DNA of 60,000 nucleotides, from positions 83,082,001 through 83,142,000 of the forward strand of contig NC_045696.1 of the NCBI RefSeq assembly GCF_009834535.1. The letters run 5' to 3'. A model generated the notes under the pieces. It made no database searches and had not been told where the DNA came from. It saw only the letters and a list, made by a program, of their open reading frames with translations. Of this stretch, positions 1 through 60,000 are shown piece by piece. Within the stretch, counting starts at the first letter, position 1; every line of letters starts with the position of its first letter. Position numbers and translations under genes: made by a program. This DNA is from Camelus ferus. Taxonomy: Eukaryota.

Positions 1-1795
1 ATTATGAAAACGGGCACTGTTGGATATTGATGCCGTGACCGCTGCGTTATTTTTGCTCCATGTGCTTGGTGTGTCTGTCCCCATTTATTTAGCTTCGTTT
101 TATTCTGGACGCTTTTTTTCTAGGCTAAGGTGGGTGTTATTTCTCTCTTGCTGTTTTCAAGATTTTTTTCTTTTTCAGAATTCCAAAGTTTGATGTTGAT
201 ATGTCTTCTGTGGATTTCTTTCGGTTGATCCTGTTCGGCATTCACACAGATTTTTCGATTTGTAGGTTTACAGGTTTTTTTGGTCATCTTTAGGACATTT
301 TTAGCCGTCATCCCCTTGACTCCTTTTTCAGTCCTGCCCCCTTTCATCTCTACCTGGACTCTGATGACACAAATGCTCGAGCTCTTCTTCAGTCCTACAG
401 ACCCCCAAGCTCTGTTCTTCTTCTTATTTCTTTCGTCATTTTCATTTCCCTCTCTGCTGTTTCGATTCGGTAATATTTGTTTAATCTTTGAGTTCACTGA
501 TGTGTTCCTCTGTCCTCTCCATTCTGCTGTTAAGCCCAAACATTGAGTTTTGTTTAAAGTTTTGGTTTTCTATTTTCCAGTTCTAAAATTTCCACTTGGT
601 CCTCCTGTATGTCTCTTATTCTTTGCTGAACCTTCCTATTTAACAAAAAAATTGCTTTAGGTATGTTCAGAGCTGCTCACTGAATCGTTTGTATGATGGC
701 TGCTTTAAAACTCTTATCAATTAGTTTTAACATCAGTGTCATCTGAGTGTTGGTGTTTGTTGATTATTTTTTTCTTATTCAAGTTGGAATTTTCCTGGTT
801 GTTGACAGAGTGAATAATTTTGGAATGGACCTGGACATTTTGAATATTATGGTATGAGACTCTGGATCTTGTTTAAATCTTCTGTTTTAGCAAGTCTCTT
901 ATGATAGTACACTGGCAAGGAAAGAGGTCCATCTGTTAGAGGGTGAAGTCCAAGTTCCCCACACTGTCTCCAAGGGGGGAGCAAGGATAAGTGTGTTTCG
1001 TCTCTGCTGGGCCAGGGCCCGAGCCCAGGCTCCCAACGAGGCCTCTGCTGACACCCACCTGAGGGGTAGAAGGGCCGCCTTATGGCTGCCACTCGACTTC
1101 CACGGACGCTGGTGGCCTTGCTGCTGCTTGGTGGCTGTGAGAGTCCTGACTGTCCCCACGACCTCCTCGGACACCACCCTAGCATGGAGCGGTGTGGGCT
1201 CCCTACCATCTGGTAGAGGCAGAGGCTCATGCCTTCCACGTGGTTTCCACTGTCGCTGCCGTGGTGGCGGGTACATGCCCACCTGGCAGGGATGGAAGTC
1301 CCAGCCCCACCAGGCCTGCTCTCACTCCATCCTGGTGCAGGGTGCGGGGGCCTCATACACCCCAGCGGCATCTGAAGGGTAGAATCCTCACTTGGCCTTT
1401 GCTAATGGAGCTGGGGTGGAGGAAATGGTTTTAGTCTGTTTGCTGGGAATAGACCCGTTATTGTCTAAGAGTTTCCTGTCTTGCTTGGCTGCCCTTTTCC
1501 TGATATTTTAACTAGAGAAAGCAAGCTGACCTTGGACCTTTTTCTGTCTGCGCCTATTGACCCTTCTGGGTTAGAGCCTCTCCAGCAACCAGTCCAGCGT
1601 ATGAGACAAGAAAGGAAACTCAGGGAACTCACCATCATGCTGACCCTAGGTCCCCAGAATTGTAGCAGTTCTGCTGTCTTCTCTCCACACTTCAGAGTTC
1701 CGTATGTTTTCTATATAGTGTCTAGAATTTTTACTGTGTTTAGAGAGAGGAATAGGAAAATGGGTGTGTACTCCAGTTCTTCTAAGTGCAAGTCT
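1..1795 (-). mobile_element. Old LINE-1 fragment (5' region and decayed ORF1)
   Basis: ORF 120-539 contains RHINIKL..EKEKNL..KRE, similar to L1 ORF1p PRHIIIKL..KEKILKAARE. The GC-richer 900-1400 stretch fits an L1 5' region. Confidence 0.7.
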
Positions 1796-4180
1796 TATAA
1801 TTTTATGTAATCTTTAGACAGTGCATTAATATAATGAATTTATTTGTTTAGTATATGTTGACTCACCAGTATGAGTGGTGATGGAATTAATATGCTTCTG
1901 CTTTCTCCAAATTTTTCTCATTCCTCTTTTCCCCTGATTTTACTGGGCTGTATTTTTTATTCTTACATTCTCAATGACAGCATTCTGAATTCCAGCATTT
2001 ACCTTTATACACTTAAACATACTTACTGAGTTGCCACATTTAAACAGTATGTTTTGACACAGATTTGTCCCTCCCATCCCACAAAGTGTAATAGAGAAAT
2101 AAGAAGATCCACATACTTCAACTCGTCTACCTTCTCTTCCCTTTCAGCTTATGCTCACGATGCTAAAACCTCAATGTTGTTATACTGTAAAATGCTTATA
2201 TATTTATATAATACCAGGTAACCATAATTCTTATATTTGTTTTAAACTCAGCCTCAATTAAACTAGATTTAAGTCACTAAACCTCTTTTTCAGAGATTTT
2301 TCATTTTTTTTATTTGGTTGTTCAATTTATCTTCCAATGGTTTCTTCAAAACATTTTATGACTACTGTATTCCCAGCAGCTTTTGATAATGAAACATTAT
2401 TGTTTATTTTCCATCATGTTCTACTCGAATAACAGTTTAACTGTATATAAAATACTTGAGTCATAGCTCTTCCCTAGACCTTTGTAGGCTTCGATAGCCA
2501 TAGGCTAGCAATCAATACTGCTGTGAGGTATCAGGCCAGACTGACTTTCCCCGTCTCTTCATACGAGATCTCATGTTTTTTCTTAAAATCCCAATAGAGT
2601 TTCTCCTTGCTTACGATCAATCCTAACTAGTATTTTTAGGGATAGAAATGTACTCTATCAATCTGTAGCAACAGATCTTCTTTCATTTTGGGGGAAAAAA
2701 AACCTTGATTATATTTTAATATTTTCTTTTCCATTTATATATTTGTCTATTTTTTTCCATTTCATTGTTCTCACTTCCTTGAAATATATTCTCCGTGTAC
2801 ATGGCTGTCACATCAGCAGATTCCACTCTCCTATTACCTGCATTCAATGTGGTCTACATTTATATGATGTGAGGTTTAATTTTCACTTCCACTTCTTTCT
2901 GAGCTCTGCCAGGTTACTTTTTCAGTTACCTTTGTTGTCTTTTCATTTATCCCATGAACCCTTGTATCTCTCCATTGCACTCACAATTTATAGAGAACAC
3001 TTTTTCATTAAGTCCTTCGAATGCTTGGAAGAAATTCTGGTTAATATTTTCATGAGCTCCATAACAAAACTTCTCTGCTCTCCGTTCCTCTGCTTTTTGT
3101 TTTCTACTATATCCTTCTTACAGAATTTGCACTAAAAAAAGCTTTGAATGGTTTTATATTTTGTCTCCAAGATGAGGGGAGGTGTTTTTATGCACCAGTT
3201 TTTTTTGTTTGTTTATTTGTTTGTTTCAGATTAGTTTTTTTTGTGCACCTGCAATTTTTAGGACGGTATTATGGATTTGGAGCTAGAAAAATGATTTTAG
3301 CTATTAGGGCCCCTCCTTGGCCCAGAGTAACATTCCATACACCACAAAAGCATGGGATGTTCATGTGCGCGTGTGTAGACTTGGACTGCCTTTAGCTGCA
3401 AGGTTACTTACAAACCATAGAGTCCCCACTACCCTAGTGAAGAGTTGAAAAGATAATATGTCTGTGCACTTCTTGGTTTTATTCCCATTTTAAAACTGCC
3501 ACTCTGTGATGTCCAGTGGGGTTCAAGAAAGTTTTTGCAGCCTGCCCACCCACCCAGCTCTTGATTTTCAACAAAAGGTCATTGACTTTGCCCTTCTGTA
3601 TGTGCCATGCAGAAGTGGCCCCTCTGCTGGCCCCACTCAAGAGATACTGTCGGGCTCAGCATCCTCTATGCATGTCTTGTCATTGAACTTGACAGTTCTT
3701 CTGTTGTGATTATGATGATGATGACAAAAAATAATATGAGTTAGGACAAGAAAGTTTTGCAGTTTTAAACAAAAATCATGGTTTTTTTTTTCTCTCTCTC
3801 TCTCATTGCTCTTAACAGCTTTCAGTGGTTTTCTGAAAATTGAAGATATAAAGCTCTTCGGTTCTTGTAATTAGACACCTTCAACACACAACCTGAGGTA
3901 ATTTTACAAAATTTAGCCAAAGTTATTTTAAAATTTGCTCCTACTCAACAATATGCATGAACTATTCTTTGTTTTTGTTTTCAATCTTTGTTTACCCCTG
4001 GTAGACTAGTTCTTGAATAACTCTGCAGGAGCATGCACTTTCCTGTCATTAAAGCCACACTTACGAAGAAAGTGTTGTAGACAATGCCCATGTAATTCTA
4101 CTCCCTGGCACCACATCTGCCTTCAAAGTTAAGCTTAGTAAGTGCCTCGATGACCAAGGTGACCGTGTGGTCATTGTTAC

Positions 4181-4306
4181 CTGGCTGACACCTGGCTCCC
4201 ATTTGGCCAGGTGGACACTGGCACCCTCCAGTCATTGGGTCACACTGTCCTGAGCCACAGGAACACTGCTGGACACAGTCCTGTCCATAGTGATCTTCAG
4301 GACAAA
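4181..4306 (-). CDS. EGFEM1: Intact EGF-like repeat exon (xCPEDHYGQDCVQQCSCGSGQCDPMTGGCQCPPGQMGARCQP) of a MEGF6-like gene
   Basis: 126 bp, phase 1-1. Acceptor tttctgcag, donor gtaaca. Eight Cys in MEGF-type spacing. Gene name inferred from paralogy, large introns and low GC. Confidence 0.85.
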
Positions 4307-5627
4307 CTGCAGAAAGGAGCAAAACAAAGCAGAGCAAAATGAAACCAGATTTTGCTTCTTAAAACATTTCTCAAGTCAAGATTTTTAAAAACATGTTAAT
4401 ACATGACCTTTTCTTTTAATCAAATAGGCTTCCCTGACTTGCCTCCCATTCAGTTTTCAATTTAAAGTTACTTTGTAAAAAACAAGAGAAAAAAGGAACT
4501 GTTTAAATGGTTGCTTGCTTAGTGCAATTTTAGTTGACATCAGGAATTCCATCCAAATACCTAGTGTCCAATACTTACAGATATATTATGATATAAATGA
4601 CACTTATAGACTGAGTCCTGCTTTACTGCATGGCTATCTTAGCTTCTCTGTGTATCTGTGTGTGTGTAATAACCTTGAGGACATCTCGTCTTAAAGTCTA
4701 CTCTGGAATTTTACCTTACACTTCTGTGCACTGATACAGGATGCATTATGCTCATATCTCCAAATATTTATTTATGTATCTATTAATTTATTTGTAACTG
4801 TATTGTTTATTGACTAAAAATCAATAAATTTGTTATATTACCTTTAATAGATGATATCTATTAAATTAATTTATTACATGATTTATTCATAAATTAACAC
4901 AGAATTGTTTGCTTTGCTGCAACCTGATTCCACAACTTCATTGAGATGCTTTTATCAAAATACAGATAAAACACAGAAAAAGTAGATATATGTGAGAATC
5001 GAGTGAAGAGAAAATACAGTAACTGTTTATACACAAACAAATATCGTAATTCTTTGAACTTGCAAAAGGGGGACTGCGAATTTGGCTCTGACCTCTTTAG
5101 CCATCAAAGCAAAGAAGGAAAAGTGCTCTGATACAAGGTCACAGCTTTCTGAAGACAGAACTGCTCCCAAGATTCAGGGAAGCCATAACTTTTGAAGAAG
5201 ATTTGGCCTAAGGAAATTCGAAAATTTCTCCAACCATTCTCCATGAAGAACAAAACACACAGGAGCCAGTCAGAACCTTCTTTGGGAGATGTTTATGGGT
5301 TGGCTTTCACTCAAAGATAACTTGGCCGTTGAGGCCTCAGAGGCCGTATCCACTAGGTTTCAATTTTCTGCTGCTTAGAGCCAGGACTGATTCACCTTTT
5401 ATCCTCAGAACAGAGGGGTACTGAAGCAGGGGAATTAAAATTACCCTCATACAAAGGAGACAAAGCAACTACCTTCCTGAGGAAGGGAAGCATCCTGGAT
5501 ATCCCTAACACAATGATTTAGTTCCCCGCCTGATCACAGACTTCATTATCCTTCTTCCAAATAAAGGAATCTCAAGTCCACAATTACAGTCCTACCTTTA
5601 ATTTGAGATCTGTTGATGATTCTTTCA

Positions 5628-5830
5628 CTATTTTCATTGTGAAGTACAAGACACAGAATAGTACACAAAAAACATAAATGCCCAGATCAATGAAGGATCA
5701 CAAATTGAACATTCTCATCAGCAAGACATAGGTCAAAGAACACAACACTGCCAGGCCCATCCCCACCCTGCACTCTCCTCGTTGCCTCTGCCATCCTCCC
5801 TGAAGATCATCCTGACCTTGCAAACTGTCC
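5628..5830 (-). mobile_element. Old L1 (L1MC/MD-like) 3' end fragment
   Basis: Typical reversed L1 3'UTR wording (aagtaca..cacagaatagtacacaaa..ggtcaaagaacacaacactgccag). Confidence 0.5.
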
Positions 5831-6456
5831 AAACATTTAGAAAATCGCAGATCTGATGAAAGCAAAATGTATTTGCTAAGGATAGCCCTGCAATGTCTAA
5901 TCCCGCTCATTTTTAAGGAATCTTTAATTTATATTGGGTCCCTTAAACTTCATGTCAATAGTTGTTTTTATGATAGGCAGTTAAGGTCTTCAGATTTTTG
6001 GGAACTGGTTATTTATTGGTAAGTAAGGAAACTACTCAATTTTGAGCTGGAAAATTACTAAGGATAAATGAAATTGTGGAACTTTGGACAATGAGTTTGA
6101 CATTGTGCATGTAAGAATCTCCAGTCTGCTCTGATCTTGCCAAACAGATTTGCCAAACACATTTTCTTATCCTGACTTGAGTCCAGCATTGCTGAGGCAA
6201 GAGATTGTGACCAAAGGGCTCTCTTTGGCTGCCTTCACTGACTTCAGCTCTCAATCAAACTCCTGCTGTTAGTACTCCTCAACCTAGAATTTAGGTCAGT
6301 TGGTGTTTGTTGTTACTGCAATTATCATGTAAAATAAATGCAACAATATTTACTCTGTACATGCAGTTCTTAAAAGACTCTGCAGCTCTCAAAACCTCTG
6401 CTTTTACCATATAGCAAACTTAGCATATCTACTTCATAGGAGGTAGAATGACTTAC

Positions 6457-6585
6457 TTGGACTGCAGTCGGCCCCGATGAAGCCAGGAGGGCAGTCACAG
6501 GTGCCAGTCACAGTGTCACAGCTCCCACCATTCAGGCACTTACACTTCCTTTGGCAATATGGACCATAAGTGCCATTTGGGCATC
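6457..6585 (-). CDS. EGFEM1: Intact EGF-like repeat exon ([43 protein letters not shown])
   Basis: 129 bp, phase 1-1. Acceptor ttcattcaacag, donor gtaagt. Absent from the ORF track; found by manual translation. Confidence 0.9.
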
Positions 6586-7119
6586 CTGTTGAATGAAGGA
6601 GAACAAAATTACATGTGATAATGTAACTTGAAACAACCAGTGTTTAAATTCATGCCTATAGACATGTGGTTAACTCAACACTCCAATTACTGTTCTTTAG
6701 TATTTTCAATTACCTTCAAGCTATTGGTTCAAGGCATGGATGCCTTGGAAATATAGAGAGGGATGTAAAGTTCCTGATGCTGTTCATTAATAAGATACAG
6801 AATTCTTAACTTTGAGCTTCCTTGGACATCTGTCTACTTTTAGAGAATGCTCAGAATAAATACCAAAGAAGTCTATTTCATTCCAGCCCAGATAAATTCA
6901 TGATTTCAATTAATGCTTAAGTGTTATAGATTGTTTTACCTGGAACGATCTCGGTTTAATACCAGTAAGAATTCAAAATGGCAGCAAGCATAGAGGAAGC
7001 ATCTTCATTGTCTCTTAGTGTCTCAGTTTTCTACTGTCATATCCATGGATGTATGACCTACCATGATGATACCTGTGTAAGAGACAGATAAATGGCCAGA
7101 CTTTATTATAAAAGGAGAC

Positions 7120-7470
7120 TGAACAAGGCAAAGAGTGACCTAAAGACCACATTATCTGTGCAATGATTGAAAGATTGGGGCTGTTTAGCTAGCCAGGAGA
7201 AAATCAACCTAAGAAGATAGAACTTGTCTTCAAACATGGAAAGAAAGTCTTGTAGAAAAGGAGGAAGGCAGATTTTATCTCAGTAAAGAACTACTTTCTG
7301 AAGGAGCTGTCCAGGATTGGAATAAGGCTTTTTCAGGAGGTAATGAGTTACTCGTCCTTGTAGGAGTTCAAGCAGAGATAGGATGACTACCTAGCAGAGA
7401 AATGGCAGTGGGGATGCAAGCACTTGATTAACTTTGAAGCACGTCCAACTGTGACCTTCTCCTGTTCTAT
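7120..7470 (+). mobile_element. L3/CR1 LINE 3' fragment
   Basis: Motifs ttggggctgtttagc, gtcttcaaa, gagctgtccag..tggaat and gtaatgagtt..gttcaagcagag are typical of L3. Confidence 0.65.
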
Positions 7471-7669
7471 GAAATGTCTTATACTTTGAAGTCTTAAAAT
7501 CATAGAAGTTTGTTTCAAGAGACCTCAGACCCATCTGGTTCAACTCTTATTTCAAGATAAAGAAGTTGAAGCCTTCAGGGTAAAGTGACTTGAAATAGTT
7601 ACTGCACGAAATTCTTTCACCTGTTAAAGATCGCCTTCCTTATTCTTGTCATATATTTAAAATATAAGG

Positions 7670-7880
7670 CTGTAGGAAATTCTGAATAGACTTTGGTTTG
7701 AACCCTATATCTTCTACTTGCTAGTGCTGTGGCCTTGAGTGAGTCCTTTATTTGAACTTCTGGGTCTTCATTCCCAAAGGGGATGACAACAGAATCCCAG
7801 GCCCTTGTGTGCACGAGTAGAGCATCTAGCATATTGCCAAACTCAGACAGCTCCCGAGCGAGTGGTAGCCATTATTTTCA
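7670..7880. mobile_element. MIR SINE remnant
   Basis: MIR core-like ggtttgaaccc..tgtggccttgag..ttctgggtcttcatt. Confidence 0.5.
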
Positions 7881-10800
7881 CTCATGGTTGCAGGATCGCT
7901 GGTGGACATATGGCCTTTCCCTACCTGCCTGACTTGAGTCCAAAGGTGTGGTATTTGCCTTAAGTCCTTCCTCTTGGAGTACATTTTCACTTGGAAGCAC
8001 AGCACTAAAATTGACTGAACTGGAGACTAGATGACACTTGCTTCCTTCCCCTTTTATCTTGTATTTTTAGGTAAGAATAAGATGGTACAGAATATTTTTG
8101 AGTATTGCACATGTAGCAGGCTTTAGAGGTTTAGAAGCCAAAGAATGGTTTTTATTGAGATTCAGATTGTTTGTAATCCACATGTATACCCTGTCCTAAA
8201 GCCCATGGTCTCACCTTGAGTCTCAGACTCAAAGAATGGCTTCTTCTTCTCTCCATTCCCTTCGAGTTTTAAAATGAAATTCTCCACAATGGAGATGAAA
8301 GCCAAACACTTAAAATCACTTCTTACCAAGGGCTATTTCTCTGTTGTAGCTGCTGTATTTCTTTATTTCTTTCTATGAAATTGATGAGTGCATTTCACAT
8401 TCTCTTCCCTCCCTCCAAGGGATGTCAGTTCTCACAGCAAAGGAACCCTTCTTTGGTACAGCATTCTTTAGTCCTCCTAAGGAGTTATTTTTCTCCCTCA
8501 CAAAAATTCAATAGAGTATACCTAAAAACTGACTAGTGATTAAAAAAAGAGTCTCTATCTTCTCTTCTCTTGTTCACCAAGATCTAAAATGCTTTCATGT
8601 TGATCTGGGTCAATCTTTTAGAATGTAATTTTTTTAAATTGCTTTTTTTTAAGTTATTTTTTATGGAAGTACAGTTTTTATCATTACTATGTTTGATGCT
8701 TAAAAAAGAACGTTTAGTTGTTTAATATTAGAGAAAATACAAAGCAAGCTAAAGGTATGTAGTCTGAAACAATGAAGTCTGGTATGTACTGCCAGCATGT
8801 TGCTTCCAAAAAAGGAGGTTAAATTAAAGAGTTGATTGGTATAGAAAATGCTGTAGACACATAACTGGGAAGTGAAATGTGACATAAACTATTGTGCAAA
8901 TAGGGAAAAGGGAAATACTTGGTAAAGTGAAACTTATATACTTATTAATGAGGAAAATATTAAACTGTGGACATAATGATGGGTATAAAAGAATCAGAAT
9001 CTCAGTTAAAAGGAAAAAAGAGTTATGTGTAATTATTTGATGAATTTATATGACATATATGTAAAAATCTGTATTTTGAAACCATTTTCATTTGAGTTGA
9101 AGTTACTTGGAATACATAATTTCTCTCTGACATACGCTCATTTTTCAAACTATCTGAATGGTGGTTTTGCATTTGATAAAATCATTCCTTGCTGTTCCTT
9201 CTTGGTATATAGCCTTCAACTTAATTATCCTTTTGAAATTGGGACAATGAACTTGATGAAATTAACCTACTAATGAGTATAACATCTGTTGAAAGACAGT
9301 ATATGCACTAACCTCTTAGTCCCACAACTCGTTAAATTTATATGAAAGTACGGTATGTGTTTACAAAAGTACCCATAACTTTTTTCCCCAAGAATAAGTT
9401 ATTTCACTAACAGTTCCACTTTCTCATATAACCCTGTAGCTACGTGAAAGGTTGACTTCTGGAATCATGCACACATCCCTTGCTCAGATGTTCACTAAAT
9501 TTAACAAGGAAACGCACGCCCAGGACGCAGTGATTTCACTTGGCTTGTTTGAGTGTGTGGTCTCCCCTCCCTCATTTCCTAAAGTTCCATTTTGATCATT
9601 ACTTGGCCTTTGCTCTATTCTTTACAGTGATTTCTCCCAGGAAAGTTTGTTCCTCTAGCAAGGGATATTTAATTCTTTTCCATTAGAAATTTCCGATTTT
9701 TCCCCAACCTTGCACCATCCCTTCTGCACAAAGGAGACTGACTAGGAAGAAGCTTGGAAATGAATTCACAGTTCTGATTTCTTTAAATATTAAAGGCTAA
9801 TGATATACCATGATGATGTGAGTGACACTTGGTAGTTTTATTAGGCACTTAAAACAAGCAAGGTTGAAACTGTATCCTGAGACACAGTTCAGAAGCAAAT
9901 GAAAAGCATGAATCTGTTTTTCAGTCTGTTTTCCTAGCAGTACTTGACCAGGTTACTCACACATCCACCAGCCACTGTTACACAGTTTTGTTTTATTCTT
10001 ACAAAGAGATGCTAAGATTTGGTCTGTCTGAATTTTTAATGCTAGGAGCAAGAGCATGAATGCCAAGTTTCCATGCGAATGTCTTGACATCCTCCTCCTG
10101 GCACAGGTGAGCTATCCTGTGGCCCATGTTTCTCAAAGCAACCTAAGCCAAGTGTAAGAGTGTTCTTGTGAATACTGTCAACAGACCTGCCTGTAGTTTT
10201 TAGAGGACTCCAGTGCCTTAAATCCTCTCAAAATGGGGTCTAATAAATAGTGTGCAGGTTGGAGAAACAGAAAATGTCCATCTTCTGTAGTCACTTTACA
10301 GTTTCCAGTCAGCCAGAAAATGCACAGCATGGTGAGCTGCCATCTACCGAGCAGCCTGTCTGTGCTTGCCCGCACGCCGGCCACAGATGGGGACTGACCT
10401 GCCCATTACGAACTGTGGACAAGCGGTGAGATTCCTACTGCGAGTTTGTCTGCTTCCTCTGACCGCTGCCTTGAGAACATTTTGATTCTCCACTCGGAAC
10501 TTGAGAACATGAAAGCCTGGTTGTTTTTGGCTGCTGAAACTTTTGCTCTTGCGCCAGCTACACCTTTTATGGATATTTTCTTGAACCCTTTTTCATTGTC
10601 CTGTAATTACAGTGGATGTAGCCAAGGAACCTTTGCAGCAGCTTCCAACCACGTGTTGCCTGGAACCGAGCCCATCTGACTAGTCAGGGAGCGGCTCCCG
10701 GCCTCAGCTTTGCTTTTACAAGGTGAAGCTCCCCTCCTGCAACCCAAGGTAGCTCGCCTTCGGGAACGGTAGTACTACCAGCTTTCTGTAACTTCATTTC

Positions 10801-11923
10801 CTTTAATTCAGATGAAAATATCCTTGCCCTCAAGAAGAAATTCTTCTCGAGAAATGTGACAGAATCAGATGGGAGGAAGTAACTCCTTTCTTCCACTACG
10901 AGGGTGCTTGAAATTTGCCGTGACCAAAAAGTAATTGAAATTTTACTCATTTTATATTTTAGTTCTTCATTTTAAGTTTGAATAACGCAACAGTTATGGG
11001 TTCTGTGGGTGTATGAAACCATTTTCGTACACGCGTTATTGTGTTTTTAGCTGGTATTACTTAATATTGGGACAAATGTGAGAAGTGATATTCAAAATAC
11101 ATATCTATGGCTTGTAGAAAATGAAAACTAATATCTTGACCATGAGTCTATGTTTTATGGATGGCGTTTTTTGGAGGGGATCCAAAAATCATCCTTAGAC
11201 ATGCAGAATTAGGAAAGGAAAGAAGAAAAAACAATCTGCTATAGGAGCGACCAGGGAGGAGAGAGAGCAGCACCGGCCAAGTTGGGGGAAAAACGAAACT
11301 GAGGCCAAATCATTTTATTCTTAAACCTATAAAAAGTACATCATAAATAATTACGAGCTTAAAAATTAAGTAGCTGACTGAACATTTTAACATGCTCCTT
11401 GGGACTTTTTATCGTGTGTTCTCCTGTAACCGTTTCGATGTTAAAATGTCCTAACAAATCAATATAAGGTGTTTGGTCCGAGGGACTATTCTTTTTTATT
11501 ACACAACAATGAGCCAACTGGCACTCTGTCATTTAAGCAAGTCATTGTTTTTGTTCCAGAATAACAATTTGTTTAATTTGATTGTTCCTAAGCAGATCCT
11601 GGAACCAACTTACTTGATGAATCACTCGAAATATGATGCCATTTGCTATGTATTGCTTTATAATAATCAGTATATATTTTCTTCTTTATTTATTTCTCTC
11701 TTTCTTTCTTGTCTTTTTCTTGGGGATATTTTGAATAGAAAAGGCAAAACAGGAGAACGAGCTACACAGAAAAGTGTTTTCAACCATTCCACTAAAAATC
11801 CCCACAAGACTTGCTAGGAATTAGAAGCTTGAATTAACATTTGCTCTTTAACATTCTGAGTGATGACCCACCCTACCGGTGTCTCCTCCATAAATTATAA
11901 ACCAAAGCACAGAACACACTTAC

Positions 11924-12055
11924 GGAGATGACAGTGGTTTCCATGGTAGCCAGGCAGACAGGTACATCTCCCGGTGACTGGGTGACACTCCTCATTCTCT
12001 GCTGGGCACTGACATACCTGTTTACAGTCCCTCCCACATGTGCCTGGTGGACAAA
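11924..12055 (-). CDS. EGFEM1: Intact EGF-like repeat exon (xCPPGTCGRDCKQVCQCPAENEECHPVTGRCTCLPGYHGNHCHL)
   Basis: 132 bp, phase 1-1. Acceptor cttcccttag, donor gtaagt. Resembles the MEGF6 CQCPGENPACHP repeat. Confidence 0.88.
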
Positions 12056-13337
12056 CTAAGGGAAGGAGGAAATGTAAACCCAATGAATTAAATTTGTCTG
12101 TGTAAATATAGCTCTAAAAGTGAAAGCAGGGGGAAATTTATTAAATAAGACCATTGCCTACAGAAGTGTGCTGCCCTTTGGGATTTAGGTTTCATTAAAT
12201 TTACTTGGGGATTACTTCACTGTTTGATTTTGTTTTGTTCAGTCAATTTGTGACCGACTGTCAAGGGCCAGCTGCAATTTTCTTGTCACTGAAGAAAATC
12301 ATAGGGTGATGTCAGGTAAAATCAACTAAAATAATAGTATAATTCATGAGGGACCACATATCTGGGTAAAGATATTTTTTTCTGGTGCAGCCGGTTTAAA
12401 TCCTCAAGGTTGTTTCTCTCTGCGCATTAGCATGTACTGTATTCGTGTCACTTGTCAGCTTCTCTGCTGGTTCGTGCTGTTTTCTTTTTACAGGCCAAGC
12501 AGTAAAAGCTTTCCCTCCAACTTCTAAATAATATCGTGCCACTTTGCTAAGAAAATAGAAAGGCTTTCTCGGTATTTTTCAGCTTACAATACGGAGTGAA
12601 GTAGACATTTTGAGTTCATGGTTGTGTCTGATGACAATTCAAACAAATTCAGTTTAAAAAAATCAGACCATTTAGGTTACTGCAGACTTAAAGTGGAATA
12701 ATAATTCCTGGATCAGCCTTTTAATTTAGCACCTTAGGGGTTTGGCAGCATGAAACAATAAACCTTTTAAAAAGACCTCATACTGGAGAGGTTATTGATT
12801 GTCTTGTTCACTGCATCCATGTGTTTTGTTGGCTGCCCTGTGTGCCTGGGGTGTCATTTGTTTTCTTAGCATCACTATCCTTAAGAATATTTCATCTTCC
12901 AGTTTTTTTTAAGTAAAAAAATGACAGCAGTGACAGAAATTCTTACTTTAAGGGCCATTGGTTGCTTGCCTAAGATTAAAAACAAAAAACTAATGAAACA
13001 CAAGGTGATGAATCAAAAAAAGAAGATTTTTCCCCCTCCCTTTCTTGACTGAGATACGTACAAATAAGGGAGCACTGGGTGGACTCTGACTCGGCGTCGG
13101 AACAGCTCTTTACACAGTGTACTGCTGGTCTAGACGTCCTTTTATCTAAGAATCACTGACTGTTCAAATACGTATGGTAAAAGCACTTACCCTGAACTTG
13201 CCAGGTATACCAAAAAGCACATCTGGCTTTGCTGTCTGAAAAGTTTATTGACTTTGTTTGTTAATAAGTGGCTATGCAAGAAAACTGATCGTGGCATTTC
13301 AGAGGTGACTGGGAGTGGATGTTTGTGAAATTCTTAC

Positions 13338-13463
13338 TTCCTCCACGTCGCCGTCAGTAAACCCAGGAAAGCATCCCCTGCGTTCCACTGTGACGTGATG
13401 AAAGGCGCTCCCTACTGAAAGGCTCACAAACAGTCGGAAAAATCAAAATGTATCTCATAAAGG
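13338..13463 (-). pseudogene. Fossil EGF exon (GAP/HHVTVERRGCFPGFTDGDVEE)
   Basis: Donor gtaaga. Matches the MEGF6 repeat [24 protein letters not shown] that precedes the CQCPGEN repeat (recalled from memory). Confidence 0.75.
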
Positions 13464-13789
13464 CTTCCAGTAACTTTGGAAACCAAGAGCTGCACATATT
13501 ACAAATTCTTCCCATCACTGGGAAGACCTGTTTTTGCCAGGGGGTTACGTGAGCATGAAGCTTGATCCTCCCACAGCAAATACGGAGACAAAACCCTGTG
13601 CTCTGAGGAGATCAGTAACACGAGGAGGTCAGATGGCTGTGCTGAACACGACAGGGTTTGTGTAGTAAGTGCCAATATCTCCATCTAGTTAGCCATTTCC
13701 CACCTTGAGGCATGGGGCCAACTGGCACTGGGCTTGAGGGGAGTGACATTCCGATGGATCTGCTCTGAGATACAGAACCATCATAAAGG

Positions 13790-14010
13790 TTGTGTGGTCT
13801 AGAGGAAATGGTGTGAACTTTGAGTCACTTGGGCCCAGCATGGCTATGGACCTTGTTACTGACTTTAAACAGTTATTTAAGCTCTAAGACCCTCAATCTC
13901 CTCTTCGGTACAGTGTGATTAATAAAATCTATCTCATAGACTGCTATGAGGAGTAACCTAGTAGACATAGTGACATATAGGAATCTCATAGTACCTCAGT
14001 AAAGTGTGTT
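13790..14010 (+). mobile_element. MIR SINE remnant
   Basis: gttatttaagctctaagaccctcaatctcctc..taataaaatctatctcatag..tgctatgagga. Confidence 0.55.
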
Positions 14011-14774
14011 TCCTTTCCATTGAAACCCTTATATTTAAAATCAGAATCAACTTTTCAATAAAGACACTGTATTTGGGCAAAAACCGTAGACACATTCAGA
14101 ATAATATGGGGAAAATACCTAATATTCAAAAACTATCTTTACATGAGTCTGCAAGATTCTTTTCAAAAAAAAAAAAAAAAACCTCATTGAAATCACATGA
14201 AGTTTCTGAAACACATGTAAGTAAAATTTAACCATATTCTCATTAATTGTACTGTGTTTTGAAGCTTCACTAAAAAAAATTTACAAATGTTAACCACTTC
14301 TCCATCCCAAGAAGAGCTCAGGCATGTCCTTAGCTTTGATTCTTGAACTCCAGTGGAATCAAAATTGCAGAAGGTATAAATAATTACTCAGGAAAAATTG
14401 ATCTCTTGAAGTTCTTAAAATTAGTTCTTAAATAGATGTTCAAGTGTCTTTGAAGGAATTTACTGAAAAGCAATTAAGTGAAAATGGAAATAAAAGCAAG
14501 AAAAAGCATTCTAAATGTTATTAAAGAGAACTTTTGAGAAATATTAGAGTATTTCTTAGATTATATATACACTATGAAAAGTATCAATTGGTATCTGGCT
14601 AAATAATAATGACTTTGCCTCAGACTTCAGAGGAAAACAAAATTTAATGCAAAGCCTGCTTCATGTCCTCTGAAAGAGAAGGTGGTGTGTTGGTTTATTG
14701 CCCCATGATCCCAGATGGACTGCATTATGGGGCATGCTTCCCATCCATCGTACAAGACATGCAGAATTCTGGAA

Positions 14775-15140
14775 TGTTCTCATTTAGCCAAGAAATATCT
14801 CCTGGATACCTTCTATGTGCCAGATTCATAACAGTGAGCAAAAACAAACATGGTGCTGTACCCATCAAGCTTGCAACAGTAGAAAGAGAAACATGATAAA
14901 ATGATCATTCAAAAAATGTCTAATTTTAAAATGTTATAAGGGGGTAGAGTGCTATGAGAGAGAATAACATGAGGGACCCCAACATGGATTGGCAGGCAGA
15001 GGATGGGCTGTGTTCAGTTCCAGGTGTTCCCTTTGAGGAGATCACCATTCAACAGATCTGAATCACTAGCGAGAGCATATGTAGTGGGAAGGGAGGTGAA
15101 GGAAAGAAGAGTAGGAAGGAGAAAATATTTCCAGGGGGAA
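14775..15140 (-). mobile_element. L2 LINE 3' fragment
   Basis: Reversed L2 3' end (accttctatgtgccag..acagtgagcaaaaac). Confidence 0.55.
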
Positions 15141-15249
15141 AGCCCCAGACACATAGGAGTTACTGATACACTCCTAAACAGTGTGTTGGCAATGATACGT
15201 ATATGTGTATGTTAGGCAGTGGTCAGGCTTACATTATTATAAATGTTTC

Positions 15250-15667
15250 CACGTTAGTTCCCTATGGCTGCTGTAACAAATTTTCACAAATTTAGTGGCT
15301 TTAAAAAACACGAATTTTCTGTCTCACAGTTCTGGAGGTCAGACGTCTAGTATCAAGGTATCGGCAGTGCTGTGTTCCTTCTGGAGACTTGTGGGGAGGA
15401 TCTGTCTCCCAGCCTCTTCCAGCTCCTAGAACCCACCTGTATTCCTTGGCCTGTGGCCACTGTCTCCCTCTTCTAAGCCAGCAGCTTAGCTGCTTCTTCC
15501 TACTCTGATCCTTTTTGATACCAGGCCATCCAGAAAAATCTTCTTATCTCAAAATCCTTAACTTAATCATCCCTGCAAACTCCCACTTTGCATGTAAAAT
15601 AACATACTGACAGATTCCAGGAATTAGGACAAGGACATCTTTGAGGGTCCATTTTTAGTCTACCATA
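15250..15667 (-). mobile_element. MaLR solo LTR (MLT1C/D-like)
   Basis: ggctgctgtaacaaat..tctcacagttctggaggtcaga..ggacatctttgaggg..tctaccata. Confidence 0.8.
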
Positions 15668-16090
15668 ATCTCTGCATTCCCGAGTGTTTTAAGCAGCCTC
15701 TAATTTATCCTTAGAGATCGTGTCATTACATAGACTTATGTTCTTAACAAGAGCCTGTTGCACAAGTCTTTACAGAAATCAATACAAATACTCTAAAAAC
15801 TATATAATATAAAAATATATGGAAAATCTATGATCAATTATTAATTTTTTTTTTTTAGTTAATGGATCCAAAGATGAGTTTTAATATAATGTCACCTTGA
15901 GAATGGCTTGGGATTCTTGGGAGAAGGTCAGGAACCAGCAAGACCTGGGGAAGCAGCTTGAGTACCCAGATACACTTACAGTGAGACTCAGGAAGAAGGG
16001 ATGTTTCAAGGGCTAAAACTGACAGAAATAAAAGACTAAATGCAGATCACAGTGGAAGTTTCTAGACCATGAACTGCCTGCTCTTCTTAG

Positions 16091-16683
16091 TGCTGCAGGA
16101 AAATGGAGTGCAAGAGGATGGCATGTTCCAGGTCCCAGGTGAGTCCCTGGGATGAGCCTCATCAGGTGAGTGTCCTTGGCTTCAGGCAGAAAAGAATTCA
16201 AGAGTGAGCCATCGTAAAGTGAAAGCAAGTTTATTCAGGGAGATACACACTCCATAGACTGAGTGCGAGCCGTCCGGAAAGGCAAGAAAGAGAAAGGCAG
16301 CAGGTGAGAGCATAGGGTGTCTCGGAAAGACAGATCGGAAAGACAGATCGGCCGCAAGGTGTGGGGGTGGTTAGTTTCTATGGGCTTGGTAACGTCATAT
16401 GCTAACAAGCGTGAGGGTTATTCCAACCACTTTGGGGGAGGGGGAGGGAGTCCCAGGAATTGGGCCACTGCCCACTCCTTGGCCTTTTATGGCCTCGGAA
16501 CTGTCCTGGCACCTGCGGGAGGGCCATTTGGCAGCTGATAGATTACAATGAGCGCATAATGAAGCTCAAGGTCTCCTGGGAGTTGGCTCGTCCACCATCT
16601 TAGTTCTAACCAGTTTTTGCCCTGTCCTCCATTGCTGTGTCATTCTTTTTATGGTTGTGCCCTGCTGCCTTCCTCCTGTCTCA
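16091..16683 (-). mobile_element. ERV1-class solo LTR, 593 bp
   Basis: TG...CA termini, 4-bp TSD ttag (16087-16090 and 16684-16687), AATAAA on the minus strand near 16230. Confidence 0.8.
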
Positions 16684-17962
16684 TTAGTGCTCTGTGGAAT
16701 AACATTATTTTTCTGTTTAAAAAAAAAAAACAAGTTGAGAGTCTCCCCTTGTCTACAGAACAGTGTTTGTTTTTACGTGTAAGGTCTCTTTTAAGCAGGG
16801 GTCACTGTGCACATCAGATAAGCAGACATTAACCACTTGCCCACATGGCAAACCAGTGGCAAGATTAGCAGCAAAACCACGGTGGCCTGAGGATGCGCTC
16901 TGATCTTTTTCCCCACTCTCTTGGTGATTCTTCTCAGGAAGTGAGAAGGGTCCTGATTTTTTTAGAACATCAAAGAGTTTCCAAAGTTGGACACTAGGCC
17001 AAGTTGTGGCTTAACTTAGCAGGTAGGAAAATCAGCCTGGAAAGTTTTATGTTAAAAATTTCCTGTTCACCTTGTTTACTAATCAGCCACTCAGGCCCCT
17101 GAAGGAACTGGTCAAACCAGTTTGAAGTAACATAGTTGATACTTCGTTCTAGTTGAAATCATTCTGGACAACCAAAGGACCACAAAACTTCTGTGGGTGG
17201 CTTCTGTGTAGATTTAAGCCCTTCTCCATATTAAAGCTATTTCAGCCTTTGAATTAACCAATGAATATACTCAAAAATCAGAATGAATTGACAGTGACTA
17301 TTTTTGACTAAGGTAGAATTTATATCACTTTGAACATGAAGGTTTAACCTGAATAGAGATAAATACCCAAAAGATTTTTGAAGGGGAAATATTGTATTTT
17401 TTATTTGTTGACTTCCCAGGCATTTGAATGATTTTTATTAAAAATTGCAGGGTCAAGGGATCGGCTTTGCGAAATTCAAGTTGAGACAGAGACCATTAGA
17501 GAGACAAGTTGGTTAATCCTGAAAACCTCAAAAAACACTGTCTCTCACCTAGTTTTACTATAGGGGAAATTTCTAATTGTACATTTTGCTTCTAAAACAT
17601 AAGAATTATCTTCTTCAAGATGATTTCTGAAAGATCATTCATATCTTTCCTTTTCCCACTAAAATTCAAAGACAAATGAGAAATACTATTGTACATCAAC
17701 TATGTGTCAATAAAAAATGGAAAACAAACCAAGAACAAACAGATGAATGAGATATCAACTAGAGAATGGAATGAATTTGTCTTTATTTGTTGTCTTATCT
17801 AATGCCTTACATAGTTATTTTCCATGAGTGAAATATCTGGCTGGCAAACATTTTCTGAGATGGTTTGTAGTTTTCAAACCATACATATAAGAAAGTGCAA
17901 TAAATTGGCTTTTTATTCAGCAATCCATGACTGCCTTAGGATTTGACAAGGCACAGAGTCAC

Positions 17963-18089
17963 TTCCTGTGGGAAGACCCTGTCCAGCCTGGCGAGAAGAT
18001 ACATTGTGGCGTCCCAAGATCACAGGTCTTTCCACTGAGCCAGTTACCATCTCTGAGGCCATCTACTCCAGCACAGTGTCCTGGACAAG
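17963..18089 (-). pseudogene. Fossil EGF exon (CPGHCAGVDGLRDGNWLSGKTCDLGTPQCIFSPGWTGSSHR)
   Basis: Canonical EGF spacing in a single frame, with Cys replaced by G, W, F and H. Acceptor AG>GG after a pyrimidine tract. 127 bp. Confidence 0.8.
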
Positions 18090-19669
18090 CCAAATAAGCA
18101 GAAGTAGAAAATGAAAGTGTTTTAAACTGTCAAAACAAGTACCCACCATCCCACTAGCTTAAAAAAAAAAAATCCTATGATGGACAGAAAGGTGTATTCA
18201 AATTCCATCTAATACTTTGCTTCTCACAAATTGGGATTGACCTTTGGTGGTTTATGACAGCATATGTTGCTCAAGTCTTTATCAAAGGCCTGGTGATAGA
18301 TCAGCTGTCATCCACCCGTTCCTCAGAATGTCTTTGTATTAAACTAATGGTCCAGCAGAGCAGCCAGCCTGACAGGCGGTTTATTTATTTGCAATCTGGT
18401 AAAAGAACTGACAACTTCATTGTTTTAATTGTTCATTTTTCATGGGTTGATGCATTAGCTCACTCAGATCTTTGTGCCTCAGTCAGAGAATAAATATATG
18501 GGAGTGAGGGCATCAGAATGACTAGGTCCATCTTAAAGTTCAAGACGCTGCAGATGGCTGGGGTGCTGGCTGTGATTACCAGCATCCCACAAGCATTTGG
18601 GGATTTTTTTTTTTTTTTTTGTCTTATCTGTGTTCTGCATCTCTTTCCTCTCTTTCAGGAAGACCTATGATGTCAGCTACTGATCTGATTGTTTCTTGAA
18701 ACAATGTCTCTGGTTCTCACAGCCTATTAAGGGAGAAAGACTAGTGTGGGCCTAGAGACTCCCTGTCCCAGTCAGGGTGGGGACCTGCCAGACAGAGGCC
18801 CAGAGACCTCAGACACCAAGATATCATCAAGGGCAGATCCAGCTCAGTCAGAGCCTCTCAGAACCACCAGCAAGTTTGTTTTGTTTGTTTTGGTTTTGGT
18901 TTTTGGTTTTGTGTGGTGTTTTGTTTTTTGTTTTTTTTTTTTTTCGCTAACTATACATGGCCTGGCCTTAGCTTGGGAGATTTAATTTTAATTCAGTGAA
19001 TCTTTGGTAGGGATTGAATATATGTATTTTAAAAATCCTATGATGAACTCCTGGTTGAGAACCATTGATCTAGAGTATAGCCCAACACCCTCAGTTTACA
19101 GATAAGATGTCCAGTAGATTGAATTGTCCACCCAAAGTCGTAGCTACTTAGCAGCAGAGCTAAAACCAGAACCCGTGGGGTCTGACCCTTAGATAAATGA
19201 CCCTTTCATTCTCCACACCAGACACCACTCTCCAGGGGCCACTGAGACTCTGGGAGGAGGTGCAGTCAAGACCTTGTGCACAAAATGGAGGTGATCATGT
19301 GCTCTCAAGGCTCATTCAAACTCTGGTCCTCAGGGAGAAGGAGACATCTCCACAGTCCAGTTATAAACATGAAGAGGGTTCCCGTTAACCTATTGGTACC
19401 CAAACTGCATTATTACTTTATTGTTTTTCCTTCATATAAAAATTGAGAGCACCTCTAGGAAAGGGGCAGTATTTTATTATTTTTGATGTGCTTGCTACCT
19501 CACATAGAACTTAGAACACAGAAGGTGATCAATGAACATTTGGTGAAGGAAAGACAAAGGGAAGGAGGGAATGCTCCCCCAGTCCAATATGCACCACTGA
19601 GTGCAAAGGTGCTCCGACACAGAAGCAGAACCCTGGCTCCTGGTATGGCGCATTTATGCGTTCATTTGC

Positions 19670-19960
19670 TTATTACACAATTATTCACCATTTACATTAT
19701 TCACAGGGGCCTGTGCTTGGTGCTGATCATATGAAATTGAGGAAGAACAGTATCTGTTTTCCAGAATCCAAGAGACTGATTCAGGGAGACATGTGAAAAG
19801 TTGAGACAGAACATTCTGACAAGTGCTACGAATAGAGACAATTTTTAAAAAAGGCTAAGGAATCTAAAAGAAAAGACCAATTAACCCTGTCAGGAGGGAA
19901 TCAGGGTGTTTTCAGAGAGGCAGCATTAGAACTGGGTCTAGAAGGGTAGAAATTCATCAG
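19670..19960 (-). mobile_element. L2 LINE fragment
   Basis: ttcagagaggcagcattagaactgggtctagaaggg and upstream L2-like wording. Confidence 0.45.
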
Positions 19961-22256
19961 TCAGAAGACAGAGAATGAATGAGTCAAGTCTTTTAGGGAG
20001 AGTGATACATACATTTGCTTCATGGCCAGAGGACAGGGTTTAGGAACTAGTGTGATGTTGAAGACTTGTGCTGGCTCTTAAAAGTGACGCTTTTTAAATA
20101 TCAGACTGGAGGCTTAATCTGGTTCTCACAGGTTGCCATAGGAACGTTGTCATCAGATTGAGGAGTGTGCATTTCAGATTGGAGGACGAGCGCCCAGTGG
20201 GGAGGGGCACTGCAGGCATCACAGCGAGAGTCAGAACCTTGAACGGGGGATCTGGACAAAGATGGAGATGAGGGGTCGAGCCCAGAGATTATTCCTGAGG
20301 TGGAGTGACTAGGACCGGATGACTGTGTAAGAGATTCGAGGAAATGCTCTCTCTGTGCCTAAATCTTTCTTTCACTGTCTGTTTCATCATTTGTTTTTGC
20401 CACATGGCAACTCTCTTCCAACATGGCCTAATATGCTCGTGTACCAGGTACAGATGAGTGAGGAAACATCGACACCGACTTCAGAAGGCCACAGCAAATA
20501 AACAAACCGGAATCAGCACACAGCCGTTGTTAGGTTTTGATAATAAGCCTTTTCAGTTTACCTTGGCAGTCAGAGCACTGGCTGCAGAGGGCAGGCTGAC
20601 AGAGCAGGGGCATTGCAAGAGCTGCAAAGCCTGGATAATCCAGCGGTTCCAGGATCGGAGAGCAGCATGTGGATCAGAAAAGAGAAAAGAGCCTAAAACC
20701 GTGGAGCTGGGAAAGGTCCTGCAAGCAAGTTCCACCTGGCTCATTGCTTCCAGGCTCGCTTTCTGAGCACGTGCTCATACACAGCACACTCCTGAAGGCG
20801 ATGTTTGGAGTGTTTCAGGGTTGAAGTCAAAGTGGCAGTGTTCCTTTTTGCAGTGGGTGCCTTATATGCCGTGGTCGGCATAGTATCTCACTGGGGCACT
20901 GGTAATGACCTGTTGCCCCTTTGGTGGAACTTGGTGGCTGCCATTCTCCAGATGTGTGGACAGTACTGATGAATACCTAGCAACACCATGTCTTCTTCAT
21001 CAGTGCTCCAGATAAAAGCCAATCAACAAGTGAAAACTCTGGAACTTTAACATTTCAACTTAATACAGATGGATTATATTAACACCCACAGAAGAAATAT
21101 ATCCCTTCTGAAAACCAAGGGTTAATTCATTCACACCTATGTTTCAATCTTTTCGTGTGTTTTATTCAGCCCCCAAAAGGTGAAAATAAGTTATACAGTT
21201 AAAATTGTGGTCAGGAGACTCTGATCTCCAGCAGGTGTTCAGAATGCAGGAACTCAAGCGGAAGGAGAAAAGAGTTTGCAGAAATGAAACAAGGTAAGAA
21301 CGACCACATAGCAGGTTTTGAGAAATGAATGTCTCGGAAACCTGAGGAAAATCTCGTGATTAAACAGCTGACACTGTGTGCCAGATCTGTTGTAAGCCCT
21401 CTCCTTGTATTATTTCATTTCATGACCACAGCCATCCGTGAGGGAGCGTCTATTATTCTTTTCATTTTACAGAAGGAACTAAGGCAACGCATGTGAAGTC
21501 GTTTGCCCAAGCTTGCACAGCCTGGGTCAGCACTGATGGCTCAGTACCGTTTTCCTCAAAGTGACGTTATGTCTCTTCCCAGGAGTCGCTACACCAGCAG
21601 GGGGATGTGGACATACCCTGTTGGTTTAGGGGCCCTTAAGAAAGGACCTAAGATCCATGTTCCCGCCTCACTTCACAGAACCAGGACAGTACGGTGAGAG
21701 GAGACCCAGCATGACCACTGGGAGTTATCAATTCTTACCCATGCGACTCTGGGAAAGTTGCCTCTCTGAGGGCCATATTGGTTTTTGTCATTTCTATAGC
21801 CCTATTTAGTTTTACATTTCAAACACTTTTTATTATGAAAGTGATCAGTAAAGCACCTACAGTGATGGCAATCTGGCACGTTCTACACCAGTATGGGCAT
21901 GTGATAAGTTGGCTATATTACATTCAAAACCACAGTAACTGATCCGTAAAATTAGGTCCTATCATTTTCTGCTTCTCGATGACAACAATTAGATACTAAG
22001 TTTGACATGCTATGTCACTAATCACTGCTCTCCTCAAGATCCATAGAATTAAAAGGACAGGAGTAATGTATAGAAGGAAGGAGACCCATGTCCAGTCCAC
22101 CGAGTTAGTGGATAGCACCAATCACGCTGGATGCAAGAATCCTACTTGGAAATGGTAGCAGAAGTTTTCAGTAGTATCTGCTCTGAACTCACAGTTTGGA
22201 TGAAGAGCAATATGGTGATTAGACAAAGAGGGCAGACCAGGTATAGGGGTGCTTAC

Positions 22257-22376
22257 GTAGTAGGCGAGAGGCCCTGGAATCCCAAATACTGGAGAGTTTC
22301 TGCTTCTGCTCAAGTGGGGGAATACTCCCCTCAACGTATAGCCACGATAAAGTTTATAGAATCCAGGAGCGGCATG
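22257..22376 (-). pseudogene. Fossil EGF exon (C/APGFYKLYR.../LGFQGLS)
   Basis: PGFY start motif, GFQG end motif, donor gtaagc. Confidence 0.6.
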
Positions 22377-22493
22377 AGCAATAGTAATTATTTTCTTTTT
22401 TCAGATTTGCTACTAGAAGAGAGGCAATTGCTCTTTGACTATTATCCTAGTGTGTTAATTTTTGGTATGCATGTAAAATGAATACTTAGTGAA

Positions 22494-22727
22494 TTTTTTA
22501 ATTGAAGTATAGTCAATTTACAATGTTATGTTCATTTCTAGTGTACAGCACAGTGATTCAGTTACACATATATATTCATTTTCATATTCTTTTTTATATA
22601 GGCCATTACAAGGTATTGCATATAGTTAGTTCCCTGTGCTATACATTAAGACCTTAATACTTATCAATTTTATATATAGTAGTTAGCATCTATAAATCCC
22701 TAACTCCTGATTTATCCCTTCCCCCCA
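22494..22727 (-). mobile_element. Artiodactyl-type L1 3' end, 5'-truncated
   Basis: tttttaattgaagtatagtcaatttacaatg..gtgtacagcacagtgattcagttac..gttccctgtgctataca. Confidence 0.8.
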
Positions 22728-25645
22728 AATTTTCTTCATATCAATATTAAGGTCAATGAAAGTCAACAAATGATGTTCACGTACACTAATGAAACATCTG
22801 TATTAGTGATCAGCTCAAACCCTCACCTGGCAAACAGATGTCTACCCTGAACATTATTCCCCCTTTATCGCTATGGAAAACTGAAGCATCAAAAACAGAA
22901 ACACAAAGGAAGCAATGTTATTTTGCATAATGCAATAATATCAAAGGTTGTAGAATAAGCAGCTTCTCGTCAGTTCAAATCATAAAATCATTGCTTTTAG
23001 GCCATGGCTTGTGAAAGCAAATGCCTTTTCTTAATGCCAATATTTTACAGACATATAAATATTCACTCACAAACATCCACTTAAGTTTCACTCGTTCAAT
23101 TTGCAAATATCAGTTCAATGCTTACTATGGGACAGACACAGAATTTATTTAGGAAAAACTCAAATTTGACTAGATCTCAGAGTTTTCACTCTTTCAAAGT
23201 CACCCCTTTGTGTGAATTCCTTAAAGATAAGAACAAGAAGATACTTGAAAGATACTGGCCGTTAACTTTTATGAACTGTTCATTTCAACTTCAGCTACTG
23301 TAGCTGCTAATGCTCCAAAACAAACTCAACTCAATCAGTAATAAAATACTGCAAATCTCCATGAAGCTTTTTCCCTTCCTAATGGCAGTTTTCTTGTTCC
23401 AAAGTAAGGGACTGAAATGAACAACTTCATTTTACCGCTCTTTCCTTACATACTGTCCTCAATATGTCACATTCTTTCTTAATAATCTGAAAGCATTTTC
23501 ATTTGCGCCTTGGGAATGACTAGAAGAGCTTTTACTGTTATTAAGTCTAGATCAAATCAATCCAGTCTAAATAAGGCACGGGACTAATGTTTCTTTAACC
23601 ACTCCTTCTTCTTACCAATTATTCACAACTATATTGGTGGCCTTGTTAGGAAATCCTTGACATCCAATGATCAGAGGTCCCAGATGCAGGCCGCTTTCAT
23701 ACATTTTGCTGACAACCTTTGAACCAAGCTGCCAAGTCAAAGCTTACCATAGTCTTAAAATCTAAATGGTGATTCATTGTTTGCTTACAGAGAGACAGAT
23801 TACCATTGTTAACTTGACCTCAGCCTCTAACTCCAAGTCAAAAATGCTTGAAGACACGGGCATCTTAACTAGAGCAAGACATAAATCAAATTACCTTCAA
23901 CACCACAAAGAAATGAATGGTTGGCATCTCATGAACTGTAAAGGGCAGTGGGTTTTCCATGGAAGATGAAGTTGAGACTGATGACAAAAGATTCCATTAC
24001 TTAATTGAGTTTAATAAAATATGGAGGAACAAACTTTGCCATGATTTCAAATAGTTTGATGAATAAATAGGGTCATTCTGAGAGCTTGCTAACTGCAGAG
24101 TCCTTGGGAGTAAAGTTTTTCTAGGAGCATGAACGAGACACGAGAGGAACTACCCAGTAGCATGCATGATGTTGTCTTAATTTCCTTCCTACCAGCAAAC
24201 CAAGTTAGAATATATTGTTTTAATCAGCTTACTTGCAAGATTTAGAGCAAGGTAAGGGTAGAGGAGAGAGAGTAAAAAGGCTGCTATGAGGAGATGGGAA
24301 AATATTTGTTCCAGAGAAGATAAATTTTGGTAAGTGAAGGAGGGCTGCAGCAAGGTTAGGCGAGCGCTAAGGCCAGGCCAAACATGAGCATCAAGTAAGA
24401 ATTTTACGAGCATGTTAAATCTCATCATGTCACGAGTTAAACTGCAATTTTATTAAATGCTGGTTGACCTGAATTGAGGCAGTGTGGATCCACAATTGAG
24501 GAAAAGAAAGACTTGGAAGTTTAAATAATAACAGATCATTATTGTTTTTGGTATATGACACCAGCTCTACTTTTTCCAGTAAGTTTGAACTGGAAACTAG
24601 AGGCAAAAACTAAAATGCCTATATGTTTTTAAAAAATACTTATAAAGTCCAGTTTTAAAAACCAAACGAAATTAAAATTAAATGTTGAAAAATGTCTAAT
24701 ACTGATGAGACAACACTAATCCAAATGTTTCAGAAGGCTGCAGGCATTGTTTACTTTCTGCTTTAGGTCTGGGAGGAGAGACAACTCTCTCGACCCGGCC
24801 AGAAGCGTGTGATGATTCAGCATCGTTGCTCTTGATATCTCCCTAAATGTACTGATTTCACAAAACAAAATCTTTTTTGACAATTGGTCTAGAAAAAAAA
24901 GCCCTTTTCCACACAAACAGCAAATAAGCTCTTCAGAGGTTCTTCCCAAAATGCTCTGTAATTCAGCGTTTTCAACAAAAGATGATATATCCCAGAAACA
25001 CTAGAGACATTTCTCCTTTTAAGAGTTTGCCAAAGTGCAAGTGCTTGTGAAATCCGAAGGTTTTTAACATTGGCGCAAGCTAGTTATTTAGAAACATATG
25101 AACATTTCTTTGGGTCTCTGGACAATGCAACTTAATAGAAAGTGACATACACGTGCACCTGAGGATGCTAACGATGCGTGTGTGCACCTAAGGACACCGG
25201 CAAGGCACAGGTATACCTAAGAATATGAATGCATTCATGTGCCTCCTACTGTGCGACTTCACCAACCTGCTGTCAAAAGTGTTGGCTGAAACGTGAAAAG
25301 CTCAGTTATGCACCTCGTTATTTTGCCTGCATTAACTGGTCTGATTTTTTTTCCATTTGAATGAATTGAGCTGATCAGTTGTGTTCATGCTATGGAGTTG
25401 AGCTTCTCTCACCTTCAAAGGATTGGAAATATACAGCCTCTTTCCCCAAATAGCAATTAAATGACAATATTTTTAAAGTAGTCGCAAGTCAACATGAGAA
25501 CAGAGTGTAAAAAACACCTATATTTGGGTATATGTTCATTAACCAGAATTTTACCCATTTTAAAGCGCAGGAAACTATTGGAGAAAAAAAGGTGCATGTG
25601 AGATGCCCCTCTGTACAAGGTGTGGGGTGGAACTGCTCAGGCCAC

Positions 25646-25762
25646 CTCCATTGCTGCCTTTGGCTCCAAACCAGCCAGGGAGCGGTCGGGAGAGCTTAGA
25701 GATGGACTGACAGTGTAACACACCTGGTGACAATTCGACCCCCAGAACTCCGTCTGATCAAG
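25646..25762 (-). pseudogene. Fossil EGF exon (A*SDG/FWGSNCHQVC.../LPGWFGAKGSN)
   Basis: Acceptor ccaattttcag. First Cys codon is now TGA. FWGSNCHQVC and PGWFGAK motifs are clear. A GT donor follows. Confidence 0.8.
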
Positions 25763-26727
25763 CTGAAAATTGGAAATAACAAATCAGCTTTTCCTTCCTT
25801 CCTTCCACTTCTCCTCTCCTGTCCTCTCCTCTCTAAAATACTGTTCCTGTTTCTGTGTACCACTCCAGTGCCTGGCAAATGAACCAACCCTGTTTCTAGG
25901 CTTCTGGACATAAACTTTCCAACCACTGAGAAACTTCTTAATGTTTTAAAAATAGTTTCCCCAATCATATTGAAAACCATTTTTGATCCCCTGTCAAATT
26001 ATTCATTACTTCTCTAACACAGAACATGGAGAATTTTATGTACAATATCTGTTACAGAAAATATACAACAATTTAAAATACTAAGTCCAAAGGTTATTTT
26101 ATACAACTGATAGGAAATTACTGCAGAGTTGGAGCTTTATAATCAAAAATCACATTTTCAATACAGAAAGTTACAGCACAAGGCAGAAACAAATTCAAGT
26201 TTATCTACACAAATCTTTTTCCTTTCTGGTTTGTATAAATAAATTTTTATTAAATTATTATTTTTTACAATAACATTCACACTCAGGAATTCATTGAATT
26301 CGTCCCATATACATAACTCATTTCTCACAAACAAAACCCATACCCATGTATATAACTAACTCACTTTGCCTTATTCATATGTATTTTCCTTTTTGAGCAA
26401 TGCCATATTTTTCAAGTTCATAAGTTGGCAGCTAATAGTAACAAATCTGCCCCCATTTGATCTCTTTTATTTCAAATATACAGTTAATTACTAAAAATGG
26501 AACTTGCATAGAACAACCTAAAAATTTAGAGACCTCAAAATAAGAAATTAATGAGATACTTAAGTCACACTGATTTTCATCTGGTTGGAGAAGCAGCTGG
26601 GAAGGAGAGGGCTATATCCTCAATTAGCATCGGTCAGAATCTAACAAAATTCCTACACCCAAGAAGGCTAGAATGTGTTTTAAAATCTTCTGTTCTAAAG
26701 CTTGAACTATATGTGACCAAAAGCAAA

Positions 26728-26728
<1 letters not shown>

Positions 26729-26770
<42 letters not shown>
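26729..26770. repeat. (CA)21 microsatellite
   Basis: Perfect dinucleotide run. Confidence 0.95.
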
Positions 26771-26774
<4 letters not shown>

Positions 26775-27939
26775 AGCAAACTATTAAGTTGAAAGAAATA
26801 AGCCTACCCCAGTGCATCTAGTGGCTCCTTACCATTCTATTATTCTACATCTGGAATTCTGCATTTACAAAGACCCAGAGATGCTCCAAAAAAGTAAGCA
26901 CAGAAACCATCTCGGACATATTCTGCGCTGAAACACATACCTCCTGCTCTCTAGTCCCTAAATTATCCCCTTAAGAGAAGCTCTCCTTTGAGTCTCTGAA
27001 TGTTATTTATATGTACTCTCCACACCCTGGAAGACATAGTCCACTGACAGTGAAGCGGAGATAGCTCCCTTCCAGTGCAGATCACTGGGATAAAGCTAAA
27101 CTCAGCGAGGGGGAGGGTGGAGGGAGGAAAGGTGCCCAAATGGGGGCAACATGGTTGAGACAGGGGAGGGGGGTGGGGAGGGAAGCAGACGAACTTTGCA
27201 ATTTTCCAGGGTGGGCTTGTCCCTTGATGGGATATTTTTGGGTCCAGTGGGATATAAATGGCTATCACAAAAGGAATTGGGTTTCTGTCCCAGGAAAATG
27301 AACAAAACTGGTACAACAAACTTGCCAACTTTTGTTATAATTATTTTTAACCTGCTACTTCGGTATATATTTAACCTCGTAATAAAAATATTTGTTAGGA
27401 AAAAATACTTGACATTTCAATTCTGGGCATTTTGTTCTTTGCTCAAAACTGAGAGGAAAGGGTGGGTGCTGTAGTTTAGAATGGAGAGAAAAGAATGGGC
27501 AAGCTGTGAACGGCAGTCTCTAAGGAGAAAGCGAGAAACAGGCTCAGAAGGTGAAGTAAAATTCACATATTCAAGTTCTTTATACTGAAAATCATAATAG
27601 TGAAGTGAAAACAACACTGTTCAAAGTCTCATCTGGATGCTAAAAACAATAATATCCACCTACCTTCCTTTACAGAATTTTTCTAATAATTTTCTTCAAG
27701 TGATTTAAAAGTGTCATGGAAATTTTTAAATATTTATTTAGATCTCGCACTGGCTTTATTATCGCTAGTTTATGGAAGCCAGGTCAGTTTGCCCGCTGAT
27801 GTTTTTTTCTGCAACCATTAACAACTGGTCATCTTACCTCCATCTTCCCATAAAATCTGTAAAGCAAAATTTCACAATTTTTTTTTCAATTTTCAATTTA
27901 ATTTATTAGTTGTAGTTAGTTATCATAGACCTAGACATT

Positions 27940-28570
27940 TTAAAGAATACTGCCAAGATACTATTTTTCCTTTTAACAGACTGGCAAAGATTAGTTTAGC
28001 ATACCCAGTGTTTGCCAGGGTTAGGGCTGAAGGGCACTTTCACACATAGTGTGAGTTTAAATCACTAAATCACAGCTTGTTGTTTTGTTTTGTTTTGTTT
28101 TGTTTGTTTGTTTTGTTTTGAGATAGACACACTTTGCAAAATTTATTAAAGTTTTAAATAAATAAGCCTTGCTATTATGCAGCTAGGAAATTTAACACTC
28201 AGAGAAACTCTCATATCCATGCAAAGAAATAAATGAAACAATGTTCACTGCAGTATTTTTTTTTAATACAAAAATACTAAAAACAATCTAAATGTCTATC
28301 TATAGGGGTTTTGTTAAACAAATCAATTTAGGGTCATACAGTAGAATATTCTGAAACCATATGGAAGAAAATGTAGATCTGTATGAACTGACAGGAAAAT
28401 ATTCCTACAATTCATAATTTAGTGAATAAAACAGATACGCAAGACATATAATTAATGTTTGGTACAATTACATTTCTGTTTAAAGAAAACTGTGCAGTGG
28501 ACTGGGAGGGGGAAATTGGCAGGGAAGCTTTTCACTCTATACACTTCTGTACCATCACTTAGAATATATA
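27940..28570 (+). mobile_element. Old L1 (L1ME-like) 3' fragment with internal (TTTTG)n
   Basis: aatgttcactgcagtatt..aaacaatctaaatgtctatc..gtagatctgtatgaactgac. Confidence 0.6.
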
Positions 28571-28792
28571 CAAGTATAAAAATAATGAGTTTGGTGGGAA
28601 AATAAGAACATAAAAGTATTTACCTTTTTTTGATCCCTGGCCCAGACACACAAGGGAGGTGGGAGCTGTGGCCCTCTAGTGGAGAACTTGAGCAATGCAC
28701 TTCTCTTACTGAATCCCACATTCTAAAGAAACCTCAACATCTGACTATATTTATGGGCAGAATCAACTAGAATTTATATCAGGTAACATCAA

Positions 28793-28795
<3 letters not shown>

Positions 28796-28860
<65 letters not shown>
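28796..28860. repeat. (TA)~32 microsatellite
   Basis: Perfect dinucleotide run. Confidence 0.95.
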
Positions 28861-28866
<6 letters not shown>

Positions 28867-30179
28867 TTAGTGCCCTTGAATTTAATTTCTGCTTTCCAAG
28901 TCTTGGAAACATCCTAATACAATTTGAATTGATGATGCATTTTCTATGGGCAACACAGCAGTACCCACCTGATCAGTTGCGTTTCACGGGAAAGGTCGGA
29001 GCCCGTCTGCCACCTGTGTATTTGCTATCATAGATACTTTAAGTACAGGAAAGGCTGACTTCTAATAATTACAAAGTTTGTTGCTAATTAAAAACCAGTC
29101 GTTGCGTATGCGGGTCTCTCAAGTAGGATCTATGTAGGCAGCTGTCACCTCAAAACTGAATCTCTGTATGTGAATAATGAAGGCGCTTATTTTTACGGGC
29201 TAATCTAAAACATTTCTAACAGGAGAAACTATTTCAAAGCTATGTATGGCTACGTCAACCGCCAAATTCCCTCGGTCCGGTTGAAGGCGTGCAGAGTTTC
29301 CTGTCAACTGGTGCTCTGAAGCAGAACCGTCTCCAGCCCGACCACTGGGCTCGCTCCACGTTAAGTATTGGCTACCTTGGAAATGTACCGTCTCTCAGGG
29401 CAAAACTCCCCAAGGGGCAATTCAAAACACATTTAGAATTTCCTATTTACATTGCAACAGCCATGGCAGGAGTTTGAATGTCACAGTACAAATCTGATAC
29501 CAAATGCTGAGTGTATTCAGCGGATTCGGTTTCAGAATTCACTTCACATAAGCCTGTTTTCAGCAAGTGAAAGGGAGAGGCAGCGTCATGGGGTAAGTTC
29601 ATGTTATGAACTCTGATCTTAACTCTTTACCATTTTGAACAAGTAAACTAGTGTTTCTGCCCTTGCAAAGAAAGTCATAATCAGACCACTTGGCACAGGA
29701 ACCTTACCTTTTAAATACTTAGGCAGAAATGTTATCAAGCAAGAGCAGCTCACTAATATTACCAGTTAAATTTCCAGTGTGACAAAGGGAAATTTGGTTA
29801 GAACAGCCTAGCAAATAGGGTTAATTTCCCCTGAAGAGGCAAAAATTTTTTCTAGACAAGTAATAAAGGTTGCCAATTGCTTTCTTTCTCAAGTTGTGTC
29901 TATCCTGAGGGGAAATGTATTGGGACATCATTTCGATCTTCTGATCTCTTTATTTTTAAGATATGAATTTATAGAGGTCAATTTTCCAAAGTAGATAATC
30001 TGATATAATTTTAGACAAACTTTGTTTTGTCTGCTTTGTTTGGCTTTTGTTTTTGTTTTTGTTAATAAAAAAAAATGATCTGCAAGAATAAAATGTTATT
30101 CCAACTGGACACAGTCACATACATGCATATCATCTTAATCTCCAGATTCCAAGTCTGCCCAACTGAGGTGAACTTGAAC

Positions 30180-30296
30180 GAATTCTTGCAGACAAAGCTG
30201 GAAGGTAAACCTGGCAGTGAACAGTCCTGTTTCATGTCACTGCTTAATGACTGGGTAGTTGAGTTCACATCCACCCAGCGTTCCCTGTTTCAGACA
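30180..30296 (-). pseudogene. Fossil EGF exon (GCELNYP..HETGLF..LPG..VCKN)
   Basis: EGF motifs GC..., HETG and LPG in the expected order, with stops and frameshifts. Confidence 0.55.
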
Positions 30297-30475
30297 CGAA
30301 CATTTATTTGTAGTAACTGATGATATGCCTAGCAATTTATTACGATCTAACATTGAAATTATTTATTCTGACCTGTCTATTCTGAAGTTTGTTTAAAAAT
30401 AAAGTGTGCCTAAAGGCAATATGTATTACCATAGACTTCTAGGCTTAGGAAAAAAAAAAAAAAAAAAACTCTTAC

Positions 30476-30600
30476 AGGGCTTCTGCATGGTTATGGAAAA
30501 AATAACGTGAGCATCTTTGGTTAACGCTGTCTTTGAACCATCTTGAATTGGAGACATAAATTTCTGCCTTCAATTGCAAATGGATACAACCCATCTGGGG
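30476..30600 (-). pseudogene. Fossil EGF exon (PDGLY...EIYVS..DSVNQRCSR)
   Basis: Acceptor ttgtcccag, donor gtaaga, 125 bp. The first Cys codon is missing. Confidence 0.55.
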
Positions 30601-31720
30601 CTGGGACAATGTGTATTCCATCACCTGAAGCACAAAAATTCACAAATACATTTTGAGAACAGATTTGTCAGCCCATGGAGTGTTCTCACTCAGGTGGAAG
30701 GAAATAAGACATTATTCGTTACTCACAATCTACTGGGGTAAAAATTATTTTTCTTTCAAAATTTTAAATCTGTTAGAACACTTTGAACTAGTCACTTAAA
30801 CTGGGTTTTGGTAACACATTAGCATATCAGATTAGCACATTAGAGTGAAATTTCTCCTTTTCCAAAGAACTAGGATAAAGCTTTTTGAAGATCCAAAATT
30901 CATTCCATGTATTTATTTCAAGTATCAAAACAAATAGGAAAAGAGAAAAGTAGCTCTTGTTATATGCCAGCTTCAAAGGAGATAGAAGCTGAATACTTCA
31001 GAAGTTACAGAAATTAAAATAATTATTTCTTTAAAAAATCTTAATCTTATGCATTATTCATCTTGTTTTAATCCTCACTACCATCTAGTTGAGAGGAATC
31101 CTCTAACTGCCAGCCACACACAGTAGGCAGCACAGTGTAATGAAGCAATAAGCGACTTGGAATTGGCCAGATTTGGCTTCTATCCTAGGTCTGTGAAGGT
31201 GACAATGAAGATGACAATCCTGACCACACGTTGCACTGCCAGAGATAATATTTTAACAACAGCTGGCCCAGAGCTTGGCAGAGGGAAGGCAAAAATAGCA
31301 GTGAGTAACTTTACTCCTGAGTAACAAATGGGTAAGCTAAGGAACAGAGGTCAAAGGCAACAGCCCAGAGCCACCAGAAGGAAAAGTGTACAGTCACAGT
31401 GGGAACTCACCCACTGCTTACCCAAGTCCTAAACCTCAGCTGTTCATTCAGGCACAAGGAGCAATCCACTTCAGCCTTTCCCAGTCTTAGCTGATCTTTA
31501 GTCAAATTGTTCCGATAGGAAGGGAAGATTTAGCCAAGTTCCTCACTATGCAGAAACTCTAGTATGTAAGCATTTGAGACTTTCATGTGAGGGTTCCTTG
31601 TATAACATGCCAGGTCATGTCACTCCTCTGTGCAGAAACTTTGAGCGGAACCATAATATTCAACCAGAAGCCAAAGTTTTCCAGTGGCCCACATGGCCCT
31701 ACATAACAATCCTTTCCTTC

Positions 31721-32186
31721 TGCAATAGGGAAGAACAAATCTGACTCCATATTAGATCTGTTCCTTTGGCTTTAACCCTGTGCTCTGTTTCCTTGGCTGG
31801 TTCTTTTGAAAAGAATGTTGCCTACAGCCTGAAATATACAGGATAGCTCATTTTCAAGGCTCTGACCTTTAAGGGTATAACACTTTCCCATTTATATATA
31901 GATTAAAAAGTTGCAGAACAGAGAATAACATTTGACCTGTTGGAGGTTTATAGGAACATCATGACCTGACTTACGTGGACAGCTTGAACAAAGGATTCTG
32001 GCACCAAGAAGTTTGCAACAAGCAACCACACCCCGTCCTCTCTTTAGAGCCTGAATTCTGCCTTGGGGAAGATGGTTCTCCAGGACGTTAGTCTGCCATC
32101 TTCTCATTATTCCTTGCCCCAACACCTTGCTTCCCAATTTATTGGCCTGTCGTGCGGCGAGCAGAACGAGTTTGGACTCGGTAACA
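31721..32186 (+). mobile_element. ERV1-class solo LTR inserted into an L2
   Basis: TG...CA termini, near-TSD cttc/cctc, ending ttggactcggtaaca. L2-like sequence on both sides (about 31600-31720 and 32187-32580). Confidence 0.75.
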
Positions 32187-32589
32187 CCTCTACTTTTCTG
32201 ATTTTCCTAATTGTCTCTCCATTTCTGGCACATTGGCCTCTTCCTTAATTCTCCCAACTGACTCAAACCCTGCCTTCACCAGGAGGTCTCCCTTGACCAC
32301 TCTTTACGACCCTAAACTGGTTTGCCTACCCGGCACTCCCAATCTCCTTTACTTTACCTGTTTTACTTTGTCTTTTTTCCAGCAGCACTTATTGTCTTAT
32401 TCTTCAACAAAATACACTTGTTTTTATGTTTATTATTCATTATTGGTTTTCTTCTTGCTAGAATACAAGCTCTAAGGGGGCAGAGCTCTTTGCTTTGTTC
32501 ATGGGTATATCCCAGGAGCCGGGATCAGCGCTTGGCCCACAGAAGAATGGGCATCGGACATTAAGCAACAATTCACGGAAGACCACACT

Positions 32590-33090
32590 TGAAGAGACAA
32601 TGCAGAAAGACCTGCCAGACTTCAGCAGTAATCGGAGAAATGCAAATAAAAACGTTTCCTTTAGAAGTCTGACACAAGTTGGACAACAAAGGAACATAAC
32701 TCCAGCTCTCGCGTAACTGGGACACCTGCCCTGGGGAGCAGCCTGTCATCACCACACAAAGTTGCAGATGGAACAGCCCGTGACTCAGAAAATGCACACT
32801 CAGGACAAACCCTAAAGAAACCCTGCTGCCTGCACGTCAGGAGACACGCACAGGGGTGTTTGCTGAAACGCTGTTGGTAATGGTGAACAACCACAAACAA
32901 TCAACAGGTCTCCCTTTAGGAGAGTGGAGGACAAAGTTGTGGCGTGTTCATACAACAGTAGCCTTTTAAGCACTTAAAAGAAACAGACTCAGTCAACTCA
33001 TAACTAACAAACTAACTTCCAAAATAATGTTGACTGAAAAGAAACAAGCTGCAGGTTAAGCAGCACAGTAGGATGTTCTCGGTGAATCAG
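32590..33090 (+). mobile_element. Old L1 3' fragment
   Basis: gtaatcggagaaatgcaaataaaaac and later L1ME-like motifs. Confidence 0.5.
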
Positions 33091-33112
33091 TGATTAAAAG
33101 CTTACAAAATAA

Positions 33113-33244
33113 GGGGAAGGGTATAGCTCAAGTGGGAGCGCGCACGCTCAGCACCCAAGAGGTCAGGGGTTCAAACCCCAGTACCAACTCCAAGCGGAAA
33201 TCAATGAAGAAACCTAATTACCTCTCCCTCATAAAACAAACAAG
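33113..33244 (+). mobile_element. tRNA-derived SINE (camelid Vic-1-like)
   Basis: A box (tagctcaagtgg), B box (ggttcaaacc), A-rich tail and a perfect 19-bp TSD ttaaaagcttacaaaataa at 33094-33112 and 33245-33263. Confidence 0.85.
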
Positions 33245-35279
33245 TTAAAAGCTTACAAAATAAAGTCACATGCTGTTAGCTGAATACACTGTTAAGTCCT
33301 TGACTCTGTACAATGCTCCGCACTTCAGAAAGCACAGCTCACCGCAATCCCTCTGTCACCCGCTTTACTAACTCTGCTCTGAGTTTGGATGAAGTTCAGT
33401 GATTCTGTTCCAGGTACAAAGACTAGCAAGTTGGGCCTCTGAGCTGTTTCCACGTTGGTTTTACACAGGCAGGCTTGTTTTAGTTGACAGTAGGGAGAAC
33501 TGCCCTAAATCTCCAAAATTGCACACAATGTTTGCATTAAATAATCTAGGTCATTAGAGTTCAGCCATGACTTTTCTAAAGGACTGTTTTCATAGACTTT
33601 ATCTTGTTCCATGTGACATATCTCCAGTAATAGACCATTTTAGTTGTTATTTGCAGATACAGCTCTCAGTTTCGGAGGAAATAGAACTGTACTGTGGTTC
33701 CCAAAGGCTAGATTATCAGAGAGAGACCAAGATTTTTAGATACAATCTAAATATGTGAAGCGTTAAGTACATACACAGTTAGCTCATATACTTTCTAGAA
33801 TGCCAACAACTTCATCTGTTATTTGAAACAGGGCAAAACAACAGTTTCTAAATGCTCAGTGAAGACCTTTTATTTTTTTCCTTTTGAAACATTCCAATTT
33901 TTCGTAAAATGGTTTACTTAGGATGGAAATGACCAAGAAGCTCCCTGGCCCCCAAGATAAATTCTTGTCTTTTTTAAGTGTGAGCATGTCTCTTTTATGG
34001 TAAACACGGACAGAATGAAATGAGGTTGGTCTTAGACAAAATTGTTCAGGAGGAGCAGTTTGTTTGTACCCTTTAACTTCCTCTGAAAGCCCTCCCTCAC
34101 TCTAACTCCTAGTGATGATGATTCTCCTCTGACTTCTTCTGCATTAGCTGTTAGCCAGCTTAGTTTCAGCGGTTATTAACTTGAGTCCATGAGCTAATCT
34201 CAGCGGTTTCATAATCTCTCTGGAATTATTAGCAAAAATGAATGTGCATATATATTTTTCTAGGGAGAATTTCCATAGCCTTTGAGGAGTTCTCGTAAAA
34301 TGTTGAGCAATCTAGAAAGCTTAAAAATAATGTTTTAAGAATTGGACATTGCTCCCAGCAGCAGTTTTCACAGAATGCAAAAAAAGTTCTTCGTTCAGTC
34401 TTGAGAGATTCCTATCCAGTTGATCTGTGATGAGATGAACGGGAATCTGTGTTATGAAAAAGCACCTCAATAGATCGTGATTTAAGTAGATCCTAATGCA
34501 AGAAATGACATTAATCTACGGAATACAATTTAGATTCTTTAGTGTTGTTGCCTCCATGGTCTCTGTCCCTAACCAATGTTTTTAGTCTTATTTCTTCCAC
34601 TACTCACGCCACCCTGCAAACATACAAAACATTCTTCCATTCATTTATTCCTGCCTGCAAAGAATAACTATTGGATTCATTACAGGGGCACTGTGACTGT
34701 GCTATGCTTCAAAGAGCCAATGGTTGACAAACACTCTAGTCACAAGAAACATCCAGCATTTCTTCACATTGTGTCTCCTCCTCCTTCACCAGGTAAGAGC
34801 CTATTCATCTTGCTAGACCCAGTTCAAATATTAACTACTTGTGCAAGCATTCTAGAGTCTTTGGGGCAGATTTTGATTGTTTTTTTCTCAGTGACTTGCA
34901 AGCATTTTTTCCACCTTAATTATACTGCTGTGCAGTGATTTTTTTGGTTCCTGGTTTCTGGGTTTCCCCTGGGCAGGAATCGTGTAGAAGTCTTTAACAT
35001 CTCCATCTGGCTTCCTCCACTTCCAATGACAAATTCCCAATAATATTTGCTGAGGGGATGAGGGAAACATCTTGTTCTCATCCCTCCCGAGAAAATACAC
35101 ATTTTACTCTATGAGATAGTCTTGAAACCCAAAGTCCACGAGGAGGAAAAGTAAAGGATTCCCATGGTCAGAATCCTAAGCACAATGGTGCATTATGGGG
35201 CACTGTGGTACTTCGGTTAGGGAATCTTCATTAAACCTGGCAACACATCTGAAGAACTAGCTCCCCGAGAGAGTCTGTT

Positions 35280-35392
35280 GTTGTACACAAGGGTAGGACT
35301 GTATCCAGGCATCGGCCTCCAGTGACTAGAGTGATCTTCAGTTTGGAGTGAATACTGTAACCCACCCAGAACTAGCCCTTCCATCAGACAAT
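35280..35392 (-). pseudogene. Fossil EGF exon (DC.DGR...VTGG..MPGYS)
   Basis: Acceptor ccttatctttcag followed by AT TGT. VTG and PGY motifs survive in shifted frames. Confidence 0.6.
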
Positions 35393-36860
35393 CTGAAAGA
35401 TAAGGTCAGCAGTGGAGCTGCTGGAATTTTACTGTTTGGGAAAAAAACTACAGAGAAAAACAGAGTCTATCTAAAGTTGGTTTTATTCTTAAAGTCTTTC
35501 AGAAAGTCTACAAGTTGCAGTGAAATAAGTAAGGCAGCATTCTCTGAATCTTGGATGCAGTGACCACAGTGAGGGTCAAGCCAGGGAGAGCATGCCTGGT
35601 AAAGCAAATTCACTTGGTAACACCTGGACCAATGCTTAAACATCTGTTAATTCAGTAGCTATTTATGAAGTGCTCCTTTAAGAGCCAGGAATAATATATA
35701 TATACATATATATATATAAAATTAAAGCATGGCTTTTGCTCCAAGTGAGTGAGCTCCTAAATTTATTCACGTGCTTGATATTTTTGAAGTATTTTATATG
35801 TCCCTAAGAAAAAGTCACACTACAAGTCATTCCTAAATCTGCATTACTTTTTAAGTGCTGTGAAATTTATAAAATTTAAAAATGCTGTAAAAGCATACCT
35901 CACATTAGTAGAAATATCATTTGTTTTCTTCTCAAAGCATGCACTTCTTGAATTCCTGTATCTTTCAGATTACTGATCTTTATTCAGTTTGAAGCTACTT
36001 CATTGCTGAACAGAGTATTTCCCTCATGTGTTGAGACATGGGATTTCCTTGCTTCGTAGATGTGTATTTACACATACAGAGATAAAATCACATGGTTACA
36101 AATCACTTACGTATAAGATGGGAACATGGCCATGAATGTGTCTTGAGGCTGACATCCACAATTTTCCTTAACTGTGCATCCCAGAGATTACAATCTGGGA
36201 AGTCAGCAGACTGAATCAAACAGGTAAATATGTTTTGATTTTTCTAATCTGACTTGCACTTAAAATGGTACTCACACTTACAAATTGGAATATTGCACAT
36301 AAAAATTCTGATTTCTGGCTTTTCTTGAAATGATCAGAAGTCCTGGCAGCGCAGACCCAGCCTTCCTGCGCGGCCCCCGAGGAGCCGGGAGGCCTGTGTG
36401 ACATGGCAGGGACTCTTCATGCCATCCCAGTATTCCTTAGCATTTCTTAGAACCTGAGATGCCTTCACATTTTTAGCTTCCCTTCTTAAAACTGTATTTT
36501 TAATGTCTGAGAAAGTGGCCTTATATGTAATATCTACTCATACTAGACAGTTACTCCAGGATGCTCCAATAATCCCCAAAGACTGAAAGATTTGCTCCTG
36601 ATGGTAGCATCTTCCCCAGGCGGAGTTAAAGAGAAGAGTTGACATCCCAGCTGAAGAGAATGGGGACCTGACAGATGCTCTGCTCTTCTTTCCCAGGGGG
36701 GCTTCAGGTGCTGGGCGGCTATATTCACAGGAAGCCCTGGGGCCCTTCTCTTCCATCTTCCTTTGGAATTTTTCAGGGCCCAGGATCAAGTGTTGCCAAA
36801 TTTAGCTCTATCTGGGGATATACGTGTTAATCCACCCCGCAAAAGGCACAACTGTCGATA

Positions 36861-37041
36861 GCAGTGGTTCTCAAACTTCAGCAAATGTCAGAATCACCTG
36901 GAGAGCCTATTAAAAACACAGATTTCTGGACCCCACCTCCGGAGTTTCTGATTCTGTACAGGATGGAGCTGAAGAATCTGAATTTCTACCAAGTTCTCCA
37001 GGGATACTGACGTTGCTGTTTTGGGGAACTTGGTTTGAGAT
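36861..37041. mobile_element. MER5A-like hAT-Charlie DNA transposon
   Basis: cagtggttctcaaactt..cagaatcacctggagagc..tttctgattc..tttgaga. Confidence 0.8.
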
Positions 37042-37219
37042 CTATGTACCGATTGATATCTATAGGGAATTTTTCAGATTTCTCTGAACATACATCATAA
37101 ATGCCAGAGTCATGCAGAAAAGGTCAATAAAGGTGGTATATCCTAGCAAAAGTCCTGATGGCATTTGCTGGGCAGGAGCCGAATCCCTGAGGAATTTTAC
37201 AGAATTATTAGCATCTTAC

Positions 37220-37349
37220 GTAGCCTGCCACCCCCACGTTGCCATCCCCCTGTTCTACCTGGGGTAATCCATGGACTATCGTCCATGGAGAACCACCAGC
37301 AAGAAAAGCAGAGACGACACTCAGATTATTATAATTTCCTTTTTGTAAG
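37220..37349 (-). pseudogene. Fossil EGF exon (KGNY..CRLCFSC..GGSPW.IVHGL..GWQRGGGRL)
   Basis: 130 bp. Ends G-W-x-x-x-x-(C)-x-x+1nt|gtaaga at the canonical phase. Contains frameshifts; acceptor lost. Confidence 0.65.
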
Positions 37350-38440
37350 TAAGAGATCATTCCTTTTGATTTTTTTTTAATGGAAAAGGATCTTTAAAAC
37401 CACACGATGGCAGTGTAATCACATGAGTGACAGTCTCAAGGTGCCTGAATGGGGTGTCTGAACCCAGTCTACATTAATAAATCGTTCTGAAAGTTAAGCT
37501 TCTGCGTTTTTTTTTTTTTTTTTTTTGGCTTAACAATTATTGCCCCATAAAGTGTAAATGACAAGTTGTAGTCAGATACCTCTACCAAAAACCTCAGTCA
37601 GAGCTTTCAATATTTTTACAGCGCCTTAGACAGAATACATTTTCCCCCTCTGCTGTTTCTTAGTGTGAAAACAACTTCACAAGAACAAGCAACAGATCAT
37701 TTCATGCATGAGCTATGCAACAAATTCAATCCAAAGTAACTCTTGCTTCAGTTTAGCAAATTACTCCGTGATGGCAAATTCGCTTCTAGACTTTAATCAT
37801 TTTTGAAAACTGAATTTATTTTTCCTCTAGCCTTGCTTAATTTTAGATATTTGCATGCCTATCAACTTCTTACAAGCAATAAAAATTGAACTTTTATAGA
37901 TTTGTTTACCAAAGTAGCTACTCAGAACTCTTCTTTCTATGGTGAGGTTTTAAGGTGACATTAGGTCTTTAGTGCATTTTAATTTGGCTGCTTGGCTATT
38001 AATCTGTACTTTGTAATCTATATAACCTCAACTTAAGGTGTACAGAATTCTTAGAACAGGGTCTTGTTGAAGTGAAGGACATAATCCACTATTTCCCTCC
38101 CTGTCCTATCACAGAATATTCTGGGCTGTCAATAGAAATGGTGGGTCCCTGGTAGGGAAGGGGGAAGAAGGAAGGGCTGACTTAGTGTTAAATACCAAAA
38201 ATGCTCCCTTATTTACATCCTGATATGGTGTTCTGTCACCTGAGCAATGGGAAAAGTTAAATAAGACCATTGCAAATGCCACTAGATATGGGTATCAATA
38301 GAAAGGGAAAAGTACCTAGAAACTTTCCGTGCAACATAGGGTTCAGCTCCTATGTTTGGTGACAAAAATCTGTCTTTGCTAAAGGTGATGGGACCTAAAA
38401 ACATCAACAACCAGACTGAGGCAGGAAGGAAGGAAACCAC

Positions 38441-38567
38441 CTTTTCCACAGCCTGTCCCTGTCCATCCTCCTGAACACGTGCAGGCTTCTCCCTCCACCA
38501 CAGACACACTGATTCTGAATTTGGTTCCTGACCTTACATTTTGGATCAAAGGTTCCCTCTGGGCATT
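38441..38567 (-). pseudogene. Fossil EGF exon (ECPEGTFDPKCKVRNQIQNQCVC /fs/ ACTCSGGWTGTGCGK)
   Basis: Acceptor aattcag and a GT donor retained. 127 bp, i.e. a net 2-bp deletion frameshift. Confidence 0.85.
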
Positions 38568-39969
38568 CTGAATTAGATAAAATACTCTCTAGGAAGGACA
38601 CTGTGAAAGAGATTTCCCCAAATGCAGGGATCTGACTGGGAGGATGACTTAACCTAGTAGAAGACAAAACTCTAAAATGATCTCCCCAAATGCAGACCAG
38701 AGAGGTCATTAAAATATTATTTTGGGATGCAGGTACTGCTCTGATGAGGGTAACACGCGCTGCTCTTTATGGCCACGTGCGTGAAGTGGAATGGGAGCTC
38801 GGAGAGCCCGCCAGTGCCATAGCACTTCACAGAACAGCAACAGCATCTACAGTTTCCCAGGTTACAACTCCCCAGGTCCTCACTGCAATCGGTGGGCTGC
38901 ACACAATGTTCCGAACTGCTTATGTGCCCCGCATCATCTGAGTTTTTAACCTGCTCTCCTACTTGAGCTATTCCGTATTCAGCTAGCTTGTTTCATATAG
39001 GTGTCCCAAGTTTTATTCTCTTCCAGAATCTCAAGATCATCCATTTAAATTAGGATGGATAGTAAGACTTAGAAAATTACACTCTGCAAAACAACATCTC
39101 ATGAATATATTCAGCCAAACACAGAGTCAAGCTTGTATGAGGCAGGTATTATTAGCCCCAGCTCTGGATATTAAGAAATTGAGGCTTAAGTAAAGTAACC
39201 TGTCGATGGATTACACAGTCACAAAGTAGCAGGGCTGGGGTTCCCGTGCAGGTTGGTTTGGTAACTCTAAAGCCCGTGTTCTTCATCATTAATAGGGGTG
39301 GAAAGACTTATATCATTACACTTTCTACCTTCTAAACAGTTATTCCTTCTCCCCTCCTTACTCCTCCATTGTGAGGACTAAAGAGAAACGAATGAAATGT
39401 TTTTTGGTTCATGCCTATATTATAGGCAGCTTATAAAAAGCAGCTTCTTTCTCCATGTAAATGCTACTTATTTTTAACACTGATACATATGTTAACATTT
39501 AAAGAATATTCCGTGTAATATTTATATGCATAATATGTATTGGCAATATGATGTTGGACAGTTATAATTTTATCAAAGTGCAATTACTAGGAGTATTACA
39601 AGAGCTATCATTCTTTTTGACAATTCAATCAGGCTTCAAAATTTCAAAAGAAGTTTAACTTGCTTCATTGATTGATTTATTCATTATTTATACCCTGTCT
39701 ATTTCAAAAAAGAGGATTTAAAATAACTTGCACAAAAAGCAAAGTCCTGTAAAATAGGATCATTAAAACAAGGATAAAAGAAAAAGAATCTTGTGATAAA
39801 AAGGACAAAAATCTTAGATTAAAGAAAATTACTATGATCAGACATACTTTATCCATGACTTTCTAGATAGCTAAAGCAAAAACAAATGAATAAATAAAAA
39901 TATAGTTCTCTAACTGATAAAAAAAACCACTTTTTTAAAGAAAGGACACGTATCTTTGTACTAGTACAC

Positions 39970-41220
39970 TTAAAATATTTTGGCTTGTGGTGTGATGTGA
40001 GGCAGGGGTGAAGATTCTTTTATTTTTATTCCTATGTGAGAATTCAAGTGATCTAATGTCATTATTGAAAAGACCATTATATGCCTACTGCACTGTAGGG
40101 TGATTTTTGTCATAAATTTATTGACTTTGTATGATAAGGTCATTTTGCTGAACTTTTTATTATGTTCCATTGGTCTATTCATCCATATCTGGACCAATAC
40201 TACATTACCTAATTACTACAGTTTCATCTAGTAATGAAAGTTCTCTAGCTCTGTTCTTACTCTCCAAGATTGTCTTGGCTCTTCTTAGATCTTTACTTTT
40301 CCAAAGATATTTTAGAGCCAGCTTCCTAATCCCCCAAAACGGCAGGGATTTTGATCCCAATTGAGCTAGCAGTATCAGTCACTGTGGGTTGAAATTTCCA
40401 ATCCATAGCCATGGTATATGTCTCCATTATTGAGCTCTTTTAAAATTTCTGACAACAATATTTTGTAGTTTTAAGTTACAGGCATTAGATACCTTGCATC
40501 TAATTTATCTTTTTTTTAATATTTGACATTCTCGAACGAAATTATAAATTGAATCTTTAAAAAAATTCATATTCTATTTGTTTGCTTCTTGGATACAGAA
40601 ATACTATTCATCTCTCTTCATTGATACAGTATCCAGGTAACCTTGCTAAAGTTACCTTTTAGTTCTAACAGTATGTAGTTTCTTTGAGTAAGTTACCTTT
40701 TAGTTCTAACAGTATGTAGTTTCTTTGAGATTTCCTAGACACATAATCATGTAGTCCAGGAATAATGGGAATTTTAAGTATTTCTTTCTAGCAGGTTTTT
40801 TCTTGACTTATTACACTGGATGCGACTTCAAGGGCAATTTTGCAAAGAAGTGGTGATAACAGCATTCTTGTCTTGTATTTCCGACCTTAAGGAAATAATT
40901 TTAGCATTTTACCACAAAGTATAATGCTTGCTTTATTTATTTTTATAGATTTATTTAAAAATCAGACTTAGGAAGTACTTTTCCTCATTTGCTAAGAATA
41001 TGTGTATGGATATATGTACGTATATGGGTGTGTGTTTTATTATAATGAGTGTTGAATTTTTCAGACACTTTTCTGCATCTATTAACACGTGTAATTTTTG
41101 GTCCTATTTTCCCCTAATACTGTGGTGCTCTACACTGATTGACTTTCAACTGCAAAACTGCCTTTGAATTCCTGTTATAAACTCCCTTGGGCAAGGCATA
41201 TTATCCTTTCTATATTGCTA
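39970..41220 (-). mobile_element. Old L1 ORF2 fragment (inverted 5' part of an L1)
   Basis: Reversed ORF2 motifs; ORF 39970-40197 resembles decayed L1 ORF2. Confidence 0.75.
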
Positions 41221-42800
41221 GATGAACTGTAGATTTAAATTTGAAAGATAAGACAACAAAGCTTTTAGGAAAAAACATAACCAAATATACACATGAGCTT
41301 GAGTAGGCAAAGAATTATTAAACAGGGCTCAAAAAGTTAAACACAAAGACAAAAAGGAAAATAATGAAAAATTCAACCATATTAAAATTAAGAACCTCTG
41401 TTCATTGAAGGATATTAGTAGTAACAGAGTGCAAATGTATGTCACATATTTGTAATATTTGTAACACATACAGCCTATGAAGGACTATACAGGAGATAGG
41501 AAGAACTTTTACAGGCCAATAATGAAATGCAGGCAACCCACTTAAAACTTGGGCATACTACTAGAACAGACATTCACAAAAGAGAAAATCCAAATCACAA
41601 TAAGCATATAAAAGGGAATAAATATCATTAATTTTCAGGTGAGTGCAAATTAAAATCACAATGAGATACCATTAAACACACCCCCAGAATGGCTAAAACA
41701 AAAAATACATGTGATTATCAAGTGTTTTCGCAACGTGAGTATTTCTTATAAAAGTGTAAAATTTTACAAGCATTTTGGAAAACTCTTTGGTGGTATCTGT
41801 CTGATGCAGGAATTCCCCTACTATACCTGACAGAAAGGCCTGATGTACTGACTGGCACAATATATATAAAGAAATGTTTTATATTACGATTCTTTTTGGC
41901 CCCAAATTGAAAACTACTCCCATAACCACGGTGGTAGCCAGCCTCGGAGTCGGTCTGCAACGTCCCTGCTTTCTGGAATTCACATTCCTTTGCAGTCCCC
42001 TCTCACACTGAAAGTCAGTTACCGAAGACTTTGGCTTCTCTCCTGTGCTCTCCCTCCTCCTCCCCTCCTTTCTCTCTTTTCTTTCTCTCTCTCTGTCTGT
42101 CTCAAAAACTCCCTTGGGAAAGCCAGCCACCATATTATGAGAAATGCCATGCAGAGACCTATGAGCTGAGAAATTGAAGCCATTGGCCAATGGACGCATA
42201 AGTGAACTTGGAAGAAGTCTGCTTCAGTCAGTTCTTCAGAGACTGAGCCTGGCTGGCAGCTTCAGCAGAATCTCGTAAGAGACGCTGAGTCAGAGACCCC
42301 CAGTGGCACTGCGCCCGGGTTCCTGATCCTCAGAAACAGTGTAAGATTATGTTTGTTCTTTAAAGGTGCAAGTTTGTTGCAGATTAGGGGTAATTCGCTA
42401 TGCAGACATAGATAACTAATACATCCATCAACAATGAACTTGGAAAGTGTGGAATACTCATAAAATGAAATACTAAACAGCACTAAGAATGAGCGAACTG
42501 TAACATTATCCAACATTACAGATGAATCTCACAAATATGTTTAGTAAAAGCAACCAGATACTCAAGAGCACATACATCATGATTGTATTTGCATAAAGAT
42601 CAAAAAGCCAGCTGGCAAAGTGGATCTACAGCACTAGAAGTCAGGATAGTTACTCTTCCATGAGGCATAAGGGGGCTTCTAGGAATATTGACAGTATTTT
42701 ATTCCACAGTCTGAGTGTTGGTGACATGGATGTGTTCATTTTCAAAAATGTATCACACTGAACTCTTATGATTCATTCACTTTTCTATACGTGTGTTACA
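41221..42800 (+). mobile_element. Old L1 3' part (L1MC/MD-like), interrupted by an MLT1 LTR
   Basis: tgcaaattaaaatcacaatgagatacc..agaatggctaaaa; gatgaatctcacaaa..agaagtcaggatagt. Confidence 0.75.
41930..42422 (+). mobile_element. MaLR LTR (MLT1-like) nested in the L1
   Basis: ggtggtagccagcctc..agccagccaccat..cagaaacagtgtaagat..cagacatagataactaatac. Confidence 0.7.
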
Positions 42801-43071
42801 ATTACACAGTTTAGTTAGGTTGAAGGGGGAAGTGTCATGTGAATTTCTCAGTGAGGGCCTCTGAACAACACAAAAAACTATCATTTGATGATAGCTTAGT
42901 AAAAGTACAGAATCACTTTACATGTTGTCATTTCCTATACTGATTCTTGATAAAAATAAAGCCCAAAATAGGGAATCAGTGTACCATGAAGAAAATTCTC
43001 TAGGGAATTACATTAATAAGATCCCAGTATATCATTTTCTAATAATTAAATTTAACTCTAGGATAAGCTTA

Positions 43072-43210
43072 GCAGTGTTTCTCAAACTTTAATATGCATA
43101 AGCAATATCTAGGGGATTGATTTAAAAGTGAAGATACAATGTCTCTATTCCCAGAGAGTCTGATTCAGCAGGCCCGACAAGGGGCCATTAATTTGTATTT
43201 TTAACAGATA
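43072..43210. mobile_element. MER5-like DNA transposon fragment
   Basis: cagtgtttctcaaactttaatatgcata..cccagagagtctgattcag. Confidence 0.6.
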
Positions 43211-45010
43211 TTTTAGTGAAATACTTTGTAAAATATGAAATAAAATTGTACAGGTGTTTTGTGTAAACCTTGGTACATAAGCACATTTCTGAATTCTAAA
43301 TAAAAACCATAGTTTTAACTGTAAACACATGATATTTTATACTTTTTTCTAACTTCCCTCAAAATGAAGGTGACAAAAAATAAAGCTTGAATATAGAAGC
43401 TTATATTTTAAGTGTCTCCGGAGAATTAAAACGATATAAACTAAAAAGAATCACATATACTTTGCTGACTCTAATATATAACTTCTGTTGCAGGCAGAGG
43501 GGGTGATGTCTATAAAATATATGCACCTGAGGTATAATAAAATGTCACTGTGATGTGAACACCCCCCCACACACACACACACACACACATACACACACAC
43601 TCTTAAACTGCGGTCCAAATAGCCAGTTATGAATCCTTAAATAAAAGCCACCACAAAAAGTTTAAAAAGCAAACAAAAGAATTTTCAGTGAGATCACAGT
43701 GGCTTCTGAGAAGTGTATCTGTGCCTATATTGTGTCCCTCACTTCAACTGACGAATCTTCACCTGCTGTGGAAATGACTACAGCAGGGAAAACACATGAT
43801 CCTGACTTGGACGGAAGAATAAACAACAGTTCTCACAGGGCAAATATCCAAATAACCCGTTTTCATGCAGTTACACTAATAACAAGCAAAGCAAGGCAGG
43901 AGGAATCCTGAAGATATAAGATATGTAGGTAGAATTATTTATAAACTGTATGATCCTGAACCTGCCCAAGAGGCATCAGCAAGTCTTTAAAAAGTCCCTC
44001 ACGATCACTGTTACAAGTACGGCAGGAAATAGCATACAGCAGTAATAAACCACGGGCAGTTACAGAAGCAGGCGCAACGTTTACTTTACCAAATGGGGTT
44101 TATTTTTCCTCTGTAGTCTCCTCTTAATAATACGAGCCCCAAAGTGAGGTCTGTGTCTAGATTTATGAAGTAAGTGAAAATGGGGAGGCCCCTGGTCCTC
44201 TGGCACACCAGCCACTCTGTAATCAAGCAACAGCTTGCTGGGCAGGAGGATGTGGCTACCTCTGTGTTCCGTGCATTAGTTAGGCCTGGTGGTGCTCATT
44301 AAATTCTTAATGGGGATGACAATACTACAACCAAAAGAAGATTATAAATGCAGCCACCCTAGGTGCAAAATTATGGGCCAGATTGGAAGTCCCCTATTGC
44401 TGAGCCCATGGACTTTTCGACTAGAACTATTGCATGAAAGGATGTGTAAACATGCTCATTAACATCTTCACTCTCTATAAAGTAACTGTTTGGCCCCAGT
44501 GAGGCAGGTAACATCTCCTCCTCTGGGCAGTGAACTTTAGAATAATCAGTAGTCAAGGTGGTGCCTCACAGTGCCAAAGAGTGACAAGGATGCTGGCATG
44601 CTGGCAGAAGTGGAACAAGAATGTACCTGTGTGTGTACATCTATCCATATATACATAGAGAAACACATATATGCACACACATATACATAAACACACATAT
44701 GCACACATATACACACCTATATGAAAGAAAAAAGAAGAAACATTTTCAGAACTAGTAAAATCAAGCCTCCATTAAATACAGAAATTATGTCCATTGTAAA
44801 CCAAACACAGAAATGTATTAACCAGGGCAAAGCCACAATATGGAGCTCTCTAGTTATTTTTCTCAAATGCTGACTTCACTGAGGGCCAGAGATAATTCCA
44901 ACCTCATATCTCGCTTTTGCCCTGTGGAGATTGCCATGAATAAAAGACTTGGTGTGATCCAGCATACGAGGGGCTAGTCAGTACTGCCCCTCCTCATCTG
45001 AGAAAGCAAC

Positions 45011-45416
45011 TGTGGTTGACTGATGGTAAAAACGCCCCCAGTTCTCCTCCCAGGCCTGAATCCCTGACCTTTGCAATGTGACTTTCAGCTCTTCACTTCC
45101 AGACGTGGAGCTGACCTCTCCACCTCTCCACCCCTTGGATCTTAGCTGGCCTTGTGACTTGGCCAGCTGACCATAGAGAAGTGACAGCATGTGGTTCTGA
45201 GATTAGACCTCAGAGGCCACCTTGGACCAGACAGACCTGCCAGCTGCCCACAGACTCTTGAGAGTCCAGCTGAGTCTGGCCAAGACAGCACAACTGCCCA
45301 GTCCATCCATGGACTTTATTTTTTTTTAATTCCATGGACTCTTGAGCAATAATAAATAGTTATTGTTTTGTGTCATTAAACTTGGAGGCAATGTGTTACA
45401 GAGCAGTAGCTATGTA
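45011..45416 (+). mobile_element. MaLR LTR (MLT1-like)
   Basis: ttgcaatgtgacttt..ctggccttgtgactt..aataaatagttattgtttt..tgttacagagcagtagcta. Confidence 0.7.
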
Positions 45417-48400
45417 ATCTTGCCCGACATTACAGTGAGAAATTCCCTCTTTAAAGAAAAGATGTTTTCTTACATTCCTTTTTTGATCCTAGATTATAGC
45501 TACTATTACCATTTTTTGCTAGCTCATATGAGGAGCAGTTCAAAGTGCCCCATACAATTACTACAGTTAATGGCTTTATAAACCCAAATTTCTGGTAAAC
45601 TGCTTTACCTAAACAGGAGGTCTGGTTTTAACCTCAGAGACAATGCTTTCTTGTCCTTGACCCTCTGCATTAGAAAAGGTAGTTCAAAGGACAAGTAGCT
45701 GGTACAGGAAAGCAGTGGGAAGATTAAAAGTGATCCAGGCACGAGGTGACTGGGGACCCAGATGAAAAGCGAGTTGCATCATGAATAGGCAAACTCTCTA
45801 GTAACCTTTTCATTCTCAATTGGCACTTTGAACTGAAATCAACCTCAAAAGCTCAAGATGAAATGTGCTCAGAAAAATGACTAGTATCTTCAAATCATCA
45901 CGGACAGATGCCAACCGGGACATTGGTCCCAGGGTGGTCTTCTCTTAAGTGAGCAAAGACAAACATCCTAATATTCTTTCTTCTTAAGAACCAAACTCTA
46001 ATTGCTGAGCAGACTGTTCCCAGGCAAAGGAATCTGAAAATAACTTGGTATCCAATCTATTACATATTTGAATTCAAGTGATAAAAGAAACCATATAATT
46101 TTAAACATGAGCTTTCTAAAAACACTGGTGATCACAACATATTGAAAAAGCTATAACTTGGAAGAGACTGTAAAATCTCATCAAGACCAAAAAAAATTAA
46201 AAAGAAAAAATCCTATTCCCTGACTCCTGTAGATTTCCTGCTTTGGCCCCGGGGTGGCCACCACAGGAAACCCTCTTCCTGAAGACGGAGGCAACTGTAG
46301 GAGAGGTCATAGTTGTTACTACTTCTAACCATTGCCACATGTGTTTCATGGCCCAGTCTGCAAATACCAGCACCACTAGTTGCAAAGAAACACAAAATTC
46401 AAATGAGAGTGAATTTCACACTTGAGGCAACAGGCAGCTTTACATTTGGATATGACATTCAGAGCTATGTAAAAATACTACTTTGCATACACATTATTGA
46501 ATGCTTTGCCTTGGAAACCAATTCATGTGCTGTGTGCCAGGACCAAGGGAAAGCTGGTGGTGCTGACTGGCAGAGTCTTTCATTTAAGTTACAGAAGTCC
46601 AAGAAGGAATATAATTTCCCCCAAAGCATTTTTTATAAAGAAACGAAGGCAGAAAGCTTTGGGGATGGACTTACTAGCACCTACAATGAGACAAACACAC
46701 CCTCTGAAAGACAGAGAAACTGTCTTTTCCCCCAAATCGGTAGTGAAAATGACTACAGAAATTTACATAAATAACACAGCACAGTTCACCAGCTTATCTT
46801 TTTTTTAAATTTAAATCTCTTGGAAAGCAGTATCTGGATATTCAGAAAATTAACTGTCATAGTAAGAGTTACTAATTATTGAGGATCTACCATGAGAAGA
46901 CTGTGGAGCAGTTTTTATATAGTAACCCTGGTCCTCACAGCAATCCTTCACCAAAGGGAATTATTGTTATTCCAATTTGAAAAATTAGGAAAATGAAAAG
47001 GAAATGACCTATAATTCACCAGAAGTCACATTTGAAATACATTCGTAATTTAAATAAGTAGTTTTGATTAGAACAATGTTAATGAGGTTTTTTTGGCTGG
47101 CTTTCACATTTGTGATTATTCATTTTTTGCTGGCCCTATGAAGCCATCAAAACCAGAATTATTTAAGAACTGACACCAACTCCTTTAAGACCTGTCTTCT
47201 CTTCCTCATCTCCCTTTTCTATTCATATCTCAAAAGTCCTCTATTCCCCATTTAGATATCTATTTTTCATTGATCATCTTATTCCCAAACTCCTACTCAA
47301 CTAAATGCTATGGTTACGCTCCATGAAAACAAGATGCGGATTTTAGACTGTGAGGAAGACTTCATCATAACTGGCATATCTTGGACTGATTCTCCAGTTA
47401 GCAAACCAAGTCACACAAGGCTCCAGAGGTCACCTGTCTTCCTTGGAGGACAGCCCTCCGTACCAAATTTCTTGACTAGTATGTACATGGCCATCATTTT
47501 CTCACTTAATTATTGTCAAAGACCTCTGAGTTAATGTCTACATGTATGTGTTTAATAAATAAGAACTTGAAGTTGGTGAGAAAGGCAGAGCATCTTACAC
47601 TGTGTGTTCTTTCCAGAGCAGATACATTTTAACTCAGATAACTAAAACACACTCAAACTCTTTGACCTCAAAGTTGACACGTAATTAATCTTTAATGAGT
47701 TATTAATATTCTTTGCAAAGTTTTAAAAGGCCTTGCTAGGGACTAATAATAAAATTATTAAAATTTGAAAAATTAGCCCTGAACAGATGAGTAGGATATT
47801 TTACTATCTTGTCAGGTGGATAATGGACTTGAATACTAAGTGTGTGGAATGTGCCACTTTACGAAGTCTGGCTTGTGCAAACGTTTGCAGGGCATTTCTT
47901 AAAACTATTTATCATCTAGTCTTTTCATATGTTTTCAACCAGAATTGTCTTACTTTTCATTTTCAAAAATCTAAAATAGAATAGAAAAAAAGACTATAAC
48001 ATCCAAGACAGTGCAATATTAAGACTTCATGTTAGAACCACAAAGAACACATAATTCAAGACTGATGGCAATAATAATTTAAGAGACTAAATATAATTTG
48101 AATTGGCTTCTTTACCGTTTCAACAGTATTGTAATATTGAAGTAGACATCATTGTTTCCCCTTAGATAATTTCCAAGTTTGAACAAGATAATGGAGGTGA
48201 AAAATGCTTGTAAAGCATAAAAATGTTAAACGGTTTTGATCATGATATGATTATTAGAGTCATCAGACTGCTTCGTCATATTTAGTTTGTTATAAACATG
48301 TACACTTCTAAGTACACTATAGAAGGGCATGCTAGCACTACCATTTTGCATTCTCTTAAAATTTAAATAAAAATTTAGCAACATACAATGGGGATAGTTC

Positions 48401-50603
48401 AGATTCTACAATATAATGAAATATAATTTCCTAGTAATAGCTAACACACATCATCCTTGTAAGAATTCATAGGCAATTCAGTGATATTACAGATCTTCTT
48501 CCTAAAGGTTTGAAAAGTTTCAGCTCGAGCTTCCGAAACACATTAATTGTGTGGAGACTCACAAAGGTAGGCATCCAGGAAGTCTGAGCTCTTTGCTGCT
48601 GTGCTAAAGTGAGGCACATTAAGTGGTCTGCAGGCTTCCTTCCCTTTCTTCTCTCTGTTCAGACAATTGATTAATGATGGCACGAAAACACAGTTAGTGA
48701 GATAGACAGTATCTTAAAATAGCAGAAGGATTTTTTTTTTCCCCCAGTGTCTTGGGCCTGTCATTATTATTATAGAAAAAAAGCAAATACACATATCTCA
48801 GCCTGAGCATCACTATTGTCTCTGAAGCCAACAGGCAGTTATTTATTCCAACTTGGAAATAACTATTATGATCCGTCAGGCATTTAAAATTGAGCCACTT
48901 CAAACTGTTTGAAAATTAATACACATATTTCATTTGATTTTTTCCCTTCATATTCCATCTATGTTTGGGCCTGGGAGATAGAAATTATTTGTAATGTAGT
49001 AACAGGCACTTTCCTTCAATGTGTTCCTGGAAAACAGACTATGTTAGAAAGTTACAGTATAATTATGTACTGCTGTGCTATCAGTTTTTAAGACTCCCTA
49101 ATTTCAGAGACATTAAAATGTCAAAAAAAATTGTGTCAGGATACATGATATAAATATTGTATGTGTGTGAATGTGAAAGAGAGGGAGGAAGAGGGAGAAG
49201 AAGTTGAAACTTGACAATAGAAAAATTTAATGAGTTTTAAAAGCTATGTGTTTCTCCAGGTATCTATCAGCACAGTTATTTAAATATGTTCCTTGCAAGT
49301 TTCACGTGAGAGCAAATTTCCAAGTATTTGATTTCATTTCAACATGAATAGCTCTCAGGGATTTCAAATCTTTTCTATCATAACTACATTGGGCCTGACC
49401 TTCATTAGTGAGAGAGATCAAGAATGAATAAGATTCATCAACAGGAAAATGATGTAGGCGGATGACCAGAAGGGATAACACATCTTGAAGAGGCAAGAAT
49501 ATTTTAAACATTCTGTTGACAGAGGGAAAAAAATGGGTTAACCATTTTGTTTCCTTCCTTGTTGAGCTTTCTGGGAAGGTAGTCTACAAGGGCTATTTTA
49601 ATTTCCTCATCTACCATTCATTTTTCTTCCCAAATTGCATGTCATGTTTTTTTCAAAAATTACTGTCCTAAATCATAAATCCTATGCTTGTCCTCCATCT
49701 TTTTCTTTGCCTTTTTAAAGCAGCATATGGGACAGTGATTATCCTTTTATTCTTGAAAGTCATCTTTCTCTGGAATAGTATCGTTGAGTTCTCCTATTTC
49801 CTTTCCACCTTTTCCCATCTTTCTAAGGCAGGAGTCACAAATGCAGGTCCTTGGAGAGCCAGGCAGGTAACCCCCAGGAGAAAGCAGGTGGAGTCTCAGC
49901 GGGTGAATCCCCAGGGAGTTGGGAGCGTGTACGACCAGTGGGAGAGTGCCTGCCCCCATAAAGAGGGGTGAGCTCGTTAAACGGAGCCATTTGCCCATAC
50001 AGAGGAATATAGGTCCAGAGTTCCTACATCTTCTGATTTTTTAAATATCGAATCACATTATTTTGAAAAGAATTTGCCTGCCATTCAAAATACAAGTCAA
50101 ATTCAGCTCTAAGGCTGACAGTTTGTAACATCTGCTCCAAGTAAATCTTTAGTCTCACTCACTGGTTTCCCTTTCCCTGGATTCCCCTAAGTGTAGGGAA
50201 GTTAGCGAAGTTCCTGGCTTTGCCCTTTAGCATCTTCTCCTTACTCATCTCACCCTACCCATCTCTCTGGTGACGGTTCTCACTTCTACACTACTAGCTC
50301 CCATCTCTCCTTTGAGTTCTTAGGACCTGATTTTCCAACAGTGCTGCTCACGTATGTCCCACTCAGCACATCTCAAACTATACCTACTAAATAATTTTCA
50401 AACTCAGTAATCTATCGTTTTCCTTATCTACTTACTAAAACCTGTGACTTGGGTTCCAATCCTAACACCCGTCCCTTACTCACCACGTGGCCTTATGCAA
50501 ACTACTCTGCTTCTCTGTGCCTCCCTTTCCCTACATGGAAAAGAGGTAATATTAGTCCCTATCACTCAAGGTTAACGTGAGGGTTACAAAATTATTGACT
50601 AGA

Positions 50604-51001
50604 AGACAGAGAAAGACAAATATCATATGCAGATGATATCACTTATATGTGGAATCTAAAAAACTGAAACCAATGAACTTATTGACAAAACAGGAATAGA
50701 CTCACAGACATAGAAAGTAAACTTACTGGTAACCAAAAGGGAAAATTGGAGTGAGGGATAAATTAGGAATTTGGGATTCACAGATATGCACTACTATACA
50801 TAAAATAGATAAACAACAGTTCCTACTGTATAGCACAGGGAAGTATATTTGATATCTTGTAATAACCTATAATGAAAAAGAATCTAAAAAATAATATAAA
50901 AATAATGTATATAAAACAGAGTCACTTTGCTGTACACTGGAACCATTATAAATCAACTATACTTGAATAAAATTTTTTGTTAAATTAAGAAAAGCAAAAA
51001 A
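50604..51001 (+). mobile_element. Artiodactyl-type L1 3' end, 5'-truncated, inserted in a MIR
   Basis: gacaaatatcatatg..tcacttatatgtggaatctaaaa..aatcaactatacttgaataaa, an A tail and a 16-bp TSD aaaattattgactaga (50588-50603 and 51002-51017). Confidence 0.9.
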
Positions 51002-52039
51002 AAAATTATTGACTAGATAGCAGGCTACAAAATGGAATTTTTTTGTTGTCTCAGATTTGCAGAAGAGACCTCAAGTCAAGGTGTGCTATACAACGTATTC
51101 AGGTCTTGTTAAGGAAGCATTAATCTAGTTTTGTGATACTTATCTGTTCAGTCACTTTGAGGGAATATAATGAGTTAATTAAAGATTGGCAGAGATTTTC
51201 TTTAAGAAGAGAGGTTTTTTAGCTTATAATTTATCGACTTATGTGCTAAATGCCTGTCCAAAGCTATAATATGTATTAACCTATCCATAGGTTATAAGAA
51301 TCTGACTAGATAAATCCTTCATTAGTCCCATTTTACAGATGAGAAAACTGAGATTATTAAGTACTTACTTAATGTCACAGACAGCATAAGTGGAGAAGCC
51401 AGGATAGGAAGGCAGGCAGTCTGGTCCCAGGTTGCAGCAACTCACTGCTGTCCTGGACAGCATCTTTGGAGTTGCTGGAGGTCGGCTGCCTTCCTCTCCA
51501 CTCCATGGAAAGCTTTCCCTTCACCTTAAGCCAAGTATAGGGTATTGAGAGAACTACTTTGAGAGTATGATACCTGCCTCCTGGAAACTGAGAGATTCGT
51601 GAGCTGGTAGCAGACTCACATTTGAAGAGGAGAGACCAGAAAGAGGTGCTTCCACCAGCAAAGCACAGGAGCTTCTTTCCAGGGACATCTGCCGGCCCCA
51701 TAGAGGTCATGCTGGAAGGGGATCCACAGTGAAAGGGGTGGAGGCCAAGAGCAGGGTGAGGATGGAGTGAAGAGGCCCAGCATTTCTCGATTCCCTACTT
51801 CTGAGCTCGAGTGAGGCCTGCAAGGAAGGCTAGGCAAGAAAACAAGCTTTACATTGGATTAAAAATGGAAGTTTTGGTAAGACAGAACTATGCTTTTTAA
51901 GCAGATTATGCAACGAAGACTGAGAGTGACTAGAAAAGTCATAGGATCTCTGAGACCTCGTAAAGAGACAGGGGGAAATGAATCAACAGGGAGGCTGAGC
52001 AGAGCAGAGATGTGATGGTGTGCTGCACATCGTGGCTGA

Positions 52040-52560
52040 GATCACATTCATTTATTCCTCAAAAATGTTTAGACCCTCCTAATTACCTCCAGAAGAAGGG
52101 CCAAATTTTCCACGTGGCAAACAGGGCTTTGGGTCCTTTGATTCTTATTATACCCCTTTTACCTTCATCTCCCATCACACCCAGACCTAAATCCAGTCAT
52201 GCTCCTAAGAAAGGAATGCCTGTCCATTTCACACCATGAGGCCATTGCTCATGCTGGTCACCCTGCCTGGCATGAACTTCATACAAGCCCACCCTTCAAG
52301 TTTTTGCTCATCCTTTAAGGTTCAGCAAACATCTCCCCACTTCAATGAAGCCTTCAGGGATTCCCCCTAATGGAATTAATCACAACTTCCTATCATACAT
52401 CTATTATCTCATCCTCTTCTAAAATATAGTTACATTCAGTGGTTTATACACCTTTCTCATCACTAAATTTGAATGAATTCCTTGAGGGTAGGAAGACATC
52501 TTTTTTAGTATCCCATATAGCATCTGGCAAGTGATATAGAAGTCTCAATAAACAAAAACA
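52040..52560 (+). mobile_element. L2 LINE fragment
   Basis: ttgctcatgctggtcaccctgcctgg..tcatcctttaaggttcag..ttccttgagggtagga. Confidence 0.6.
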
Positions 52561-53359
52561 AAATTAAAACTCAGTGAGTATTATGACCTGAGACCTCTCT
52601 CACCTTCAAAGCACTGGGCGAAATTCTCCAGATAATCTACACCATATGGACCTTCCAAAGGTATAATTTGTATTAACCTATTCAATCCTCCTAAGAATCT
52701 GGTGAGATAGGTCCTTTGTTACTCCCCCTTTACAGATGAGGAAACTTAGGCAGAATAAATACGTATTTGTTGCAAGTAGAGAAAGATAGAAGATCAGGAC
52801 TTAGAAGATCTTTGCTTGTGAAGGAAACAATGATATCTGGACATAATCATATCAAAAAGCAAATTAGAAAATAAAGTGTTCTGCATGTCATACCGGCCCT
52901 TATGTTTAAATACTAAGGAATCACAGTCCTAGAATGAATACATGTCAAACAAGTAAAACTAAATATTCAATCACAGTAGATAAAAATTCCAAAATACAGT
53001 GGACCATGAGCCAAACTAGTAATGCACAAAGGGCCTGGGTATATATATGAAAGGTGTGTGTACTGGAAGGTAGAACTTCTGGATGACTCACTGTGTCGAA
53101 ATAAGAATTTATTTTGTCCTCTGCCAGATATTGAGTTTAGGGCTCTGGAAGTGAGCAGCAAGAGTAATCATGGATTACTGTAGACAGCTAGCCAGATATA
53201 TTTACCAACACATAAAAAGAATTTTAAATGCAGTTAAGATTACTCTATAGAAACACAAAGGAATTGAGACTCTCAGCAAGTGCAAAATGCGAAGAAAGTT
53301 CTTTGGGTCATTATTTATGTTAGAGGATGAACAGGACTTATAATCAGCTTCTGATTTAC

Positions 53360-53488
53360 AGTATCTGTCAGCAGGCTCAGTCCAGCTGGACAGGCAGGTA
53401 CACTGGCTGGTATCAAGGTCCCACTGAGAACTCTCATTGCTGATATGGTGCAGCAGGCAGCGTAGGCTGTGGAAATACACTGGGCAAG
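53360..53488 (-). pseudogene. Fossil EGF exon (CPVYFHSLRCLLHHISNESSQWDLDTSQCTCLSSWTEPADRY)
   Basis: Exactly 129 bp, phase 1-1, no frameshift. Acceptor AG>AC, donor gtaaat. Four of eight Cys remain. Confidence 0.8.
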
Positions 53489-54297
53489 GTGCACGCAGAT
53501 AAACAAAAAACCTCGTCCCTCCGTCATTAAATTGAGCACAGGCTGTTATGACACTTGACAGCCCTACAATGCTCTTGGCTGTGTCAGTCACTCTTTTTGC
53601 AACCTAAAAATGTGAGGCCAAAAAAAAGAATAACCTTAATGAAAGTTCTTGACTACTGAGGTTTTTCTATGGAATCTAATATTCTCTATTTTCTTTCTTT
53701 TTTCTTACAAGCAGGCAGCTACATGACAATATTAATAACTAGAGTCTAGTTTTCTAGATATCTAGTGCTTGTATCAACTTTACCAATTATCTAGTCTTCA
53801 ATGACTAATTACATGACTCCTGACATGCTACTTAATTCCACCTAGATTCAGCATCCTCATTCATAAAACGAGGATAGTAATAGAACCAAACTCAGTTGTT
53901 CTGAGGACTAGGTGAGTGAATGAATGACAAGCACAGCACAGGGAACACAGAACAGGTGCTCAATTACCATGAGCTTTGAGTAATGTATTATCACTATATG
54001 GGATATGCCTATATTTACCATGCAGTGTTACTTACTACACATTGAATTATATATTATTATGCAAATATTACTATATATTACCGATTATCTAGTTGAACCC
54101 CTTCCTTTTGTTTACAAAAACCAAGAGCCGGCGACATTTATTCACTATTCTAAGGTGGCCCTGCTATATTCAGGAGAAAGGACTGTGTATATTGGAGGTG
54201 AGTACAGAAAGAAATAAGTCTAGAATTTTGGGAAGAAGCTAAAGAATCATTTAAAAAAAATCATCAGTGTTGGATGTTCTTAGTCATCAAATCCTTT

Positions 54298-54594
54298 TGA
54301 GACAGGAGGGAAGGGGGCAGGGCACAGCCACTGAAGGAATGACACAGCAACTGAGGACAGGACACACTGGTTAGAACTAAGATGGCAGAAGATTCGACTT
54401 CCGGTAGACCCTAAGCCTCATGGCGCACCCACAGGCGCCATGACGGTTCCCAGGCTGACCATAAAAGGTCAAAAAGCAGGCAGTGGAGGGCATTTCCTGG
54501 AAATCCTCCCCCCTCCCCCAACTCAGTTGGGGTAATCCTCTTACTCATTAGCATATGAAATTACCGAGCCCATAAAAACTAACAACTCTGCACC
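54298..54594 (+). mobile_element. 5' half of an ERV1 LTR, same family as 16091-16683
   Basis: Aligns by eye with the reverse complement of about 16355-16683 (tgagacagg..gaatgacacagcaa..ctggttagaactaagatgg..ttagcatatga). Confidence 0.8.
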
Positions 54595-56342
54595 TTGTCG
54601 TCTGTCACATTCTTAAAAAAGCTTCTGAGAAGTGCTTTCAGAAATGGAGTAGAGACCAAGAAGCTGTGGTGCTGGCTTGCACCTCGGCTTCCCTTCTCCT
54701 CTTACCACTGCTGCCATCTTAAAAGCCCTGGTGATTCCCTCCAGTTTAGTGTAGGCTCCTGAGTATTTTTCAGTACCAAAAACTCTGTTTCTTATGTCTC
54801 TTTTTACTTGGTACATTATTACTATGAAACTTTAATCCTAAACTGCTTTACTAAGTTGTCAAAAATGTTCTTTAATTGAATCTAGCAAATTTTTAATGAG
54901 CATTCCTTGTAAATCAAGAGCTGGGGAATACAACAATGAATGACGGTTTTAATCATGTATAAACAGACAATTATAATACAAAGTGCTGAGCAATGCTATG
55001 GAAGGCAGGGATTTAGTGTTTTTGTTTGCTTGTTTGCATAGACTGGAAAATAAAAGTCCCTGAGGGATTTTAATAGGCAACAAAATGAAGGGAGAAACAT
55101 TTCTTTAAGAGAAGAGCAATGAATAATAGCGCCATATTTTAAAAGCACAGGGTGCTTGTGGGGAAGACTAGGGTATGTGGGATCCAGAAGAGAGTAGTCA
55201 AAAATGATGATGCGTCTTTAGTGCCCAAAAGTCTCTGTGGAATTTTGTAAGGCACTGAGTAGGTCGTTGAGGGCTACAAAGTAACGACAGGACTAACTTC
55301 TTTAAGAAGATCTAGGTGAGACATCGTGGAAGGCGATAAGCGTAGGGGAAAGAGCAGCAAGTGGACCCACCAGTGCTCAACTTAAAGCCCTTTCGTCGCT
55401 GCACGACTCCCTCCCATTCCCGCAGGTGATGGGGAGATGAACGCATAGGTAATGACACAGCCATCAGTTCTCAACCACATCCCTATTTTAAAACTGAATT
55501 TGCACAGTAGCGTTTTGAAAGTCCTGTCTCTGCTTCAGTGTTGCCTCTCGGTAGCACGTCTCCATGGGAGCTGACATTTTGCTAATAGTTCATCAGGCTG
55601 GACCGCCTGCCGAGAACCAGATTGGTAAAGGAGATGCATCTCACTGCTGGGAAGGATGGGAGATGTATTATTTAAACACAATTTATTTTACAGTAACTTT
55701 AAGAATCAAATTGAAGGTGGCTTCAGAGAGGTTAAGGCATGTTACTACACCTCACCTCTTGGTGCTTGGTGATGCTTAACGCTCTTAAAATTGTTCTTCT
55801 AATAGTTTTTTATGTGTTGGTTTTGTTTTATTTTGTTTTACAAGTACTCTTTGATTTCTGCCTTAGATACGTGTCTTCTTTTTTACAACAGTGTGTCATA
55901 AAGGAAATGCCAGCCCTGGTTTATGGTTGGTGTGTTATGGGAAGTTGGAAAACAGATTAGTGGTTGAGGTATCAAATGGTTTCTGGAAATCTGAGTCAAT
56001 ACTCCAGCTACATGAGTCCTAGAGAAAGAGACTGAGGGGACTGAGTCTACACATAAAGTGATGCAACATTTTTTTTTTGGTTATTTTTTGAATCTCAAAT
56101 CAATTAAGCTAAGTGATTATTTTTTGTATCAAAAATAAAATAGTCTAGCTAAACAGCAATTTTTTTGCTCCTTGAAACCATTTGTTGATTTATTTAATTC
56201 AACCCCAAAGGTCAAGTTAGTTACCTGTTTAGAAACAGCAGAGTAAAATCAACACCTGAAAAGTAATCATTTCTCAGTATCAAAAAAGAAACAAAAGGTT
56301 AAGAAATCATTCAAAGTGTGCAGAATACAATTATTTGCTAGC

Positions 56343-56548
56343 TAGTGGTATACTGGAGCTGCTATTACCAGCTCAGAAAGCCAGTTGTTAAATTGCAACC
56401 TGAAAATTTTCAGGAATTTTGCGAGCCAGCTGACATCACGTTGGTTGCTTGAAGTCGCCGTGGTAGGAGGATTACATGGGAAATCGTCAAACGATACAAA
56501 TCAGGGTTTTTATATTTCAGAGAACCCAGTAGCTAAACATTTATCAGC
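56343..56548. mobile_element. MER63-like hAT DNA transposon
   Basis: agtggtatactggagc..ttttcaggaattttgcgagcc..tacaaatcagggttt..taaacatttatcagc. Confidence 0.65.
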
Positions 56549-57189
56549 TTCTGTCTACAGAAAGTTCACACCTGTGTTCAATATGGTTTTCATGGCCTTT
56601 AATGACGTTTGACCATCATCACTTCATGATAATTCATTATTTCATGATGTTTGGTCATATAATGTTTAAAGCTAATCTGTATTTGGAACTGGTATCTCCC
56701 TTCTCACACACCGTCTCCCCCATTCTCTCTAGTGTTCTCTTCTCCAATAGGGAAGGGGCCTATTTTGTAAATGCTCATAAAAAATAGGGCAGAATTTAGA
56801 GAAGTAATAACAAAATGACCGAGGGATAGAAACTGGGATTCCCAAAGAAAGGGAAATGAAGTGTTCAGAGGAAACACTACTATGTTCTTTCATTTATTAA
56901 TTTTTAAAAGTATTTTAGAGGTGCTGCCAAGCTATGCTCAAAATCCACATCATCTGAAGTGGGAGAAAACAGTCTTAAATTAAAAGATCAACAAGATCAA
57001 TTTGAAGAAAAAAACATCTTGACTATATGGGAACTGTTAAGACCACGAGACAACACCTTAAGAACAAACTATTACCTTACTTAGATATTTAGTGAATGAT
57101 CGGTCTGAAGATGATGTAGTTTCTCCCTTGATTGTAAAGGGGAAAAACAGTAAAGGAGTACTATGGGAAAGACAGAACTGTAAAGCGGA

Positions 57190-57560
57190 GAAAATATTCA
57201 CTCACAGTCCCACCATCTGGATAATAACTGCGGTCCTTTCTACCATGATTTCCCACATGCATACGTGGGTACAGGCTTTTGCGGAGTTGGACCATTCTCT
57301 ATATAAAACATCTAATGTCAATTTAATGTCAATTCTCCTGACATTACACATTCTTCCAAAAACATGAATCTTAATGACATCAGAATAGTCCACTGATGTG
57401 TTACAGGATTTGTTTACTCATTCTCCTCCTGGTGCATATTTACGTTATTTCTATTCCATATTTTTACTCTTATAAATAAGGCTGGGATAAAGAAAAAGCT
57501 GGGATCACTTCTGAGATTATTTGGTAAGAAGCCCAATACATGAGGCTAAACCTTCACAGA
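57190..57560 (-). mobile_element. Old L1ME-like 3' fragment
   Basis: cccaccatctggataataactg..aatagtccactg..ttataaataaggctg. Confidence 0.5.
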
Positions 57561-59197
57561 GACGATACATTCTCATCAGGAGTGCGAGTGTCTGTGCACC
57601 ACAGCTGCCCCCAACCTCAATGCTGTTTAGGAAGCAGAAAGAAAAAATACAATCTACCATAATCCTGAGGATTTTCTCACAGAGTGAAATAAAACCCTTT
57701 AAAAAAATTATTTTGCCCTAGTATTTGTATTTATAACTTCTAAAAATCGGAATTTCTATAAAGCCATTATTTTTAGAAATAGCTTTTTGGTCTCTCCTGC
57801 CTCTAAAACATATTACCTTGTATAGCCAGTAAGTATTTTTACAGTTCATTATGCAGAGTAACTAGGTTTGAAAATTCTGTAAGCACCATTACAGGGTATT
57901 TAGAGAAATGTTGTATGCTTTTCTTCAAACATAAGCCCCTTTTTAAATGCCACACACATCCCTTGTGGAGCACACATGAAGCATTTTTAATAAGTCCCAT
58001 CATTTGCTTCCATTCATTTCCCTAAATATCCAATTATGATAATTATATAATTTGTGTTTGTATCTGTGTGTGCAAAATCAGATAATAGCATGTAACACTA
58101 AAATTAAACTGGACTAGGAGTTGGGGAATATTTTTGCCTACCCAACTCAATACATTATCTCATGTATCAGGTTGCCAATAAAATTAGAATTGTCATCCCA
58201 AATCTCTCAGGATTATTATGGAATATTCTCCTGGGGTTTGAAATCCTAGAAGGGAAGAGAGTTATAATGTAACTATTAAAATTAATATTTTGAAGAATGA
58301 GCAGTTTGTCTTTCTTTTCACTTGTTTCTAAATAGTCTATTTATATCAATTGGAACAGATATATCACTACCTGCTTAATAATTATTCCATTGAAGTTGAG
58401 TTAGACAAGAGAAAAATGTCACTTCACTGTGGAAATAGCAAGTAACTACCTTTTGAATATGTAAATTCTTACCTTTAAGCTTTTTTAAAAAAAAAAAAAA
58501 AAAAAAGCAAACAAGTAGGTTAGGGATAGCCAACTGCTGCACCAGCAAACTTTATCCTGTTTGAGAGGCTTGTCAACAGCACAGAATGACAGTCCTAAAG
58601 CACAGACAATCTCGTTACATCTAGAAAAATCGTCAGGCAACGACCTTGTCCTACCACTCTTGCTTGAGGGTTTTCCTGAGGGGCAGTAATGCATTTTCCC
58701 CAATGATCAGATGATTAGCCAAGTGCTAATATTATCCTGGTGCTACATTCTATATTTACGTTTAAGTTTCTGGTTTTATTTGCTTGTTGGTTTTTAGGAA
58801 GTCCTAAACACTGAAGCTAATTCAGATCACCGTTCACACCTCATAACATCAGAGACAATTCAAATAATAGACTTTTGCTAACCTTTGTCAAACCATTTGT
58901 ATTTGAAATAGTAATGTAAAAAAAAAAGATACCATTCTTACCATCCAGCCACTGCTTTCCTCAAGTTTTCGAGTTACTCTGTCCCACCACTGATGGAGTA
59001 GAGAAGGCGACGTGGGCAGGGTTGACAGATTATGTAAGAGTGACAAACATAAAAGGTCATAGTTCTACTGGCACTCTGAAACAGATTCAGTTTAACTCGT
59101 AACTTTTTATCAGTCTATAATCTGCTCCCACCCTAACAAGAATGATTAAATACAGTCTAGCAAATTCTTATAGTGCCTTTCAGTAAAACTTTAAGTT

Positions 59198-59718
59198 GTA
59201 TGCTATGATCAGTTGGTTCCAAAGATGGCTACAATCATATCTCCCAGCTAACAGGTCTTCTGCAGAGATTTTGTGACTCATCAGGAGGTAGATCTGTTTC
59301 TCCTCCCCTTGAATCTGGCTGTCCTATGACTTGCTTTAAGCACTACAGTGTGGCCGAGGTAATTATGTGTGGCTTCTGAAGGTAGACTTTTTGACACATT
59401 GTAGCTTCTGTTTTCCCACTTTGGGGATGCTCTTTCTTGGACGTTTGTCTTGAATCCGCCATGCTATGAGGAAGCCCAAGCTAACCTTGTAGAAACGCTA
59501 TGTACAGGAAAGGCCAGATTCCCCTGGTTAAGAAGCCCCAGCTGATCTACTAGCTGGAAGCAGCCACTAGTGACTCCAGGTGAGACCAGAAGGAAAACCA
59601 TCTTATAAATCCACAGAATCAAAAAAAATAATCATCATAAATCATTGTTCGGATGATTTGTTACAAAGTGTTGGTGTTGGGATGGTTTGTTACACAACAA
59701 TAGACAGTTAAAACGTGT
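59198..59718 (+). mobile_element. MaLR LTR (MLT1-like)
   Basis: aaagatggctac..tctcctccccttgaatctggctg..atgctatgaggaagcccaagcta..ggtttgttacacaacaatag. Confidence 0.75.
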
Positions 59719-59821
59719 ACCCAACTAACATCACAGCTCATACAGCAGTTACAAATAAGCACTTATAAAACTAACAACTTCAATGACTTCGTGGGTCATT
59801 TTGTCTAGGTTAATGACTTAC

Positions 59822-59964
59822 GTACGGTACAGGCTTTTCCTGTGTAATGGGGAAGATAGTTGCAGTTTCCAGTTTTGTTTTTTTTTTTTTTTTTCTCTGA
59901 CCTCCATTCTCACAGGGTCCACAGGAGAACTGGCACCCTGGTCCCCAGAGGCCATCAGGACAGG
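59822..59964 (-). pseudogene. EGFEM1: Near-intact EGF exon (CPDGLWGPGCQFSCGPCENGGQ..KTGNCNYLPHYTGKACTV) frameshifted by an A17 run
   Basis: Strong polypyrimidine tract plus aag acceptor, donor gtaagt. Length 143 bp against an expected 132. Two Cys lost. Confidence 0.85.
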
Positions 59965-60000
59965 CTTGTAAAATAAAAAGAGAGAAAAAGAAAGGAGCTA

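What the first reader, a model, noticed from the sequence alone, without database searches (positions are those of the whole stretch)
12056..59821. An 'exon graveyard': a ~48-kb intron holding 20+ fossil EGF exons of an ancestrally much longer MEGF6-like (EGFEM1) protein
Seen: between the exon at 59822 and the intact exon at 11924, minus-strand reading reveals repeated ~105-145 bp segments. They carry residual EGF motifs (CP.G.[FYW]G..C at the start, G[WFY].G..C..|GT at the end) anchored at phase-1 splice sites, often mutated (AG>AC, AG>GG, GT>GC). All are on the gene strand and often clustered with short spacers. Known: MEGF-family repeats are encoded one per symmetric phase-1 exon, so skipping them keeps the frame. 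Inference: the gene lost a large internal block of EGF repeats by wholesale exon skipping (intronisation) rather than deletion, while the flanking exons stayed conserved for longer. I do not know of a description of this.
Basis: partly seen in the sequence, partly recalled or inferred. Interest (0 to 1): 0.85.

Follow-up and report, generated by a model that had tools for sequence, protein, structure and literature searches.

The report
Decayed EGF exons in EGFEM1 intron
A 48-kb intron of a dead mammalian EGFEM1 gene holds the decayed remains of about five (not twenty or more) EGF-repeat exons that bird and fish versions of the gene still use, an ordinary but tidy example of exons lost by decay in place.

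Summary
The window is the EGFEM1 locus of a mammal, with the gene on the minus strand.

**What is there.** EGF-like remnants lie in the 12056-59821 interval, on the gene strand only, and above the plus-strand, shuffled and natural-DNA nulls. I can support about five:
- Firm: 38567-38441, 53488-53351, 18089-17960.
- Probable: about 38940-38810, 25763 to about 25640.
- Weak: one or two more.

This is not "20+". Relaxed motif counts do not exceed chance, and one profile hit is a (CA)n microsatellite.

**Comparison with relatives.** The owl and turbot orthologues carry about 10 repeats (446 and 459 aa) between the units that match the two flanking exons. Both outgroups assign two of the fossils to successive units in gene order, and the owl alone assigns two more. 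The vole and bison gene models join the flanking exons directly. A whale model shares one fossil's frameshift. The block loss is therefore old and shared.

The whole gene is dead in this species. There are in-frame stops in two upstream cbEGF exons and frameshifts in other exons, including the exon at 59964-59822.

**Standing.** Exon loss through failing splice recognition is a known kind of event. I found nothing in print on EGFEM1. No RNA evidence was obtained.

The parts
59822..59964 (-). Upstream flanking exon, one EGF repeat (owl unit 763). It is damaged in this species: 143 nt (not a multiple of 3), an A17 run, one frameshift, and Cys>Tyr and Gly>His in the second half.
   Evidence: Best match is owl residues 761-805 (DP score 122) and Myotis residues 489-537, each needing a frameshift.
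59902..59964 (-). First half of that exon, 63 nt, ending at an internal GT (59901-59900). Spliced to 12055 it reads ...CENG|VCPPG, in frame.
   Evidence: The bison model P0004 has exactly this junction (CENGVCPPGTYG). Whether this species uses it was not tested.
53351..53488 (-). Fossil exon F53k. The frame is open, 5 of 8 Cys are kept, the acceptor is AC instead of AG, and there is no GT at the end.
   Evidence: DP against owl residues 805-842 scores 68. Plus-strand maximum is 44, the maximum over 12 shuffles is 58, and the natural-DNA maximum is 54. tblastn E=0.016. HMM 7.2 bits. Best owl unit is 807, the unit after the flanking exon. Turbot does not agree: units 931/1031 score 58 against 46 for unit 786. 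Pfam found nothing.
38810..38940 (-). Fossil exon F38.9k (probable). It keeps the ...D.GSC insert typical of the 44-aa unit. Ends are approximate.
   Evidence: HMM 11.6 bits (natural DNA gives 1 hit >=10 bits per 100 kb). DP 43 (owl unit 850), 52 (turbot unit 829), 44 (Albula). This is the best unit in both outgroups. It lies about 250-400 bp upstream of F38.5k, in the right order. Pfam found nothing.
38441..38567 (-). Fossil exon F38.5k, the best preserved. It is 127 nt, with AG before and GT after, a 2-nt frame loss, and 6 of 8 Cys kept (CPEGTFDPKC ... CTCSGGWTGTGC).
   Evidence: 60 of the 121 hits fall here; 16.0 and 11.7 bits in two frames; DP 116, owl unit 894; turbot unit 873, score 93; Pfam EGF_Teneurin E=0.0017, below the cutoff; sequence. 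The whale model P0011 reads across the same frame break in one frame at 70% identity.
25640..25763 (-). Fossil exon F25.7k (probable). It has a pyrimidine tract and AG, then FWGSNCHQVC, then LPGWFG in another frame. The 3' end is approximate.
   Evidence: Two adjacent collinear DP pieces score 47 (owl 941-950) and 47 (owl 958-993). HMM 8.7 bits. Best owl unit is 937; turbot is ambiguous. The Myotis model piece 802-809 maps here. Each piece alone is within the null range.
17960..18089 (-). Fossil exon F18k. It has 42 open codons and keeps 3 of 8 Cys (CPGHCAGVDG...PQCIFSPGWTG). The acceptor is GG for AG, and TG stands where GT should.
   Evidence: HMM 15.7 bits (none >=12 bits in 100 kb of natural DNA). 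tblastn E=4e-4 with 30 hits. DP 53-63. Pfam only E=0.89. The matching unit is ambiguous. Myotis model residues 881-931 map here and share lost Cys.
15581..15685 (-). Possible fossil F15.6k (weak): ...CRDYGRLKMDPQRCPCPNSWNLSVC.
   Evidence: tblastn E=0.018. DP 44-46, within the null range. HMM 4.6 bits. Pfam found nothing.
12056..12157 (-). About 100 nt of intron just upstream of the exon at 12055. It is similar to sequence that the owl gene model translates just before its unit 1253.
   Evidence: DP score 93 for the intron part alone, against a null maximum of 58. Function unknown.
11924..12055 (-). Downstream flanking exon, 132 nt, with AG and GT. One repeat (owl unit 1253), no stop or frameshift, and one Tyr>Cys change (GTCG).
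   Evidence: 64% identity to owl, E=1e-23; Pfam EGF_laminin E=2.8e-5.
6457..6585 (-). Next exon, 129 nt, intact, one repeat.
   Evidence: 88% identity to Myotis residues 1019-1059.
4181..4306 (-). Next exon, 126 nt, intact, one repeat.

Best explanation
The window is part of a mammalian EGFEM1 locus (a MEGF6 paralogue) on the minus strand. I propose three steps.

1. **Ancestral state.** About ten laminin-type EGF repeats lay between the two exons that now flank the 48-kb interval. Each repeat sat on its own phase-1 exon, so leaving any of them out keeps the reading frame. Bird and fish orthologues still encode them.
2. **Old block loss.** In an ancestor shared at least with rodents, ruminants, bats and whales, the mRNA came to join the two flanking exons directly. 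The skipped exons then decayed where they lay, losing splice sites, frame and cysteines. About five remain recognisable on the gene strand. Two of them are assigned in gene order by both outgroups, and two more by the owl alone. Insertions presumably swelled the merged intron.
3. **Recent gene death.** Much later the whole gene died in this species. Stops and frameshifts appear in otherwise well-conserved exons, including the upstream flanking exon.

**Shown:** the remnants, their strand bias, their order, the lesions, and the outgroup architecture. **Inferred:** the timing, and that skipping came before decay.
For: **Strand bias and excess over nulls**
- tblastn hits in the intron at E<=0.01: 28 minus, 0 plus.
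- HMM hits at >=10 bits: 4 minus, 0 plus. Shuffles gave 0.12 per strand, and natural DNA gave 1 per 100 kb.
- Frameshift-aware alignment to the owl protein, hits scoring >=45: 9 minus, 0 plus. Twelve shuffles gave a mean of 1.3 (range 0-4). Natural DNA gave about 6 per 100 kb of strand.

**Outgroups have the room**
- 446 aa in owl and 459 aa in turbot lie between the units orthologous to the flanking exons.

**Order matches**
- F53k best matches owl unit 807.
- F38.9k best matches owl 850 and turbot 829.
- F38.5k best matches owl 894 and turbot 873.
- F25.7k best matches owl 937.

**Eutherian models**
- The vole model P0007 and the bison model P0004 join the flanks directly.
- No rodent model longer than 868 aa appeared among the 120 listed hits of a search covering 724-2305 aa.

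**The decay is shared**
- The whale model P0011 reads F38.5k across the same frame break.
- Pieces of the Myotis Ensembl model map collinearly to 38.9, 38.5, 34.7, 30.5, 25.9, 25.7, 24.5, 20.6, 19.6 and 18.1 kb.

**Two layers of decay**
- The fossils are 30-55% identical to the owl protein.
- The flanking and downstream exons are 64-91% identical to orthologues.

**Gene death in this species**
- In-frame TAA and TAG in two cbEGF exons, three frameshifts in unit 588, and two Cys lost in unit 631.
Against: - Only three fossils (38.5, 53 and 18 kb) stand above every null on their own. The pieces at 25.7, 38.9 and 15.6 kb score within the range of shuffled or natural DNA and rest on position, order and combined tests.
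- Turbot does not confirm the unit assignment of F53k or F25.7k.
- Pfam models see an EGF family in 2 of 7 fossil pieces, both below the cutoff.
- All outgroup and eutherian evidence comes from predicted proteins. The owl and turbot models contain mistranslated stretches in this very region.
- I saw no outgroup DNA, no marsupial or monotreme sequence, and no RNA.
- About half of the expected 10 units were not found.
Confidence: 0.8

Rival explanations
1. The remnants are chance or low-complexity matches, and nothing ancestral lies in the intron.
For: - Relaxed motif counts equal chance.
- One HMM hit is a (CA)n microsatellite.
- DP scores of 45-47 also occur in shuffled and natural DNA.
- Pfam is silent on 5 of 7 pieces.
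Against: - F38.5k (DP 116, a full CxCxxGWxGxxC motif, AG and GT in place), F53k (DP 68) and F18k (15.7 bits, E=4e-4) exceed every null.
- The plus strand has no hit at E<=0.1, at >=8 bits, or at DP >=45.
- The order matches the outgroup units.
Confidence: 0.04
2. All the decay is recent. The exons in the interval died together with the rest of the gene when EGFEM1 became a pseudogene in this lineage, and there was no earlier block loss.
For: The gene is dead here: stops and frameshifts in several exons, and the upstream flanking exon is broken.
Against: - The fossils are far more decayed than the recently broken exons. They are 30-55% identical to the owl protein with splice sites gone, against 64-91% for the other exons.
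- Vole and bison models with open frames lack the block.
- Whale and Myotis models carry the same decayed pieces.
Confidence: 0.06
3. Some remnants are still spliced. In particular F38.5k, with AG and GT in place and a length of 127 nt, could be a frame-breaking (poison) cassette exon in species where the gene lives.
For: - Splice dinucleotides are intact.
- It is the best-kept fossil.
- An ab initio whale model splices it to the exon at 12055.
Against: There is no RNA evidence of any kind. The whale model is a hypothetical protein. AG and GT dinucleotides alone are common.
Confidence: 0.1

Closest known systems
Evolutionary exon loss through weakened splice-site recognition, leaving the old exon inside an intron (described in the review PMC12992808, passages read, which cites Wang et al. 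2015 and Alekseyenko et al. 2007; I did not read those two)
   Same: Ancestral constitutive exons are absent from the mRNA and present as decayed sequence on the gene strand between the neighbouring exons. Splice sites are mutated (AG>AC, AG>GG, GT>TG).
   Different: Here a run of about ten consecutive symmetric repeat exons is lost, not a single exon. The host gene later died altogether in this species.
Human EGFEM1P (the name marks a pseudogene, which I recall; PMC9650597, passages read, treats it as a lncRNA)
   Same: It is the same gene family member, and it is dead in a mammal. This window's copy also carries stops and frameshifts.
   Different: I did not compare with human DNA. The assembly is 2.09 Gb, and whether the two deaths are shared or independent is unknown. 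The paper says nothing about lost EGF exons.
MEGF6 / EGFEM1 family of EMI + cbEGF + laminin-type EGF repeat proteins
   Same: The intact exons encode 42-44-aa eight-Cys units, one per phase-1 exon. The orthologues carry Pfam EGF_CA, cEGF, FXa_inhibition and EGF_laminin.
   Different: Eutherian models are 647-868 aa, against 1289-1483 aa in the turbot and owl models.

Membership tests
Evolutionary exon loss with relic (pseudo)exons in the intron | Outgroup orthologues have functional coding sequence between the same two flanking exons | tested here: met
   Owl has 446 aa and turbot 459 aa between the units orthologous to the flanking exons. These are predicted proteins only, and I saw no outgroup exon maps.
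Evolutionary exon loss with relic (pseudo)exons in the intron | Remnants on the gene strand, above chance, in the order of the outgroup units | tested here: met
   The order is supported by both outgroups for 2 fossils and by the owl alone for 2 more.
Evolutionary exon loss with relic (pseudo)exons in the intron | Disabling lesions in the remnants | tested here: met
   Frameshift in F38.5k and F25.7k, lost AG and/or GT at F53k and F18k, and 2 to 5 of 8 Cys lost.
Evolutionary exon loss with relic (pseudo)exons in the intron | Absence of the remnants from mature mRNA | not testable with these tools
Only predicted vole and bison proteins show the direct junction.
Unitary pseudogene (whole gene dead in this species) | Stops or frameshifts in exons that are conserved and open in orthologues | tested here: met
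   In-frame TAA in the exon matching vole residues 147-189, in-frame TAG in the exon matching residues 370-410, three frameshifts in the exon matching residues 531-576, and a frameshift in 59964-59822. No second functional copy was looked for beyond the hits.
MEGF6/EGFEM1 laminin-type EGF repeat exons | Eight-Cys unit of about 43 aa, one per phase-1 symmetric exon | tested here: met
   Intact exons of 132, 129 and 126 nt. Pfam EGF_laminin E=2.8e-5 for 12053-11925.

The most novel reading that the evidence does not exclude
EGFEM1 is a gene caught in stepwise modular erosion.

- An in-frame, en bloc loss of about ten EGF modules left a shortened but working protein in many eutherians for tens of millions of years.
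- Further piecemeal losses followed. Ruminant models use half of the unit-763 exon, and a cat model skips it.
- Independent gene deaths came last, in this species and in human.
- The splice-competent fossil at 38567-38441 and the bird-to-mammal conserved flank at 12157-12056 could be leftovers that still steer splicing across the 48-kb intron.
Probability: 0.25. Interest if true: 0.5.

Novelty: new member of a known kind. Interest (0 to 1): 0.33.

Why it matters
- It is a clean, datable case of a repeat protein shortened by dropping a run of symmetric exons that then rot in place. This shows how modular extracellular proteins can change length without deletions.
- It explains why automatic gene models of this locus are so inconsistent. 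The Myotis Ensembl model of 1317 aa and a whale model both thread pseudo-exons, and the models are misnamed MEGF6 or draper-like.
- It changes no general understanding of exon loss.

Tried and rejected
- **First DP settings.** My first frameshift-aware alignment used penalties that were too low. Alignments ran on for kilobases, so I discarded it and reran with stricter penalties.
- **hmmsearch on whole frames.** It reported only the strongest domains, so I replaced it with 60-aa windows.
- **Third protein search.** The query was the owl block, residues 763-1340. It returned generic multi-EGF proteins and no new orthologue. No marsupial or monotreme orthologue was obtained in any search.
- **HMM hit at 43569-43628.** Rejected as a microsatellite.
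- **Candidates at 45.3 kb (GWTGQLC) and 32.9 kb (DP 47).** Both lie between fossils assigned to adjacent outgroup units and score within the null range. I treat them as chance or undecided.
- **Places where Myotis model pieces map (34.7, 30.5, 24.5, 20.6, 19.6 kb).** They show no convincing EGF features here.
- **Sequencing runs.** No RNA holder was listed.
- **Earlier findings of this scan.** None.
- **Literature.** Among 84 papers holding "EGFEM1", the 20 I saw listed concern lncRNA or expression. "EGFEM1" with "unitary pseudogene" gave 0 papers, and "EGFEM1" with "MEGF6" and "exon" gave 0. The searches gave general splicing and exon-loss papers only.

Full report
**Locus.**
- The window has 33-45% G+C. 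It lies at G000:C1:83082001-83142000 in a 2.09-Gb assembly.
- On the minus strand it carries one-repeat EGF exons with canonical AG and GT at 12055-11924 (132 nt), 6585-6457 (129 nt) and 4306-4181 (126 nt). Each has 2 nt before the first Cys codon, so they are phase 1-1.
- A fourth exon lies at 59964-59822.
- The 43-aa translation of 12053-11925 finds named EGFEM1 and "MEGF6" models of mammals at 81-91% identity (12 of 12 candidates). Pfam gives EGF_laminin for it at E=2.8e-5.
- Other exons of the same gene lie upstream on the same contig and strand, as far as about 83.53 Mb.

**Is there anything in the interval?** Yes, but less than claimed. All counts below are for the intron unless stated.
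- *Strict motifs.* G[FYW]xGxxC occurs 5 times on the minus strand and 0 on the plus strand of the whole window. Two of the five are in the interval, at 38.48 and 45.31 kb.
- *tblastn with 15 proteins* that I chose from the 120 listed.
  - At E<=1: 121 minus, 1 plus.
  - At E<=0.01: 28 minus, 0 plus.
  - The hits pile up in 10 minus places, with 60 at 38.4-38.6 kb and 30 at 17.9-18.1 kb.
- *A 43-state HMM* built from 50 repeat units of 10 non-eutherian proteins and run on 60-aa windows of all six frames.
  - At >=8 bits: 6 minus, 0 plus.
  - At >=10 bits: 4 minus, 0 plus.
  - Twenty dinucleotide shuffles gave 0.6 and 0.12 per strand at those thresholds.
  - The reversed sequence gave 1 and 1 at >=8 bits.
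  - Five 10-kb pieces of the same contig gave 3 hits at >=8 bits, 1 at >=10 and 0 at >=12 per 100 kb of strand.
  - One of the six hits is a (CA)n microsatellite.
  - Start motif, at least 4 of 6 positions: 7 minus, 3 plus, null 3.3.
  - End motif, at least 4 of 6 positions: 6 minus, 6 plus, null 2.8.
- *Pfam models* see an EGF family in 2 of 7 fossil pieces, both below the cutoff.

**Outgroups.**
- The owl protein P0014 (UniRef A0A663MES8, 1483 aa) is the closer of two owl relatives. It is 55% identical to the Myotis model, against 33% for the second owl protein.
- Its unit 763 is the best match of the exon at 59964 (75% identity). Its unit 1253 is the best match of the exon at 12055 (64%, E=1e-23). 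The two units are 446 aa apart.
- In turbot P0020 the matching units are 742 and 1245, 459 aa apart, and its intervening units pair one-to-one with the owl's.
- That leaves room for about 10 units. Both models contain mistranslated stretches there.

**Which remnants are real?** A frameshift-aware local alignment of owl residues 741-1345 to the interval gave these scores.
- Minus strand: 116, 93, 68, 53, 47, 47, 47, 45, 45.
- Plus strand: maximum 44.
- Twelve Markov shuffles: maxima of 43-58, with 0-4 hits scoring >=45.
- Natural DNA: a maximum of 54.

The score of 93 is the intron flank at 12157-12056, not a fossil. My grading is:
- **Firm:** 38567-38441 (score 116), 53488-53351 (score 68), and 18089-17960 (score 53, plus HMM 15.7 bits and tblastn E=4e-4).
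- **Probable:**
  - 25763 to about 25640. It has two adjacent collinear pieces, each scoring 47, an intact AG, and HMM 8.7 bits.
  - About 38940-38810. It has HMM 11.6 bits and DP scores of 43-52, and lies about 250-400 bp upstream of the best fossil.
- **Weak:** 15685-15581.

**Order.** Taking the best-scoring unit for each fossil:
- F53k matches owl 807 (68, next best 57).
- F38.9k matches owl 850 (43, next 39) and turbot 829 (52, next 41).
- F38.5k matches owl 894 (116, next 98) and turbot 873 (93, next 75).
- F25.7k matches owl 937 (47, next 38).
- These are the four units that follow the upstream flanking exon, in gene order.
- Against this, turbot prefers other units for F53k (58 against 46) and is undecided for F25.7k. 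F18k and F15.6k cannot be assigned.

**Anatomy**.
- F38.5k keeps AG and GT. It is 127 nt instead of 129 and has lost 2 of 8 Cys.
- F53k is open but has AC for AG, no GT, and 3 Cys lost.
- F18k has a good pyrimidine tract but GG for AG and TG for GT. It has 42 open codons and has lost 5 of 8 Cys.
- F25.7k has a pyrimidine tract and AG, followed by a frame break.

**Age.**
- The vole model P0007 (868 aa) and the bison model P0004 join the two flanking units directly.
- The whale model P0011 reads F38.5k in one frame across the break at 70% identity, so the frameshift is shared.
- Pieces of the Myotis Ensembl model (residues 538-974, visibly degenerate) map to the window in unbroken descending order from 38.9 to 18.1 kb.
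- The block was therefore already decaying before these lineages split. This inference uses taxonomy that I recall.

**A second, recent layer.** The gene as a whole is dead in this species.
- The exon at 59964-59822 is 143 nt. It has an A17 run, a frameshift, and Cys>Tyr and Gly>His changes.
- Its first 63 nt end at an internal GT. Spliced there to 12055 it would give the same in-frame junction as the bison model.
- Upstream of the window, unit 588 has three frameshifts and unit 631 has lost two Cys.
- Two cbEGF exons carry in-frame TAA and TAG.
- The three downstream exons in the window are unbroken, apart from a Tyr>Cys change in 12055-11924.

**Literature and RNA.**
- I found no paper on EGFEM1 exon evolution.
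- No RNA evidence was obtained.

**Verdict.** This is a real but over-counted set of fossil exons. It records an old in-frame block loss inside a gene that has since died in this species: a new example of a known process.

Noticed in passing
window 12056-12157 (-): About 100 nt of intron just upstream of the exon at 12055 aligns to residues 1219-1252 of the owl gene model, which is intron read as protein. The score is 93 against a null maximum of 58. This suggests a bird-to-mammal conserved non-coding flank at this acceptor.
   Followed up: partly
window 59822-59964 (-): The upstream flanking exon is itself broken (A17 run, 143 nt, lost Cys and Gly). An internal GT at 59901-59900 would give the in-frame half-exon junction seen in the bison model. 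A sheep model and a cat model treat this repeat differently again.
   Followed up: partly
L001, L008, L009 (G000:C1:83.14-83.27 Mb, outside the window): There are in-frame TAA and TAG codons in two conserved cbEGF exons, three frameshifts in one laminin-EGF exon and two lost Cys in another. EGFEM1 is a pseudogene in this species.
   Followed up: partly
window 43568-43600 and 26729-26771: (CA)n microsatellites translate as CVCVCV on the minus strand and give false EGF-profile hits of 8.4 and 4.7 bits.
   Followed up: yes
proteins P0002, P0011, P0008, P0013 (database models): Automatic gene models of bat, whale and unnamed mammals thread pseudo-exons and intron pieces of this interval into proteins of up to 1317 aa, often named MEGF6 or draper-like. 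These are annotation artefacts.
   Followed up: partly
L009 2137-2248 (-), about 62.1-62.2 kb in window-equivalent coordinates: The owl protein has units 676 and 721 between the units that eutherian models join just upstream of the window. Only weak matches (scores 41-46, within the null range) to owl residues 698-767 were seen in that neighbouring intron. It may hold further fossils.
   Followed up: no
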